Positions 1 to 64,000 of a stretch of 64,000 bases of DNA are shown here, one piece after another; positions within the stretch are counted from its first letter, which is position 1; the number at the start of each line of letters is the position of its first letter. The stretch is from a virus: IMG/VR virus record IMGVR_UViG_3300017782_000001; one strand, written 5' to 3'. A program made the translations under genes and the position numbers. A model generated the notes under the pieces. That model searched no databases. It was given only the letters and a program-made list of their open reading frames with translations, and was not told the origin of the DNA.

Positions 1-24
1 AAAATTGCCATTTGTTCTCTCCCT

Positions 25-1746
25 CTACGCTACGTTACCAGCAATTTCTTCAAAGTCAACACCGGTTCTTACTGCAACAAAGTTCAGAGTAACAAAGTTA
101 ATTGAACGTGCAGGTTTGATAAGGATATTGGCAATGAACTCGTTACGATCAATTACGGCCGCAGTGTTGTTTGTGTCATCACAAATGACTCTAAAGTCTG
201 TGATACCACGTCTACCTTTAATTTCTCTTAGGAAAGGTTCAACAATGCCTACAAATTCTGATCTCGTAAATTCATCGTTAAATTCAAACATAACGTTACG
301 AGCAGCAATTGCAATAGCTCTTTCAATGACAAGGAACAATCTACGAACGTTAATTCTGTCAAAGGCAGAAGGTCTGTTCATTTTTGTCTTATCACCGAAA
401 AGCAACAATCCTTGACCAGGAATATTTGCGATAGGGTTAACACTTTCTCTATACAAAGTATCTCTTTGAGATTTTGTAGGAGAACGGAATGCGTTAACAA
501 CCCCAAGGTATCTGCCTCTCCGCGGGCCCGCTGGTGAGAACCAAGGTGCTGCTACAAAATCTGTGGCAGCCATTAGGCCTGCAGTGGATGATGCCGATGG
601 AATATCAATGTATTGATCATTGAATTTATCGTAAATTCTAAAATAGTTGTTATCTACAAATAGGTAGCTTGAGGTTGTGAAACCTTTAGCTGTAGTAACA
701 ATTTCAGTAATAAAGTTTTTGTTAGTAACAGCATTCTTATTAGGTGATGCTACTACAACACAATCTTTACGTGCTTCTGCAATTGAAACCAGATCGTTAA
801 CAACTGCAGTATGATCTGTTCTACCAGCAACGTCTGGAGCAATAATCATATCTACTTGAATATTATCTTTATCCTCAAATTCGTCGAAGCCTCTTAAGAT
901 TCTTCCAACTTTACCAGCTGTTGCTGATGCCGCACCATTTGCAAGGTTATATGTTTTAACCGCAGGAGCAGCAAGTGCAAAGCTCGTACCAGAATCGGCG
1001 TCATCGCCTGCGTTAGCAGTATCGAATGCCGAATCAAATGTTGACAAAAATACATAACCTGATCTTTGGTTCAATACATCTTTAATGTATATGCTAGAAC
1101 CATCAGGTGATTTTGCATTTTGTGCAAGTGATACGAAAGGAAATGTTTCTAGTACATTTCCGACTGTGCCAGTAAATTTGCCGAGTCTATCAATAATTGC
1201 TACATGAACCTCATCGTGAGTTGAGTTTCTCTTAGTAGCAAATTCTGATGTTGCAGGAGCAGCATCGAAGTTAGCTTTAAGAGTCCAGTTATCAAACGCA
1301 GAGTCATTTGATTGTCTTGGACAAATTTGGATTTGAATTCCGTTACCTAGATCGCCAGGATATTTTGCGATAAAATCAAAACCATCTGATTCTAATTTAC
1401 CTACTTGGCCATCAAAGTTTTCTATTGATTTAATTACAGGCGAGGCTGGACCACCAACACCACCGGTGAATGAATTAACACCGTTTGAGTCAATGATTCG
1501 CACAACTTGAAGTGAGTTACCATACTTTAAGAAGTATGCTGCACTGTGAAAGTCGACTGAATTATATGTTTCGGGTGCGCCAAATTCGCTTACAAGAGTT
1601 GCCTCATTGTCAATCTTGCGCGGAGTATGGACAGGACCCCAGCTAAAGTTCCCAACAATCGCACCAGTAGAACTAGATACTGAAGGAACTACACCCGACA
1701 GGTCAACTTCTCTGACTACAATTGAGGGAGATTCTGAAAAAGCCAT
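25..1746 (-). CDS. gp18: Tail sheath protein
   Basis: N-terminal SPSIVVREVDLS / GNFSWGP and C-terminal FDRINVRRLF...FEFNDEFTR...IKPARSINFVTLNFVAVRTGVDF are hallmark T4 gp18 motifs. Confidence 0.97.
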   Translation of the reverse strand: MAFSESPSIVVREVDLSGVVPSVSSSTGAIVGNFSWGPVHTPRKIDNEATLVSEFGAPETYNSVDFHSAAYFLKYGNSLQVVRIIDSNGVNSFTGGVGGPASPVIKSIENFDGQVGKLESDGFDFIAKYPGDLGNGIQIQICPRQSNDSAFDNWTLKANFDAAPATSEFATKRNSTHDEVHVAIIDRLGKFTGTVGNVLETFPFVSLAQNAKSPDGSSIYIKDVLNQRSGYVFLSTFDSAFDTANAGDDADSGTSFALAAPAVKTYNLANGAASATAGKVGRILRGFDEFEDKDNIQVDMIIAPDVAGRTDHTAVVNDLVSIAEARKDCVVVASPNKNAVTNKNFITEIVTTAKGFTTSSYLFVDNNYFRIYDKFNDQYIDIPSASSTAGLMAATDFVAAPWFSPAGPRRGRYLGVVNAFRSPTKSQRDTLYRESVNPIANIPGQGLLLFGDKTKMNRPSAFDRINVRRLFLVIERAIAIAARNVMFEFNDEFTRSEFVGIVEPFLREIKGRRGITDFRVICDDTNNTAAVIDRNEFIANILIKPARSINFVTLNFVAVRTGVDFEEIAGNVA

Positions 1747-1808
1747 TTGTTTCTTCCTCTCATTTGTTTTATAAGTCTACATAATACGATTTAGATTTCA
1801 CTTAATTC

Positions 1809-1816
1809 TATTTATA
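1809..1816 (-). promoter_or_regulatory. T4-type late promoter (TATAAATA) for gp18
   Basis: tatttata on + strand, about 60 bp upstream of the gp18 start, in the intergenic gap. Confidence 0.85.
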
Positions 1817-1819
1817 AAA

Positions 1820-3427
1820 TTAGAAATCTTGGTGGCTTTCATCAATAGACCACGTCTCGCCTCTAATTTCTTGTTCTGTTAGTTCTCTTACTTCGCCATT
1901 ATCAATAAAACCAAAAGGCACAATGTCTTCTTCAATTTCTTTCATTCTTTGTTTATAAATCATTTCTTTTAGATTAATATCAGTCATATCCATAAAGTAT
2001 GCAGTTGTTGCAAAATAAGCAAACAAAACTATATTCATCATTAAATCATCATGGTTACCATCTTCAGCTTCAAACGATATACCTTTTGCTACAAATGTAG
2101 AAATTTCTTTAATTGTTTCTTCGTCTACGATACTTAGTTTATTATTTTCAAGTAAATCTTTTGCAGCAGAACATCCTAGTCTTTTAACCTTACGGCCCAT
2201 TTCAATACCAAACGCATTTGATTTAACACTAGATTCCGTATGCATATTTTCATATTCTAAATCGTGATACAAACCTGTACAAACAACCATTCCTTGATCG
2301 TTATTTTCAATTACTACATAGGCGTTGTTGTAGGCGACTGCCCATTTATAAATAATATTGGGGAAGAGTAATGGAGAGATAGTGTTATTGCGATATACAG
2401 CAACCTGTGCAAACGGGCGAACGCTAATATCGATCAAATTGAATGTAGAATAGTCCTGACCTCTTCCCTTCGCAACATCTACAACCATAACATAATCGTG
2501 TTTTTCAATACACTTTTTGTATATTGTTACGTCGCCGTTTTCTTCTATACATAAAGGTCGACTAGCTCTTAGTGATAATAAAGTTTCAGAATTAATAAGA
2601 GTATTACCAGTACCAAAAAACGTATTCCCAAATTCTTGATCGAACTGTACTTGACTGGTATTTGCAATTGTTTGCTCTTTCCAAGTTTGATCACGCCCAG
2701 GAACATCCCACCAATCTACTCGAAACGAAGAAAACTCATTGGTCTCCTGTTGAGAACCTTCCCAAATCTTATGAAATTGATTTCCAAGACCATTTGCAGT
2801 AGAAGTAATAATCACCTTTGTGTTTTTACCTGATGAAATAACAGGATAAGTTGAAGTATAAAATTCAGAAGCGCGCTCAACAAATGCAAACTCATCAAGA
2901 TAAAGAAGATTAACTGAGAGACCACGAATAGAGCTACCAGTTGTTGCGCTAGCAATAATTCTAGAGTTATTAGAAAAATCTACATTTTGTTTGTTTAGTG
3001 CTTTACACCCAGGCTGTAAGAAAAAAGGAATATTTTCTAGCATTAAAGTTATACGCGATAGCATTTCTTTTGCTGTCGCACCTTTATTAGCTAATATAGC
3101 AATAGTTTGTTCAGGATTAAATAGTGCATACCAAAGCAAATAAGCACACACTGAAATAGATTTGCCTGATTGTCTACATGCAAGAACAATATTAAATCTA
3201 TGGTTATCAAAATGTGAAAACATTTTTTCTTGATACGCGTATGGGACAAAGTCAACCAAGCCTTCATCAAGAGAAATAACTTTTACATATGTTGAAACAA
3301 AATATACGGGATCTTTACTACACTTAACGTATTCTGCAACTTCTTCTTTAGCAAAATTGTGCTCAACGCCATCCCTTTTAACGTTGGGATTACCTAGGTA
3401 GTTTTCCGGACTTAGCGCCTGCGTCAT
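1820..3427 (-). CDS. gp17: Terminase large subunit
   Basis: YLGNPNVKR, Walker A (CRQSGKS), Walker B (LLYLDEFAF), ITSTANG, nuclease VDVAKGRGQDYS and HDDLMM; no intein seen. Confidence 0.97.
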   Translation of the reverse strand: MTQALSPENYLGNPNVKRDGVEHNFAKEEVAEYVKCSKDPVYFVSTYVKVISLDEGLVDFVPYAYQEKMFSHFDNHRFNIVLACRQSGKSISVCAYLLWYALFNPEQTIAILANKGATAKEMLSRITLMLENIPFFLQPGCKALNKQNVDFSNNSRIIASATTGSSIRGLSVNLLYLDEFAFVERASEFYTSTYPVISSGKNTKVIITSTANGLGNQFHKIWEGSQQETNEFSSFRVDWWDVPGRDQTWKEQTIANTSQVQFDQEFGNTFFGTGNTLINSETLLSLRASRPLCIEENGDVTIYKKCIEKHDYVMVVDVAKGRGQDYSTFNLIDISVRPFAQVAVYRNNTISPLLFPNIIYKWAVAYNNAYVVIENNDQGMVVCTGLYHDLEYENMHTESSVKSNAFGIEMGRKVKRLGCSAAKDLLENNKLSIVDEETIKEISTFVAKGISFEAEDGNHDDLMMNIVLFAYFATTAYFMDMTDINLKEMIYKQRMKEIEEDIVPFGFIDNGEVRELTEQEIRGETWSIDESHQDF

Positions 3428-3758
3428 GTTCTATCACTTCACCTTTATCTGCATCTTTTAACATTTTCTGTAACTCTGAAGTAGATCCTATAAAGAAATT
3501 GTTTTGTTGGTTTTCAACCTTTTTCTTTTCAGTCTGAGTAAGTTCTTTCATTTTTTTGTTTAGGTCCATCAACTTATCATTAGTATCTGAAACCTGTTTA
3601 AGCATTCCTGCAAGAACTTCAATTGCTCTAGGATGTTCAGTTTCTTCAGCAATTCTTTGAGCTAATTGTAAGCTTTCTTTTCCTTGTTCAATAAGCTCGT
3701 AATATGTATTTCTTGAATAATCATAATCGCCTTTTACATCGTCATTTGAATCTGTCAT
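3390..3758 (-). CDS. gp16: Terminase small subunit
   Basis: DYDYSR...HPRAIEVL...FFIGSTSELQKML; position between gp15 and gp17. Confidence 0.93.
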   Translation of the reverse strand: MTDSNDDVKGDYDYSRNTYYELIEQGKESLQLAQRIAEETEHPRAIEVLAGMLKQVSDTNDKLMDLNKKMKELTQTEKKKVENQQNNFFIGSTSELQKMLKDADKGEVIEHDAGAKSGKLPR

Positions 3759-4555
3759 TAAATCACCCCGGCATCACTATCTGCCGCTAATATAAATGTT
3801 TCTGTAAATCCAAAATCGCTATCAGGAGAAACGCTTAGCGGGTTTGGAACTAAATTAATTCTTTCTAGCGGAACATCAGAATCACCTGTTAATCCGCTAT
3901 TCATAATAAGTGTGTTAGCATTAACCTCACGAATGATAGAGCCTTCATCAATCTTACCATGAAAGTAAATGTGCATATCAAAGGTTAGTGTATATTGTAT
4001 TGTACGTCTTGTTCCTTGCTCACCTTCATAGTCGTCATTAAAGTTTACACCAGTTAATATAATAGGAACGTCTTCTGTTATATTATCAAATTCATTAAAT
4101 GGTTTAATTGTGAGAGTATATTGAGGAGCAAAATAAGGAATAATCTGTTCTACAATTTGCAATGCATCGTCTTGATTTTTTGCGTATATTGTTAAAGCAA
4201 AATTCATAATATACGGCACACCGCTTCTAAATTTATTTCTTACATTATTAGTACTGCCTGATCTATTTTGATCATTAAGCTTTGGTAGTTGTCTCATCGT
4301 GTCATAAGAAATTCCTTCTATTTCAAAAGAAAGTCTTGGTAGTTTAATAGCAACTTTATCGTTATTAACTAAATCTGCAACTTCTCTTATTCTTTCAAGA
4401 AACTTCGCGCGCGGCCCGTACGAAAGCGGAACTTTCATTTGTGTTGCGCCTTGAGTTGAACTACTTTTTCTGAGTATATAAATGTCGTTAAACATTTTAC
4501 CAAATGTAGAAACTGCTTTTTTTATTCTTTCGTGATAAAAATAATTTCCAAACAT
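3758..4555 (-). CDS. gp15: Tail sheath stabiliser / tail terminator
   Basis: YFYHERIKK, VPLSYGPRAKFL, LPRLSFE, QIVEQIIPYFAP. Confidence 0.95.
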   Translation of the reverse strand: MFGNYFYHERIKKAVSTFGKMFNDIYILRKSSSTQGATQMKVPLSYGPRAKFLERIREVADLVNNDKVAIKLPRLSFEIEGISYDTMRQLPKLNDQNRSGSTNNVRNKFRSGVPYIMNFALTIYAKNQDDALQIVEQIIPYFAPQYTLTIKPFNEFDNITEDVPIILTGVNFNDDYEGEQGTRRTIQYTLTFDMHIYFHGKIDEGSIIREVNANTLIMNSGLTGDSDVPLERINLVPNPLSVSPDSDFGFTETFILAADSDAGVI

Positions 4556-4821
4556 TATAAACCCTTATAGATTTCTTGTAATTTATCTTCGAACTGTTCA
4601 ACCTTAGCTAATCTATTTGGCCAAAGAATATAATCTTTTTCTGGATTCGCTTTGAGATTATTTAACAATGGTGTAATAGCGTTATATAATCTATCAAGTT
4701 TGTCTTGAGAAGTTCTAGCTTCAACTGCAGTATCACCTACAGCTTTTTGTGCATCTTGTACCGCAGTCAGTTCATCTTCATTAACTGCAGTAAAACCGAA
4801 ATCAAACATATCATCATTCAT
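4555..4821 (-). CDS. Conserved hypothetical protein of marine T4-like phages
   Basis: FDFGFTAVNEDEL...PLLNNLKANPEKDYILWPNR; coupled to gp14 and gp15 by overlapping stop/start codons. Confidence 0.8.
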   Translation of the reverse strand: MNDDMFDFGFTAVNEDELTAVQDAQKAVGDTAVEARTSQDKLDRLYNAITPLLNNLKANPEKDYILWPNRLAKVEQFEDKLQEIYKGL

Positions 4822-5939
4822 TATTCAGGATCTCCAAACGGGTTATTTTCAGAAAAATCAATAATGTTTGAAGTAAAGTCATCAAAATCTAAATTATCTT
4901 CTGTATCTGATTGATTCATTAATTCAGAAACTGATTTTACACTTGATACCGCAAATGATGTTCCACCAGTTACGTCAATATCTTTAACAAACGTATGGAA
5001 CTTACCGTCATTAGCTCCAACGTGTGTAACATAGAGCGCAGCGTCAGAATCAACTTGTTTGACAAGTTCTCCAGTAACTTTAACACCAGAAGCTAATGTT
5101 TGTTCAACAGTTTCTCCTCTTTCAAATTCTACTGATGCCGGAGCTTCTATAGAAATAGTAGGGGCAGTTGTATAGCCAGTTCCTCCTGAAGATAATGTTA
5201 AAGTTGTAACTTTACCGCCAGAAACCTGAGCTGTGCCTGTAGCAGTAGTTCCACTATCTGGAGATGAGAACGTAATATCTGGGAATGTTTCTTTATAACC
5301 ATCACCGCCGTTTACTAATGAAATCGAGCTGACTACTCCATTTGAATCAATTAAAGATGAAGCAGTTGCAGTTTCAGGTTTTGTGTAAAAAATTACATAT
5401 TGATATGTGTTATCAACTTCAATATTATCGATATCAATAACACCTGTGTCAAGATCTTCGCCGCTATATTCGAATAAAGCTGCTCTACATTTGAATGTAG
5501 GTATGTTTGATATTTGATAAAAAGGTTGTTCATTTTCAACGTGATTAATTTCAAACAATGATTTAGAAAGAGGAAGATAAATCAAATCACCTTCTCTTGG
5601 TCTTTCACCAGTAATGTCATTATCATATTGTACTGCAGTGTGAATAAATCTTTTACGCGAAATAATGAACGTAGCTTCATCTCTAATTTCAACACCAAAC
5701 TTAGTGAACAAATCTCCTTCACCTTCAAAACCTTCAGTGTTTTCAATGTACATTTCTACTTTATACGCAGTGCCATACCTTGAAGCAGGATCTTCATTAA
5801 GAATCGTATCTTCATTGACAATTTCTCTTGGAATGTAATAAACATCCTGTCCATACATTTTAAGAGATTCAATTACGATATCTTCGTAAAGCCTCTGCTC
5901 AGAAGTTACCTTCTGACTAAAGTAGCGATTAGTAGCCAT
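4821..5939 (-). CDS. gp14: Neck protein gp14 with inserted Gly/Thr-rich repeat module
   Basis: ESLKMYGQDVYYIPRE, GDLFTKFGVEIRDE, RPREGDLIYLP, C-terminal DFSENNPFG. Confidence 0.95.
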   Translation of the reverse strand: MATNRYFSQKVTSEQRLYEDIVIESLKMYGQDVYYIPREIVNEDTILNEDPASRYGTAYKVEMYIENTEGFEGEGDLFTKFGVEIRDEATFIISRKRFIHTAVQYDNDITGERPREGDLIYLPLSKSLFEINHVENEQPFYQISNIPTFKCRAALFEYSGEDLDTGVIDIDNIEVDNTYQYVIFYTKPETATASSLIDSNGVVSSISLVNGGDGYKETFPDITFSSPDSGTTATGTAQVSGGKVTTLTLSSGGTGYTTAPTISIEAPASVEFERGETVEQTLASGVKVTGELVKQVDSDAALYVTHVGANDGKFHTFVKDIDVTGGTSFAVSSVKSVSELMNQSDTEDNLDFDDFTSNIIDFSENNPFGDPE

Positions 5940-5943
5940 TCAA

Positions 5944-6699
5944 TCATCCTATAAAGAAATCTGCTGGAAGCTCTTGCTCTAGCCTAATTCTTTCCATAAG
6001 TTTTTCTATTTCAGCTGTAGCATCTTCATAAAGCTGACGTCCATTTAACATAACACCACCGGGCAGCTGCATTCCTTCAAACTTAATAAGGTTAGCGCCC
6101 CACTGTTGTTTAATAAGTTGTGTAGTATATTCCTTTAGCCACATGTCGTTATATACACCTGTATGTGTATTAGGATCAACGATTTGATACACTTCTGCAA
6201 TAACGTATTCACCTGCTTTAATATCCTTATCTTCAAAATCTCCATGAATAAGCAATCTATTTTGAAGTCTTGAAAATGTTACCTGAGGTGTTCCGTTTAG
6301 CTTCATATCCAGCAAAGATAAATACTGTTGCATCTGCTCATAATAACCTAAGTCACCAGCAAAATTTTGCAAATCTGCTATATCATTAAGCATCATTTGA
6401 TACTTTAAGCCAAACATATTAGTTGACGAATTTAATGAAGAAGAAATAGGGAAAAGTTTAGATACATATATAATATTGTCTGAAATAGGAATATATTTGT
6501 TAGTGACATCTGTTGCAGTTACTTGGTGCTTCAAATAAGTTTTAAGTGTTGCGTCTGAATGAAACTCCTGATAAACTTGTAGGGCTTCATCAACGCGGTC
6601 TTCAAGTTGATCTGGATCAACATTAACCTCGATGACAGGATCGCCAAGCTTCCTCAGGCAATAGTCTATCAAACCTTGTCGTGTTGATGGGTTTGCCAT
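5944..6699 (-). CDS. gp13: Neck protein gp13
   Basis: YCLRKLGDPVIEVNV, WLKEY...KQQWGANLIKF.GMQLPGGV.LNG. Confidence 0.96.
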   Translation of the reverse strand: MANPSTRQGLIDYCLRKLGDPVIEVNVDPDQLEDRVDEALQVYQEFHSDATLKTYLKHQVTATDVTNKYIPISDNIIYVSKLFPISSSLNSSTNMFGLKYQMMLNDIADLQNFAGDLGYYEQMQQYLSLLDMKLNGTPQVTFSRLQNRLLIHGDFEDKDIKAGEYVIAEVYQIVDPNTHTGVYNDMWLKEYTTQLIKQQWGANLIKFEGMQLPGGVMLNGRQLYEDATAEIEKLMERIRLEQELPADFFIG

Positions 6700-6709
6700 G
6701 ATTTTTTCC

Positions 6710-6738
6710 TGTACAAAATACGTTATCTATGGTACTAT
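6710..6738 (+). promoter_or_regulatory. Sigma70-like promoter for heptose genes (TGTACA-N17-TACTAT), probably giving a leaderless transcript
   Basis: Same -35 (TGTACA) and 17-bp spacer as other promoters in the window; TGG extension; ATG 5 nt downstream with no SD. Confidence 0.55.
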
Positions 6739-6743
6739 TTATA
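6736..6743 (-). promoter_or_regulatory. Late promoter (TATAAATA) for the gp13-gp17 operon
   Basis: Exact motif 36 bp upstream of the gp13 start. Confidence 0.85.
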
Positions 6744-7154
6744 ATGAAAACAATATTCACCAACGGCTGCTTTGACATCTTACACGCTGGCCACGTAAAT
6801 TATCTTCAACAATCTAGAGCTTTAGGCGATAGGTTAATTGTCGGGCTAAATTCTGATAAAAGCCTGTACAATCTAAAGAATAGATGTTATAATATAGATA
6901 TAGATCGAAAACAAGTATTAGAAGCTTTATCTTGTGTAGATGAAGTTATTATTTTCGATGAAGAAACTCCTTGGAATTTAATTAAGGAAGTAAAGCCCGA
7001 TATCATTACTAAAGGTGGTGATTATAACCTAGATCAGGTAGTCGGCAAAGAATTAGCAGAAGTACGTATTATTCCAGCCTTACGCGATAGATCTACTTCT
7101 CGACTTATACGAAGGATTAAAGATGGCAACTCAGTTATCTGGCCAAGTGAATAA
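6744..7154 (+). CDS. hldC: Heptose-1-phosphate nucleotidyltransferase (HldC / RfaE domain II)
   Basis: TNGCFDILHAGH (HxGH motif), LIVGLNSD, PDIITKGGDY, C-terminal RSTS; start moved to ATG 6744. Confidence 0.9.
   Translation: MKTIFTNGCFDILHAGHVNYLQQSRALGDRLIVGLNSDKSLYNLKNRCYNIDIDRKQVLEALSCVDEVIIFDEETPWNLIKEVKPDIITKGGDYNLDQVVGKELAEVRIIPALRDRSTSRLIRRIKDGNSVIWPSE
6865..6893 (+). promoter_or_regulatory. Intragenic sigma70-like promoter (TGTACA-N17-TATAAT)
   Basis: Exact match to the phage promoter pattern seen at 15358 and 61643, with TG extension, inside the hldC CDS. Confidence 0.6.
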
Positions 7155-7494
7155 AGGGTGGGGAAGTGAACTCATTTTTGCCACTAATGATATGTACTGC
7201 GGTAAACTATTAAGGTTTAACCAGCAAAAAAGCTTTTCAATGCATTTACATAAAGAGAAGCATGAAACTTGGCATATACTTGAAGGGCAATTTAGGCTAG
7301 AAACAATCAATACTATTGATGCTTCTAGAAACATTGAGATTTTAGAAACCGGAGATACAAAAGTTATTCCGCCTATGTTACCACATAAACTAACATGCAT
7401 TTCTAACGTTGGTATTATTATTGAAGTCTCGACACCAGATTCAGTCGAGGATAACTATAGAGTTGAACCTGGAGATAGTCAAATTGAGAAGTAA
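7123..7494 (+). CDS. Cupin-domain protein (sugar isomerase-like)
   Basis: KGWGSELIF..NDMYCGK, SMHLHKEKHETW, IPP..PH, EVST: cupin metal-binding motifs. Confidence 0.85.
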   Translation: MATQLSGQVNKGWGSELIFATNDMYCGKLLRFNQQKSFSMHLHKEKHETWHILEGQFRLETINTIDASRNIEILETGDTKVIPPMLPHKLTCISNVGIIIEVSTPDSVEDNYRVEPGDSQIEK

Positions 7495-8389
7495 AAGAAT
7501 ATGGGGTATGGCAGGTCATGGTCATGATGCTAGCATTACTGTTTGGTATGACACAGACGTAATGGTTGAGCACTATACTTCTGAGCCTTATCATAAATAT
7601 GAAGATGTAGAGTCGTTAAAGAAAAAGTTTGGTGCACCTGATTTAGTTGTATGGTACGAAAATCCTTATCTAAAATCTATTAGACAATGGTGGGCTGGCC
7701 AAAAAAATCCTTTTCAAAGAAATAATGTTAGAAAAATTTTAGACGATTTAGGACTTGATCGTACTCGCTGGACATGGGTTGGCCACCACGAAGCTCACGC
7801 ATCTTGGGCACTTAAATCACCTTTTGATAAAGCCTTGGTTTTTGTAATTGATTCTATTGGCGAATGGGATTGTACTTCAGTATGGAAGTATGACGGCGAT
7901 CTTACAAAAAAAGCTTCAATTAGATATCCAGATAGCATAGGTTTATTTTATAGCTCAATGGTTAAAGAAGCAAAGCTTGTGCCACAAAAAGATGAAGCTC
8001 ATTTTGAATCACTAGCAGTAACACCAAGCCCGGCAATTAAAAATAAAATTAAAAGTGATCTTGTCCTTAGTGCTGGTTGGCAACCAAGATTCAGTAGAAA
8101 TATGCATAGAGGATTAGGTGGGATATATGAAAATTTTAGAGCAGAAGACTTAGCATCTGCAACTCAAGAAATATTTGAAGAACTTATAGTTAATATGATT
8201 GAGCATTGGGTCAAAAAAACTGGTATTAAAAATATCATTTTAACAGGAGGATGCGCATATAATAAAAAAATTAGAAGTAAAATACCGTATACGCTATGGG
8301 TTCCACCACGGCCACATGATGGAGGCTCAGCTTATAGTTGTGTGCTAGCTCATAACCGGACAGCACTTATAGATTCATTGAATACGTAG
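7484..8389 (+). CDS. Carbamoyltransferase N-terminal (Kae1-like) domain only, NodU/CmcH family
   Basis: HDAS, HHEAHA, VIDSIGEW, SIGLFYS, LTGGCAYN, PHDGGSA; ends before the YrdC-like C-domain; TTG start at 7484 follows GGAG. Confidence 0.85.
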   Translation: MRSKRIWGMAGHGHDASITVWYDTDVMVEHYTSEPYHKYEDVESLKKKFGAPDLVVWYENPYLKSIRQWWAGQKNPFQRNNVRKILDDLGLDRTRWTWVGHHEAHASWALKSPFDKALVFVIDSIGEWDCTSVWKYDGDLTKKASIRYPDSIGLFYSSMVKEAKLVPQKDEAHFESLAVTPSPAIKNKIKSDLVLSAGWQPRFSRNMHRGLGGIYENFRAEDLASATQEIFEELIVNMIEHWVKKTGIKNIILTGGCAYNKKIRSKIPYTLWVPPRPHDGGSAYSCVLAHNRTALIDSLNT

Positions 8390-9056
8390 GTTTAGTTTTT
8401 TGCCAAGCTTCTGTAATAGGCCAAAGACAATCATCAATATATTGTTCAACCACTTCTTTTTCAATACCTAATGATTCCATTACGCGTGGGGTATGTGGAT
8501 TTTGTCTTTGATTATAAACGTACCATGATTGGTTTGATGAGAAATCTTTAGAAGTTCTTTTTCCAATATGAGACAAGTGCATTTTTAGATTTTTAATTGC
8601 TAAGCTTAATATTTGATCAACTTCAGCGTCTGTATTTACATTACCTGCAGCAATCATATGTGGACTAAAAATATTTTTTGCCCAGTCTGGAAGTTCTCTT
8701 TTCTTTGATGGAATAAACTCCTTTACATTCTCTCCAAACTGTGTTATAATAGTACTATTATGGTCCATAGGAGAAAAGTCATGAAAAGCTCCAGTAACTT
8801 TCTTAGGACCTGATATAATATCGAACCCGTAAATAGGAGAAGGATCATTAAAATGCGGATAAACTACTAAGTGTAACATCCATAGTTTTCGTGTTTCTGT
8901 AACATCAATAATGTCTAAGTCAGCTCTTCTAAACTTTTCACATGGACCATACGATAAAGCAGGCCAAGGGAATTTATGAGTATGCTTTAGATCAGTGGTA
9001 TCTTCTAATATTTCTTGAAGATCATTGCTAGCTGATATTAACTTCTGAAACATCAT
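8367..9056 (-). CDS. pcyX: Ferredoxin-dependent bilin reductase, PcyX/PcyA type
   Basis: FRRAxxD, WMLH, PIYGFDIISG, GAFHDFSP, RELPDWA..IFS, NQRQNPHTPRVMESLG; directly downstream of a heme oxygenase. Confidence 0.85.
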   Translation of the reverse strand: MMFQKLISASNDLQEILEDTTDLKHTHKFPWPALSYGPCEKFRRADLDIIDVTETRKLWMLHLVVYPHFNDPSPIYGFDIISGPKKVTGAFHDFSPMDHNSTIITQFGENVKEFIPSKKRELPDWAKNIFSPHMIAAGNVNTDAEVDQILSLAIKNLKMHLSHIGKRTSKDFSSNQSWYVYNQRQNPHTPRVMESLGIEKEVVEQYIDDCLWPITEAWQKTKPTYSMNL

Positions 9057-9615
9057 AGTATTCTTCTAGCTCCTTAAATAAATTGATTGCAAATTGAAAA
9101 CAAGTTTTAGCTTCATCAGCCATATCATCAGACAAATCTTCTCTAATGCTAGTAATTAATTCTTTTTTATTTTCGAAATTATACATAGTTGACCAAGAAT
9201 TAGGATCAGGGTTTTTTCCCATCCAGTCTATATTTTGTGGAGAAGGAATAGCTTTTGAAATCATTTGACCACCATACATATCCCCAAAATGTCTAACATA
9301 TATGTGTGCCAATACTTGCTTTCTTTTCATTTTACTACAATACTTAATGTACTTATTAACAGAAGGAAAAATCTTAGGTGAGAAATCATAAAAGCTTCGA
9401 TCATGCGCAATATTCATTGCGCGCTCCAGACCAGGAAGTTCTTCCAAAATACCAAAATGATCAGCCCTGTCTTCTAAAGCAAGATAACAAGCAACTTGAT
9501 TATTTAGGTATAGAGCATATTGCTCTGCTGTCATTTTATGAGACACCAGAAGCTTTGCCCACGGCATGTTCTCCGCTTCAAGGTGAATATCTTTTGTCAA
9601 TTCTTTAAGGGACAT
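9028..9615 (-). CDS. hemO: Heme oxygenase
   Basis: LKELTKDIHLEAE (proximal His), HIYVRHFGDMYGGQMI, DEAK.CF; ATG at 9615 with GGAG SD. Confidence 0.93.
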   Translation of the reverse strand: MSLKELTKDIHLEAENMPWAKLLVSHKMTAEQYALYLNNQVACYLALEDRADHFGILEELPGLERAMNIAHDRSFYDFSPKIFPSVNKYIKYCSKMKRKQVLAHIYVRHFGDMYGGQMISKAIPSPQNIDWMGKNPDPNSWSTMYNFENKKELITSIREDLSDDMADEAKTCFQFAINLFKELEEYYDVSEVNIS

Positions 9616-9625
9616 ATATAACTCC

Positions 9626-10507
9626 ATGATCCATGTTATTGGCGACATTATAATAGATGAGTACCTATTAGGTTCATCTACCAGATTATCACCTGAAGCA
9701 CCTATACCAGTTGTAGATCTAAAACGAAAGCGCTACTCTTTAGGTGGTGCTGGTAATGTATTTATGAACGTAAAATCTGCCACAGAAGACGTAAGTCTAT
9801 ATGGCTATATTGATGACGCTCATAGTTATATATTAAAGAAAATAAAGCCAAAGGGTAAAATTAGCGAATGTGATTTAATGCCGCTTAAAACAAGAATTGT
9901 AGCAAATGATCATATGTTAGTTAGAGTTGACACTGAAGAATATATTGAAGAAACAATTATCGAAGATTCTTTTTCAATTAAAAACGAATATGATATTGTA
10001 GTTTTATCAGATTATAATAAAGGGACTGTAAAAAACCCGCAGTCAATAATCACTAAAAGTAAAAGGTGTATTGTAGATCCAAAGGTATCATTAGATTATT
10101 ATAAAAATGCGTATGTGTTAAAACCAAACAAAAAAGAATTTGAAGACTATATTGGTGAAAGTAACCTATCGCCTAAACATCTGCTGGTGCACGCGCGGCG
10201 CGTGCGGGATGAGCTTAATGTAGATAATTTTATTGTTACTCTTGGATCAGAAGGTGTACTTTTAGTAGGAGATCAAATAGAACACTATCCTGCAACATCA
10301 ACAGAAGTTTCAGATGTCACTGGAGCAGGGGATACATTTACTGCAACATTAGCGATATGTTTATGGATGAACTTACCAGTGTATCTGGCAGTACGAATAA
10401 GTAATACTATGGCTGGAGAAGCTGTGAAAAGACATGGTACGTATTTGATTGATTATAACAAATTAGCAGAAGAGATAGAAAATGAAAAAATTATTAGTAA
10501 CAGGTGA
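9626..10507 (+). CDS. hldA: Heptose-7-phosphate kinase (HldA / RfaE domain I, PfkB family)
   Basis: VIGDIIIDEY..G...RLSPEAPIPVV, GGAGNV, LSDYNKG, KPNKKE, DVTGAGDT. Confidence 0.93.
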   Translation: MIHVIGDIIIDEYLLGSSTRLSPEAPIPVVDLKRKRYSLGGAGNVFMNVKSATEDVSLYGYIDDAHSYILKKIKPKGKISECDLMPLKTRIVANDHMLVRVDTEEYIEETIIEDSFSIKNEYDIVVLSDYNKGTVKNPQSIITKSKRCIVDPKVSLDYYKNAYVLKPNKKEFEDYIGESNLSPKHLLVHARRVRDELNVDNFIVTLGSEGVLLVGDQIEHYPATSTEVSDVTGAGDTFTATLAICLWMNLPVYLAVRISNTMAGEAVKRHGTYLIDYNKLAEEIENEKIISNR

Positions 10508-11312
10508 TAAAGGTTTTATCGGAAAGCGTGTTGCCGAACAATTTTACGGCGCTGGTTGGAACGTTGATGGATGCGATTATAATGAGGCAGTACCAAATGT
10601 TTCAGGGTACGATTTAGTAATTCATTTAGGAGCTATATCATCTACTAATAACAGAGATGCTGAAGCAATATACAAACAAAATTATCAGTATAGTATAGAT
10701 CTTATGAATAGTTGCCTTATAGACAATGTACATTTTCAGTATGCTTCATCTGCAAGCGTCTATGGTACAAACACAAACTTTGAAGAAGATTCTCCAAAAA
10801 ATCCTCAAAGTGGCTATGCATGGTCAAAGTTTTATTTAGATCAGTACGCTGAAAAGGTTATGAGCTTTCCAACTTCTAGTACTATACAAGGATTTAGATA
10901 TTTTAATGTGTATGGTGCTGGAGAAGAACATAAATTACAACCTTCGCCTATTACGTTTTTTACTAATCAGGCAAAAGAAACAGGGATAATTAAAGTATTT
11001 GAAGATAGCGCAAATTTTAAGAGAGATTTTATAAACGTATTTGATATTTGTAGTTTACACTTAGCGTTAGCAGAAAAGCCTGAGTCTGGAATTTTTAATG
11101 TTGGAACAGGATCTACTGTAAGCTTTCAAGAAGTTGCAATACAAGTTGCTGAAAAATATGGTGCTGAAGTTGTAGAAGTTCCTATGCCAAATGATATTAA
11201 AGATCAATACCAAAAATATACGTGCGCAGATTTAACTAAATTAAATAAAATAATTCCACATAAAGATTGGTGTGAGTGGACAGTAGCGGAATATATTGAC
11301 AATGCCTTATAA
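10482..11312 (+). CDS. hldD: ADP-L-glycero-D-manno-heptose-6-epimerase
   Basis: TGDKGFIG, HLGAISST, YASSASVYG, YAWSK, RYFNVYG.GE.HK, RDFI, YQKYTCAD. Confidence 0.88.
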   Translation: MKKLLVTGDKGFIGKRVAEQFYGAGWNVDGCDYNEAVPNVSGYDLVIHLGAISSTNNRDAEAIYKQNYQYSIDLMNSCLIDNVHFQYASSASVYGTNTNFEEDSPKNPQSGYAWSKFYLDQYAEKVMSFPTSSTIQGFRYFNVYGAGEEHKLQPSPITFFTNQAKETGIIKVFEDSANFKRDFINVFDICSLHLALAEKPESGIFNVGTGSTVSFQEVAIQVAEKYGAEVVEVPMPNDIKDQYQKYTCADLTKLNKIIPHKDWCEWTVAEYIDNAL

Positions 11313-11940
11313 TATGTGGGGTGAAACCCCTGTAGACCAAGAACAAGCCACCAACGAAGACTTTAATTTAACTGACAAAGAACGCTTGGCAAAATACACT
11401 AAACCAATAGTTTGTTTTGATAGAGAAGGCGTATTGTTTGAATACAAAGAAGCTATAACTTCACGAGAAGAAGCCATTCCTATTAAAAGCTCGTTTGAAG
11501 CAATTGGTCTTATCCGAAGAAAAGGATATAAAATTGCTATGATTCATGATCAACCTGGAGTTTCTAAAAATTTAGTTACACACGAGCAAGTTGAAGATAT
11601 AAATGCATACGTAATTGAACTGCTTGGCGAATCAAATTGCCCTAGCATTGATTGTATTTTATACAATGAAAGTAATGAAAAGTTTGATTATTATGGTAAA
11701 CCAAATAATGGTATGTTTTTAAGAATGCGTGACGAATTTGGTGTGCCATTCAAAGATGGATATTATATTGGACACGAATATCTTGATATTAAAATGGCAA
11801 AGAAATCTCAGCTGAAACCTGTGGCATTCCGCTTTTCTCCAGAAGATTTGAAAAAGTTGAACAGCTTTGCAATGAAAGACATAAAACGAAAAACAAAATT
11901 GGTCGATGATCTAATGGATTTTGCACATTCATTACCTTAA
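11302..11940 (+). CDS. GmhB-like HAD phosphatase with altered catalytic motifs
   Basis: FDREGVL (canonical DRDG), HDQPGV (TNQSG), KPNNGMF, YIGHEYLD (IGDxxxD); adjacent to hldD. Confidence 0.75.
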   Translation: MPYNMWGETPVDQEQATNEDFNLTDKERLAKYTKPIVCFDREGVLFEYKEAITSREEAIPIKSSFEAIGLIRRKGYKIAMIHDQPGVSKNLVTHEQVEDINAYVIELLGESNCPSIDCILYNESNEKFDYYGKPNNGMFLRMRDEFGVPFKDGYYIGHEYLDIKMAKKSQLKPVAFRFSPEDLKKLNSFAMKDIKRKTKLVDDLMDFAHSLP

Positions 11941-11966
11941 AAAAAGGGGGGACTTTGTCCCCCCTT
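11939..11966 (-). terminator. Intrinsic terminator between convergent genes
   Basis: AAGGGGGGAC-TTT-GTCCCCCCTT hairpin with an A-run on the left, i.e. a U-tract on the - strand. Confidence 0.85.
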
Positions 11967-11989
11967 GCTGCATGATGAGGTGCAACTCA

Positions 11990-12565
11990 TTATACAAAAT
12001 CAGGTCCGCGGACCCAACCTACAAGAGCTCTTCTTGTTCCTTTAGTAACAGGAGAAACTCTATGTAGAAGATATGAAGGAAATAACATTATATCCCATTT
12101 ATTCATAGGAATAGAAACTGGTTCTGGTCCTGTGAATAATTCAAAATCTCCTCCTTCAAAATCATCATTTAGTAAAATAGAAAAGGATAACTTTCTACCT
12201 TGTCCTTCACCATCTTTTAGCATATTATCAATATGCCAAGTGTAATGTCCATTTTCTGGGTATTCACTATATTGTAAGCTTTCAATATAATTCAAAGCAA
12301 AAGAATATTTTCCATTATTACTCATTTCAATTTTATGAGCTATATCATAGTAAATGTGTCGAGTATCTTCAGTTGCTTCAATCCATAATATATCAGATTT
12401 TCTTATGGAGCTATCGTTTCCATCTTTTTCAGGATTATTAATTTCAGCAGGCTGTGTATCATTAGCTTCAATATAGTTAACTAACTGGTTTATCCCATCT
12501 TTTGAAAAGCAATTAGGAATAATGGTTTCCCAAGAAGTTGGATTAGGATCTCTAAGAGCTAGCAT
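11990..12565 (-). CDS. 2OG-Fe(II) oxygenase (PKHD / prolyl-4-hydroxylase-like)
   Basis: WHID, RKLSFSILL, FEGGDF, FPSYLLHRVSPVTKGTRRALVGW. Confidence 0.92.
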   Translation of the reverse strand: MLALRDPNPTSWETIIPNCFSKDGINQLVNYIEANDTQPAEINNPEKDGNDSSIRKSDILWIEATEDTRHIYYDIAHKIEMSNNGKYSFALNYIESLQYSEYPENGHYTWHIDNMLKDGEGQGRKLSFSILLNDDFEGGDFELFTGPEPVSIPMNKWDIMLFPSYLLHRVSPVTKGTRRALVGWVRGPDFV

Positions 12566-14370
12566 TAATTAGGCACCTTTACAATTTTACCAATTTCTGG
12601 AAAATAACAATATTCAATATCAGAATTTTCAAGAGTCCTAATAGCATCATTTATAGTTTCAACTAAAGGCTCACCACCAAGATTAAATGAAGTGTTGAAT
12701 ACAATAGGCATACCTGTTTTACGCTTAAATTCTTTAATTAGCGCGTGATAAGATGGATTTTCTTTTTCACTTACTGTTTGAATTCTACACGATCCATCGG
12801 TATGAATAATGCTTGGAATTTTTGCTTCAACACCTTCTTTACAATTTACGGCGTACATCATATGCGGAGTTTTTTCCATGCCCCTTAAATCAAACCAATC
12901 ATGTACATCTTCTTCAAGAATTGTTCCTGCAAACGGCCTGAAATACTCACGATTTTTTACTAGATTAACGTAGTCTTTGCCATCTTCAAATGAAGGATCA
13001 AACAAAATAGATCTATTACCTAAAGCTCTAGGTCCATTTTCAGATTTCCCTTGAAAGATTGTCACAATATTCTTTTGTGTTAACAAATCTACTACACCTT
13101 GATTATCACAATCATAAATTGTATCACCTTCTGAAAGAAGACTTTTTATATCGTTTTCATCATAATCATATTCAGGTCCTAAGTATAACGTACTTCCATA
13201 ATCTCTAATTTCTTCATCATTAGAAATTAAGTAGTGATGATAAAGTGCTGCACCAATCGCAGTACCTGCATCATTAGAAACTGGCTCTACATATAATTCA
13301 ATTTCTTCGTCTTTAAGTTGTTCAAGGAACCAATAGTTAGCAACACAATTCAAAGCATATCCGCCTGAAATAACAACATTTCTCTTACCTGTCATTTCAA
13401 CAGCTTTTCTAATAAGCTTCAAAAGTTCTTCTTGTGTTTCTATTTGACATTTGTAAGCAACATCTCTAGCAATATTTGTTTTAGTCATATCGCCTTGACA
13501 GCTTTTCATTTCTTCTTCTGTAGGCTGGAATTGACTATAGAACATAGCATTCAAAAACGCTGCATTAGGCGTATTTGGCGTAAAAATATTTCTATTAAAT
13601 GAGCCTGGGATAGGAGAATCTGGATCAAAGAACGGAGGTAGATTTTTATTTGGTAAACCATAAGGAAATAAACCCATTGTTTTACCAGCTTCAATTGGCT
13701 GCCAACCAAGATATTGTGTAATAGCTTCGTAAACTTTAGTAATTCCGCCTCTATCATCAACAGCTAGTTCAATTTCATTTCCAGGTTCACCAATAAACTC
13801 TGCATCTCTTTTTCCAATTTGAGGAAAAATTGGATTTCTACAACCAACATGTTTATACTTTGTTTGGAAAACTGCAGGATAAGCACATTCAATAATAGAT
13901 TCATATTCCCATACAGTTTCTTCGCCTGCAATTGGATCTTTATAATTTAGCATAGATCCAGCACCATCTGCAATAACAGCAACAGCGTCTTCAAATGGAG
14001 ATCTATAAAACGCTGCAGCAGCATGCATTTTGTGGTGATTATCGGAAACTTCAATTACTTGAGGATGTTCACCACCGTATTCATCTCTAGCATCAATTAA
14101 ATGCATTTTACGAGCAAGACCAGTATATACATCATCTCCACTAAAATCTACTTTAGCTCCCATATACAAAGGTTGAGTATGAGAAATGATCAGATAATCA
14201 ATTTTATCGGTATATTCTTTAATTTTCATCATAGCAGCATAAGGGCCACCATCATATTTTTTACGAGAAAGTCTTTCTTCTTCAATAGCAAAAACAACTT
14301 CACCGTTTTTCAATAGACACACTGCAGCGTTATGACCTCTTGAAATACCAGCAATCCAAAAATCTTTCAT
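12565..14370 (-). CDS. Carbamoyltransferase, full-length NodU/CmcH/TobZ family
   Basis: IEEERLSRKK, HHKMHA, DGAGS, AGKTMGL, GGYALNC, GPRALGNRSIL, REYFRPFA, NTSFNLGGEP. Confidence 0.95.
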   Translation of the reverse strand: MKDFWIAGISRGHNAAVCLLKNGEVVFAIEEERLSRKKYDGGPYAAMMKIKEYTDKIDYLIISHTQPLYMGAKVDFSGDDVYTGLARKMHLIDARDEYGGEHPQVIEVSDNHHKMHAAAAFYRSPFEDAVAVIADGAGSMLNYKDPIAGEETVWEYESIIECAYPAVFQTKYKHVGCRNPIFPQIGKRDAEFIGEPGNEIELAVDDRGGITKVYEAITQYLGWQPIEAGKTMGLFPYGLPNKNLPPFFDPDSPIPGSFNRNIFTPNTPNAAFLNAMFYSQFQPTEEEMKSCQGDMTKTNIARDVAYKCQIETQEELLKLIRKAVEMTGKRNVVISGGYALNCVANYWFLEQLKDEEIELYVEPVSNDAGTAIGAALYHHYLISNDEEIRDYGSTLYLGPEYDYDENDIKSLLSEGDTIYDCDNQGVVDLLTQKNIVTIFQGKSENGPRALGNRSILFDPSFEDGKDYVNLVKNREYFRPFAGTILEEDVHDWFDLRGMEKTPHMMYAVNCKEGVEAKIPSIIHTDGSCRIQTVSEKENPSYHALIKEFKRKTGMPIVFNTSFNLGGEPLVETINDAIRTLENSDIEYCYFPEIGKIVKVPN

Positions 14371-15323
14371 TATGTTCTCCCAGCAGCTGCTGCTACTTTA
14401 GCATCTACTTCTTTACAAATTTCTCTAACTGCGGCATCATCTAGATACATAAGTCTGTCGTGTGCACGCGCATATTCATCTTCCATAGTAATACGGATAG
14501 GGTCATATCTACGCTTTCCTTCGCCTAAATCAAGAACCTGAAAGGTTTTTGAATCTGGATAAGAAATATTCTCAGGATATGTTGAACCTACAACTACAAC
14601 AGAAGGAACATCTAATGCATAAGCCATGTGCTGTCCTACACTATCACAACCGATAAAACAATCTGCCGCATTAATAATTCCAGCCCAATGTCTTAAAGGA
14701 GCACCTTCAGGTTGAGCGACTGGTTGATTACATCCTAGCTTTTGATAATCTGTAGGAAACTCAGACATTAAAATAATAGCGTATTTTTCTTGAAGTTTTT
14801 TAATAACTTTTACAACATCATCCGGTCTAAATGATCTTCCTCCAGGATCAGCAATCGTATCACCAAAGGGTTGTGTAGATCTACCGAAAGGTTGAAAAAC
14901 AATTAATCTTTGTTTAGAAGTTTTTTCTTTTACTTCACGAACAACCGCAGCTCCTTCTAAACCTTCAGGTGTATTAAGCACAAGAGTAGGTTTATTCATA
15001 GGCCTTACGCCTTTAGAGCTCATCTCAATATCAAAAGCTTGAGTGATATTTGCTTTTTGGTTATAATACTCCCAAATACGATATGGCTCAAGACTTACAC
15101 AATCTCTAGATTTGATCTTTTCTTCAAAAAGACCTTTATGCCAATTATCAAATACTCGTTTATGGAGAGTTGGGTGGCCATGGAACATGTCAGTTCCGCC
15201 TTCACAGATAATGATAAAATCATCATCTGGATTTTCTTTTTCATACATTTCGAAAGCTGGAATAGAGCTAATAACTCTACCGGCGCCTCCGTTGACGAAG
15301 AACGCCTTTGATCTATTTTTCAC
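14370..15323 (-). CDS. GT9-family (ADP-heptose heptosyltransferase-like) glycosyltransferase
   Basis: GGAGRVISSIPA, IVFQPFG, LRHWAGIINAADCFIGCDSVGQHMAYALDVPSVVVVGST (GT9 DSGxxHxAxA-like motif); GTG start at 15323 after GAGGT. Confidence 0.8.
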   Translation of the reverse strand: MKNRSKAFFVNGGAGRVISSIPAFEMYEKENPDDDFIIICEGGTDMFHGHPTLHKRVFDNWHKGLFEEKIKSRDCVSLEPYRIWEYYNQKANITQAFDIEMSSKGVRPMNKPTLVLNTPEGLEGAAVVREVKEKTSKQRLIVFQPFGRSTQPFGDTIADPGGRSFRPDDVVKVIKKLQEKYAIILMSEFPTDYQKLGCNQPVAQPEGAPLRHWAGIINAADCFIGCDSVGQHMAYALDVPSVVVVGSTYPENISYPDSKTFQVLDLGEGKRRYDPIRITMEDEYARAHDRLMYLDDAAVREICKEVDAKVAAAAGRT

Positions 15324-15346
15324 TTTTTGCACCTCACGTGAACATT

Positions 15347-15386
15347 TATTTAGTAATATTATACAACATTTTTTAACCATTGTACA
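15347..15386 (-). promoter_or_regulatory. Tandem sigma70-like (TGTACA-N17-TATAAT, 15358-15386) and late-type (CTAAATA, 15347-15353) promoters for the GT9-carbamoyltransferase-oxygenase operon
   Basis: Both motifs are read directly in the intergenic gap. Confidence 0.7.
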
Positions 15387-15409
15387 GGATTATGTATAAC
15401 GGTTAAAAA
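15370..15409. repeat. Imperfect 17-bp inverted repeat overlapping the -35 box (possible terminator or operator)
   Basis: TTTTTAACCATTGTACA-GGATTA-TGTATAACGGTTAAAAA. Confidence 0.5.
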
Positions 15410-15417
15410 TATATTTT

Positions 15418-16185
15418 TTAGACTACGAGTCTTCCATTGGAATCGTATGTTCCTCCAGATACTCCACCAGGATCGCCTCCTGCAACATCTGGCTCTTCAG
15501 ATCCATTATCAACAGCACTAGGATCTGCTTGCCCTGGGAACATTGCTGTTACTACATTGTGCGGCATTAAGCCTGCAGCTTTGTATTTTGCAATTTTATT
15601 TACATTATCGCTATCCCAGTCTTCCCAAGCCTGTTTAACATCTGCAGATAAAGCATTCCATGTTTCAGTATCTGCTTTTGTGTCAAGATAAAGATCGTGG
15701 CATGATGCTAAACTACCTTCAACACTTGTCCAAGATATAAAAGGAGGGAAATATGGCAGAGGTCTTTTTAGTTTATTAGTTTCAACATCCCACTTAACCT
15801 TGTTTCTATCATATGTATGATCAGGTGCCGGCGGATGAATTCTTTTGTAAACTAATCCATCTGGCAGTGTGATTGACTTATGAGGAAAAACGTTAGAATC
15901 TCCTAAATCAGAATCAGGATTCGGGTCATACATTGATGCAATTAATGCGCCTTCTGCAGTATTTGTATCAATTAAAAAGTGCCACTCATCCTCGGATAAA
16001 GTATCTTCAAAGTTATCTGGATCGTTGAGCGCTGTTACGTTTTGGACAATATATGAAGCATTACATTCTACATCATAGAATCTAGGACCTTTCCAAGTCC
16101 ATGATGCGGATGAATCATTGTCATCTGTTAAATGAGTATAGTCATCTGCTACTTTATAAGTAAATTGTTTAGTTGTTTTTTCCAT
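15418..16185 (-). CDS. Hypothetical acidic protein closing the Cys-rich array (possible fibre-associated protein or chaperone)
   Basis: ATG at 16185 overlaps the upstream stop (TAATG); about 5 DS motifs. Confidence 0.7.
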   Translation of the reverse strand: MEKTTKQFTYKVADDYTHLTDDNDSSASWTWKGPRFYDVECNASYIVQNVTALNDPDNFEDTLSEDEWHFLIDTNTAEGALIASMYDPNPDSDLGDSNVFPHKSITLPDGLVYKRIHPPAPDHTYDRNKVKWDVETNKLKRPLPYFPPFISWTSVEGSLASCHDLYLDTKADTETWNALSADVKQAWEDWDSDNVNKIAKYKAAGLMPHNVVTAMFPGQADPSAVDNGSEEPDVAGGDPGGVSGGTYDSNGRLVV

Positions 16186-17114
16186 TAGTCGTCTGCCCAA
16201 TCCCCGTCCCAAGTAATTCTAATAGCACCGTAAGATCCTTTTTCACCACAACAACATGGGGCGGCGTATGTTGCAGCTGATAGTCCACCTTCTCCAGGAA
16301 GTCTAGAATACCAAGATGATCCAATTGTTGAGTGTGCCATTCTTCCTGATGCACCATCATGAATATCCATGAAACATTGACAATAGTACATAAGACCTTT
16401 ATGGTGTACACCACCTTTAGCGGCTCGGTTAAACATATGCCAACCGCCTGGGAAAGCAAGTCCTGTTTTAATACCACAGGCGTTTGCTTCTTGCCAAGAT
16501 CCACAACAACCTACCTGGGCCCATGAATGAGAACCACAAGATCCTGTTTCAGTGCCGTAATATTTAGCAACTCTATATGGATCAGAGTCAGATTCACCAA
16601 CTCTACGTCCAAGCAAATCACACATGTACATATATTCGTTATGTCTATAGTTTACAAAGAAATAACAACACGTTACGCCAGGATTACCACCTTCTGCACA
16701 AAAATTAGTAAGGCCATCACCCATAATATATGTTTTACCACCTCTAAATCCGCATTGATGGTTTGCTGTACAAAAGTAACAACACTGCTTGTCAATAGGA
16801 TTACATGCAATATAACATTGACCTGGAGTTACATTAATAGTTTTATATGCGTAAGCACCGGAGCCACCTGGAATGCCTTGTTGACAACATGCAGCTCCTG
16901 CTCCATTACCACCAGCGCCCCAAATTTCAAAGGTCGCTAGGCGTGCTCCTTGTGGAACTTTCCAATGGAATCTATCTACGCCTCTTTCGTTAGTGACTTG
17001 ATCAGCACCGTGACTCCACCCTTCAGGACCGGGTTTCCAGAATACGGTCTGACCGTGAAATCTACCAATTGCCATATCTGTGGCCGGTAGAAGGGTTCTG
17101 AGTTTTTTAGCCAT
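16185..17114 (-). CDS. Cys/Gly-rich virion-type protein, paralogue 6
   Basis: FEIWGAGGNGAGAACC..G.PGGSGAYAYK, NFCAEGG, C-terminal PCCCG..G..GAIRITW; resembles the phage fibre Gly-rich domain. Confidence 0.75.
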   Translation of the reverse strand: MAKKLRTLLPATDMAIGRFHGQTVFWKPGPEGWSHGADQVTNERGVDRFHWKVPQGARLATFEIWGAGGNGAGAACCQQGIPGGSGAYAYKTINVTPGQCYIACNPIDKQCCYFCTANHQCGFRGGKTYIMGDGLTNFCAEGGNPGVTCCYFFVNYRHNEYMYMCDLLGRRVGESDSDPYRVAKYYGTETGSCGSHSWAQVGCCGSWQEANACGIKTGLAFPGGWHMFNRAAKGGVHHKGLMYYCQCFMDIHDGASGRMAHSTIGSSWYSRLPGEGGLSAATYAAPCCCGEKGSYGAIRITWDGDWADD

Positions 17115-17140
17115 TCTTTACACCTTTACAATACTAAAGC

Positions 17141-17159
17141 TATTTATACTTTATTTATA
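17141..17159 (-). promoter_or_regulatory. Two tandem late promoter motifs (TATAAATA at 17141-17148 and 17152-17159)
   Basis: Exact motifs upstream of the 17114 start. Confidence 0.75.
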
Positions 17160-18371
17160 CTTTACTACAACTAATCCTTGCCCAGACCAGCCACCACAAC
17201 ATATACCATTACCTCCGCAATGTTTACCTGTAGCACCTCCAAAGCCAGCGGTTCTAATATTCGAATAACATAACTGGTTATTTGAGCCATTATGACATAA
17301 GTACCATTGACTCCATTGGTAACCGCCTCTTGCCATAGAACTATTTATAGAAGTATGATTAAACATCGCCACTCCAGTCCTAGGACATGAGACTGACGAA
17401 TAATATTTATTTGAACATGACCAATCTGAGCATCCATTATAACATTCAGAAGCAACATGTCCAGCCATTTGAGATGGATCACCACTAGGTTGATGCATAA
17501 CATCTCTCATTGCATTTTGGAAGGTTCTTACACATGTACCCCATGCTGCGCATCTTTCACCGTGATGGACATCGCACCGAAATTGAGTATCATGGTATCC
17601 TTGGTTAATAAGACATCTTCCCTTTGGAACACAGTTTTTGTTGTTTCTTATAAATCCTGCATATTTACCTGTCATCCAAGGGCGTCTTTTGTCAGAACTT
17701 AAATTATCAAACGATTCCATTCCTCTACCCGCTGGAAAGCCTCCATTATGATGACATCCATACTTATACAGAGTATGTTGCCGACCTGGTGAACTATCAC
17801 TATCGTTTTCTACTGCTCTTAGCCTGCTAGGACCACCTTGTCCGGTTCTATCATAGCAACAATAATCAAAGAAACATTGAGAAGCACCACACATGCCGCC
17901 GCATACACACAGACTTCCTTGGTTTTGTTTCCAATCATCAATGTGACTATGTTTACCATAATAAGTTGAAAATACACCACTAAAACACCCGTGGTTCCCT
18001 TGCCTTCTTGAAATACAACATCCACCGTGAGAAACAACATAGCAAAAAACTTCGCCTGGTTGTACATCCATGCAAGCTCTTCCATAAGCACCACCAGAGC
18101 CAGGTACACCTTGAGTACAACAGCACCCACCGCCACCTCGGCCACCAGCACTCCAAACATCGATAATCGCTGATTTAGGTAATGGTTCGTATAAATTACC
18201 TTGACTTTGTGTTACACCATGAATACAAAACCGGCCGCATTCAGATCCATATATAGGATCCCAATAGCTACTTGCTTCACATCTTTGTTCGTAAAAAATT
18301 GCTTCACAATAATCTGCTGTAGGCGTTACGTCAGCTAATCCAGGAGCAAAATTTCTTAAGTATTTAGCCAT
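17151..18371 (-). CDS. Cys/Gly-rich virion-type protein, paralogue 5
   Basis: MAKYLRNFAPGLADVTPT.DYCEAIF, WSAGG.GGG.CCC, LCHNGSNNQLCYSNIRT, ICCGGWSG. Confidence 0.8.
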   Translation of the reverse strand: MAKYLRNFAPGLADVTPTADYCEAIFYEQRCEASSYWDPIYGSECGRFCIHGVTQSQGNLYEPLPKSAIIDVWSAGGRGGGGCCCTQGVPGSGGAYGRACMDVQPGEVFCYVVSHGGCCISRRQGNHGCFSGVFSTYYGKHSHIDDWKQNQGSLCVCGGMCGASQCFFDYCCYDRTGQGGPSRLRAVENDSDSSPGRQHTLYKYGCHHNGGFPAGRGMESFDNLSSDKRRPWMTGKYAGFIRNNKNCVPKGRCLINQGYHDTQFRCDVHHGERCAAWGTCVRTFQNAMRDVMHQPSGDPSQMAGHVASECYNGCSDWSCSNKYYSSVSCPRTGVAMFNHTSINSSMARGGYQWSQWYLCHNGSNNQLCYSNIRTAGFGGATGKHCGGNGICCGGWSGQGLVVVKYK

Positions 18372-19563
18372 GACACACCTTTTCGTCCCCAGGGGATCCT
18401 CTATATCTTAGTTGAACTAGACCTAATCCTCCCCAGCCACCACAACAACATGGACCAGCGCAAACTCTTGTAGGATGACCACCAAAGCCTACTGTTCTAA
18501 TATTCGAATAACATAACTGGTTATTCGAACCATTATGACATAAATGCCATTGACTTAGGTGCCATCCTCCATGGGCTAGCCAGTTATTATGTGATGTTAA
18601 ATTCATCCATCTTGGACCTGAAGTTCTAACTCCAGATTGAACTGTCGTATAATTTTTATCTCCACATCCCCAAGCAGCACAACCACTATAGCATGATGAT
18701 ACGGCGTGACCATACCCGCCATAGCCGCCTCTATTTTGACCTACGCTAGATTGTCTAAAAGCTTTTTGACAAAACCCTGCAGCTGCACAATGTTCGCCTA
18801 CAACTTGATCACACCTATTGTTTACTGTTAAATCAGTACAGCAATGATTATAAGGACCATAGCAACATTTTGACACAGGTATATTATTCGCGTTTCTTGG
18901 TTTTTCAAGATCATATGAAGATTGAATCATACCTTCTAAATGAGGAGCACGGCCGTGATGCCAATGCGGTATTCTCGCATTATAGTTATCAGAAGGATAT
19001 CTAATAGTGTCACCTTCATATTTCCATTGAGGAACTGGGTATGAGCTATCGCCACCGCCATCTATTTTTCTTTTACCATAAGTCCCGCCAGTACCTTGTC
19101 CGGTTCTATCATAGCAACAATATCCAAAATAACAACAAACCGGGCCACATCGACCGCCGCAAGTACAGAAACATCCTTGAGCATTTGGAGATATTCTTAC
19201 TGTTGTAAAACACCCGTGACACCCGACACGCGCGGGGAAACAGCATCCACCGTGAGCTACGACATAACACATACCCCAGCCTTCAGTCATTTGAACACAG
19301 CTTGACATATAGTTACCACCAGCCGCGGCTGGTCCTTGTTGGCAACAGTTACCACCAGCTCCTGCTCCTCCAGCAGACCACATTTCTAGTTTACCCCATT
19401 TAACTCCAGGAGGTGCACAGAATCTTCCGCAATTCGAACCGTAAATTACCGCACGATAGCTACTTGCTTCACATCTTTGTTCCCAAAAAATTGCTTCACA
19501 ATAATCTGGCGTAGGTGTTACATCAGCGTATCCGGGAGCAAAGTTTCTTAATTTTTTAGCCAT
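18364..19563 (-). CDS. Cys/Gly-rich virion-type protein, paralogue 4
   Basis: Start MAKKLRNFAPG at 19563 (GAGGT SD, overlaps upstream stop); same motifs as neighbours. Confidence 0.8.
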   Translation of the reverse strand: MAKKLRNFAPGYADVTPTPDYCEAIFWEQRCEASSYRAVIYGSNCGRFCAPPGVKWGKLEMWSAGGAGAGGNCCQQGPAAAGGNYMSSCVQMTEGWGMCYVVAHGGCCFPARVGCHGCFTTVRISPNAQGCFCTCGGRCGPVCCYFGYCCYDRTGQGTGGTYGKRKIDGGGDSSYPVPQWKYEGDTIRYPSDNYNARIPHWHHGRAPHLEGMIQSSYDLEKPRNANNIPVSKCCYGPYNHCCTDLTVNNRCDQVVGEHCAAAGFCQKAFRQSSVGQNRGGYGGYGHAVSSCYSGCAAWGCGDKNYTTVQSGVRTSGPRWMNLTSHNNWLAHGGWHLSQWHLCHNGSNNQLCYSNIRTVGFGGHPTRVCAGPCCCGGWGGLGLVQLRYRGSPGDEKVCHG

Positions 19564-20684
19564 TATCGATACCTCAACATTACCATACCGTGTCCAGGCC
19601 AACCTGAGCAACAACATGGACCACCGCAAACTCTTGCCGCATTTCCAGAATGACCAACTACCCTAACATTAGAGTAACAATTATTATTATTTGATCCATT
19701 GTGACATAAGTGCCATTGAGACCAATTCCAGCCACCCCATGCATCAGCATTCACTGAAGTAAAGTTAATCCATCTTGGACCTGAAGTTCTAGTTCCAGAT
19801 CCGGATTGACCATATTTTTTTCCACCACATGAGTGCCAAGCTTGCTTCCCGCAGTTTTCTACCGCAACAAAACCAACGTGATATCCTTTTTGAATATTCG
19901 CATAGTTCATAGTACATTCAGGTGCAGCACCTCTACAATCGCCAAGACAAGATTTTAGGTGTGTAGTTGCTTCTTTACATGCAAATTGTGATTGTTTTTT
20001 TCCACTTCCTGTACCCGGAACATGATTCCAGCCATCTTTATTTGTACGACTTCTATCCCAAGGTCTTCTACCTACCATAGTAGGCGCATACTTAGCACAA
20101 GGATCACCGTTAAAGAATTGACTACAACCACATCCATATTGATAGCGAGTTTTATCTCTCATGGTTCCATCCCAATCAAGTGCACCGCAATCTCTATTGT
20201 TACAACAACTAAAGAAATAGCATTGTGAAAAACCGCACCATCCTCCGTTAATACACATCTCTGCGCATTCGTTGCCATGTTTCCAAAAACTGTAACACCT
20301 AGCGTCTGTTGTCGTTGGTTGACAACATCCGCCATGAGCAACGACATAGCAGTAATATCCAGGCTTTGGTTCAAAGCAAGCTTTCATATATGCTCCGCCG
20401 CCTGAAGGTGCGCCATCCATACAACAACATGATCCCCAAGAACTTCCTCCTGCAGACCACATATTTACTTGTAATTCACTAGGATCCTGATGGTCACATT
20501 CTTTTGACCCATGACCTTGAGCACCAAATTTTGGAAACCACCATCTGCCACAGGATGAGCCATATATTGCACTTCGGTTTTGAGCTGTGTTTTGCCGTTG
20601 TTCCCAAAAAATTGCTTCACAATAATTTGGGGTCGGTGTAACATCCGCTAAGCCTGGTGCAAATTCTCTAAAATTCCTAGCCAT
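19563..20684 (-). CDS. Cys/Gly-rich virion-type protein, paralogue 3
   Basis: Start MARNFREFAPG at 20684; WHLCHNGS; RVCGGPCCC. Confidence 0.8.
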   Translation of the reverse strand: MARNFREFAPGLADVTPTPNYCEAIFWEQRQNTAQNRSAIYGSSCGRWWFPKFGAQGHGSKECDHQDPSELQVNMWSAGGSSWGSCCCMDGAPSGGGAYMKACFEPKPGYYCYVVAHGGCCQPTTTDARCYSFWKHGNECAEMCINGGWCGFSQCYFFSCCNNRDCGALDWDGTMRDKTRYQYGCGCSQFFNGDPCAKYAPTMVGRRPWDRSRTNKDGWNHVPGTGSGKKQSQFACKEATTHLKSCLGDCRGAAPECTMNYANIQKGYHVGFVAVENCGKQAWHSCGGKKYGQSGSGTRTSGPRWINFTSVNADAWGGWNWSQWHLCHNGSNNNNCYSNVRVVGHSGNAARVCGGPCCCSGWPGHGMVMLRYR

Positions 20685-21769
20685 TATCGATACTTCCAAA
20701 TAATAGCGCCATTAATGCCTGGGCCACCACAACAACATGGTCCTGCACAGACTCGCGCTGGTTTTCCACCAGTTCCTACACTTCTTAAATTAGCAAAACA
20801 CGTACTACTACCGCTGCCATTATGACATATATGCCAATTTTTCCAATTCCAGCCACCCCATGCATTAGCATTCACTGAAGTAAAGTTAATCCATCTATGT
20901 CCTGAGGATCTAATTCCAGATCCAGAAGTTACAAAGGGTTTTTCTCCACATGTAGCCCAGTTAACTTTAGCACAACACTGCATTTGAGAAACACCAATAG
21001 GCCATGCATCAGGAGGTGAAGTCCACTTTTTTGAACATGTGCCAGATCCAGAACAACACTCAGTGTCTTCTCTAGTACAAGTTGTTGCATAAGGATCCAC
21101 ACCATTTAGTGGAATGCAATTTTTCCCACCAAGATTTTTAGTTTGTACATTTGAAGGATGTCTACCTATTTCACCGCCAGTAAAGCAGTTTGTACTGTTG
21201 AAATTTCTGGTGTAATCGCAGCTACAAGCCCATTTCCAAGTGGTTTGAGTATCATCATCAGGACCACAAACAGCATCGGGTCCTTGAGCAAACTTTCGTC
21301 CACCATCACCCCATTGACTTCTATTACAACAATAATCAAAATAACAAGCGCTAACTCCGCACATGCCACCGATATTGCAGCTTGTACAACAAGTATCTTG
21401 ATCTTTAATAAGAGTAAAGCAACCATATGCTGCGGCCGCAGGCTGACAACATCCAGACGATCCTACGACATAACAATAAGACTTACCTTCATAAGCGCTG
21501 TAACAACCTCTCATATATATGCCACCACCAGCTGGTTGACCACTCATACAACAACATGATCCCCAGCCTATTCCGCCACCAGACCATCTATCAATTATTA
21601 CATGTTTTGCAGGTGCATTGAGACAAAACCGACCACAGGCATGTCCATAAATGGCGCTTCGCTCGCTGTCGGGATTCTGTCTCTTCTCGAATACAATGAA
21701 TTCGCACCAATCAGGTGTAGGTGTTACATCAGCGTATCCGGGAGCAAATTTTCTTATGTGTTTTGCCAC
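20684..21769 (-). CDS. Cys/Gly-rich virion-type protein, paralogue 2
   Basis: GTG start; about 36 Cys in 361 aa by manual count; RVCAGPCCCGG. Confidence 0.8.
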   Translation of the reverse strand: MAKHIRKFAPGYADVTPTPDWCEFIVFEKRQNPDSERSAIYGHACGRFCLNAPAKHVIIDRWSGGGIGWGSCCCMSGQPAGGGIYMRGCYSAYEGKSYCYVVGSSGCCQPAAAAYGCFTLIKDQDTCCTSCNIGGMCGVSACYFDYCCNRSQWGDGGRKFAQGPDAVCGPDDDTQTTWKWACSCDYTRNFNSTNCFTGGEIGRHPSNVQTKNLGGKNCIPLNGVDPYATTCTREDTECCSGSGTCSKKWTSPPDAWPIGVSQMQCCAKVNWATCGEKPFVTSGSGIRSSGHRWINFTSVNANAWGGWNWKNWHICHNGSGSSTCFANLRSVGTGGKPARVCAGPCCCGGPGINGAIIWKYR

Positions 21770-21782
21770 CGGTTACTATCCC

Positions 21783-22673
21783 TTATCGATATGTTATTCG
21801 AATCTTACCAGAGTTTGAAGTTGGAGAGCAACAGCATGTAGCTGCTCCAGTCCATGTGCCAGGTCTTCCCATACCGTATTCAATGTCGTATGGGTGACAC
21901 GTACAAGATCCACCCCAGAACAATCCTACTTTATTAGATAGGTTTTCTCCACCAAGTCCTTGAACACCTCTGCAGAAAAATCCTACAATGTGTCCTCCTC
22001 TTTTACTCCAATCGCCGCCGGGATATGGAACTCCATACTTCCAAGTATTTCCTTGACCTGGCTGATTATCGGTTGCACTATCTGCCATAGCAGAATCAGC
22101 TGGAATCATTAACCAACCCGGCAATCCATAAGCTCCACCATCTGCACCATAGTATTTGGCACATCCGGAATCTTGTCCGTAAAAAAGTCTGTATCTAGAA
22201 GCTGAGTCTCCGGAATCAATATATTGTCTAGGACAACACGTATTAACTCCTGGGTATCCTTCTTCAGCGCAAAAGTTATTTAGACCTCGTCCAATAACCA
22301 TAGCATTTCGCCATGATTCTCTAATGCCTGTTCTTTCAGACCGACAACACATGTGAATGCCAGCTTGTACATAGTAGCAGTCACCTTGTTTTACTGGAAT
22401 AGGTCCTTTATAAGCATACGCACCAGATCCTGATGGTGTTGAAATTGAACAACATTCTGAACCAGCGCCTTGTCCACCTGCACCCCAAATTTCAAAGTAA
22501 GCACAAGTTACACCATTAGGAACACACCAATGCGTTTTATGTCTTAAATAAGCGCAATTATCTGCGTTTACTCCGTTGGTGTGTTTTGGAATGAAGTTCC
22601 ATTCACACCACCCATCCCAACGAGTATCGTCTTTTAGACCCGCTCTGATAAGATGTGTTAAATATTTAGCCAT
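21783..22673 (-). CDS. Cys/Gly-rich virion-type protein, paralogue 1
   Basis: FEIWGAGGQGAGSECC...SGSGAYAYK, NFCAEEG, TCCC; closest to paralogue 6. Confidence 0.75.
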   Translation of the reverse strand: MAKYLTHLIRAGLKDDTRWDGWCEWNFIPKHTNGVNADNCAYLRHKTHWCVPNGVTCAYFEIWGAGGQGAGSECCSISTPSGSGAYAYKGPIPVKQGDCYYVQAGIHMCCRSERTGIRESWRNAMVIGRGLNNFCAEEGYPGVNTCCPRQYIDSGDSASRYRLFYGQDSGCAKYYGADGGAYGLPGWLMIPADSAMADSATDNQPGQGNTWKYGVPYPGGDWSKRGGHIVGFFCRGVQGLGGENLSNKVGLFWGGSCTCHPYDIEYGMGRPGTWTGAATCCCSPTSNSGKIRITYR

Positions 22674-22701
22674 GTTGTAGCTCCATCCAAATTGTTAACG
22701 T

Positions 22702-23121
22702 TTAGCCCTGAACCAGGAATTGCCAGCCGTTAGTGTCTCCGGACCAAACAAGTTGTAGGCCAATACCCATTGTATCGACAAGAATATCAGAATCTTGACC
22801 AAGAATCTTGTCTGAAGATGAAATTACCAAATGATTAGTTTGGAATTTTTGTTTTACGTCTACAATGTTTACTCTACCATCGCCAACAGAGTTACCAGAT
22901 ACACTTGGTAGTGTTATTGTAACTTCGCCGGTGGATGTATCTACAAAGTATCCATTATAGTTTGCTGCAGTTAAGTCTGAATCGATCAAAGACCATGCAA
23001 TAGGAGGCTCAATTGAGTTTACCGCTTTAGCGATATAAGCGAGCTGTTCCGGACTTGCAGATGCGATTGACGTCTCAAGCTTGTTGACTAGCGCTGTCTT
23101 TACGGTATCAACGGTTGCCAT
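22702..23121 (-). CDS. Small fibre/baseplate accessory protein
   Basis: YFVDTS.G.VTITLP...IVD...F.TN.L...LVWSG.TNGW module typical of T4-like fibre proteins. Confidence 0.7.
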   Translation of the reverse strand: MATVDTVKTALVNKLETSIASASPEQLAYIAKAVNSIEPPIAWSLIDSDLTAANYNGYFVDTSTGEVTITLPSVSGNSVGDGRVNIVDVKQKFQTNHLVISSSDKILGQDSDILVDTMGIGLQLVWSGDTNGWQFLVQG

Positions 23122-26100
23122 TTCTTATTCCTCTCTTAATTTTTTTGCCATCTAAAAGTTCTTTAGCGTCAAAGCCAATATATTGTTCAAACGCTATTTC
23201 TCCGGTTTGGCCTGTCCCCGGTAACGTTACAGTTCTGTTCTTATAAATTTGATCATCAACATAAGTTTTGACTGCAAATTCTGTTGGAACAGCGCTATTC
23301 GAAGCTCCCGACAAATTAGGATCTGCCGAGAATTCATTAATTGTTTCACCTAGCTTAGCTCCAATGGAACCAAGTCTCAATGATGTAAGACCTGCAAGGT
23401 CGAAGGCAGATGCATCTAGTGTTGCTCTACCAGTCGCCTGATCAATTCGGAAATAGTTACCTACTCTAAAGTTACCGTCTTGGTCAGTTGATACGTAAAA
23501 GACTCTTCCAGCACCTTTTTCTATAACCTCATTTCCTTGAGTTTTAGAGTAACCCGTTAAAGGAGAATTCGGATAATTAGTATTAGTAGCATTACCAGTA
23601 CCAATATTTAAGAAATCATGGCCAGTTAGTCTTGTCTGAGAGTATCTATAACGAACTCTCGATGTTTGTCCGTGGAACGCTGGACTAGTAGCAAGCTTTT
23701 GTTGAGCAAATACTAGAGTAATTCGTCCACTTGTTGAATCCCAATCTTGTGTAGATTGAATAACATATGTAAATGAGTCATAACCTGAATCTGATGGATT
23801 ACCTCCTGAAGTTACAAATTCAACCGATCCACCTTCAAGTGGTTCTGAGTCAAATCCTTCAAAGGCCATTGTAAATCCATACTGTCCGTGCGCAGTATCA
23901 GAGTCTATGAGGATAGAATATACATTACCTCCAGATTCTTGAATCGAATCTCCTGACTTAAATCCAGATCCATCAATTTGATTTTCGACAATTAATCTTT
24001 GGATTGAAGTTAGTGCAGCAATGACTTTGCCTCTGGTTCCTTGATAAACCGCAGTACCTGAATCAAAATCTCCACCGGAATCTGTGAACTTTGCAGCTCC
24101 ACCAGTTACATAAGCACTGTTTCCTGAAGCATCATATGTAGGAGGATCAACAAGAGTAATTTCTTGGAAAAATCCAGCCGCCGAAGTGCTTTTACCTGAA
24201 GCCACATAGAGAGGACCTGTTTGTGCAGAATCAATAGTGATTTTATAAGCAAAGCTGTTTTTAGTGCCAGTAGCTCTTGAGTTAGTAACACCTTTTATAA
24301 CTTCGCCGGTGTAATTACCAGCTGACCACTGACTTGAATCAGAAGTTGTTAGATAGAAAGGATTAAATCCTGTTGAGCTATCCAAAGTAAAGTAATATCT
24401 TGAACCTCTATACAACTGGAAGCCTGAGTCTCCAGTAATATTATAATCAGTTCCTACACCAATACCGCTTAAGTTAAATCCTGCTGAATCACCTGTAACT
24501 GTCCAGTATTCATTTTCAGCTGTTCTTAGTGAGAAGTCGTTTGAAGTAATACTATCAACTAAGAAATACTTGTTGTTAACTTGACTCATACCAGTTACGC
24601 TTGAAACATTGATAAGGTTATAGCTATCAAAGTTATGCGAAGCAACTGTAACAACAGCCGGATTAGATCTAGTAATATCAGTAATTGATGCGTTAGTTAC
24701 ACTTTTACCGCCACTAAATCTTGTATCAAGAAGACTTGTTGCATTAGAGTCATTATATAAAGAGAAGTTAAAACTATCGACTTTTCTAATATGATACTCA
24801 AGTCCATCTGCAATACCGGCATCATTACCAATATCCGAATCCCAAAGACCAGAATCAGGCGATACATCATTAACATATCTATTTTTTAGAGAAGCAAGCC
24901 TAACTCTATCATTATCTACAAGACCATGAGCAACTCTGGTTTTAACTACTCCTGGATTTGCTCTTGTAATAGTATCAATTGAAATGTTTTTATTAGGCTG
25001 GCGAATGATATCACCATCTTCAAACTCACCATTTGTAATTGATCCATCTTTATAATCTATGGCAAATCCTCTAACAGTCCCATCATTTGATGTTTCATTA
25101 GAATCAAAGCCTGCTGACACAGCACCATATGTACCATATGAGTTGTTACCATTCAATGCTCTAATTTGTCCGCCAGAAGATGTAGCATAACCAATGTGAC
25201 AATAATATGTAAAGCAAGAAACAATTTCTGCTCTACCATTATTTCTTACCCAAAAGCCAATTCCATCTGAGTGTAAGTTAGTAAATGCATGAAAAACCAT
25301 TGAGGCATTTGTGCTTGAATCTGATTGTCTAGCAGCATCAAAGTGGCCACCGTCAACAATAGCACCAATTCCTCCGGTTGAAAACGCCGAGCAATCTTTA
25401 ATATACGGTGACTTTGTTGAAATTGCAAAGTTTGGATCAAGCTTAAAGTAAGCGCCTTTTCTTCCAGTTGACAATTCAGGATTTTGATCATCGCCAGAAT
25501 CTGGAACAAATCCAGTAAGACCTCTAAATGTCATACCTTCAACTAATGTAGCATCTCTCATAAAGAACATGGCATCAGCTGAATCATATCCTGGTGAAGG
25601 CTGAACTCTTGTAGTTCTTAAACCTTGGCCATGCATAGTAGTGTTATGAGGAATATGGATTGGAAGAATTTCTTTATAATCGCCATTAGCAACAAGAACA
25701 GTTGTTGATGAATCCTTCGTAATATTTTTATCGATAAAGCGCATTGCAAAGTTAATTGTCTTAAATGGCGCATTAGCAGATTTACCATAATCGGAATCAT
25801 CAGTACCAGCATCAACAGAAATATAGAATGTATTTTTTGTATCGTCTGGATATGAAAGTGAATATCCAGAAGCTGTGCTATTAACTGTAATTACTTTACC
25901 AATATCAGATGAATCAATTACTGGAAGAATATTGTCTCCGCCTGCAACAAAAAGATCAAAGAAAGAATCTGCTAAATCATTAGCAAAGTTTCCTGTTGAA
26001 GTAAAATCTTGTTTTGCAATATAAACTGATGTTGCTGTACTAACCAAATCATCTATTAGGTATTCAGAACCTGATGCATATGCACCTCTGAATCTAATAC

Positions 26101-27193
26101 CTGAATTATACTTTTCCCAATTTCCATTTGCAAGATCTGAGTCAAAGTTTGAAGTAGAAGCATGAGGAAGAATAGAAATATAGTTATTTCCTCCTCTATT
26201 AACAACTACATCAATACCGTATTCAACGCTTGAGTCCCAATCTGCTTGATAATCAATACCTGGAACAACCTTTGTCCAATTTGCAGTTACTGTAGGCTTA
26301 ACATTCAAGCTGTTTGTAGCAGCTTTGAAAACAGATCCACCATACCTTACAGTATCACCTGTATAGTATTGTGTAGTATCGGCCCAATCACCATTGAAAT
26401 TAAATCCTGAAACTACTAGCGACCAGCTTGCACTATCATTAGGATCTGTGCCTGCTACTGTTTGTCTTGCTCTATAAAGATCACCACCAAATTTTACAAG
26501 ATCATTTGTAAAATACGTTGTGGCTGAGTCAAAACCGCCATCAATAAATTTAGTACCGCCAACATAAAGTTCCCAATATGTTGAGTTTGTTGGAACAATT
26601 CCGGCAGTAGTATTTTGTTTAGCTTTATAAAGGTTGGCACCATATCCTACAACGTCATCTTTCTTATAGACTGTAGCTTGGTTCCATACACCTTCATTGC
26701 CAATGCCGCTAATGAAAGGATCCCAATATGTATTATTTGTAGGATCATTCGATGTAGAATTTTGTTTTGCAATATAAGCAGACCCGCCGTATTTTACAAC
26801 GTCATTTGCTTGATAATCAGTACTGGAATCATAGGAACCTTCCCACTGAATACCATCAACAAACTGAGACCAGTAGGAACTATTAGAACCTAATCCTGGA
26901 TTTTTATTTGTTGACTGCGTTTGTGCAATGTATACTTTACCACCGTATGATACGCCATCACCGATGTTATAGCTTGAAGATGAGTCCCATACACCATCGA
27001 ATGAGAAACCTTCAAGCATTAATCTCCAATACGTAGTAGCCGTTGGAACGTTACCACTCGTTTTGAGATTGTAAATGTATACGTATACGTTACCGCCATA
27101 TTTTACGACATCATTTTGTTCGTAGGTTGTGGAGTTGCTCCACTGGCCGGCAAAGTAGAATCTTAATTTTCCTAGATCTATAACTTGTGTCAT
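23108..27193 (-). CDS. Large tail fibre/spike protein (1361 aa)
   Basis: About 8 N-terminal W..Y...DVV.YGG..Y.A repeats (CBM5/12-like); beta-helix-like region after APFKTINFA; two IT.I.R.NP.VV modules; C-terminal INEFS.D..L...SN.AVPTE.AVKTYVD. Confidence 0.8.
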   Translation of the reverse strand: MTQVIDLGKLRFYFAGQWSNSTTYEQNDVVKYGGNVYVYIYNLKTSGNVPTATTYWRLMLEGFSFDGVWDSSSSYNIGDGVSYGGKVYIAQTQSTNKNPGLGSNSSYWSQFVDGIQWEGSYDSSTDYQANDVVKYGGSAYIAKQNSTSNDPTNNTYWDPFISGIGNEGVWNQATVYKKDDVVGYGANLYKAKQNTTAGIVPTNSTYWELYVGGTKFIDGGFDSATTYFTNDLVKFGGDLYRARQTVAGTDPNDSASWSLVVSGFNFNGDWADTTQYYTGDTVRYGGSVFKAATNSLNVKPTVTANWTKVVPGIDYQADWDSSVEYGIDVVVNRGGNNYISILPHASTSNFDSDLANGNWEKYNSGIRFRGAYASGSEYLIDDLVSTATSVYIAKQDFTSTGNFANDLADSFFDLFVAGGDNILPVIDSSDIGKVITVNSTASGYSLSYPDDTKNTFYISVDAGTDDSDYGKSANAPFKTINFAMRFIDKNITKDSSTTVLVANGDYKEILPIHIPHNTTMHGQGLRTTRVQPSPGYDSADAMFFMRDATLVEGMTFRGLTGFVPDSGDDQNPELSTGRKGAYFKLDPNFAISTKSPYIKDCSAFSTGGIGAIVDGGHFDAARQSDSSTNASMVFHAFTNLHSDGIGFWVRNNGRAEIVSCFTYYCHIGYATSSGGQIRALNGNNSYGTYGAVSAGFDSNETSNDGTVRGFAIDYKDGSITNGEFEDGDIIRQPNKNISIDTITRANPGVVKTRVAHGLVDNDRVRLASLKNRYVNDVSPDSGLWDSDIGNDAGIADGLEYHIRKVDSFNFSLYNDSNATSLLDTRFSGGKSVTNASITDITRSNPAVVTVASHNFDSYNLINVSSVTGMSQVNNKYFLVDSITSNDFSLRTAENEYWTVTGDSAGFNLSGIGVGTDYNITGDSGFQLYRGSRYYFTLDSSTGFNPFYLTTSDSSQWSAGNYTGEVIKGVTNSRATGTKNSFAYKITIDSAQTGPLYVASGKSTSAAGFFQEITLVDPPTYDASGNSAYVTGGAAKFTDSGGDFDSGTAVYQGTRGKVIAALTSIQRLIVENQIDGSGFKSGDSIQESGGNVYSILIDSDTAHGQYGFTMAFEGFDSEPLEGGSVEFVTSGGNPSDSGYDSFTYVIQSTQDWDSTSGRITLVFAQQKLATSPAFHGQTSRVRYRYSQTRLTGHDFLNIGTGNATNTNYPNSPLTGYSKTQGNEVIEKGAGRVFYVSTDQDGNFRVGNYFRIDQATGRATLDASAFDLAGLTSLRLGSIGAKLGETINEFSADPNLSGASNSAVPTEFAVKTYVDDQIYKNRTVTLPGTGQTGEIAFEQYIGFDAKELLDGKKIKRGIRNGNR

Positions 27194-27441
27194 AGGATTA
27201 CCAACTCCAGATGTCCAGTGTTTTTATTCATACGAAATGTAATTGCATCAGCCGTCCAAAAATATTGTTTATACCCATCAGGATCTTTTATAAATCCGTC
27301 TTCTGGTAGTACTACTGGTGAACTATCATTTGTTCTTATTACGTCAATTGAAAGCGAACTTTGTGAATCCATTTTCAATCCATAGAACGCCTTATCATAT
27401 AAAGTATCTATCTCTTCGAGATTTTTATAAAATACAGTCAT
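27190..27441 (-). CDS. Small hypothetical virion-associated protein
   Basis: Translationally coupled within the late operon. Confidence 0.7.
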   Translation of the reverse strand: MTVFYKNLEEIDTLYDKAFYGLKMDSQSSLSIDVIRTNDSSPVVLPEDGFIKDPDGYKQYFWTADAITFRMNKNTGHLELVIL

Positions 27442-27770
27442 TATGATAAGATGTCCTCTGTTATAGTGGCGATTACGCTAAATGCATCGTCAACGGCCGC
27501 ACTTGCTTTAATCACATCACCTGCTTCTAATGAAACTTTGCTTCCTAGAAGAATATCGTTTGTATTATCTGTTTCAATTCTTTTGTTATGAGCCAGATAA
27601 ATTGTGTCTGCACCTCTGATAAGCTTTATTGTAATGCCAAGTCCAGCGCCATAAATGTTTGTCGCAATTAGACCTATCAATAAATGTGGACCACCTGATG
27701 GTGCTGTATATACAGTAGCTTCGCTAGATCCTACATTCGCGGCAATACCATTATCAAATGCTGCAGCCAT
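27441..27770 (-). CDS. Small beta-rich virion protein (conserved in marine T4-likes)
   Basis: VYTAPS...IG...TN...K.SLEAGD.I module; follows a late promoter. Confidence 0.75.
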   Translation of the reverse strand: MAAAFDNGIAANVGSSEATVYTAPSGGPHLLIGLIATNIYGAGLGITIKLIRGADTIYLAHNKRIETDNTNDILLGSKVSLEAGDVIKASAAVDDAFSVIATITEDILS

Positions 27771-27797
27771 TTCTAAACCTTTTTAATTTCCTGATTG

Positions 27798-27805
27798 TAT
27801 TTATA
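27798..27805 (-). promoter_or_regulatory. Late promoter TATAAATA
   Basis: Exact motif upstream of 27770. Confidence 0.8.
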
Positions 27806-27818
27806 ACAAAAGTAATTT

Positions 27819-30800
27819 TTATAATCCTATGAATGCTAATAATTGTGCACGTTTTGCTGCACCCGCAACAGCAGTTTCAAGAGCTTTAACTGAAGCTTGT
27901 TTAAGAGCATTAGAATCTGATGCATCAACAACCAGAATTAAATCAGAATCAATTGAAAAGTCTGCGTTTGAAAGTAAAGGTTTACTTGTTACAAATGCTG
28001 GAGATATAGAAAACTTAGAAACTGAATCATAAGAAACGTCTCCAAAATTTGCTTGATTTTCAAAGTGCTTAAATACATCATCTGCAACTGGCCCTTGATA
28101 ATTAATTTGTCCTGTTGCACTATTATACGTAAGACTTCCATCACCGCCTGAGTCTATTACGCTTATTGCATGTCTTGCATCTGAATCGTTATATTGTAAA
28201 GCACCAGATAATCTTATTTCGTTTGCTGAATCATTATATGTTGCAGTTATATTAGTGTGATTACTATGAGTAAGAGAAGATGCAACAGCATCTTGTGCTC
28301 TTTCATTTGTAAAGTAGAGATTAGTAGTTCCTTCTGCTAATGAATCTGTTGTCGCATCATTAAAGTCAGAATCAAAATTAACACTATTATATTGAGCACC
28401 CGGAGCAAAAGTAAATTGGCCGGTTGCACTATCATAACTAAAACCAGGGCCTGTTGCACTAAATATGTTTCTTGTGTCAGCTGAGTCTAAGATATTTGGC
28501 TTGCCAGTTAATGAGGCATATGCAAAATCTTGTAAAGGTGATATGTTTAGAATATATGCAGAATCAATTAAGTTAATTGCATCAGCAGAATCAAGGAAAG
28601 GTGCTTCAGCTACCCTTGCCAAAACATATGCACTATCAACTGCATCCACAATGGTGTTGTTAATTGTTACTTGTACAGCATTACCAGAATCGCTAATTGA
28701 AGCAGCGACATCACTATCAACACGTGCTTTGGTATAATAAAGATTTGTGCCTTCAGGCAATTGCCCAGTATTTGCTAAACCTAAATCAGAATCAAAGTTT
28801 GCTTTTGTATAAACTGATTCAACATCAAAGGTAAACTGACCAGTAGTAGAGTCGTATGTTAAATCTCCACCAGCACTAAAGTGAGCTCTTACTTCTGCAG
28901 GAGTAGGACCGCTGTAAGTCATTATTCCAGTTGCTGAATCGTAACTGAATGAACCGTCACCACCAGCGTCTACTGAACTAAAGTGAGCTCTTACTTCTGC
29001 TGAACTTGGTCCAGTGTATGTGATAAGACCAGTGTCACTGCTATATGTTAGACTTCCATCACCGCCATTATCAACAAAACCAATTGCGTGTTTAGCATCA
29101 GAGTCTGTTCTAGCCTGAGTGTAGTACTTATTTGTTGAACCTTCTGCTAAAGAGTCAGTAGAAAGATTTGATATATCACTAACTTGACCAGTTACGTTAC
29201 CTGTAACATTACCAATAAAACTATCGGCTTGAATATTTCTATTAAATACAAATCTTTCATCAGCATGTGAATATGTTAATGATGGCTTATTAACAATATT
29301 GGATCCACCTACCGTAATACCTGCGCCATGCATTGCTGAGCTATCAGCAGCACTGTCAGCAAGCACAATGTTTTTATCATTGATACTTACAGTAGTAGAA
29401 TTAATAATTGTTTGAGTACCTTCAACCTGAAGGTTACCGAGAATTTTAACAGTACCAGTATTATCACCAATAGCTGCTGGATCAATTATGAATTCTGCAG
29501 GACCACGTAGCTGACCGGTTTGAGTAATATTTTGAAATCTAACATTACTATTTGAGTCTAATGCTTGATTTGTTGTAAATTTTCCTGTAGAAGAATCATA
29601 AGTTAAACTAGCACCAGCACTAAAATGAGATCTTACTGAATCTGGTGTAGCTCCAGTGTATGTAATAACACCAGTAGTTTCATTGTATTCAAGTGAACCA
29701 TCACCACCAGCATCTACAACACTAATGGATCTCTTTGCATCACTATCAGCCCTTGCTGTAGTGTAATATAAATTTGTTCCTTCTGCAATAGAATCTGTCG
29801 TTGTTGAAAGTAGTCTAACTCTAAAGTCAGAGTCAAAATTAGCTGCGGTGTATATTTCCTCGACATCAATCGAGAATTTTCCTGTTGCGGAATCATATGT
29901 TATGTCGCCGCCTGCGCTAAAATGTTCCCTTACATTGGCTGCACTAATGCTACCGGTAAGTGTTCCTGCTAATGTGATGTTGCCACCTACATTAAGATTG
30001 GAATCAACGGTAAGGTTATCTCTAATTCTTGAAGAATCTGTTACATCTAATGTGCTTTGTAATGTTACACCTTGTCTTACAGTGAGAGTACCATCAACTA
30101 ACGCATTTGAATCAACAAAGATATTACCACTAATAGTAATACCGGAATCTGTTGTTGTTAGTCTTCTGTCTCCATCTCTGTAATTAAGCTGAACGCCTCC
30201 GGAATCTCCGGCAATAATAAGTTGTTGTCCGCCTGATATATTATTAGCAGAAGTAATAACAAGATTAGAACCTATCCTAGGTGTTATTTCAATAGCACCA
30301 TAGTTGTTTTCTATTTGAAGATTGTTATCACTTTCTTTTATTGTGGAAAATTTGTTTCCTGTGCCAAAGCTAATATTTTGTCCGTCAGGTAAAGCTATAC
30401 CTTCGTGATATGTCGAACGGAAATCGGTTCTGCCAAAGTTGGAATCATTGAAGGTAAAGATTCCTGTAGCAGAATCGTAAGTAAAGTCTGTGCTATCTTG
30501 GCCTGTGACCTGACCAGAAATAAGCTTTCTTGTTTCTGGTCCAGTAAATAAAATTGTGCCTGTCGCAGAATCATACGTGATATCACCATCACCGGCGCCA
30601 GACGAATCTTTTCTTGCAGATAAAACCCCGCGAATATCCGAAGTGTTAACACCTTGGAAATTAAATGTACCGCCAATAGAATCAAATGCAAGTGATGCAA
30701 AGTCACCAGTGCTATTAACTGAAACATTTTGTCCAATAGCCTGAGCTAAGCTTACGTGTTTGAATTTTGATTGTGCAGAATCATAGCGAAGAAATGATCC

Positions 30801-30983
30801 TTCGCTTAAGTTATTACTTCCATCTACATCTGAAAGATTGACTAAGAAACCTTGCGCAGCAATGCCTGTTTTAATTGGCGTACCAACAACGACTTTCTTT
30901 ACGATAGTCTTATTGCCAGGAACAACAACTTTAGTTACTTGACGTACTCGTGTTTTCCCTGCACTTACAATGATTTCAGCCAT
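27819..30983 (-). CDS. Tail fibre protein with internal repeats, extremely DS-rich (1054 aa)
   Basis: Repeats TDSLAEG.NLY(Y/F)T.AR, HFSAGGD.TYDS.TG, D.GGDGSL.Y; GNLQVEGTQT.INSTT...DKNI.L fibre motif. Confidence 0.8.
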   Translation of the reverse strand: MAEIIVSAGKTRVRQVTKVVVPGNKTIVKKVVVGTPIKTGIAAQGFLVNLSDVDGSNNLSEGSFLRYDSAQSKFKHVSLAQAIGQNVSVNSTGDFASLAFDSIGGTFNFQGVNTSDIRGVLSARKDSSGAGDGDITYDSATGTILFTGPETRKLISGQVTGQDSTDFTYDSATGIFTFNDSNFGRTDFRSTYHEGIALPDGQNISFGTGNKFSTIKESDNNLQIENNYGAIEITPRIGSNLVITSANNISGGQQLIIAGDSGGVQLNYRDGDRRLTTTDSGITISGNIFVDSNALVDGTLTVRQGVTLQSTLDVTDSSRIRDNLTVDSNLNVGGNITLAGTLTGSISAANVREHFSAGGDITYDSATGKFSIDVEEIYTAANFDSDFRVRLLSTTTDSIAEGTNLYYTTARADSDAKRSISVVDAGGDGSLEYNETTGVITYTGATPDSVRSHFSAGASLTYDSSTGKFTTNQALDSNSNVRFQNITQTGQLRGPAEFIIDPAAIGDNTGTVKILGNLQVEGTQTIINSTTVSINDKNIVLADSAADSSAMHGAGITVGGSNIVNKPSLTYSHADERFVFNRNIQADSFIGNVTGNVTGQVSDISNLSTDSLAEGSTNKYYTQARTDSDAKHAIGFVDNGGDGSLTYSSDTGLITYTGPSSAEVRAHFSSVDAGGDGSFSYDSATGIMTYSGPTPAEVRAHFSAGGDLTYDSTTGQFTFDVESVYTKANFDSDLGLANTGQLPEGTNLYYTKARVDSDVAASISDSGNAVQVTINNTIVDAVDSAYVLARVAEAPFLDSADAINLIDSAYILNISPLQDFAYASLTGKPNILDSADTRNIFSATGPGFSYDSATGQFTFAPGAQYNSVNFDSDFNDATTDSLAEGTTNLYFTNERAQDAVASSLTHSNHTNITATYNDSANEIRLSGALQYNDSDARHAISVIDSGGDGSLTYNSATGQINYQGPVADDVFKHFENQANFGDVSYDSVSKFSISPAFVTSKPLLSNADFSIDSDLILVVDASDSNALKQASVKALETAVAGAAKRAQLLAFIGL
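28875..29000. repeat. 24-bp exact direct repeat inside the fibre gene (28875-28898, 28977-29000)
   Basis: actaaagtgagctcttacttctgc twice, encoding AEVRAHFS. Confidence 0.85.
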
Positions 30984-30998
30984 TCATTACTCCGGTAA

Positions 30999-31349
30999 TC
31001 AAGTAACGCCAGGCGTTACTGTAATTTGTCCTTCAAGGATTCTTTCGATCACCGTGTTTGTATTACTATCTTGGAAAGAGATCTCTACATCATATACGTA
31101 TCGTCCATTTTTTAATGCAGCAGTAGTAGCATTATTTAGTGTTAGTTCTACTATACCATCAGTTTCGGGAGAGATAACTGACGATGTAAATACTGTTGCA
31201 TCTGAATCAGGCGTGTTATAAGTTTTTTTCATTTTTGCTGCAACAGAATAGTCTAGCAAATTTTTCTTATTACCGTCAATGTCGACAAGCTCTAGCTTTA
31301 TCGTTACATCTGTACCTTGATCTATTGTGATTTCTTCTTGCTGTGCCAT
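30999..31349 (-). CDS. Baseplate/fibre adaptor-like Ig-fold protein (BppU N-terminal-like)
   Basis: IDQGTD...T.AL..GRYVYDVEI...RILEGQITVTPGVT. Confidence 0.75.
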   Translation of the reverse strand: MAQQEEITIDQGTDVTIKLELVDIDGNKKNLLDYSVAAKMKKTYNTPDSDATVFTSSVISPETDGIVELTLNNATTAALKNGRYVYDVEISFQDSNTNTVIERILEGQITVTPGVT

Positions 31350-31381
31350 AAAACAAACTCATATATTAAAAGGGTTTGTTC

Positions 31382-31389
31382 TATTTATA
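31382..31389 (-). promoter_or_regulatory. Late promoter TATAAATA
   Basis: Exact motif upstream of 31349. Confidence 0.8.
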
Positions 31390-31990
31390 CCCCAAAGATC
31401 ATGAACCGTGTATAACCATCAAGCTTAAGTTCGCATTCTTTAAGTATTCTTAACTTTACTGAATTTGAAAAATCATGAACAGACCCTTTAGAATTAATAT
31501 GATCTTCATGACCATGCATATTATTTGAAGTTAAGCAAACTAAAGTGCTTTCATTTTTTTTAGAAAGAAAGTTGTTTAATGTTTCATCTGTGATATGCTC
31601 GCATGAAGGCAATACAATAATATCAAAGTGTTCATCATCTGGATTCCAATCTTCTATTTTACCCCACGTATGTTTAATCTTAGGATACATCCAACCGCCA
31701 ATAGGTTGACACATTGGATCTTTGTCCATTATACATACTTTATTAGGTTTTATTTTAGAAGTTCTAATCATATCACCTACTAGGCCAAACCACCCGGCGT
31801 GAATTAAAACATTAGGATTTACAAGTTCTTTCATTTCGCACATGTCAGCCAATTCAAGAGTCAACCACTTTTTGGTTGCCATTTGATTTTCATTTACATG
31901 GTTAGCTATAGATAAAGCTAAGTCAACATTGTGCGGCCATTGACGCAATGCAGTGTCAACAGATTTAAGAGCTTCTTTGTAATAGGACAT
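31385..31990 (-). CDS. Class I SAM-dependent methyltransferase-like protein
   Basis: VLIHAGWFG (motif I variant), DKDP, DIIVLPSCEH, SNN...EDHIN, YTRFMIFG. Confidence 0.7.
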   Translation of the reverse strand: MSYYKEALKSVDTALRQWPHNVDLALSIANHVNENQMATKKWLTLELADMCEMKELVNPNVLIHAGWFGLVGDMIRTSKIKPNKVCIMDKDPMCQPIGGWMYPKIKHTWGKIEDWNPDDEHFDIIVLPSCEHITDETLNNFLSKKNESTLVCLTSNNMHGHEDHINSKGSVHDFSNSVKLRILKECELKLDGYTRFMIFGV

Positions 31991-31993
31991 AGT

Positions 31994-32887
31994 ATGAGTA
32001 TTTATAAAAATAAAGTAGTCTTTAGTTTATACGTAGATATTCCAGAAGAAAAATTAGATTATCAACCTCCTCATGTAGATACGACAATTTCCAAAACATT
32101 ACATACAAAAGAACAATTTTTAATACATTCCCCTTGGCTTATAGAAAAGCAAAAGCAGTATGCATCTTTAATAGGCGCAGACTATTTTTGTTTTACATAT
32201 GATAAAGCGTATGAAGAATATGCAAAAACTATGCCAAGCACAATCACTGAATATAACATTGTTAACTTTTATAAAATTAAGCTCTTATATGATTTAGCTG
32301 AAAAATATGATGAGGTTTTATATTTAGACCTTGACGTTATTCCAATGACAGATCAGTGTTTTTTTAAGAGATGGCCAGGCTTAACTATAATGTCAGGTAC
32401 GGCTGAAAGTCAAACAAGAATTGAAACTAATAATAAAGCTCTACTAAGGATGAAACGTAGTACAAAAAAACATAGCAATAGATCACCTACTGCAAAATAT
32501 TGGAATACACAAGCAATGCTATTTAATAGAGATTTTAGCACTAGCGATATTGAAGTTTTTAATACTGGAATAATTGGGTCAAATAAAAAAAGTCTTGAGC
32601 TTCTTGATTATTTTAATTCTTTTGAAAAGAATATTAAGTATATGGATAGCTTAGTAAAAGAACAAGATAGTATATATCCAGACTACATACAAAAATTATT
32701 TGGGTATGATAATGAAACTTTGTGGAGCTATTTAATGATAAGCAAAAAAATACCATACAATAAACTAAGTCCTTCTTGGCATTACTTTATGGATAAGTTT
32801 TCATACATACCAAAAGGAACTAAATTAGTTCATTGCATTAAAAAGGATTTTGATTTTGTCAAGAATCATATACAGTCTATACAGTGA
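31994..32887 (+). CDS. GT-A fold glycosyltransferase-like protein
   Basis: YASLIGADY, KIKLL...YDEVLYLDLDVIP (DxD), FNTGIIG, DNET, WHY; start at ATG 31994. Confidence 0.75.
   Translation: MSIYKNKVVFSLYVDIPEEKLDYQPPHVDTTISKTLHTKEQFLIHSPWLIEKQKQYASLIGADYFCFTYDKAYEEYAKTMPSTITEYNIVNFYKIKLLYDLAEKYDEVLYLDLDVIPMTDQCFFKRWPGLTIMSGTAESQTRIETNNKALLRMKRSTKKHSNRSPTAKYWNTQAMLFNRDFSTSDIEVFNTGIIGSNKKSLELLDYFNSFEKNIKYMDSLVKEQDSIYPDYIQKLFGYDNETLWSYLMISKKIPYNKLSPSWHYFMDKFSYIPKGTKLVHCIKKDFDFVKNHIQSIQ
31999..32006 (-). promoter_or_regulatory. Late promoter TATAAATA for the methyltransferase gene, located inside the divergent GT gene
   Basis: Exact motif 8 nt from the ATG at 31990. Confidence 0.65.
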
Positions 32888-33647
32888 AAATGTAGGTGAG
32901 CATATGTCTTCAACTGATTATAAAAAAAATCAGTTTAAGAAATACAAACTACACTTAGAAACAAAACAATTAGAATACGCAACAAAAGTTAGCGCTGATT
33001 ATAAACTATACATTATAAAAGAAACCGACTACGATAAAATTCAATTTATGAAACTAAATAAACTTGAAGAATTATCAAAAATATATGACGAAGTTTTGTA
33101 TTTAGATTTTGATGTAATCCCTCAAACAGATGTCAACTTTTTTGAATACTTTGATATGAATAAAATTAACGCCTATTCTATGTCTAGAACTCCTGGAGCA
33201 AATGAATTAAAGTGGAAGTTTCAAGCAAATGACTGGGATAGAATGAATGTATATGCAAAAACTTGTGCTAAAAAATCAATGTTAATTTTAGAAAACATGT
33301 CTGGCAATGATACAATGATTAACACAGGAGTTATTGGAGGTAATCGTAAAGCAATCCAAAACTTAAATTTTAGTAAAAGATTGCCTGAAGCATATAAAGT
33401 TTTTGAAGAATCGTGTATTGATAATCTATATCCAGAAGAAATTTCAAGATCTTGGAGACCTAATAACGAAGTGTTTATATCATGGATGATAGAAAAATAT
33501 AATGTACCTTACACAAATATTGGCATGGCCTGGAATTTTATGCTTGACGATTATGCGCCTCGAGGAGGAGAATCATCGCACTTTTTACACCACATAAAAA
33601 AAGAATTTGATATTACCTTTGGAGAAATAGATGAAATGGAATCCTAA
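32850..33647 (+). CDS. GT-A fold glycosyltransferase-like protein (paralogue of the previous gene)
   Basis: YDEVLYLDFDVIP, INTGVIG, NNEV, WNF, FLHHIKKEFD. Confidence 0.75.
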   Translation: MILSRIIYSLYSENVGEHMSSTDYKKNQFKKYKLHLETKQLEYATKVSADYKLYIIKETDYDKIQFMKLNKLEELSKIYDEVLYLDFDVIPQTDVNFFEYFDMNKINAYSMSRTPGANELKWKFQANDWDRMNVYAKTCAKKSMLILENMSGNDTMINTGVIGGNRKAIQNLNFSKRLPEAYKVFEESCIDNLYPEEISRSWRPNNEVFISWMIEKYNVPYTNIGMAWNFMLDDYAPRGGESSHFLHHIKKEFDITFGEIDEMES

Positions 33648-34695
33648 TTCAATAAAGGTTTTTCTTGACATATCAACTTATTGTAATGCTGGTTGTCCTC
33701 AATGTCATAGAACAAGCGAAAACGGTTTAGGTAAAACCGATTGGCTGCCACTAATACAATGGGATCTTGATATGTTCAAAAAAGCATTTCCTCCTAGTGA
33801 AATGATGCGTATTAAGATATTTAAGTTTTGTGGAACATGGGGCGATCCGGTTATGTGCAAAGACTTAGATAAAATTTTTGCATATATTATTGATAACTCA
33901 GACACTTTAATTTCTATGGATACAAATGGAAGTATCCGAAATGCTGATTGGTGGTGGGATATAGGTGTTAAGTGTAGATCTAGATTAGAAGTTATATTTG
34001 ATATTGATGGAATCAATCAGGAAATGCATGAAAAATATAGAAGATTTACTCACTTAAGTAAAGTTCTAGAAAATATGGATATGCTTAGTCAGACTACATC
34101 ATTAGTAAAATCTCAAACTATTTTATTTAAGCACAACCAAGAATATAAAAGTGAAATTAAAAACCTAGTTAAAGCACATGGATCTATTGCTCACGCATTT
34201 GTAATTAGTGATAGATTTAGAGGTAAAGAAATTAGATCATTTATTAATGAACATGGAGAAGAAGATTGTTTAGAAGCTGCTGACAGAGAAGTATTGCCGG
34301 ATGGAATAATTGCTGGAAGTACAGACAGATATAATTCTTATGAAATAAAATGTAGATGGGCTTTGCCGAGAAACGAAATTGTAGTTAACCCTGATGGTCA
34401 AATTATGCCTTGTTGTTTTCACGCAAACGCACACTTTTGGCAAAGACACGATCCTGTATATAAAAACAGCAAAACAGCATTAAACTTAAATGCTGTTTAT
34501 AGCGAAGACTATAATAGAAATTTGAAGTCTTATAATGTACTACATACGAAATTATCTGAAATATTAAATTCAGACTGGTTTACAAAAGCTTTACCAAATA
34601 GTATAAAAGGTAATGATCCAATTGGCCAATGTGTTAGAAATTGTTCTAATAGACAAAAGAAAACTCATCAGATTAGAGAATTACATGCACCTTGA
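33631..34695 (+). CDS. Radical SAM protein with SPASM/twitch-like C-terminal Cys cluster
   Basis: CNAGCPQC (CxxxCxxC), GTWGDP, TNGS, IDG, C...VNPDGQIMPCC...CVRNC. Confidence 0.92.
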   Translation: MKWNPNSIKVFLDISTYCNAGCPQCHRTSENGLGKTDWLPLIQWDLDMFKKAFPPSEMMRIKIFKFCGTWGDPVMCKDLDKIFAYIIDNSDTLISMDTNGSIRNADWWWDIGVKCRSRLEVIFDIDGINQEMHEKYRRFTHLSKVLENMDMLSQTTSLVKSQTILFKHNQEYKSEIKNLVKAHGSIAHAFVISDRFRGKEIRSFINEHGEEDCLEAADREVLPDGIIAGSTDRYNSYEIKCRWALPRNEIVVNPDGQIMPCCFHANAHFWQRHDPVYKNSKTALNLNAVYSEDYNRNLKSYNVLHTKLSEILNSDWFTKALPNSIKGNDPIGQCVRNCSNRQKKTHQIRELHAP

Positions 34696-35266
34696 TAGAA
34701 TTATTGTAGTTAACACTGGCACAAAATATAGTGAGTGGTACGTCAATAACATAAAGCATATGATTGATACGTATTCTAATTTAGAATACGATGAATTTGT
34801 GGTGATAAAAGAAAACAAATACGATCTTCAGGTTGCAAATAAACTTATTATGTTTGATAAGTTTCGCACTGGAACAAATATTTATTTTGACTTAGATGTT
34901 ATTATAAAAGGAGATTGCAATAGGTTTTTGTCAAACTCATTAAAAGTTTGTTGGGCCTGGTGGAGAGATGCATGGCACACACCACTAAATTCAAGCATTA
35001 TATCTTGGACCGGTGATAGAAGTGATGTGTTTAAGTTGTGGGATCAGAATCCAGATTACTATCAGTTGAAGTATTATCTAGGGATTGATCAATATTTTCA
35101 TGAGATGATTCGTCCGAATCTAAACTTTCATTGGTATGGTTATTGCTCGTATCAGACAGAGTTTCGAGATTTACCGGAGTATCCTGTTGTTCTGATGAAT
35201 CAGAATCATCAGAAGATGCTTCAGCCTGGGTGGTGGCAGGAGTATTTGCTGCACGAGCCTCAATAA
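34685..35266 (+). CDS. Small GT-A glycosyltransferase-like protein
   Basis: GTKYS..YVN, IYFDLDVII (DxD), NSSIISW, GIDQY; ATG at 34685. Confidence 0.75.
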   Translation: MHLDRIIVVNTGTKYSEWYVNNIKHMIDTYSNLEYDEFVVIKENKYDLQVANKLIMFDKFRTGTNIYFDLDVIIKGDCNRFLSNSLKVCWAWWRDAWHTPLNSSIISWTGDRSDVFKLWDQNPDYYQLKYYLGIDQYFHEMIRPNLNFHWYGYCSYQTEFRDLPEYPVVLMNQNHQKMLQPGWWQEYLLHEPQ

Positions 35267-35741
35267 CAATTTCTGTAGAAATATTAACGGCTTCAAGTAA
35301 AGTCGGAGCTTTTCTTAATTTAGATTTAAGAGCTTTATTTTTACTATTCATAATTTCTTCATTTTCAAATAAAGCAATTTTAATTAAGAAAAGTTTTTCT
35401 TTATGGTCTTCTGCGTCAAAGTCAATAAAGATAGATTTAAGTAGAACTTCATATAGTTTACTATTTAGATCATCCACATCATAAATTAAGCCTTGATCTT
35501 TTGCAATTGCAATAACATCTTTTTCATAATCTTCCTGCATCACTTTCATACGCTTATACGTATTTTCATGTAGCTGATCTTCGGTTACTATTTCCAAAAG
35601 ATCTTGATAAACCTTTTGTGATTTATCAGCTTTCAAATATTCAACGTATGCGTCTTCATCATTATCAGGATTTACATAAACCACTTCTATAGTATTTCTA
35701 GTGTCGTTTGTAAAATATGCGTTATAAAATTGATATGTCAT
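35031..35741 (-). CDS. Hypothetical protein with an acidic S/D/T-rich tail encoded antisense to the GT gene
   Basis: Starts 2 bp after the upstream late gene; the last 236 bp overlap the + strand gene. Confidence 0.7.
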   Translation of the reverse strand: MTYQFYNAYFTNDTRNTIEVVYVNPDNDEDAYVEYLKADKSQKVYQDLLEIVTEDQLHENTYKRMKVMQEDYEKDVIAIAKDQGLIYDVDDLNSKLYEVLLKSIFIDFDAEDHKEKLFLIKIALFENEEIMNSKNKALKSKLRKAPTLLEAVNISTEIVIEARAANTPATTQAEASSDDSDSSEQQDTPVNLETLSDTSNNHTNESLDSDESSHENIDQSLDNTSTDSNLDSDPTT

Positions 35742-35743
35742 GA

Positions 35744-36688
35744 TTAAGACCTTTGTATAGAAAATGTATAAGTGTTAACTGTAATTACTGACCCTGAAGG
35801 GTGCTCCTGCGCGCGGTAATCGTTTGTATCTACTTTTCTAGTTCTATACGTAGATCCATTAACGACAGTGTTTACAAGGGCAGTTCCTCTTTGTTGTCCT
35901 GTTCCAGTCCAGTTATACGAAATTTGGTTACCAGTACCTCCGTTAGCTCCGCCATAATATTGCAAAAGTTCTCCTAATGTAACATCTAAAGCAGCAGCAT
36001 CGTATGTTTCTATGTTATCATCTGCACCAATTTTCAAAGGCAAAGGGTGATTTTCAACTGTAGTTAAAGAAGCATTACCAATGTGAAGATAGTAATTATT
36101 AATAGTAGTAGGTTGATCTTTTGTTTCACTAATACCGCCAGACGTATAGGCACCAACATTAGCTCTAGTATCAGTAAAGACAGGAGTACCTGAAACAATT
36201 GTGTGATTAGCTAGACTGGTTAAAGTTGAAAGCTTATAAACTCCAGGGTGATCGCTTCCATCCACAATATCATCTAATGCTTGAGTAATAAAGGTGTCAA
36301 ACATATCCTGTTGGTTCATAGCAACTAAGTTATTTGTGCCATCAAGATAAAGTGGGTATCTTCTGTTATTAGTATCTGTAACACCTGACATAGAATCAGG
36401 TGAATGAATTAAACGATTATAATTAATTGTTTTTGTGGTTACATCAGCAGTTTGTGCTGCAGTACGAAATGATGATACGTGAGTATTACCTGCTCCTGCC
36501 ATTTTACGAGTATCGGAGATCGTCAGCATATTACCTCCAAGAACTCCAGAGGCAACTTGAATGTTTACTGTTTTGTAATTTCCATGTAAAAATAATACGC
36601 GCTTGCGAATTCTTTGTATGCCTTGAACAGACATGGGGCGAATTGTGCCTGCCGCATGATCCCAGTATACCGGATACCTAATAGCCAT
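35744..36688 (-). CDS. Virion structural protein (fibre/baseplate-associated)
   Basis: Thr/Gly-rich, repeated P.Y.D motif, C-terminal YRAQEHPSG; in the late operon. Confidence 0.65.
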   Translation of the reverse strand: MAIRYPVYWDHAAGTIRPMSVQGIQRIRKRVLFLHGNYKTVNIQVASGVLGGNMLTISDTRKMAGAGNTHVSSFRTAAQTADVTTKTINYNRLIHSPDSMSGVTDTNNRRYPLYLDGTNNLVAMNQQDMFDTFITQALDDIVDGSDHPGVYKLSTLTSLANHTIVSGTPVFTDTRANVGAYTSGGISETKDQPTTINNYYLHIGNASLTTVENHPLPLKIGADDNIETYDAAALDVTLGELLQYYGGANGGTGNQISYNWTGTGQQRGTALVNTVVNGSTYRTRKVDTNDYRAQEHPSGSVITVNTYTFSIQRS

Positions 36689-36691
36689 CGA

Positions 36692-37219
36692 CTAGCTCCC
36701 CGGAGATCTTAGTGTCTTTACTATCGTTCCCGCAGAATCTGTAATTGTGAGAGTAACAGTCGAATCAAACTTCGATGACTGAATAGTGTTGTCTGCAATT
36801 TTACCATTTGTAATTGCAAAGTCTTGAACCATAGCAGTTGTAAGACTGAGAGATCCAACATGAGTTGAGTCAATCGCATCAGTAGCAATAATAATACCTG
36901 TGACAGCATCAAGCTGAAGCTTTAATGTACCTACTGATCTTGCTTGAATAGCATTTGAATCAACTGCTAAATCCCCAAGATTAATTGAATCTACTGGAAA
37001 ATATAAACCGTAAAAAGAATCTAAGTTTGAATCAATCATACGATTGATTTCAGCAGAGTCCTTAGAGTTAAGGTTGATTTCGTTAATAGCTTCAACGAGG
37101 TCAGAGTCTGCATCTGTTGCAAGCTCGTCAAGATCGCCAAAGTAATTACTTAACGTATTGGTTTTGGTGCGCCAATCATCTACGAGATCATCAATTTCAA
37201 TTTTAATTCTACGTGCCAT
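36692..37219 (-). CDS. Short fibre-like virion protein, DS-rich
   Basis: WRTKTN...GDL..L.T....DLVEAINE head and ITNGKIADN.I repeats; 9 DS in 175 aa. Confidence 0.7.
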   Translation of the reverse strand: MARRIKIEIDDLVDDWRTKTNTLSNYFGDLDELATDADSDLVEAINEINLNSKDSAEINRMIDSNLDSFYGLYFPVDSINLGDLAVDSNAIQARSVGTLKLQLDAVTGIIIATDAIDSTHVGSLSLTTAMVQDFAITNGKIADNTIQSSKFDSTVTLTITDSAGTIVKTLRSPGS

Positions 37220-37439
37220 TTTTATCTACCAATATTTTGAGCAAATTTTTTATCTCACCTATTTCATTCTTTAAGTTATTTATATCATTTTCCATTTGTT
37301 TTTTTTTCTTCTTAGCAGCCCTGGCAACGTTACCATCTTCACTTTTAGATCTAACAATAGCATTAGATCTCATATCTCTTTTCCAGCCAGGATGACCTTC
37401 AATGTCAACAAATCTTCCAAATTTATTTTCTGCGTTCAT
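37209..37439 (-). CDS. Conserved small coiled-coil protein of T4-like phages
   Basis: IEGHP...RD..SNAIV...INNLKNEIGEIKNLL. Confidence 0.75.
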   Translation of the reverse strand: MNAENKFGRFVDIEGHPGWKRDMRSNAIVRSKSEDGNVARAAKKKKKQMENDINNLKNEIGEIKNLLKILVDKNGT

Positions 37440-40400
37440 TATGCGCTCAGTGCTATCACTCTTAAATCAGTAAATTGAGGAACCGAAGCATTGTTAGAAC
37501 TGTTCATAACAATCTTAAGCATAAACTTCGAGAATGGTGTTGATAGTCCGTCTTCTCCACCCACTAAATATTCATAATCTCTAAAGATTGAAGGATTTTC
37601 ATCTGTTGGTTGATCAACTTCTTTTATAACTTCTGTCCAGGGAGTATCCGAAAATAGTATATCTTCACCAATTGCTTTATAGTAAACTCTAAAGTTAGAG
37701 GCTGAAGGCCGGTTAGCTGCTAGCAAAATTTTAAGGCCAATGGCATCATTTTCTAGAGTTACTGGTCTAGTAATATGCTTAGCAAGAGATGTTCCGTTTT
37801 GAGAGTTAGTTTCATCAACATACGTTATAGGATTATTTCTATCAGCAGAATCACCATATTGGCTTTGGAAATCAATTCTATTATGAATTGTCCACATAGA
37901 AGCTCGTTGCATATCAATCACTGGAGAAACATCAGGACTTTGTGATATCATATTTAGTTTTAGTGTTATAGCTTTTTCAAGTCCTAGGTTATTAACTCTT
38001 TGTTCTTTAGAAGGAATAATTTGAGGAACGTTAAAGTAATTGTTTTCTCTTCCTGCCAAAGTTAAATATGTAGTTGCCTTTGTGTATTTTGTTTCATTAC
38101 CAGCAATAGACCGTCCTGTAGTAAATCTACCGGTAGGTGTAATCCTAGTAGAAGTAGGCACCAGAGTATCGATAGCTGGAACAACTTGTTCAAATAGTTG
38201 CTGTTTTGACATTGCTACTAAGTTGTTACCAATAATTTCACTATTGGTTGCATCTGAATCAAAGTCTACTTTGAAGAAATCATTATCTGCACTATCGATT
38301 GCGCGGATACCCATAATAGAAGAACCTAAGATTCCTGCGTATCTAGCAGATGAGTCAAGTCCGGTGATCATAACCTGATCACCATCAGTAAACCCATGAT
38401 CAGGGTGGAATACTGTAGCTGCTGGTGACCCACTAGTTACATCAATAGGATCAGTTGTTAAAAGGTTTATTGATGGATCTGCATTTTCCAATATTGCTTC
38501 AGCTGTTGAATGTCTAAATCTAGCTGTGTGCAATTCAAACGCCATATCAATTGTTTGATCTGGTTCCCAAATAAATGAGTTTTGAGATTTGAAAAATGAA
38601 CCTAGTGTTGGTTGCTGTGTAATTCTTCTTTCAGTAGATCCAAGAATAAATTCACCTGTTTTACCAATGTAAACGTTATATTCAATTGTTTCAGCTTTTA
38701 GAACAAATGCATATTCAGTATACGAATTCAGGTAAATAGGCTCATCAAATTCAAAGTAGGTGATAGCAGTACCATCAGCAGATATATTCACATCAGCCGG
38801 ATCCTTAAATACTACACCTCCCGGCAATACTTGGTATGCCGCAGGAGCACCTTCAACAGCAGGCCTTAGTTCTAGTTGAACCGGAACAATTGGATCTTTT
38901 GAAGCAAATCTTACACCAACCTTTGTACAGAAAATACCATCTGGCCTTGGAACATAGAATGTTTGAGCGATAGGATCACCACCGCCGCCACCATCACCAC
39001 CTTCGCGGCCACCGTCATCAGGTGGATCTGGAATTCTTCTTACAGATCTTGCAGTACGTGTATCAGTTCTAATATTTAAGCTTCTTGTTGATCTAATAGT
39101 TTGTTGTCTAGTTTCAAGAATACCGTTTGCCTCATATGAAGCAAATGCTCTTGAAGTAGAATCTGCAGGCTTTGGAACTGTAATGTCCAAAAGCATAAAC
39201 TCTCTTCTACCTGTTCTAAATTTTTGAACGCCATTAGGAATGAAGAAAGATCCTTCAATTTTACCAGTCTCATCTGTAATAAGAGTAGACTTACCTTCAG
39301 GATGCTCAGTTGCATTATTGTGTCTAGACCCAAATTGAGTAGGATCATCTGAAGTTCTTTGGAATGTTTCTTCTCTTACCCATTGAGAAATATCTTTTTC
39401 ATCAAAGTAAGGGAATAGTCTTGTTTCCGGTTTTAAGCCTTCAGCCTTAAAATAAATTTTCCTAGATCTCATAAACGGAATAACTGCAACATCCAAAACT
39501 CTATCGCCAATAACTTCACGAATAGTTTCACCTTGAACAATTCTAGTAACTGAAGTCGTAGTTGTAGTGGTTATAGTACGACCGCTTTGACTAGATCCTG
39601 ACGAAACTGAACGACCTAGTTGTCTACCAGCAAGATTAGAAAGATCTGTTCCACCCCACTGCCATTCCCAGTTATTCCAAAGATTTTGCTGTGCAGGATT
39701 AAGTCTGAATCCTCCATCTACAATTCTTGGTGGTACTCTTTTTACTTCACGCCAATCGTCTGATTGTGGTGAAAGAAGAACTCGACCTGTATGAGTAATA
39801 ACTGCAAACGGGTTAACGTTAATTGTACCAGAATATAAAGGCTGATCAATAAACTTTAGATCATCATATTTAATATAAACGTTATCGCCTTTTTTAATTG
39901 TATTGGTTGACTTATCTGAGTCATAAACAAAACCGATTTGATCTTCATTAAACGAAGGTCTAACTATTCCTTCTCTTGGATCAATCGCTGCAGCGTATTC
40001 TGGACTATTAACTGCTGATGCTAGTTGATCAGAAAAGTTATCAACTAAAAATCCAGCTTTAGTTCTATCAGCACCTGTTGAATCAAAAACACTAAATGTT
40101 CTTAGATTTGTTTCTAAAGCATTAAGCGTAGCTATTTCTTCTAATTGATCGATACGAGTTTCAAGTTTACCAATGTCTGCCATTGTAAATACTTTTGTCT
40201 CAATAAGATCAGTGTCAGTGTCTGAATCATTTAGAGTAAAAGGATTTAGCTTAAGCTTATAAAGCTCTAATGAATTTTCTGGTGTTTCTGGAAATCTTGG
40301 TGAAAGATCTGATTGACCAGGAATGATTTCAATTAATCCAGTTTCTTTGATAATGAGTTTATCATATCTTGGCATATAAGTTTCTTGATCAAATCTAATC

Positions 40401-42607
40401 AAAGAGTTAGGCTTTGGTAGCTCGTTAATACGAGCAGTACCACCAGCAAAGTCAAGCGCATCGTCTTTCAATCGAGGACGGAAGTCTAATACATCTCTTA
40501 AATTAACTACAGTTCCATTTGACAATTCGTGGTTTGGAATGTCAGCATAATCTACTTGTCCAGTATATGAGTTAACTGCAAAGAAATCGCCAGATGCACC
40601 ATGTGTAAAATATGAAAATGAGCAGAAAACGTTACCAGCAGGTTCCGCCGCACCTTGCTTAAGAATTAGTCTAGCTGGCGCATAAAAATTGTCTCTTTGT
40701 CCATTGTCAACAATAAATCTACTTGAAATATCTGTGCCATCAGATTCACCATCAGCAATAAGCACTACCTTAAACAAATCTGGTTTAGCAAGATCTAGTA
40801 CGTTATTTGAATCCAATGTAGTTTTAATAAAGGTTCCATTGGTTGCTAAACCCTTTGGTCCAGTTGTAGGAGGAGAATTTAGAGTTTTAGATCTAACAGT
40901 ACCTTGAGATTTATCAACTTTAGTTAATAACTCAAAGTTTGTTGTTGTTGGTCCGCCTGAAATATTAATAGTTGCTGTGCCAGTACCAGTGATAGTCACA
41001 TCATTATTAGTAAGCATTTTACCACTTGAATCAATAGTAAAAATCCACTCAGATGGAGAAGCGAAAGTTTCACCGTTTGCTGTTAACGTAAGTGTTTCTG
41101 ATCCAGAAAAGTCAAACTGTCCAGTAAAGTATCTTTGTACTTCAAGACTAATATCTGTAATTTGCTTAGGTCGACTATTTGGAAGAGGGAATAGAAGATT
41201 ATTATTAATAGCTCCTTTAAGTTCAGTTTCACCTCGTGTTTGCCTAACGTTAACATAGTCTGAAGTTGAGCCACCAATTGATTTGACATCACGAAATGAT
41301 TTACCGCTATTCATTGAAATATCAAAAAGATAGTACTTATAATCTGCACCATCTTCTTCAATATATCTTGCTCTTGCAGTACCAATTGTTGCGCCTAAGT
41401 GATTAGCAGAATCTCTTAAATTTCTAACTTGATAGGCGTTTAGATTAGGAAGCCTCTTAAACATCACCTCTAGTCTTGGATCGTTTGTTGAGTCAAGTTC
41501 AACAAAGTTACCAAAGTTTGCAGCAACAACCTGGTTATTAAGATCAGTAGTTTCTTGTGCTTTATTAATAGTAATTGTTTTAGGAATCATGCTTTCAGCG
41601 CGATAGCCATTAACATAAGCCACACCAGCAGAAACATCTACATCAAGTTTAGTGTTATCAGAATCATTCTCGTCAAATTTAACTCTAAACTGCTTAGCAC
41701 TAAAGTTACCATTTGTTTCATATGCTCTTTGTGAAACATAGTCTGCAATTTTTGCATATTGATTTGTTCCATTTGCAAATTCAGAAACGGAACCATTAAT
41801 TACATTAGCATAAAAAACAAAATTTTCATCAGAATCAACATTGGCTTTGTCAATTAACTCTAGTCTAATTCTATATCGATCAGCACCTGCTGCTGCCTTA
41901 TTAGGAATTGCTCCTTGATTATCATATAAAGCTTCATTGTCTGATGCTTTTACAATATCTTGAATTACCTTGAATCCAACAGTCGCTGTTACAGTATTGC
42001 TATATTTTGAAAGAATGATTGATTGGTCTTCGAAGAAAACGAAGTGGCCTTGTACAAAGAATGATCCGGTATTAACAGAAGCTCGGGTACCCATACCTGA
42101 TGACGGATTAGCAACAGTGTTTGTTGTTTGAACTGTAAGAGTAAATCCTCCTCCAGAAATTTCCTCACCAGGAGTAAATCTAATAGGACTAGTAGATGAA
42201 GTTCCTGTTGAAGTTTTAGTGTATCTAAGATATAGTGTTGCAGGATCGACTGAACCCGCGGCAACAGCTTCAATGACTACAGCTTTAACTCCTGAAGTTG
42301 CTCCTGTAAATTCTATGTTATTATAATCGTTAGGGTCTGTTCTAAAAATATTTACAGAAGTATCTAGCTTAATAAACTCGTATTCTTTGTTAATAGTAAT
42401 TCCACCTGGATTTACTGCAGCACCTTCTTTGAAAATGTTTTGAGCAAACGTTTCAATTTCTCTTTGTATAATAGTCTGCATTTGCGTAAGCTCTCTAGCT
42501 TGCAATGCTCGACCCGAGTTAAAGAGAATACGATGATAGTTATCGCTATCTCTGAAATCGTCTCTATATGTATCCGAAAATATTTTTTTCGTAAAATCAA
42601 CAGCCAT
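37439..42607 (-). CDS. Large baseplate-associated protein (DUF4815 / VrlC-like, 1722 aa)
   Basis: YRDDF...YHRILF..GRALQARELTQMQT, GADR, FTMADIGKLE.RI, GFLVDNF, NVNPFAV, FMRSR, DPIAQTF, GSFFKSQN. Confidence 0.88.
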   Translation of the reverse strand: MAVDFTKKIFSDTYRDDFRDSDNYHRILFNSGRALQARELTQMQTIIQREIETFAQNIFKEGAAVNPGGITINKEYEFIKLDTSVNIFRTDPNDYNNIEFTGATSGVKAVVIEAVAAGSVDPATLYLRYTKTSTGTSSTSPIRFTPGEEISGGGFTLTVQTTNTVANPSSGMGTRASVNTGSFFVQGHFVFFEDQSIILSKYSNTVTATVGFKVIQDIVKASDNEALYDNQGAIPNKAAAGADRYRIRLELIDKANVDSDENFVFYANVINGSVSEFANGTNQYAKIADYVSQRAYETNGNFSAKQFRVKFDENDSDNTKLDVDVSAGVAYVNGYRAESMIPKTITINKAQETTDLNNQVVAANFGNFVELDSTNDPRLEVMFKRLPNLNAYQVRNLRDSANHLGATIGTARARYIEEDGADYKYYLFDISMNSGKSFRDVKSIGGSTSDYVNVRQTRGETELKGAINNNLLFPLPNSRPKQITDISLEVQRYFTGQFDFSGSETLTLTANGETFASPSEWIFTIDSSGKMLTNNDVTITGTGTATINISGGPTTTNFELLTKVDKSQGTVRSKTLNSPPTTGPKGLATNGTFIKTTLDSNNVLDLAKPDLFKVVLIADGESDGTDISSRFIVDNGQRDNFYAPARLILKQGAAEPAGNVFCSFSYFTHGASGDFFAVNSYTGQVDYADIPNHELSNGTVVNLRDVLDFRPRLKDDALDFAGGTARINELPKPNSLIRFDQETYMPRYDKLIIKETGLIEIIPGQSDLSPRFPETPENSLELYKLKLNPFTLNDSDTDTDLIETKVFTMADIGKLETRIDQLEEIATLNALETNLRTFSVFDSTGADRTKAGFLVDNFSDQLASAVNSPEYAAAIDPREGIVRPSFNEDQIGFVYDSDKSTNTIKKGDNVYIKYDDLKFIDQPLYSGTINVNPFAVITHTGRVLLSPQSDDWREVKRVPPRIVDGGFRLNPAQQNLWNNWEWQWGGTDLSNLAGRQLGRSVSSGSSQSGRTITTTTTTSVTRIVQGETIREVIGDRVLDVAVIPFMRSRKIYFKAEGLKPETRLFPYFDEKDISQWVREETFQRTSDDPTQFGSRHNNATEHPEGKSTLITDETGKIEGSFFIPNGVQKFRTGRREFMLLDITVPKPADSTSRAFASYEANGILETRQQTIRSTRSLNIRTDTRTARSVRRIPDPPDDGGREGGDGGGGGDPIAQTFYVPRPDGIFCTKVGVRFASKDPIVPVQLELRPAVEGAPAAYQVLPGGVVFKDPADVNISADGTAITYFEFDEPIYLNSYTEYAFVLKAETIEYNVYIGKTGEFILGSTERRITQQPTLGSFFKSQNSFIWEPDQTIDMAFELHTARFRHSTAEAILENADPSINLLTTDPIDVTSGSPAATVFHPDHGFTDGDQVMITGLDSSARYAGILGSSIMGIRAIDSADNDFFKVDFDSDATNSEIIGNNLVAMSKQQLFEQVVPAIDTLVPTSTRITPTGRFTTGRSIAGNETKYTKATTYLTLAGRENNYFNVPQIIPSKEQRVNNLGLEKAITLKLNMISQSPDVSPVIDMQRASMWTIHNRIDFQSQYGDSADRNNPITYVDETNSQNGTSLAKHITRPVTLENDAIGLKILLAANRPSASNFRVYYKAIGEDILFSDTPWTEVIKEVDQPTDENPSIFRDYEYLVGGEDGLSTPFSKFMLKIVMNSSNNASVPQFTDLRVIALSA

Positions 42608-42622
42608 CTTATTTTTTACCTA

Positions 42623-44023
42623 TTAGAGTTGAATCACAACTTTAATGTCCTCTGTTTGGTCATTAGACCTTTCAATTGGTGATCTATTATCAATATATAG
42701 TAACTCCCCTGAAAAGGGATTTACGTCTGGGAATCTATATGCAAATGTATCAGAATCAGTGGCAGCGTTTTCAACAATGCCATCTCCATTACCATTTTGT
42801 TCAGTGAGGACTTCTCCTTCTTGGAAAATACCAAAGCCGGTTACTTCTGATTGATGGTAATAAATTCTACTTGAATCTACAAAATCAACTAAACCTTTAG
42901 CTGAGGATGAGGCTCCAAGGATTGTTCTATCAACAGTAAATGGTGTTGATACAGTTGAAAGTTTTAGATAATTCAACGTGTTTCCAACATCTGCAACGTA
43001 TAGTGGTCCATCTCCACCAGCACTATCTGCTTCGACATTTTTAAGCAATAGTGTTTGTCTAAAGTCGTTACCAACTTTTAGAATATCATTTTCATCACCA
43101 GCAATTCTTGAGTTAAACATTAATGAAAATGATCTTAAGTCTTCTCTTGGATCTGCACCAACGCCAGAGTCTGGTCCAAAGACTGCTCTAGCAGTAGCAC
43201 CTGTACCACCGCCACCATTAATTGAAATATCAGCTCTAGTGTATCCGGATCCAAATGCATGTCCTGTTTTAGAACCTGCTCCGGAATCATTCATTTCAAT
43301 TTTAGTTACTATTCCATTTGAAACTGTAGCCGTCGCAGCAGCCTGCTTGCCAGAGTTATCTCCTGTAATTTGTATTGTAGGAGTTCCTGTGTATCCACTG
43401 CCAGCATTTATTAACTGTATAGAAATAATTTCTCCTTGAGTTGCTGCTTCTTGCACAAGCCTTTGGTTAACCTGCAAAGCAGATAATCCTGGAGTTCCTG
43501 CTGAATCATTAACTTTAGTTACAGGAATGAAATTTGCTGAAGTAAATTTAGTACCATCAAGCGCACCGATAGTGTATAAGTATTTCCAAATGTAACCATC
43601 TGCAGTCGAAATTGGTCTAGAATTTGTACCGGTTGGTTTAACCGTTGATGTCACTGATGATCCAGCCGCGTTTAGACCTGGTTGAATACACATATACACA
43701 GAGTTTTCATCTGTAAGAACATAATATGGATTGGTTGGATATGCAGCATACGCATCATCAAATGCGCTGTAAATAGTACCAGACGACCAGTTATGTCGAG
43801 GAACAACAAAGGAAACTGTTTCAGCAGTCTTTACTGCTTGCATTCCTAAGCGTGCATTTCTTTCATCTCTTTGAGACTTAATTGGTGTAGGTGCAGCATC
43901 GTTGGAATCCCAAGGTTCAGATCTTCCAATCCCAACATAGTAGTTGTTACTAGAGTCTAACACATCATCAAATAAATGATTAATGAATTGTCTTTTAAGT
44001 CTATCTGTAATAATCGCAGCCAT
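42623..44023 (-). CDS. gp8: Baseplate wedge subunit gp8
   Basis: AAIITD, YVGIGR, VVPR.NW.SG, YMC, DGYIWKYLYTI, C-terminal SGELLYIDNR.PI.R..DQTEDIKVVIQL. Confidence 0.9.
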   Translation of the reverse strand: MAAIITDRLKRQFINHLFDDVLDSSNNYYVGIGRSEPWDSNDAAPTPIKSQRDERNARLGMQAVKTAETVSFVVPRHNWSSGTIYSAFDDAYAAYPTNPYYVLTDENSVYMCIQPGLNAAGSSVTSTVKPTGTNSRPISTADGYIWKYLYTIGALDGTKFTSANFIPVTKVNDSAGTPGLSALQVNQRLVQEAATQGEIISIQLINAGSGYTGTPTIQITGDNSGKQAAATATVSNGIVTKIEMNDSGAGSKTGHAFGSGYTRADISINGGGGTGATARAVFGPDSGVGADPREDLRSFSLMFNSRIAGDENDILKVGNDFRQTLLLKNVEADSAGGDGPLYVADVGNTLNYLKLSTVSTPFTVDRTILGASSSAKGLVDFVDSSRIYYHQSEVTGFGIFQEGEVLTEQNGNGDGIVENAATDSDTFAYRFPDVNPFSGELLYIDNRSPIERSNDQTEDIKVVIQL

Positions 44024-44031
44024 GTTTTATC

Positions 44032-45018
44032 CTATACTACCGTAGCACCGTATTGGCCAATAATCTGCCAATTGGTATTATCCCAAATTAAAATGCAACC
44101 ATCGGTTTGGTCCAATACAATATCAGCGCCTGGACCGAATGAGGTAGGTGTGATAGTTGCTATACCAGCACCTTTGTTTGTAAAAATCTTTTGTTCTCCA
44201 ATAGTGGTTCCATCTGCTAGACCAATTGCTGAAGCAGTTCCTATATTAATAATTACATAAGAAGTTGCACTTGGTGCAGTACCAGCAGAAGTCATTTCAG
44301 TAACAGTTGTAGCAATCTTTTGTACTTCAACTGATCCTAAGCCTTTAGGTGAAAGCTTTAAGTTAATATCTGTATCGCTTCCTGACGCCGCTAGTTCAGG
44401 TTTTCCTGCAGTTGCAGCATTAGTTAGTGTGACTTCATTTACTGCTGATGCTGTAGCCGTTATCTTTAATAGCTCAGCACCGTTAACATCATTTATTTTT
44501 CCAGTAATAGCTGGGTTGTTAATTGTTGCAGAATCTAAAGTTTTATTTTCTAAAGTTTGTGTAGACTTCAAAAATGTAAATGTATCACTATCAGTAAGTG
44601 AAGGGATGTTAACATTATGATCTGATGTTAGTGAACCTGCTTTAAGAATATATTGATGAGAGGAATCTAAATCATGAATTTGAGGTGCACCAAGAACTGG
44701 AGAAATAAGAGTTTTATTAATTATTGTTTGAGTTGCAGAATCAGTAATAATTTCACCATCTGCATTAGGTAACCTAATTGTTCTATCAGAATCCGGATCA
44801 ACTGCTTTTAGTGTAGTTTCAAAGTTATCATCAGTAGTGCCTTCAAACTGAATACCGTTTGCTGTAACAGATAACTCACCTGACAATAAATCAGAATCTC
44901 CACCAAGCTTTTGGTAAAGTTCTACAAAGTTTGAGTTAATTTTAGTGGCAGCTGCTCGGAGTGTATCTCCTGTACCGTCATTTGCGGTACTGCCAGTGCC
45001 TAAGTTTTGCCGTGCCAT
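44032..45018 (-). CDS. Baseplate wedge / tail-fibre connector (gp9/gp10-type N-terminus)
   Basis: GTGSTANDGTGDTLRAAATKINSNFVELY; TQTL.NKTL repeats. Confidence 0.8.
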   Translation of the reverse strand: MARQNLGTGSTANDGTGDTLRAAATKINSNFVELYQKLGGDSDLLSGELSVTANGIQFEGTTDDNFETTLKAVDPDSDRTIRLPNADGEIITDSATQTIINKTLISPVLGAPQIHDLDSSHQYILKAGSLTSDHNVNIPSLTDSDTFTFLKSTQTLENKTLDSATINNPAITGKINDVNGAELLKITATASAVNEVTLTNAATAGKPELAASGSDTDINLKLSPKGLGSVEVQKIATTVTEMTSAGTAPSATSYVIINIGTASAIGLADGTTIGEQKIFTNKGAGIATITPTSFGPGADIVLDQTDGCILIWDNTNWQIIGQYGATVV

Positions 45019-45046
45019 TCAATCACCTATTGAAAATTCTTATTGT

Positions 45047-45054
45047 TATTTATA
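45047..45054 (-). promoter_or_regulatory. Late promoter TATAAATA
   Basis: Exact motif upstream of 45018. Confidence 0.8.
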
Positions 45055-46023
45055 TCAACTATCATACAGTTCGAAGCGATCTAGATCCATTGTTTCAATC
45101 GCATTGGATATTTTAAGTAATCCAGGAGTTCTTCCTGTATCTTCATCTAATGTTGGAGAGTTAACGTCCAAAATACCGTCAGTTCCAGGTGCAAAGTTTC
45201 CATAAGAATTTATAAGCTCTTGAATAGACATATTTGAATATCTATTAATCTGTACAAACCTTGCTCTAGTCACATCGCTATCTCCGTCAATACCATCTTC
45301 AAATTCACCGACTACTTCATGGAATGCTTGTGGAGCATCCAATGTTGCAAACGCTTCGCTTGTTCTTGCCAATGAGGCAGAATCAATAAGCACAACTGTT
45401 GGTTGTGTTCCATTAACATCAAATATGGATTGCGCCTGTATTTCAAGTGAAACTTCACCTCCAAGAAAAAATCCTGCAGGGTGTACAAACCTTCTATATA
45501 ATTCTTTCCATCTAATAATTGGAACAGAAGATTTAATTAACACAGAAAAAATTTGATATAATCCTGCGTTTTGTATATATTTAAGAGATTCAGCACCAAT
45601 TAAAGAATCATCTATTCTAAACATTTGTTCTTTTGGAAATTGAATTTCTACTGTTTCATTAAAAAATGCTCTAAAAAAACCTTCAGCAGAATATAAGCTA
45701 CCTTTAACTCTAAAAAAGTTAGCAAAGTTTCTTAATGCTTCTCGCGAATCTGCAAAGTATGAAGCTGATGCGCCTTGAGCAATTTCTGCAAATATTTGAT
45801 CTAACTGTTTAGCAGAAGAAGATTCGATATCTCTAATCGCGTATAAGTCTTTAAGAGAATCTGTAAGCTCATCTGAATCCATAAATGAGTAATAAGCATT
45901 CATGAATTTTATAAGATTAGGATAATCTCTTTGAAAATATTCTGGCAATACTTGTTCAACCACGTCTGTATGGAAAACAAGATTACGTCTATTAAAAAAT
46001 ACTTCTTCTGTTTGTGTTGTCAT
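45055..46023 (-). CDS. gp7: Baseplate wedge initiator gp7-like (compact form)
   Basis: LPEYF..DYP....F..AYY, F..KGS....FFR.FF, YQ.FS..IKS....W......VHPAGF; follows gp6. Confidence 0.75.
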   Translation of the reverse strand: MTTQTEEVFFNRRNLVFHTDVVEQVLPEYFQRDYPNLIKFMNAYYSFMDSDELTDSLKDLYAIRDIESSSAKQLDQIFAEIAQGASASYFADSREALRNFANFFRVKGSLYSAEGFFRAFFNETVEIQFPKEQMFRIDDSLIGAESLKYIQNAGLYQIFSVLIKSSVPIIRWKELYRRFVHPAGFFLGGEVSLEIQAQSIFDVNGTQPTVVLIDSASLARTSEAFATLDAPQAFHEVVGEFEDGIDGDSDVTRARFVQINRYSNMSIQELINSYGNFAPGTDGILDVNSPTLDEDTGRTPGLLKISNAIETMDLDRFELYDS

Positions 46024-47861
46024 TACAGTGTCACATCAACCGTTTGTCTATCAACTTTACCTGAAGCAAACGATGCATCAGTATCCAATAAAAGGATATA
46101 ATTTCTTAAGGGTTTAATTACTGATTGATCTCTCGGAGTAACAGAAAGTTTTATGTAGGTTTGGCCAGAAGTAATACTTTCTGGAATAAACCCATTTAGT
46201 TCTACCTTACCTCTATCAGGATCGTATTGTCCAAGATTATCAACTTCAACGTTTCCAAGAGTATCTGTTATAACAAGCTTTTTTGAGTTAAGTTTATTTT
46301 TGATTAAACAAACTTTATTGTTAAATCTAAATGTAGATGAAGTTACAGTTTCAATTATATCGTCTGGTGCTTGAAGTGTAACTGGAAAATTAATTTCATA
46401 TGAAAGAGATTGATTTAATATTGGCTCAAATCTCTGTTGAACTTTAATAGCAACTGATGAGTTAATAACAGACTCTTCTAATTGGTCTACTGTCGTTAAC
46501 AAATTAGATCTTCTAAATATACTACCAAAAAGTCCTAAGTTACTTTCGAAAAATTGTCTGACCTTACTATAAACAACAGATTCCGTAGATTGTAATGTCA
46601 CACTTGTTAAGTTTGGATCGAAGTTAAATTCAACAACTGCCTCAATAAATGTTTCAATTGGATCAACATATATCGTACCAATAGATAACACTGAAAGAAA
46701 ATCTGTAATATTACTTGTAATAGAATCTTTTGTTGAAGTTTTTTCTGCTTCAGTAATACCATCTTGAAATTTTAATCCAACATAAACGTTTCCGTAATTT
46801 GCTGGAATGTTATCTTCACCTCCCCAAGCAATTGCATCAACGATGTTAGAATAGTTAGCAAGAATAATAGCTTTATAATCTTCTGCTGTAACAAGTCTTT
46901 GTTGTGCAGCAAATGCCAATGGAGCGTTTGATCTAATACTTTCAACTGTTTGTCTATCTGATCCAGATGTAGAATTAGAAACTGTAGTTACAGATAAGTC
47001 ATAGCCTTGTCCGTTAACAGTATACTGTGAACTTGGAGAAAACACTTGTCCACCATTAGCATCTGCTCCTACAGTAGAAAGATATTCTACTTGAACTACA
47101 GTACCTGTTTCTGGTGCTTGACCAAATGATATACCATCACCAAAGTTTAATTCATAAAATCCATTAGGAGCTTCTGTGATTTGATAAAATTTAGAATTTT
47201 GATCTACTCTAATAGCTTTACTAATTGGTGTGTACGCTTCAAACTCTGTAGTTGAAGGATTAGCAAAAACCTTTACAATTGTGGTAGCAGTGTCCATTGT
47301 TGAATCTGGTATAACATAAATTTGTCTTTCACCAACTTTACCAACATAAAACTTTTTAGTTCTTTTAGTACCTTCAAATAGAATGACATTTTTATTTCCA
47401 TTAACGTCAGAAAATTCATATAGACCTGAGCCATTATCTGTAGCAGTTAAAGATTCAGTTGTTTGAAACGTATAAGTTATGTCATTAATAGATGTGGTAA
47501 ATAACGTAAAGGCTGGAAGAATATATGTAGTGTTTCTATTAGAAACACCAGCAAGATTAAGAGTAAGATTTACATTTGTTTGAGAAGATGTTTTGGATCT
47601 AGGTGAGTAACCTAATCCTTGAGCATGAGAAACAATTGAAGATCTAAGTTGAGCAGTATTAAGGAATGCCTCATTCAAAGCAAAGTTTGCAATAAGACCA
47701 TTAAAGTGTGTGTTGTATGCAAGAACATCAAGAATATTGCTTAGCCCTGAAGCTTCAAAATTATAATCTTGAAACTCGTTATCGGAAGCAAGATATGTTT
47801 TTAATCTTTGCTTAATTTGTTGAAAATCTAGCTGGGTAGATTCAATGTTAGTTACTGCCAT
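46023..47861 (-). CDS. gp6: Baseplate wedge subunit gp6
   Basis: LDFQQIK, DYNFEASGLS.ILDVLAYNTH, LRSSIVSHA..LGY.PRS, FGDG, QQRLVTAEDY, WGGED. Confidence 0.95.
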   Translation of the reverse strand: MAVTNIESTQLDFQQIKQRLKTYLASDNEFQDYNFEASGLSNILDVLAYNTHFNGLIANFALNEAFLNTAQLRSSIVSHAQGLGYSPRSKTSSQTNVNLTLNLAGVSNRNTTYILPAFTLFTTSINDITYTFQTTESLTATDNGSGLYEFSDVNGNKNVILFEGTKRTKKFYVGKVGERQIYVIPDSTMDTATTIVKVFANPSTTEFEAYTPISKAIRVDQNSKFYQITEAPNGFYELNFGDGISFGQAPETGTVVQVEYLSTVGADANGGQVFSPSSQYTVNGQGYDLSVTTVSNSTSGSDRQTVESIRSNAPLAFAAQQRLVTAEDYKAIILANYSNIVDAIAWGGEDNIPANYGNVYVGLKFQDGITEAEKTSTKDSITSNITDFLSVLSIGTIYVDPIETFIEAVVEFNFDPNLTSVTLQSTESVVYSKVRQFFESNLGLFGSIFRRSNLLTTVDQLEESVINSSVAIKVQQRFEPILNQSLSYEINFPVTLQAPDDIIETVTSSTFRFNNKVCLIKNKLNSKKLVITDTLGNVEVDNLGQYDPDRGKVELNGFIPESITSGQTYIKLSVTPRDQSVIKPLRNYILLLDTDASFASGKVDRQTVDVTL

Positions 47862-48305
47862 TTATCTCAACCTCGACAATGCGGTTTCAAATTCTACGAC
47901 CTCGTTGAGGTTTTTTACAAGAAAAGTAACCTTTACTTTTAATTCATTTCTATCAAGCTGTGTATTAGATTCTACCTTTAGAATTTTAGCACGTGGCTCA
48001 AAGTTTTCTACTGCTCTTATAATTTGTTCTTCAACATCGTAATCAATATCTTCATCAGCCAATTCAAATAAAAGATTATTTAGATCTCCACCAAAGTTAG
48101 GCCTAAAAGGTTTTTCATTAAAGTTTGTTAAAAGTAAATTTTTAACAGCTTGTTTAACTGCCCCGGCCGCAGACTTTTTGAAAATGTCACCGCTTGGCTT
48201 ATTATTAAACGTTAAGTCAATGTCACCATATTCTTGAGATCTAGATCCTATCAGCGTACTACCTGATAAGTTTCCATCTTCTCTTGATAATATTTTAGTT
48301 GCCAT
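47862..48305 (-). CDS. gp25: Baseplate wedge subunit gp25
   Basis: AVKQAVKNLLLTN..EKPF.P.FG, NFEPR. Confidence 0.95.
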   Translation of the reverse strand: MATKILSREDGNLSGSTLIGSRSQEYGDIDLTFNNKPSGDIFKKSAAGAVKQAVKNLLLTNFNEKPFRPNFGGDLNNLLFELADEDIDYDVEEQIIRAVENFEPRAKILKVESNTQLDRNELKVKVTFLVKNLNEVVEFETALSRLR

Positions 48306-48327
48306 ATTGAACTCTCTGATTTTGTAC

Positions 48328-48335
48328 TATTTATA
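48328..48335 (-). promoter_or_regulatory. Late promoter TATAAATA for gp25-gp6-gp7
   Basis: Exact motif upstream of 48305. Confidence 0.8.
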
Positions 48336-50394
48336 CTATAATTTCAATGAGTTCTTTGTTTGTTTGTACCTTATTATTAAACACTGTTTCTAAATTCATA
48401 CCATATACACAGTCATAGTCTTCACCTACTTTAGGCATGTCAATAATAATTTGTGCATTAATTAATCCACTAGGATCAAAGGTGTCGTAATCAAGGGTTA
48501 ACTTATCGTAAAATAAAAAGTCTTTTAGGTACACTGCCAAATCAAAAGTTTTTTCGCTAGCCTGGCTTCCAGTTTCATCTATAAGTTCATATACTACACG
48601 TCTTCCTTTAGACGCAAGCCAATTAGGAGTATCAGTTTGCAAAGTTTCGCCAGGCCCTGCTCTATACACACCTTCAACTACCACTAATCTAAAATCTCTA
48701 AATCTTCCTTCGTCATTAGAAATCTTTTTAAGAACTTCTCCGTGCAAATATAATTGTCTTGCTAAATCAAGCTTATCACTTTCTTTCGAAATATGATCAA
48801 GGGTTACTTGGTCACCTCTACCTCCTAAGAATTTAGCAAGAGATATACCTCTATTTAGTTTTGTTTTAGAAGTAATTATTCCTGCGTTGTTTGGATTAAA
48901 AACTGGATCAGGAATAATAGCTATAGCTCTAGGTTTAGGTACAACTCTTTTAGAATTTTCTGAAGGATTCCTTTGACCAATCTTATCTATCCCTAAGATT
49001 TTCGTCGGTTTTTTACTTTCAATCCTACCAATTTTCGGAGGAGTGGTATTAGCGTATGTGCTAGAAAGAACCGAAGAACCAATCGCAGTGCCAATGAATT
49101 TCTCGTTGTTTTGGACATCTGGATCCCTCAATTTACTTCTTACTTCTCTTGTTGTTAAAGGTTTTTTTGAAACCCCACCCGTTTTTTCTTCGTAATTAAT
49201 TGCATTGAAAAGATCTTTATTATTATCAATTTTTACTTTTGCTACTCCGTATGCAGATTTATTTAGATAATCTGTCAAAAGAGTTTCAGTTGGTAAAGCT
49301 GTGGCTTTAGGATCTACTGGTTCTGCGGTATGTGTAGTTTCAGTCAGGGTTCCACCACCTGAACCAGCACCTAACGGAGCTGATCCAGCCTCATCTGCCT
49401 GTGCCGCAAATGATGCTTTACCTACAAGAGAACCATGGAATGTTGTGGCATGCATAGATGTCGCATTCACTCGTTGAGTATATGCAGTGTTTGTTGTAAT
49501 AGTATCTGTTGCTGTAATAGAATGTCCTGTGTACATGTTATAGTTGTACATCACGATGTTCTGTCCACCTATAGTTCCGGTATCACCAAACACTGACATT
49601 ACTTGAGCTGCAATATTTATGTCAGGAGCTGATACAACAACCTGCTTTTCAGAAGTTGCTTTTATTTGGTCTGATGCAGAAATAGAAACCTTTCCTTCAA
49701 CACTTGTTCTATAATTACCTTGGACTACGTTGTTATAACCTTTAAGTGATGTTTCGCTTGAAGTTCCTGTTGTAGTTGAGCCTTTATTGCCATCAATAAT
49801 AGTATTATGATTTCCATGGACTCGCTCTCTATAATTTCCATCAATTTCTTTTACTTCATCGCCAGCAACATTAATATTATAGTTGCCTCCAATTTTTAAG
49901 TTATAATCTCCTGCAACATCTAAGTTTAAGTTGCCGTTGTATTGGAGATCAGCATCACCTTCAATAATTACTTTACTATCCCCTTGCACAACAGTGACGT
50001 GATTATTTTTAGTTGCAATAAGAATAGTTCCATCAGCACGCATTTCAACTCCAGCACCAGTTTTATGCCGGATAAGAATACGTTCTCCTGAAGGAGTGTC
50101 ATCTATTTCAATTACATGCCCGCTTCTAGATTCATTAACCTGATTAAAAGGATATTGAGAAACTGGAGGCTTATCTAAATCTAAGCTTAAATCTAAATTA
50201 CCGCCACCAACATATAAATCATTCCTAGTAATTCCTCTAGCAGCTGTGTTAATGCTTGGACCAAAAAAGTAATTGGCTCTTGGATATTTACCTGTGACAT
50301 CATGGAATCCTGTTTTATAAACGCCTAACGAGTTTTCTCGGCCTTGGCCAAGAGTATTTTCGCGATCTTTTAGTTCATCGTTTTCTGTGCTCAT
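48331..50394 (-). CDS. gp5 C-terminal part (central spike beta-helix) plus a C-terminal domain resembling a degenerate M15 peptidase
   Basis: YPFNQVNESRSGHVIEIDDTP.GERI..RH.TG and V.G. beta-helix repeats. Confidence 0.82.
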   Translation of the reverse strand: MSTENDELKDRENTLGQGRENSLGVYKTGFHDVTGKYPRANYFFGPSINTAARGITRNDLYVGGGNLDLSLDLDKPPVSQYPFNQVNESRSGHVIEIDDTPSGERILIRHKTGAGVEMRADGTILIATKNNHVTVVQGDSKVIIEGDADLQYNGNLNLDVAGDYNLKIGGNYNINVAGDEVKEIDGNYRERVHGNHNTIIDGNKGSTTTGTSSETSLKGYNNVVQGNYRTSVEGKVSISASDQIKATSEKQVVVSAPDINIAAQVMSVFGDTGTIGGQNIVMYNYNMYTGHSITATDTITTNTAYTQRVNATSMHATTFHGSLVGKASFAAQADEAGSAPLGAGSGGGTLTETTHTAEPVDPKATALPTETLLTDYLNKSAYGVAKVKIDNNKDLFNAINYEEKTGGVSKKPLTTREVRSKLRDPDVQNNEKFIGTAIGSSVLSSTYANTTPPKIGRIESKKPTKILGIDKIGQRNPSENSKRVVPKPRAIAIIPDPVFNPNNAGIITSKTKLNRGISLAKFLGGRGDQVTLDHISKESDKLDLARQLYLHGEVLKKISNDEGRFRDFRLVVVEGVYRAGPGETLQTDTPNWLASKGRRVVYELIDETGSQASEKTFDLAVYLKDFLFYDKLTLDYDTFDPSGLINAQIIIDMPKVGEDYDCVYGMNLETVFNNKVQTNKELIEIIV

Positions 50395-52136
50395 TATGCA
50401 ATTCCTGTATTAATTTCTATTGATGCTTTAGCTAATTGTCTAGGTGACAATGGCCGGGTTTTACCGGTAGCAGAAACATTCACTTTTCCAAATTTATTAA
50501 ATACGTATTGTGGGACATCAAAACCTGGATCTTGTTTTCCTTTATTGTCTGTATCAACATGGCCCCAAGCTTGAGATCCTGGGAATACATCATAAAAAGA
50601 TTTCATAAACTGATCAAAGGTTTTCATTTGTTCTTCATTTATAGATTCAGATCCTACGTACCTATCTCTGTTTGGAGTACCACTTAAACAATTATACCCA
50701 CCTACAAAACAAATACCTACGCTAAATAGGTTGTGTCTATTATCTTTAGCGTGACTTCCTCGTTTACTAATAGGACGACCTCTTTGTATTCTTCCATCTT
50801 TACGAATAACGTAATGATATCCACATCCAGAAAATCCTCTTTGAGTATGCCATTCATGGATTTCTTCAGCACCAATATCTTGATCTAAAAATGTTGCTGA
50901 CCAATGAACTACAACTTCAGTTATATCTCTAGTAACAGATCTTAGCTCTGCTTCAAGTTCTTCCATACTTGAAACATACGTAAAACCATATAAAGGTTTT
51001 TGTCTTCTATATGTTGTAGTGCCTCCGCCAGTGACAATGCTTGTTTCTACTGAGGTTTTTTCAGTTGTAATTTTTGTAGTAGATCCAGTCTTTTCATTTT
51101 TTATAACAATGTTTTCAGTATCAGTGTCAGTTACAGATAAAGTTTCTGAGCGTTGAGCTACAATTTCAGGACTAGCTCTTACAGTAGCAGCATTAGCGAT
51201 AGGAGTATTTGCATCATCCCATGCAGCAGATCCTGCTCCAATAATTTCTGCTGGTACTGTTGAAGTTCCAAGATCTGCATCTAAAGGATCAAGGACAACC
51301 GCATTGCTTACAGACGTAGATAAACCTGAAAGTCCTTCTTCAAAATTATCTACAGGAATATCAGGAGCTATTTTCTTCAAAAGATTAACAGCCTTTTCAA
51401 TTTCTGTAGGAAGTTCAAGAGAAATGTTTTTAGTGATACTATCTAAATTTACAGGACTAATTCCAGCGCCACCAACAAGTTGTTTTAACGTTGTGGTTAT
51501 TGTTTTGTCTATTTCCAAAACGACTGCTTCTAAAATATTAGGTGCACCTGTACCTTGTGTAGCCGCTAGTCTTTGTTCTAATTTTACAACATCGCTTTTG
51601 AATTCAGATGCAATAGCAGCTGCAGTATCAAGACCCTTTTTAATAGTGTCAGTTAAAGTTGCTCTTAATTCAGGTGAAGTAAGATCGTCAATAGCGTCTG
51701 TAAGTTGATCTTCTGTTTTTCCTGTAGCTTCAACTAAGCTTTCTTTAATTGCTTTAGGATTACAGGCTTGAGCAAACTCCTTTAAGAATCCATCTCCAAT
51801 TTCACCGTCAGATGGTCCTTCACTTGCACCAACAATTGCGTCCAAAGAAACTTTATTATCAACTGTTTCAACTAAATCAGCTGCTAATCCTGGAACATTT
51901 TCTGACATAAAACAAACGGCATCACCTGGAACTAAGTCATAGCTATGGTCAGCAGATTGTGTTATAGGAACAAATCCGTTAAGCTCATCTAAGTCTTGAC
52001 CTAGTTTGGTTTGGTTCACTGCGTTAAATCTATTGATTGCAGCCTGAGCTGCAGCGTCCACTTCTGCAGACTGTGATCTAGCTCTGGTTCTTAAAGTTTC
52101 TATAGATGAATTTAATTTTTCTTTTGTAATACTCAT
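50394..52136 (-). CDS. Virion protein with C-terminal N-acetylmuramoyl-L-alanine amidase (Amidase_2, T7 lysozyme-like)
   Basis: VVVHWSAT, IHEWH..RGFSGCGYHYVIRKDG.IQ.GRP, SVGICFVGG, GH.D, K.DPGFDV. Confidence 0.88.
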   Translation of the reverse strand: MSITKEKLNSSIETLRTRARSQSAEVDAAAQAAINRFNAVNQTKLGQDLDELNGFVPITQSADHSYDLVPGDAVCFMSENVPGLAADLVETVDNKVSLDAIVGASEGPSDGEIGDGFLKEFAQACNPKAIKESLVEATGKTEDQLTDAIDDLTSPELRATLTDTIKKGLDTAAAIASEFKSDVVKLEQRLAATQGTGAPNILEAVVLEIDKTITTTLKQLVGGAGISPVNLDSITKNISLELPTEIEKAVNLLKKIAPDIPVDNFEEGLSGLSTSVSNAVVLDPLDADLGTSTVPAEIIGAGSAAWDDANTPIANAATVRASPEIVAQRSETLSVTDTDTENIVIKNEKTGSTTKITTEKTSVETSIVTGGGTTTYRRQKPLYGFTYVSSMEELEAELRSVTRDITEVVVHWSATFLDQDIGAEEIHEWHTQRGFSGCGYHYVIRKDGRIQRGRPISKRGSHAKDNRHNLFSVGICFVGGYNCLSGTPNRDRYVGSESINEEQMKTFDQFMKSFYDVFPGSQAWGHVDTDNKGKQDPGFDVPQYVFNKFGKVNVSATGKTRPLSPRQLAKASIEINTGIA

Positions 52137-52954
52137 CCAAATCTCTCCATAATACCTTCAGCAGTTTTAATTCTAAGATCATCTTGAACTCTATCTTCTT
52201 TCATATATTTTTCTCTAAAAATATTAACAGCGGAAACTACAGTATTCATTTTAAGTAATTGACCTAAGCCAAGGTTACTGTGAGATCTCAATTCATAGAC
52301 AATGAATTGTAATTGTGTATCAAACAACTTAAAGTCTAACGCTCTTTGGCCAGCAAAAAACTTTAACCTTTCGTATCTACTACCAACAACCTCATCACTA
52401 TTCCAACCAGCTAAACCAAATCTTAAATTTCTACTAGAGGCAGGATCTAGCTTTTTACTTGAAAACACAGAAAGACATCCTATTATTGCTGCTGCTTGCA
52501 CTGCTGAAAAATTAAATGCTAAGAAAAAGTTGTATGCCTTTTCTCCAGGAGAGTTTCCTACAATATAAGATCCTTCGTCACTTGATTGAGTAAGAGCATT
52601 TTCATTTCCTGTTAAAGCAAGAAGTTGCTGCTTATTTGGATCTTCAGTGTTAGGAACGGTTCCCATAATAAAAGGAATTTGAGATGACTCACCATCAAGG
52701 AATATTCCAAAAACTTTTGCACCTTCAACTATTTGCGGCATCCTACCAATTCCTGAAATTCCTCCTTCTGTAGTGGGAAGAAGACATTGAGCCCAAGGCA
52801 AAGATTCAGAAGGAAGGTTTGTGATAGCGTCTGGATGGATTCCATAAATTCTAACTTGCACGCGACCAAGTTGCAAAGGGTCATTGGAATTAATTGCAAT
52901 ACCAAGAAACCATCTATTATTATCGCCATAATAGAAACTTTCAATATTTTTCAT
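52133..52954 (-). CDS. gp5 N-terminal OB-fold fused to a degenerate phage tail lysozyme domain
   Basis: RWFLG....DPLQLGRVQVRIYGIH...LPWA...G..VFGIFLDG...Q.P.IMG, then AAAIIG...TQLQFI.YEL. Confidence 0.82.
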   Translation of the reverse strand: MKNIESFYYGDNNRWFLGIAINSNDPLQLGRVQVRIYGIHPDAITNLPSESLPWAQCLLPTTEGGISGIGRMPQIVEGAKVFGIFLDGESSQIPFIMGTVPNTEDPNKQQLLALTGNENALTQSSDEGSYIVGNSPGEKAYNFFLAFNFSAVQAAAIIGCLSVFSSKKLDPASSRNLRFGLAGWNSDEVVGSRYERLKFFAGQRALDFKLFDTQLQFIVYELRSHSNLGLGQLLKMNTVVSAVNIFREKYMKEDRVQDDLRIKTAEGIMERFG

Positions 52955-54330
52955 ACTACAGTTGTTCCTTCATCATTAGCTATTTTGACAAGCTCTAATA
53001 CACAGTCGTGTCTAAACTTACCTTTGTTTTGCCTAATCATATGACGACATGCTTGAATTAAATATGTGCCAGTTCTTTTAGCGTCTGGCATAACCTTAGC
53101 TGCATTAGTTCCTGCATCAAAAGCTTTTGATTCTTGAAATTCTACTTTAATGCTATTACCAATAGTAAAGTTAGGATACTTAGTAGAACCAGGTGATAAG
53201 AAATTTCTACCAGCAACTACTATATCTATTTTAGATTTAGACATAAATTCTTTTAGTGCTAAATGAGTAGCCTTTGTTGAATGCCCAGCTGGATTTAATG
53301 ATTCATGATATCCACTAATATCATTATAAATTTTTGACGTAGATACATTTGTAATTCTAACACTAGAAAAGTCTTGTAAATTTTTATTATCTATTTCAAA
53401 TGTTTTATCAAAGTTAGGAGTTTTCTTTCCTACATACAACCCAGAAGTTTTCTTTAGCTTTTCAAAGGTGTCAGTTACTTTATACTCAAATCTATTATTA
53501 TAAAAGTTTTGAGTATCTAAAAAATCGAATCTTCCACTAATACCACCTCTATCAATAATATCATATATGTTTTCATTATCCTTTTGACTAAACCCTGAAA
53601 TCATATAAGATTGATCATTGATTGTATAGTTACTTGCTTCTTGAGAATATGATGTTGAATACCTATATGGTTTTGTAGATATATTAAGAGGGCTATTTCC
53701 AATCATAGCTGCCATATCAAAAAATCTAACATTGGTATCTTTGAAGCAAGAAAACGCAAAGTATGGTGTGCCAAATCTACACGTTGATCTTGAAGCTAGC
53801 CAATGAATAGCTTTGTGAGGCCTCCAGTTTGGAATAATAACTCTCATGCTTCTTTGATAAGTTTCACCAGGTGCTATAAGATCTCTACCAGTAAAATTAT
53901 CTTTTAATATTTTACTTATAATTTCTTTAGGAGTTCCATTATAAACTTTATTAACATTTTTAAGATTGTCTAAATAAGACATTTCATCTTCAATAGACAT
54001 ACTAAAAGTTTCTGATGCATCATTACCTTTAGCACTTTCTTGCAAAGACGTAACAACAAATCTTCTTTTTATAGGAGGAAGACCTGGATCTATAAATCCA
54101 ATAGTAAGATCAAGATATTCTGAACCTTGCCAGTCAATAGCCTGAAATAATCCTGCATCATCAACGAGTATTAAATCTCCGCTAATGCCGAGGGTTTCAA
54201 TATTTTCATAAATATTTAATTCGACTATTGATCTTCTTATTTCAAATGTCTGATCACCTAATCTATTAGTTGATATTAGTGCAGACCTAAGATCAATATC
54301 AAACGGAGTGTTTGATCTAAGTTCACTCAT
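52951..54330 (-). CDS. Baseplate hub protein (gp27-like)
   Basis: LNIYENI....ISG....D, IIPNWRP..AI.WL, G.YLI...RH; position between gp53 and gp5. Confidence 0.65.
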   Translation of the reverse strand: MSELRSNTPFDIDLRSALISTNRLGDQTFEIRRSIVELNIYENIETLGISGDLILVDDAGLFQAIDWQGSEYLDLTIGFIDPGLPPIKRRFVVTSLQESAKGNDASETFSMSIEDEMSYLDNLKNVNKVYNGTPKEIISKILKDNFTGRDLIAPGETYQRSMRVIIPNWRPHKAIHWLASRSTCRFGTPYFAFSCFKDTNVRFFDMAAMIGNSPLNISTKPYRYSTSYSQEASNYTINDQSYMISGFSQKDNENIYDIIDRGGISGRFDFLDTQNFYNNRFEYKVTDTFEKLKKTSGLYVGKKTPNFDKTFEIDNKNLQDFSSVRITNVSTSKIYNDISGYHESLNPAGHSTKATHLALKEFMSKSKIDIVVAGRNFLSPGSTKYPNFTIGNSIKVEFQESKAFDAGTNAAKVMPDAKRTGTYLIQACRHMIRQNKGKFRHDCVLELVKIANDEGTTVV

Positions 54331-55058
54331 GATGCTAAGGCTTCTTGAAACGCTCTATAAACTGTTTGCATTGAATCTGGTTTAATAATTCTTATTTCTT
54401 TTAGCTCATTATTTTGGTCGCCATAATGATCCTCAACTGTAACAGGCGTATAAATTGCAGGAGGATCTTGAAAAGGATCAACATCTCTCCAACGCAAATC
54501 ACCATCTACGTAATGATGTGTAGAAAGAAATTCTTTAGTTGCTGAAGATGTAGTAGCTGTTTCTAATCCGCTTCCTGTGTCATGAGTAATAACTTCGTCT
54601 TTAACAAAATTTACACTACCAGTGTTTAGCTTTATAATTAGTTGACCTAAGTCTAAATTACGTTTGATAATAGTACCAACCGCGCCTGAACTATTTCCAG
54701 CAATCTGTTTTCCTACTAAAAGTTTATCTGAAATATTATCTTTAGTCGTTACAACAAAATTAGGATGATTCAATAATATCCTATCTTCTAAATCTCTAGA
54801 ACTAAGAGGCCAGCCTCTTTCTCTTATATTATCGTTCATCATATAAAAGGTAAAATAAAAGTCAGGAGATCCATATATTTTTTTAGATACGATGTCTGCT
54901 CTATCACCTTCTAAAATTGTGTACTTGATATAAAATGATATGTCATCTTTAATATTATCAATGATATCTACGTACGCAGAAATATCTTGAAACGTAACAG
55001 GATATGTCTCGCTTCCAAATTGATAATTTATGAGAGGATAGTTATAAAAGTAAGCCAT
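54327..55058 (-). CDS. gp53: Baseplate wedge subunit gp53
   Basis: YF..YP.I.Y, Y.I..GDRADIVS.KIYG, N.I....WP, HHY, NE..KEIRIIKP. Confidence 0.9.
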   Translation of the reverse strand: MAYFYNYPLINYQFGSETYPVTFQDISAYVDIIDNIKDDISFYIKYTILEGDRADIVSKKIYGSPDFYFTFYMMNDNIRERGWPLSSRDLEDRILLNHPNFVVTTKDNISDKLLVGKQIAGNSSGAVGTIIKRNLDLGQLIIKLNTGSVNFVKDEVITHDTGSGLETATTSSATKEFLSTHHYVDGDLRWRDVDPFQDPPAIYTPVTVEDHYGDQNNELKEIRIIKPDSMQTVYRAFQEALAS

Positions 55059-56107
55059 TAGTATCCCTCTGCAATTTTTGCTTTATCAAGAGTTTCTGCT
55101 TCAGTAAATGACATTGTAATATCAATTTGGTTGAATCCACCATCTCTCATAAATGACATGTTTGAAGGATTGTATGTTGCAGCAAAGCTTGTTAAATAAC
55201 ACGGTAAAAATTTAGTAGCAATTGTTTTACTTCTATATCGAACTTGAATATCGAACTGATTAGGAAATTTGTATCCAATAGGAATTCCTTTTACAGAAAT
55301 AGTTTCAGGATAAAGTTCATGTCTAAAAAATTTAATAATGTTTTTCATTGCGTCTTGTTCTTGCACTGAAGTTGGAATCATACTAAAAGTAAATGAAAAA
55401 TTTCTAAGTTGAACAGACTTAAATAAAGATCGAGTATTTGGATTAGTTGTTACTTGAAATGCAGATCTTGCTGCACCACTAGCAGTATCGCTTCCCACAC
55501 CAGCTGCGCCAATTGCGCCAAGTCGAGCAACATCAGAATTAAGAGAACCTGTAAATAAATCTTTGAATCCAGATAAACCTTCCATTGCCGCTTTACCTAC
55601 AGCCTCAGTAACACCTGACCCGGCTTGAAGCGCTGCTACTCCAGCGGCGCCTGCTCTACCAAGATCTATATTTTCAAAATCAACACCGTCACTAATATTC
55701 AATGCAGCTGGAAGATAAAGTTCTGCTGTAGTGCCAACAGTTTTTTGTGTAATAGATTTATCTTCAGCTACACCTACGTCTGTAGCTCCACCCGGTCTAT
55801 CATTGCCAACTGTTTGATCAAGAGCCTGAGTAGCCTTTTTGGTTGCATCTTCAATGTCAGCCTCAATCGCTGGTGGATCGACTCTAACAACAGTGAATCT
55901 AATTTTTGCTTTATAATCATCTTGGTTGTCAAGAGGAAATACTAATTTTTGTTTATTATCGAAATAAAGATTTGATTTGTTGGCTATGAGGCCAGTACCT
56001 AGAAACTGTTCAATACCAGCGGTTAATCCACCTGCTTTGTCATTAACAAAGTCTTGAACGTTTCCAGCAATTCTATCACCAATATTCGAAAGATTGAGAT
56101 CTGCCAT
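55058..56107 (-). CDS. gp48: Baseplate tail-tube cap gp48
   Basis: LYLP, NPNT..LF..V.LR.FSF.F.MIP.S..E...IK.F, F.EAE.L. Confidence 0.88.
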   Translation of the reverse strand: MADLNLSNIGDRIAGNVQDFVNDKAGGLTAGIEQFLGTGLIANKSNLYFDNKQKLVFPLDNQDDYKAKIRFTVVRVDPPAIEADIEDATKKATQALDQTVGNDRPGGATDVGVAEDKSITQKTVGTTAELYLPAALNISDGVDFENIDLGRAGAAGVAALQAGSGVTEAVGKAAMEGLSGFKDLFTGSLNSDVARLGAIGAAGVGSDTASGAARSAFQVTTNPNTRSLFKSVQLRNFSFTFSMIPTSVQEQDAMKNIIKFFRHELYPETISVKGIPIGYKFPNQFDIQVRYRSKTIATKFLPCYLTSFAATYNPSNMSFMRDGGFNQIDITMSFTEAETLDKAKIAEGY

Positions 56108-56116
56108 AAATTTTCC

Positions 56117-56154
56117 AATAAATAATAAGTCGAAACTATCTTTTGTTATTTATA
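56117..56154. promoter_or_regulatory. Divergent late promoters: AATAAATA (+, 56117-56124) for gp4 and TATAAATA (-, 56147-56154) for gp48
   Basis: Both motifs lie in the short gap between the divergent genes. Confidence 0.75.
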
Positions 56155-56636
56155 TGGCTTATACCGGAAAATACACTATCAAAAACAAATCCAAGTATAA
56201 AGGAGATCACAGCAATGTGGTATATAGATCGCTATGGGAGAAAGCAGTATTTAACTGGTGCGACCATAATCCCAGCATCTTATATTGGCAATCCGAAGAA
56301 ACCGTTGTTCCTTACTATTATGACGTTGATAAAAAATATCACAGGTATTTTGTTGACCTCAAAATTAAGTATAAAGATGGCAAAATAATTCTGGTTGAAA
56401 TAAAACCTAAGGGGCAAACCGAGCCTCCTAAGCAAGGATCGCGAAAAACTAAAAGGTTTATTAGCGAGGCAATGGCGTATGTAAAAAATATGAATAAGTG
56501 GGAAGCTGCAGATAATTATGCAAAAGATAGGAACTGGCAATTTCAAATATGGACTGAAGACACGTTACATGAAATGGGTATTATGAGAAAAAAGACTCTT
56601 GGCAAGAAACGCATAAAGCCTCTTAAAAAGTTATAA
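56154..56636 (+). CDS. gp4: Head completion nuclease gp4
   Basis: AYTGKY..KN..KYKGD....YRSLWE, HRYFVD, EIKP, NKWEAA; ATG at 56154. Confidence 0.95.
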   Translation: MAYTGKYTIKNKSKYKGDHSNVVYRSLWEKAVFNWCDHNPSILYWQSEETVVPYYYDVDKKYHRYFVDLKIKYKDGKIILVEIKPKGQTEPPKQGSRKTKRFISEAMAYVKNMNKWEAADNYAKDRNWQFQIWTEDTLHEMGIMRKKTLGKKRIKPLKKL

Positions 56637-56639
56637 ATA
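56632..56639 (+). promoter_or_regulatory. Late promoter TATAAATA for gp2
   Basis: Exact motif 5 nt before the gp2 ATG. Confidence 0.8.
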
Positions 56640-56644
56640 GTGTT

Positions 56645-57229
56645 ATGAGTAACTTATTTCAAACATTAGAGTTAGAAGCTTTTCGTAAAGGTATTACACC
56701 TCGTACACGAGAATCAATGACGTGGTTTCGTCAAAGAGCACATCGCATTAGAAGAGTTAATAGACGTGCTTTAATGAAGGAAGAACCTATTGATCTAAAA
56801 AGTACATATAGGCCTGGCCAAATGTTTATGTTTTTTTACGATGCAAAGTATAAAGCAACTCTTCCTTATTACGATAAGTTCCCTTTAGTGATTATGATTG
56901 ATAAAGCAAAGGGAGGATTCCTAGGATTAAATTTGCATTATCTTTCTCCTATTCACCGTGCTAAGTTTTTAGATGCACTATTGGATAATACTAATAACAA
57001 AAGATTTGATGAAGCAACAAGATTTAGACTATCATATAATATGCTTCAAGGTGCAGCTAAATACAAATACTTCCGGCCTGCTATAAAGCACTACCTGTTA
57101 TCAAATGTACAATCACGATTTGCTCATGTTCCAGCGTATGAATGGGAGATTGCTACATTCCTTCCTATGGCTGATTGGTCAGGTGCAAGTTCAGGCACGG
57201 TTTATAAAGATTCTAAAAGGAAGTACTAA
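56645..57229 (+). CDS. gp2: DNA end protector gp2
   Basis: MFFYDAKYK.TLPYYDKFPLV, GLNLHYL, KHYL..NV.S, W..A.FLP. Confidence 0.95.
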   Translation: MSNLFQTLELEAFRKGITPRTRESMTWFRQRAHRIRRVNRRALMKEEPIDLKSTYRPGQMFMFFYDAKYKATLPYYDKFPLVIMIDKAKGGFLGLNLHYLSPIHRAKFLDALLDNTNNKRFDEATRFRLSYNMLQGAAKYKYFRPAIKHYLLSNVQSRFAHVPAYEWEIATFLPMADWSGASSGTVYKDSKRKY

Positions 57230-57841
57230 ATGGCGTACTCAGTAGATACATTTAAGTCAGAACTTCGCCAAGGCATTGCAATGAGCAATGTTTGGCGTGT
57301 ATTACTACCCTCTCTTCCAGGGTCAAGTGGAAGACAACTTAATCTACTATGCAAAACCGCAAACATGCCCGGGAGACAAATACTAACGGCCGATCGTCAG
57401 TATGGCATGAAAATGCAAAAGGTTGCTTATGGATATGCTGTTGATGACGTATCATTATCGTTTCATCTATTAAATGATTACGGAGTAAAAAACTATTTTG
57501 ATAACTGGGCAGCAATGGCTATTAATCAAGAGAATCAAGAAACATCATACAAAAAAGAATATTGTTTTGATGTAGTTATACAACAACTAAGAAAAGATGC
57601 GATATTAGATCTTGGCTTTAGCTTTAGCTTTGGACCAATTAATATTAGTGGTGATATCATAACACCAGATCAAATATCTTATACGTGCGTTTTAGAAGAC
57701 GCATTCCCAACCTCCATGAACGCTCAAGAATTTACGAACGATCAAGGTGGGCAAAGCGAACTGAGTGTGCAACTATCATACTCAAATTGGAAATCTCGGT
57801 CAGGTGGTCCACTTGGATTCTTGGCTAATCTCATACGATAA
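57230..57841 (+). CDS. Baseplate tail-tube initiator (gp54-like, tube fold)
   Basis: LC...NMPGR.I.T, YF.NW, L.DAFP.S, L.VQ.SY..W; position between gp2 and gp26. Confidence 0.75.
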   Translation: MAYSVDTFKSELRQGIAMSNVWRVLLPSLPGSSGRQLNLLCKTANMPGRQILTADRQYGMKMQKVAYGYAVDDVSLSFHLLNDYGVKNYFDNWAAMAINQENQETSYKKEYCFDVVIQQLRKDAILDLGFSFSFGPINISGDIITPDQISYTCVLEDAFPTSMNAQEFTNDQGGQSELSVQLSYSNWKSRSGGPLGFLANLIR

Positions 57842-57854
57842 ATTGGAGTAAATT

Positions 57855-58568
57855 ATGGCACTGCCAAAAATTAATTCGGCACCGAAATATACGATGACAA
57901 TACCTTCCACTGGTAAGGAAGTTGGATTCAGACCATTTTTGGTTAAAGAAGAAAAAATTCTTATGATGGCTATGGAGACCGGTGATCAAGCTGGTACTCT
58001 TAACGCAATCTTAGAAACATTAAAATCATGTATCAGCGGAGAAGTTGACGAAAAAAAATTAGCAGCTTATGATGTTGAGTACATGTTCTTACAACTTAGA
58101 TCTAAAAGCGTAGGTGAAACAAGCACTGTTGCACTACCATGCTCTAGTTGTAAAGAGACGACTCCAGTAAAAATTCAACTGGACACTATTGAAGTTAAAA
58201 AAGATAATACGGTAGATGAAGTAGTAAAGTTAACTGATAATATTTCTGTTAAAATGAAATACCCTTCATTCCACGATCTATTAGGTGCAGGTATTGATCC
58301 TGAAAAAATGAATGAAGTTGATACTATATTTAAGATTCTAACAAGGTGTATTGATGGTGTCATGACAGATGATGAATTTCATCCTGCTCAAGACGAAACA
58401 GAAGAAGAACTGCAAGAATTTCTTGAATCATTAAATAGTGAGCAGTTCAGTAATGTAAGAAAGTTTGTTGAGGCTATTCCACAACTTAAAACAAATGTTG
58501 AGTTTAAGTGTGAACATTGTGGTATTGAAAACAATCAAGAGATAAGCGGCATAGCAAATTTTTTCTAA
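57855..58568 (+). CDS. gp26: Baseplate hub assembly protein gp26
   Basis: MALPKI..P.Y...IPS.G..V.FRPFLVKEEKILMMA, DVEY.FLQLRSKSVGE, two CxxC, terminal G..NFF. Confidence 0.93.
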   Translation: MALPKINSAPKYTMTIPSTGKEVGFRPFLVKEEKILMMAMETGDQAGTLNAILETLKSCISGEVDEKKLAAYDVEYMFLQLRSKSVGETSTVALPCSSCKETTPVKIQLDTIEVKKDNTVDEVVKLTDNISVKMKYPSFHDLLGAGIDPEKMNEVDTIFKILTRCIDGVMTDDEFHPAQDETEEELQEFLESLNSEQFSNVRKFVEAIPQLKTNVEFKCEHCGIENNQEISGIANFF

Positions 58569-58759
58569 TAGCCCTTTCTCATGATTCGTTAGTAAATCAT
58601 TATAAAACGAATTTTCATCTGATGCAGCATCATAACTATAGTCTTGGAGATCTGGAATCAATGATACCGTGGGAAAGGGAGTTATACGTTACTATGCTAC
58701 AAGAACATCTTAAGGAAGAAAAGGCTCGATATGAGCAGGCTAAAATGAGGGGCAGATAA
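58565..58759 (+). CDS. gp51: Baseplate hub assembly catalyst gp51 (not in the ORF track; no upstream start, probably reached by -1 frameshift; first ATG at 58622)
   Basis: Manual translation: LIALSHDSLVNHYKTNFHLMQHHNYSLGDLESMIPWERELYVTMLQEHLKEEK. Confidence 0.85.
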   Translation, partial: LIALSHDSLVNHYKTNFHLMQHHNYSLGDLESMIPWERELYVTMLQEHLKEEKARYEQAKMRGR

Positions 58760-60589
58760 ATGCCAAATCCAAACGCAGGCGTATTCCAAAAAATACGAGA
58801 AGAACTCGTAACAGCGAATGAACATCATACAGCTGGTACTCAAGAGATAGTTCAATTAAGAACAACTTTTGAGAAAATGATGGACGTGGAAAAACAAGCT
58901 AAACTTGATCAGCTTGAAGCTATGCGTGAAAACACTAAAGAAAGTGTTAGTGGTGCAGGACTTGCAGGTGCTGGTGCTGAAATGGGTGGAACTGTCAAAG
59001 AAAAATCCGGTGGACTATTAGGAAAACTTTTAGGTGGTGGCATGATGATTGCAGCTGCTGCAGGTCTTGCAGCAATCGTAGCTGGTATCATGGCGTTTAT
59101 GACACTTGATGTTGATTCTATCATAGGTAATGTTAAGAAGTTATTTACTATTGGCGATCTTGCCGATGGCATGGGTGATGCTTTTGAAAAGGGTGGCAAG
59201 TTTTTCTTGATTATGGCAGGCCTTGGTGCTGGCCTCATGGTCTTTGGTGTAGGTAGTGCTGTTGCTGGTGCATCTGATAAGTTTATAGGTATGGATGTTG
59301 ATAGCATTAAAAACAATGTTATACAACTATTGTCTATTGGTCCTGAGGTTGAAGCTGGCGGTGGTTCCTTTATTGGTGGAAGTGCTAAGTTCCTATTAGC
59401 AATGACAGGCTTAGGTTTAGGTCTTGCTGTATTCGGCGTTGGCTCTGCTATTGCAGGCATGTCCGACAAATTGTTAGATAAATTCAACGGCGATTTTGCA
59501 ACAAGCATTAAAAATAATGTTTTAACTTTATTGTCTATTGGTCCTGCTATTGCTAAAGATGGAGCCAGCTTTGTAGGAGAAAGTGCTAAGTTCTTATTAG
59601 CAATGACTGGTATTGCTTTAGGCCTAGCTGTCTTTGGAGGTGGATCTGCACTAGCTGCTTTGGCTACTGGTTTGGATGATGGTGTTGCAGCTATGACAGG
59701 CCAAGGATTTGCTGAAAGTATAAAACAAAGTGTATTCACTCTACTTTCTATTGGTACTGAAATTGAAGCCAAGGGTGGTAGCTTTATAGGAGAGTCTGCT
59801 GGTTTCCTATTAGCAATGACTGGATTAGGACTTGGTCTTGTAGCATTCTCTGCTGGCCAAGCGTTTTCTGCTGTTATTGGTTTCTTTACTGGAGACAACA
59901 GTCAAAAGGTTAAAGACAGTGTTCTAAAACTATTAAGTATTCAAGATGCTCTTGGAGAAAACCCAAAGGCTGCTGCAGCAAGCTTTAGAGATGCAATGGG
60001 TTATATGGGAGATGCATTATCTGGCTTTGCAAAAAGTCAAGCAGATGCTTCATGGTCTTCACTAAAAGATAACATTATGGGATTCTTTGGTGGAGGATCA
60101 CAAGGACCAATGGATCAGCTTTTGAAGCTCGGTGAAAAACAAGAAGAATTATTTCTAGCTGGCATGGCATTAGATCAGTTAGCTGATGGATTAGAAAGAA
60201 TATCTAGCCTAAAGCTAGATGGCGATTATATGAGTCTTAATGATTTTGCAGAGGATATGCTTAAGTCAGTACCTGCAATTGAAACAGCTTTAATGGGTGG
60301 TACTGTTGGTGAAGGTTGGGTTTCTTCAGGAACAAAAATCAAAGGCCTTGCTTCTCCTGATATTGACTTCGAAAAGGCTGCAACAAATATTAAATTAATT
60401 CAAGCTGCATTAAAAGCAGAGCAAACTGCAAATGCTACAGCATATTCAAACGACGCTCAAGCTACTGCAGCACCTCCTATTATTAATAATATCACAAACA
60501 ATTATTATTCAGGTGGCGGTAGTAATACTACAATGATTGCACCTAATGCTAGTGCTGTTCAAGATGCTAGGAAAAAATTAACAAGATAA
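58760..60589 (+). CDS. Tape-measure / baseplate hub protein (gp29-like) with four hydrophobic ~70-aa repeats
   Basis: Position after gp26/gp51; 609 aa; repeats SIK..V..LLSIG...SF.G.SA.FLLAMTGLGLGL.VF; C-terminal Asn/Thr-rich tail. Confidence 0.7.
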   Translation: MPNPNAGVFQKIREELVTANEHHTAGTQEIVQLRTTFEKMMDVEKQAKLDQLEAMRENTKESVSGAGLAGAGAEMGGTVKEKSGGLLGKLLGGGMMIAAAAGLAAIVAGIMAFMTLDVDSIIGNVKKLFTIGDLADGMGDAFEKGGKFFLIMAGLGAGLMVFGVGSAVAGASDKFIGMDVDSIKNNVIQLLSIGPEVEAGGGSFIGGSAKFLLAMTGLGLGLAVFGVGSAIAGMSDKLLDKFNGDFATSIKNNVLTLLSIGPAIAKDGASFVGESAKFLLAMTGIALGLAVFGGGSALAALATGLDDGVAAMTGQGFAESIKQSVFTLLSIGTEIEAKGGSFIGESAGFLLAMTGLGLGLVAFSAGQAFSAVIGFFTGDNSQKVKDSVLKLLSIQDALGENPKAAAASFRDAMGYMGDALSGFAKSQADASWSSLKDNIMGFFGGGSQGPMDQLLKLGEKQEELFLAGMALDQLADGLERISSLKLDGDYMSLNDFAEDMLKSVPAIETALMGGTVGEGWVSSGTKIKGLASPDIDFEKAATNIKLIQAALKAEQTANATAYSNDAQATAAPPIINNITNNYYSGGGSNTTMIAPNASAVQDARKKLTR

Positions 60590-60613
60590 AAGAAAAGGGA
60601 GCCGAAGCTCCCT
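60588..60613 (-). terminator. Intrinsic terminator with UUCG tetraloop
   Basis: - strand AGGGAGC-TTCG-GCTCCCT-TTTCTTTT. Confidence 0.92.
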
Positions 60614-60712
60614 GATCCCCGAACATTCTAGCCTAAGCCGGAATGCCGTTCTCCTTTGTTGTTGCCAACTTTTGTCCGAATCTAATTCAGCGACTAGGCC
60701 CACGTGGGGTTG
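60614..60712 (-). ncRNA. Putative structured RNA between the gp32 stop and the terminator
   Basis: GC-richer ~100 nt with CCCC/GGGG closing stem, GGCCTAGTCG/CGGCTTAGGCT, CTGAAT-TAG-ATTCGG and GTTG-GCAA-CAAC (GNRA loop). Confidence 0.5.
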
Positions 60713-60718
60713 GTATAC

Positions 60719-61606
60719 CTATTCCTCATTAGCGAGCTTAGCGAAGTATGACAACGTATCGTCATCTCCGGTCGACGCACTCATTTGTTCGGCAGTTACT
60801 GGTTCTGCCATAGGAGCCGGATCATTCATTTGAATTTCCTGCTTCATGGTAGCTGCACCTTGATCTGCTTCTTCTCCAAGAACACGCATTAGCTTAGCTT
60901 TCAAATCACCATAAGACTTGTAATTCTTAGGATCAGTGAAGTCACTTAGATCGTGCATTTGATTATAAATCGCTTCAAGCTTATCATCTTCAGCCAGTTG
61001 GCTAGTAGATGAAAACTCAGATTTATCATAGTTACGATAACCTTCTACATTACGAATTTTAAGTTTGAAGTCAGCACCTGCCCACATATCATATGGGTTA
61101 ACTGGTTCTTCGTCTGCAAAATCTGGTTGCATAACATCCATGATTTTGTCAAAGATTTTTTTACCAAACTGATAAAGAAATACTTTACCCTCATTGTGAG
61201 GGTTCGAAGGATCGGATACTACGTAAATGTTTGATACATAGTGAAGTCTGCGCTTTTGGTCACGAGCTTTTTCTTTATCTGCATCATGTCCAGAATTCCA
61301 TAGGCGACTATTCAATTCGCCAACAGGATCATTCTCACCGATGGAAGTTAAAGATCGTTCGATATACCACAGACCAGTTGGGCCTTTGAAACCATGATCC
61401 CAATATCTTACCCAAGGAAGTTCAGTACCTTCGGCTGCAGGTAGAAAACGAATAACGGCATAGCCATTACCACTCTTATCTACTGTAGGCTTCCATTGGC
61501 GTTCATCCACATAGCTCTTCTTTTCGGAAGATCCACCTGCGCTTTCTGCTGCTTGGATTAGTTTGGAAATTTGGTCGCGGTTGCGTTTTAGATTGTCAAA
61601 AGACAT
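60719..61606 (-). CDS. gp32: Single-stranded DNA-binding protein gp32
   Basis: DKSGNGYAVIRFLP, HGFKGPTG.WYIE, EGKVFLYQFGKKIFDKI, GADFKLKIR, NYDKSEF, SYF.KLA. Confidence 0.97.
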   Translation of the reverse strand: MSFDNLKRNRDQISKLIQAAESAGGSSEKKSYVDERQWKPTVDKSGNGYAVIRFLPAAEGTELPWVRYWDHGFKGPTGLWYIERSLTSIGENDPVGELNSRLWNSGHDADKEKARDQKRRLHYVSNIYVVSDPSNPHNEGKVFLYQFGKKIFDKIMDVMQPDFADEEPVNPYDMWAGADFKLKIRNVEGYRNYDKSEFSSTSQLAEDDKLEAIYNQMHDLSDFTDPKNYKSYGDLKAKLMRVLGEEADQGAATMKQEIQMNDPAPMAEPVTAEQMSASTGDDDTLSYFAKLANEE

Positions 61607-61642
61607 ATGTTACCTCGTATTTGCTGAAATATTAACTGTATT

Positions 61643-61671
61643 ATTATACCATATATTTGTACTAATGTACA
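61643..61671 (-). promoter_or_regulatory. Sigma70-like early/middle promoter for gp32 (TGTACA-N17-TATAAT, extended TGG)
   Basis: Read directly in the intergenic gap. Confidence 0.85.
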
Positions 61672-61680
61672 TACTATATA

Positions 61681-61932
61681 TTACTCTAATGCGATTGAAT
61701 TGCTATCACTTGGCAGAAAGTTAAGAGATTCTGCTTCTGCTTGCAATTTGTTCTTAATGACGGGCGAAATAAATTTCGACACGTCTTCGGGTTCAATACC
61801 CTTTACATCACATACATCAAGGATTGCCTCCATGTATGGAATTTCTTTTTCAATGACAGTAGACTCTACCATCTTTGCGAATCTTGCTTTAGTCAAGAAC
61901 TGTGTTTTTTCTTCTACTACAGTGCCTTCCAT
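61681..61932 (-). CDS. gp33: Late transcription coactivator gp33
   Basis: F...VE..V.EK.I.YMEAIL..C....IE.EDV.K.IS..IK.KL..EA..LNFLP. Confidence 0.9.
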   Translation of the reverse strand: MEGTVVEEKTQFLTKARFAKMVESTVIEKEIPYMEAILDVCDVKGIEPEDVSKFISPVIKNKLQAEAESLNFLPSDSNSIALE

Positions 61933-62180
61933 TTTACATTCACCTTTCCATCTCTTCTATCAGATACCCATTCATGCTTTTCGCTAATAGGTTCATAATG
62001 ATCAAATACATGAAATGCAATCCTATGACGATTGTGTTGTGGATTGTTCAGTATTTCTTTGAATTGTTTTAATGTCTTAAACCCTTTACGTTTAATAATG
62101 GTTTCAAACTCTAAGTCATTGATCTGATATTTTTTACGAACAATAACTTGATGAGTTTCTTTTTTCATAACAGTAATCAT
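61917..62180 (-). CDS. Hypothetical protein
   Basis: ORF overlapping both neighbours in operon fashion. Confidence 0.65.
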   Translation of the reverse strand: MITVMKKETHQVIVRKKYQINDLEFETIIKRKGFKTLKQFKEILNNPQHNRHRIAFHVFDHYEPISEKHEWVSDRRDGKVNVKWKAL

Positions 62181-63325
62181 TTAAGAACTCTTAATATAAT
62201 TGTATCTCCGTTAATCCTACCATTTGGAATACGAGACTTTGTAGTAAGCTCGCTCCACGCCTTATCAATTTGTTTTTCAGACTTAGTCAAAACAATTGGT
62301 AGGAACTCATTAGGTTTACGCAACGAGTTCTGTATAGATTGCTCAAGGTTTATATTCTTGAGAGTACTACCAGAGACCATGAGTCCTGTTTCACTCACGT
62401 ACTTGGTAATGGTTTTATACTTGGTATTGAACACGAATGCACACAGCGCACCGACTAACATAGCTGGCGCAATAGAAGAGATCTTATATTCATTATCTTC
62501 TTTCTTATATTTAAGCCTGCTGATTTGCTTATCAAGTGATGGTGCCTTTTTCATCTTTACAGTACGTGTAGCTTTTGTAGAAGCTTTTAACTTTTCAAGA
62601 TCACCTAACATTTTTTCACATTCGTCCATACGCCTTTTAAGCTCTGGTCTATTAAGATGTGAATAACCTTCTACAGCTTGTTCACAACGCTTGTGGTAAG
62701 CATCACTATAATCAAGTAACCAACCTTCTAGAAGAGAAGCAACTGGCTTTGTGGCAGAACCACCAAGACCATGGAACTTCATACGAAGGTATACATCAAG
62801 AACAGCTTTTTCGCCATTCATCCACGCATCTTCTAGATCGTCTAGTTCGAACATAATAGTATTGTTAATTTTATTCTGTAGCTTTTGCATTGGAGATAAT
62901 GTAATCACATTACCTTGTGCAATCTTTTCAGCTTCTTTCTCAAGAAGAAGTGGCTTACCTTTTTCATAAAGAGTATCGATAAACTTATCGAGTGCATCAT
63001 ACCACATGCCACCAGTACTAATAGCCATGTCATCTTTAGGCATTGCTGAATTCAACCAGAACGCTGCAGCACAATAATGAGTGAACATAGTAAAGTTATA
63101 TTCAGCATTTGCAAAGATAACTTTCTGATCTTCTTTCGATCTATTCTTTTTGATATATCGTTTCAGAATATCAGATAGATCTTTCTTATCGACCTCCATA
63201 TGAAAGTAAGCTTGAACAGCGCCATAGCCTTTATCAAGTGGAGCGCCGGCAGTACCGGATCGAGCTCTTGCTCTAGCTATTTTTTTCTTTACAGCACGAC
63301 CTGTAATCTTATTCACTTTAGCCAT
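62177..63325 (-). CDS. Conserved hypothetical protein of marine T4-like phages
   Basis: 382-aa ORF; EGYSHL, FNTKY, G.TL, LRKP, GRIN.DTIILRV. Confidence 0.8.
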   Translation of the reverse strand: MAKVNKITGRAVKKKIARARARSGTAGAPLDKGYGAVQAYFHMEVDKKDLSDILKRYIKKNRSKEDQKVIFANAEYNFTMFTHYCAAAFWLNSAMPKDDMAISTGGMWYDALDKFIDTLYEKGKPLLLEKEAEKIAQGNVITLSPMQKLQNKINNTIMFELDDLEDAWMNGEKAVLDVYLRMKFHGLGGSATKPVASLLEGWLLDYSDAYHKRCEQAVEGYSHLNRPELKRRMDECEKMLGDLEKLKASTKATRTVKMKKAPSLDKQISRLKYKKEDNEYKISSIAPAMLVGALCAFVFNTKYKTITKYVSETGLMVSGSTLKNINLEQSIQNSLRKPNEFLPIVLTKSEKQIDKAWSELTTKSRIPNGRINGDTIILRVLK

Positions 63326-63517
63326 TTACTTCTCCTCATCATAACGAATCATTTCAATTTCACCATTGACAGTACGAGTCCTGAGAAACTTAAAGTTTAT
63401 CAAAGCCTCGAGCGTGTCATTGATGATTTGCTTCTTTGACCCTCTGCCAAGTTGATAGCAGCAAGCGCCAATCACAACAACTAATAATATATGAATAAGT
63501 TGCTGGTCAGTAGACAT
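63326..63517 (-). CDS. Small membrane-anchored hypothetical protein
   Basis: N-terminal hydrophobic stretch; GAGG SD. Confidence 0.65.
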   Translation of the reverse strand: MSTDQQLIHILLVVVIGACCYQLGRGSKKQIINDTLEALINFKFLRTRTVNGEIEMIRYDEEK

Positions 63518-63771
63518 TAAACGACCTCTTGTAAATTGCGGAAAGACTTTACACTATCTATACGGAAAGATCTCCAGCCTTCTGCTTGTACATCCCATGT
63601 CGCGAGTACGGCTTCATTCTCCTGTTTGGGAGGGACGACGATCGAAACATTCTCGGGGAGGAGAGACTCTTTCAGTGTACAGACCATTGTACGTGAATCA
63701 CCATTCACCTTGACAAATTCGACTACACAGATTTGATTTTGTAGTGCATCTTTCATTTCTTTACGATTCAT
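63517..63771 (-). CDS. SH3-barrel / WYL_2 (DUF2693-like) protein
   Basis: V.F.KVNG..RTM.CTL...WDV...GWRSFRIDSV. Confidence 0.8.
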   Translation of the reverse strand: MNRKEMKDALQNQICVVEFVKVNGDSRTMVCTLKESLLPENVSIVVPPKQENEAVLATWDVQAEGWRSFRIDSVKSFRNLQEVV

Positions 63772-63801
63772 AATATACCTCTATGTTTTATTTGTAGATC
63801 T

Positions 63802-63830
63802 ATTATACCACAGTTTCTCACGATTGTAAA
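63802..63830 (-). promoter_or_regulatory. Sigma70-like early promoter (TTTACA-N17-TATAAT, extended TGG)
   Basis: Read directly upstream of 63771. Confidence 0.85.
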
Positions 63831-64000
63831 CCATTAGTTATTCTTTTTTCTACTTCAGTGTGAGAAAGGGCAGGAGGAACATGCAGATAACTCGATAGCA
63901 TGTACTTATTCTTCTTTGTTACAGGCCAGCCGCGATGCGGAAACATCCACCACGGAGGGAAGATCACCAAGCGACCAGCCTTCGGTTCAATCTTCCAACT
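63818..64000 (-). CDS. 2OG-Fe(II) oxygenase, C-terminal fragment (truncated by the window edge)
   Basis: Manual translation: SWKIEPKAGRLVIFPPWWMFPHRGWPVTKKNKYMLSSYLH. Confidence 0.85.
   Translation of the reverse strand, partial: SWKIEPKAGRLVIFPPWWMFPHRGWPVTKKNKYMLSSYLHVPPALSHTEVEKRITNGLQS

Follow-up and report, generated by a model that had tools for sequence, protein, structure and literature searches.

Asp-Ser dipeptides are in lineage-specific excess on the peripheral tail proteins of a marine T4-like phage and do not track its two sugar-enzyme islands

The fibres and outer baseplate proteins of an uncultured marine T4-like, pelagimyophage-like phage (record IMGVR_UViG_3300017782_000001) contain the dipeptide Asp-Ser (DS) two to four times as often as expected. 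The excess is specific to one lineage of phages, and it follows neither of the two islands of sugar enzymes found in the window, i.e. the whole stretch of 64,000 nt analysed here. Tentatively, we favour a reading in which DS is a unit motif under selection on the exposed proteins of the tail; enzymes encoded outside the window would read it in trans, most plausibly as a tag for serine modification.

Numbers of DS are given per protein against the number expected, with z values from shuffles; O/E denotes observed/expected. The 1054-aa tail fibre (27819..30983; this and all other tail genes given here are on the minus strand) has 42 DS versus 10.9 expected (O/E 3.8, shuffle z 10.7), and the 1361-aa tail fibre (23108..27193), which carries CBM5/12 repeats at its N-terminus, has 33 versus 11.7 (z 6.4). 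DS is the top over-represented dipeptide in both. The excess extends to the 175-aa fibre-like protein (36692..37219; 9 versus 2.2, z 5.1), whose family is confined to DS-rich records, the 322-aa baseplate wedge subunit (45055..46023; 7 versus 2.2, z 3.6), a baseplate-fibre connector with a gp9/10-like N-terminus (44032..45018; 6 versus 2.0, z 3.1), the gp8-like baseplate wedge protein (42623..44023; 8 versus 3.2, z 2.9), and a 116-aa protein (30999..31349; 2 versus 0.6), whose gene sits immediately upstream of that for the 1054-aa fibre and adjoins the fibre gene in 69 of 75 related loci. It is confined to these peripheral proteins. The first-pass annotation had also listed the 1722-aa VrlC-like/DUF4815 baseplate protein (37439..42607) as over-represented; its 15 DS are counted correctly, but with 10.0 expected (z 1.7) the excess is not significant. 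All seven manual counts made at that stage (42, 33, 9, 8, 7, 6 and 15) are exact on recount, and the inner proteins then described as DS-poor have 0–2 DS each.

When the ten richest proteins of the window are pooled, DS occurs 135 times versus 47.9 expected (O/E 2.8, p 7e-25), SD 55 versus 47.9 (1.15), DT 28 versus 46.9 (0.60) and DD 24 versus 43.9 (0.55). With O/E of about 1.0–1.15 for SD and 0.4–0.6 for DT, the excess depends on the orientation of the pair and on serine; the rarity of DT noted earlier for the 1054-aa fibre corresponds to 2 occurrences versus about 9.4 expected. The same pattern, in which DS is high, SD roughly flat and both DT and DD low, rules out a local enrichment of Asp and Ser as the cause. 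The bias is not a DNA motif either, because the Ser codons within DS have the same usage as Ser codons in general, and the excess thus acts at the protein level. DS is followed by A, D, S, G or N, Ala being the commonest (27 of 120). The motif has approximately the form hydrophobic-D-S-small.

The trait belongs to a single large lineage of uncultured marine phages that are T4-like and pelagimyophage-like. In the peripheral proteins the DS O/E is 2.0–3.3 in 8 of 8 related records, as compared to 0.7–1.0 in four outgroup phages; with the long fibres excluded it is still 1.6–3.1. All 120 fibre homologues have the excess, as do 96% of 120 gp8-like homologues (family mean 7.6 DS versus 3.2 expected). 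The gp8-like alignment has 17 columns with DS in at least 10% of the sequences, and the alternatives in these columns change both residues (NA, GA, EE, IA, NN). Five complete relatives, Mosig, S-SSM7, S-CAM1, S-ShM2 and C48C1, do not have the excess, even though C48C1 is close (a core protein is 71% identical). No protein of Mosig is DS-rich: the orthologue of the 1361-aa fibre there has 4 DS versus 7.9 expected, and the orthologous fibres of S-SSM7 and S-CAM1 have 8 versus 6.8 and 3 versus 6.3, respectively. At the DS positions of the window, the DS-poor orthologues carry a mixture of dipeptides (DA, DD, DT, AD, ST, TG), among which no substitute D-x pair is enriched. Since these orthologues have the same folds but lack DS, the cause must be lineage-specific.

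We now consider the two enzyme islands, which are both present as previously described, although some assignments have to be corrected. On the plus strand, the first contains genes for a heptose 1-phosphate adenylyltransferase-like protein (rfaE domain II, 6729..7154; PF01467; TIGR02199 E 2e-45, below the equivalog cut-off), a small, weakly WbuC-like cupin (7123..7494) whose cyanophage homologue in this cassette is labelled 'cysteine dioxygenase', a short protein similar to the N-terminal portion of carbamoyltransferases (7409..8389), a heptose 7-phosphate kinase-like protein (rfaE domain I, 9626..10507; TIGR02198 E 1e-66), an ADP-glyceromanno-heptose 6-epimerase-like protein (10482..11312; TIGR02197 E 2e-62) and a GmhB-like HAD phosphatase (11296..11940; NF006506 E 5e-17). 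ADP-heptose synthesis, as proposed earlier, is thereby covered in four of its five steps, but a GmhA-type isomerase was not found within the window. On the minus strand lie a GT9-like protein (14370..15380, phrog_8954), a NodU/CmcH-type O-carbamoyltransferase (12565..14370) and a P4H-type 2OG-Fe(II) oxygenase (11990..12565), the last gene of the minus-strand fibre operon, followed by a strong terminator at 11944–11966. The GT9 assignment of the first of these is weak, as its only heptosyltransferase similarity is a match of about 40 residues, below threshold, and a profile search of the PDB gave no GT9 or TibC chain.

The second island lies next to a putative methyltransferase-like protein that heads the fibre operon (31385..31990, minus strand; weak family assignment). 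On the plus strand it encodes GT8a, a DxD-containing glycosyltransferase of the retaining GT-A type (31994..32887; the likely start is ATG 31994, not GTG 31931), GT8b, a second GT8-like glycosyltransferase (32850..33647; PF01501 E 2.7e-5, at the cut-off), a radical SAM enzyme with a SPASM domain (33631..34695) and a 217-aa protein with a conserved NKLxLF...YFDLD motif (34613..35266), which may be a third small GT-A. Of the three GT-A enzymes originally counted, two are thus supported, with the 217-aa protein an unconfirmed candidate. The top structural neighbour of GT8a is A64R of PBCV-1 (Z 13.8, rmsd 3.3 Å over 185 residues), tied with the retaining GT-A enzymes XXT1 and LARGE1.

Both islands lie between the VrlC-like baseplate gene and the neck genes, which is where pelagimyophages and cyanomyophages have their 'host recognition cluster', and share its content of tail fibres interleaved with GT8, rfaE-type, carbamoyltransferase, 2OG oxygenase and radical SAM genes; the cassette order is common to the window, S-SSM7, S-CAM1 and Mosig. 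In pelagimyophages the GT8, rfaE and radical SAM cassettes have been read as modifying the host O-chain (Zaragoza-Solas et al. 2020, PMC7029224), and the heptose genes T4-GC 304–308 are listed within the 'LPS genes' T4-GC 302–308 (Sullivan et al. 2010, PMC3037559). Neither study reports a dipeptide bias, and in both the enzymes are taken to act on the host surface. The DS excess is an additional, lineage-restricted feature that does not go with these cassettes. The islands are ordinary members of the cluster and probably not the readers of DS.

The reading proposed earlier was that phage-made ADP-heptose and the GT9-like and GT-A enzymes glycosylate the serine of DS, so that the tail would be coated with a heptose-containing glycan that is also carbamoylated and methylated. 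In its favour are the four heptose steps encoded, the position of the GT9-like, carbamoyltransferase and oxygenase genes at the end of the fibre operon, the GT8-island homologues that 42 of 75 IMG/VR loci have within 10 kb of a DS-rich fibre, and the capsid-glycosylating A64R among the neighbours of GT8a. A DS excess in relatives lacking the enzymes had been named beforehand as a refutation, and this is the pattern observed. The heptose/GT9-like/carbamoyltransferase cassette is present in DS-poor S-SSM7 and S-CAM1 (48–56% identity) and, among the seven other DS-rich records, only in G008; the GT9-like protein is found in one of these seven, and 3 of 75 loci have it within 10 kb; DS-poor Pelagibacter phage Mosig carries the GT8 island (GT8a 39% identity); and G002 and G006, which are 84–86% complete, have the full trait with neither island. 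What survives is the general notion that DS resembles a sequon-like tag on outward virion proteins; the heptose mechanism itself we consider highly improbable. Even less credence can be given to the suggestion that the 2OG oxygenases act on the Asp of DS, whose hydroxylation would create siderophore-like hydroxy-Asp-Ser iron sites. An oxygenase of P4H type does close the fibre operon, and Mosig has annotated Asp/Arg-hydroxylase-domain genes adjoining its fibre genes, but Mosig has no DS excess, and homologues of the window's oxygenase occur in four DS-poor phages, while most DS-rich records have none.

A purely structural role of DS, as an Asx-turn or N-cap micro-motif, perhaps Ca2+-coordinating, that starts small fibre blocks and has spread by repeat duplication and purifying selection with no reader or modification, is a more serious contender, although still somewhat unlikely. 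The 1054-aa fibre is built of repeat modules (YDSxTGxFTF hairpins, TDSLAEGxNLYYT, ARxDSD, FDSDF, IDSAYxL), and part of its excess is inherited with them, D-S opening β-hairpin turns and short helices. In a low-confidence AF2 model (pLDDT 51), many DS sites fall in conserved repeats where a hairpin turn or the start of a helix is predicted, with YDSxTG at strand-turn-strand positions and IDSAY and ARxDSD at helix starts or within helices. The Asp and Ser within DS are conserved at 82% and 75%, compared to 63% and 50% for other Asp and Ser, and residues 622–690 (DxGGDGS...YDS) weakly resemble calmodulin EF-hands (E 0.014). This placement, together with the Asp that is kept at DS positions in the DS-poor homologues of S-ShM2 and CRP-207, is compatible with a structural role. 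Against it, the same folds occur without DS or a substitute pair in CRP-207 and the five DS-poor relatives, SD is not enriched, and the excess is also seen in unrelated, non-repetitive peripheral proteins, in variable columns and with two-residue swaps. Alternatively, the islands may modify the host surface to block superinfection while DS is selected by an external partner, such as a receptor, a surface glycan or a cation. The decoupled distributions, the restriction of the excess to the adsorption apparatus and the published reading of the cassettes agree with this, but a physicochemical surface property should not tell DS from SD or DT, and we regard this option as unlikely.

Several known systems can be compared. 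General protein O-glycosylation in Bacteroidota uses the sequon D-(S/T)-(A/I/L/V/M/T) on exported proteins in the periplasm. The DS motif also has three residues, with Asp first, a hydroxyl residue second and Ala the commonest third, but it does not fit that sequon, as Thr is avoided here and D, S, G and N together outnumber methyl-bearing residues at the third position; moreover, virion proteins fold in the cytoplasm, and no oligosaccharyltransferase is seen. Enzymes of the TibC/AAH (BAHT) family are cytoplasmic, ADP-heptose-dependent and Ser-directed, with repetitive β-rich surface proteins as targets. The window shares with them the ADP-heptose route and a GT9-like protein, but no sequence relation of the latter to TibC can be detected, some phages that carry it have no DS-rich fibres, and most DS-rich records lack it. 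Virion O-glycosylation has reportedly been described for mycobacteriophages by Freeman et al. in 2023 (Cell Host Microbe 31:1216, as cited in PMC12801897), and chlorovirus PBCV-1 glycosylates its capsid (A64R, PDB 2P6W/2P72). There too, virus-encoded glycosyltransferases adjoin structural genes and act in the cytoplasm on virion proteins; the targets there are capsid or tail-tube proteins, and mass spectrometry demonstrated the modifications. We know of no Asp-Ser sequon in either system.

Returning to the preferred reading of DS as a tag, the two-residue unit would be under selection on the exposed tail periphery, and a lineage-specific factor reading it in trans would be the most likely cause of the excess. 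This reader would most plausibly be an enzyme that modifies the Ser hydroxyl, with O-glycosylation the leading candidate. The higher conservation of Asp and Ser within DS also agrees with this reading, whereas exchange of the Ser for Thr, which many O-glycosylation systems would be expected to allow, is not favoured. Among the enzyme families compared, none tracks the trait cleanly. The best is a GT25 pair, which belongs to a separate glycan cluster and lies elsewhere in the genomes, outside the window. At the subfamily level, 6 of 8 DS-rich records have it and none of the 5 DS-poor genomes does, a weak correlation that is confounded by phylogeny and represents very few independent events, because the DS-rich records are essentially one lineage. 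GT25 is missing from DS-rich G011, which is 61% complete, and DS-poor S-SSM7 carries a GT25 of a different subfamily. Beside the pair in relatives lies a 199-aa protein with a weak match to PF01973 (E 0.019, in 3 of 5 members; 15 bits versus the Pfam cut-off of 34.6). This is the family of the Maf (motility accessory factor) flagellin O-glycosyltransferases, cytoplasmic enzymes that act on Ser/Thr of a surface filament; the 199-aa protein is only a fraction as large as a Maf and is also present in DS-poor C48C1.

The excess of the Asp-Ser dipeptide (DS) in this phage is real and strong, and it extends beyond the window. All seven manual counts in the first-pass annotation were reproduced exactly. 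The 1054-aa fibre contains 42 DS against 10.9 expected (z 10.7), the 1361-aa fibre 33 against 11.7 (z 6.4) and the 175-aa protein 9 against 2.2 (z 5.1), and the gp8-like, gp9/10-like and 322-aa wedge proteins have 6-8 where 2-3 are expected. For the 1722-aa protein (15 against 10.0) the difference is not significant. Taken together, the ten richest window proteins have 135 DS against a composition-based expectation of 47.9 (p 7e-25), which confirms the proposed over-representation; the observed/expected counts in the same proteins are 55/47.9 for SD, 28/46.9 for DT and 24/43.9 for DD. No dipeptide is more over-represented than DS in either long fibre. The signal depends on the orientation and on Ser, and is no by-product of D/S-rich stretches; local D/S-rich composition was accordingly rejected as the cause, SD, DD, DG and NS being without enrichment.

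The Ser codons inside DS mirror the overall Ser codon usage, and selection therefore acts on the protein rather than on a DNA motif. A DNA-level cause, in which GAY-TCN would create GANTC, was discarded on similar grounds, with AGY accounting for 16% of serines within DS and 22% overall. The context of 120 sites is roughly hydrophobic-D-S-small, with Y or F favoured ahead of DS and with A, D, S, G, N or T as the following residue in 100 of them. For the inner virion proteins, the observed/expected ratio (O/E) of DS is 0.5-0.9 in the lineage against 0.8-1.05 in outgroups. Avoidance of DS in these proteins was considered and set aside, since the difference is small, DD and TD are similarly low in the window, and the remaining proteome is undepleted. 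As a separate observation, a 236-aa ORF on the minus strand (35031-35741), which overlaps the plus-strand gene of the 217-aa protein (34613-35266) by 236 nt, has as its C-terminal part an acidic low-complexity tail with five DS; its homologue in Pelagibacter phage Mosig (33% identity) has no DS.

The DS excess is a trait of one lineage. In the protein collection, relatives number at least 2,975 for the fibre family and at least 1,627 for the gp8-like family, and the best 120 homologues of the 1054-aa fibre all have a DS O/E of 1.8-4.0. A DS-rich fibre is present in 74 of 75 related IMG/VR loci. Across eight whole records the peripheral tail proteins have a DS O/E of 2.0-3.3 (1.6-3.1 when the long fibres are left out), with SD at ca 1.0 and DT at about 0.3-0.7 (lowest 0.28), whereas the same protein classes in the phages Mosig, S-SSM7, S-CAM1 and S-ShM2 have a DS O/E of 0.7-1.0. 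The most useful contrast genome that we found is C48C1 (OQ984149.1; L183-L190), a complete genome of 156 kb. Its orthologue of a conserved 535-aa core protein (window 1820-3427) is 71% identical, as close as those in the DS-rich records, and C48C1 has no DS excess (gp8-like 3/2.7, wedge 1/2.0, genome-wide O/E 0.88). The DS O/E of the peripheral tail proteins is thus a simple sequence marker that splits close relatives, and pairs of C48C1 with DS-rich records are natural contrasts for locating the cause of the excess.

The DS-poor orthologues have varied dipeptides at the DS positions of the window. S-ShM2 and CRP-207 mostly keep the Asp in their homologous fibre repeats, with A, D, T, G or N after it; the domains of the 1361-aa fibre, CBM5/12 among them, vary at both positions. 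No alternative enriched D-x pair was found in the DS-poor homologous proteins that were checked, which also disposes of the idea that AT pressure converted D-A to D-S where the structure calls for 'D-small'. With varied dipeptides and no substitute pair, the folds do not require DS. Among 120 gp8-like homologues the mean is 7.6 DS against 3.2 expected, with an O/E above 1.5 in 96%. Their alignment has 17 columns with DS in at least 10% of the sequences, against 5-13 for comparable dipeptides, and the alternative states in these columns differ at both residues (NA, GA, EE, IA, NN). The D and S of DS pairs are 82% and 75% conserved in the fibre family, compared to 63% and 50% for other D and S. 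These alignments suggest selection on the DS dipeptide as a unit.

The first-pass annotation attributed the modification of DS to two enzyme islands lying among the fibres, one with ADP-heptose, GT9-like and carbamoyltransferase genes (island 1) and the other with GT8-like and radical SAM genes (island 2). The distribution of these genes does not bear this out. S-SSM7 and S-CAM1 have a cassette in the same order, namely fibre, Cys-rich paralogues, GT9-like, carbamoyltransferase, heptose genes and epimerase, with identities to the window of 50-55% for the GT9-like protein and 48-56% for the carbamoyltransferase, and the counts in their orthologous fibres are 8 DS where 6.8 are expected and 3 where the expectation is 6.3. 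Mosig has a GT8a orthologue (39% identity) and further orthologues of the 217-aa protein, a carbamoyltransferase and radical SAM genes; there is no DS-rich ORF among its 168, the orthologue of the 1361-aa fibre having 4 DS where 7.9 are expected. Conversely, two related IMG/VR records, G002 and G006 (84-86% complete), have the full DS trait and neither island, so that for both islands the same excess exists in relatives that lack the enzymes, the outcome that the first-pass annotation had named as refuting its idea. In the other DS-rich records the GT9-like gene occurs in 1 of 7 and GT8a in 3 of 7. Within 10 kb of the fibre, island 2 homologues are found at 42 of the 75 related loci and the GT9-like gene at 3, and shared synteny fits the proximity of island 2 to the fibre better than a functional link does.

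As to the enzymes themselves, the window encodes four of the five steps of the ADP-heptose synthesis that had been proposed: the heptose 7-phosphate kinase (9626-10507; TIGR02198, E 1e-66) and the heptose 1-phosphate adenylyltransferase (6729-7154; TIGR02199, E 2e-45), each a best match below the equivalog cut-off, a GmhB-like phosphatase (11296-11940; NF006506, E 5e-17) and the HldD epimerase (10482-11312; TIGR02197, E 2e-62). A GmhA-type sedoheptulose 7-phosphate isomerase is absent, in that no SIS-domain protein was found among the window ORFs scanned; the small gene annotated as 'phosphoheptose isomerase' in S-SSM7 and S-CAM1 has no window homologue either. This step may be supplied by the host or by the cupin, which is encoded in island 1 together with two carbamoyltransferase-type proteins, a 2OG oxygenase and the GT9-like protein. 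The last of these matches PF01075 along 43 residues only, with E 7e-4 and 19.4 bits where the cut-off is 22, and TIGR02201 with E 1.8e-5 across 40 residues. At the sequence level, its sole apparent link to heptosyltransferases is thus a sub-threshold match of about 40 residues, and a search of the PDB with a profile of five homologues returned no GT9 chain or any other hit.

Besides two GT8-like genes, island 2 has a radical SAM/SPASM gene, a gene weakly resembling methyltransferases and that of the 217-aa protein, which has a DxD-like motif. The predicted structure of GT8a (pLDDT 85.6, pTM 0.84) has Z scores of 11.7-13.8 against A64R, XXT1, LARGE1, UGGT, glycogenin and LgtC. The top neighbour is A64R, which glycosylates the PBCV-1 capsid (Z 13.8), a lead that is statistically tied with XXT1 (13.2) and LARGE1 (12.9), with the other three close. 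GT8a has a DxD motif, and its residues Y131, D133 and D135 are invariant. The model indicates that GT8a folds as a retaining GT-A enzyme, a fold that is uninformative about the acceptor. Against the Pfam GT8 family, GT8a scores weakly (E 0.006) and GT8b lies at the cut-off. Of the three GT-A enzymes claimed earlier, these two stand as GT8-like. For the putative third, the 217-aa protein, hhalign against the GT8a profile gives a probability of 1.6%, with YFDLD aligned to the DxD motif, and its only PDB match is the Skp1 galactosyltransferase (E 0.36). PDB sequence and profile searches with the fibre, GT9-like, GT8a, GT8b, 217-aa and 199-aa proteins gave no significant match. Within window 31931-32006, the family alignment of GT8a begins at the ATG at 31994, which is most likely its start, and the first 25 modelled residues are disordered.

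DS was also likened to the O-glycosylation sequon of Bacteroidota, D-(S/T)-(A/I/L/V/M/T), which is used in the periplasm by an oligosaccharyltransferase acting on exported substrates. The analogy holds in that Asp directly precedes the hydroxyl residue (DS O/E 2.8-3.8, SD about 1.0). It does not hold for the hydroxyl residue itself: while the Bacteroidota system accepts both Ser and Thr, DT is depleted here (28/46.9 in the window, O/E 0.28-0.67 across the lineage), and replacement of the DS serine by Thr is not favoured. Nor does the third residue, methyl-bearing in the known sequon, correspond, the 120 sites having A 27, T 8 and I 5 against D 25, S 17, G 12 and N 11. Moreover, virion proteins assemble in the cytoplasm, unlike the periplasmic substrates, and general Pfam scans of the window gave no oligosaccharyltransferase.

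A tag on outward-facing virion proteins, as first suggested, still accounts most economically for a motif specific to a lineage, to an orientation, to Ser and to the periphery. We therefore tentatively favour, at somewhat less than an even chance, that DS is read by a trans-acting factor, most plausibly a serine-modifying enzyme. That this would be done by the island enzymes is very unlikely, given the cassettes in the DS-poor S-SSM7, S-CAM1 and Mosig and the DS trait of G002 and G006, and the idea of hydroxylated Asp is less credible still, to the point of being highly improbable. A purely structural motif is an unlikely explanation, though a serious one. The AF2 model of the 1054-aa fibre monomer is poor (pLDDT 51, pTM 0.23), and only its local secondary structure was used, cautiously: YDSxTG closes a strand and opens a hairpin turn of four residues, IDSAY lies at helix starts, and ARxDSD and FDSDF lie in short helices. 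By this consistent local pattern, part of the fibre excess is inherited with repeated blocks in which the Asp is structural. In fibre residues 622-690 (window 28920-29120), DxGGDGS...YDS modules have a weak, repeated resemblance to a calmodulin EF-hand pair (best E 0.014), which hints at cation binding, possibly at Ca2+ sites. However, a structural role leaves unexplained both the sister phages that have the same folds and no DS, and the bias common to unrelated, non-repetitive peripheral proteins. It is improbable, and more so than the structural motif, that DS is favoured by an external binding partner. Even if DS is structural, the heptose and GT8 cassettes cannot be tied to the fibres via this motif.

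A candidate reader was sought by comparing gene families between the eight DS-rich and the five DS-poor genomes. Only one recognisable enzyme family, a pair of GT25 glycosyltransferases, occurs in 6 or more of the 8 DS-rich records and is absent from all the DS-poor genomes. It belongs to a conserved cluster far from the fibres, which in the DS-rich record G008 (23.7-29.7 kb) runs GT8-like, sulfotransferase, methyltransferase, GT25, GT25, GT8-like, 199-aa protein, SprT-like. At the level of the Pfam family, the DS-poor S-SSM7 has another GT25 subfamily, and the DS-rich record G011 (61% complete) has no GT25. The DS-rich records are essentially one lineage, so that the correlation rests on very few independent events, and the GT25 pair is a lead only. 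The 199-aa protein is weakly MptE/Maf-like (PF01973, E 0.019 in 3 of 5 members; atlas lead 0.91). C48C1 retains this gene and lacks the GT25 pair, and since C48C1 is DS-poor, the 199-aa protein cannot be sufficient for the trait. In the DS-rich record G009 (L167:464-1061) the gene is split into two overlapping ORFs, which may be a frameshift or an assembly error.

A more detailed proposal, which we consider speculative and rather unlikely as a whole, is that DS is the sequon of an undescribed cytoplasmic, Ser-specific O-glycosylation that would coat the fibres and the outer baseplate. The transferases would then be encoded away from the fibres, in the lineage-specific cluster of GT8-like, sulfotransferase, methyltransferase, two GT25, GT8-like and small Maf-like proteins, and the islands that lie between the fibre genes would provide or tailor sugars, or else act on a different acceptor. 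If the serines of DS are indeed modified, the adsorption apparatus would be decorated in a very abundant group of ocean phages. Among phages of Gram-negative marine bacteria this would be the first virion modification defined by a sequon, with consequences for host recognition, for the stability of virions in seawater and for how the many 'LPS genes' of marine myoviruses are read.

The window covers the neck, fibre and baseplate region of an uncultured marine T4-like myovirus, with neck genes at 3758-6699, followed by the islands and fibres (6729-37219) and then a VrlC-like baseplate gene (37439-42607). Fibres interleaved with sugar and tailoring enzymes form the 'host recognition cluster' of pelagimyophages and cyanomyophages (PMC7029224). 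The window matches this variable island between VrlC-like and neck genes, with its fibres, GT8, rfaE and radical SAM genes, and its layout is like that of Mosig, S-SSM7 and S-CAM1 as well; the islands are already known features of these phages (PMC7029224, PMC3037559). Mosig (EXVC030M) is the closest cultured relative for several island genes. A heme oxygenase and a ferredoxin-dependent bilin reductase (8367-9648, minus strand) adjoin the neck genes, and the same pair lies in the same place in Mosig. As Mosig is a SAR11 phage, the pair alone is no evidence of a cyanobacterial host.

Scans for sigma-70-type promoters gave matches at chance level in the window. The T4 late-promoter-like TATAAATA has 14 exact matches there against 8.5 expected, marginally above chance, 12 of them on the minus strand (sites include 1809, 6736, 17141, 27798, 31382, 37277, 45047, 48328 and 56147). 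Most lie directly upstream of minus-strand structural genes, and none of the 14 precedes the plus-strand island genes. GT8a, when started at 31994, and the divergent methyltransferase-like gene are 3 nt apart, and the promoter of each must therefore lie within the other. One TATAAATA is found 9 nt from the start codon of the methyltransferase-like gene; it was set aside as evidence on timing because it lies within GT8a codons.

The minus-strand fibre operon ends with the GT9-like, carbamoyltransferase and 2OG oxygenase genes, ahead of a strong terminator at 11944-11966. This is a G+C-rich hairpin of 10 pairs (7 G-C) with T runs on both sides, situated between the convergent HAD and 2OG oxygenase genes, and it is probably a bidirectional terminator that closes the operon. 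Six tandem phrog_4205 paralogues of about 300-420 aa with raised G+C (0.41-0.43) occupy 16185-22673 (minus strand), between the fibre and the GT9-like gene. S-SSM7 and S-CAM1 have Cys-rich homologues (25-36 Cys) at the same position, which makes the fibre, the Cys-rich paralogues, the GT9-like gene and the carbamoyltransferase a conserved unit.
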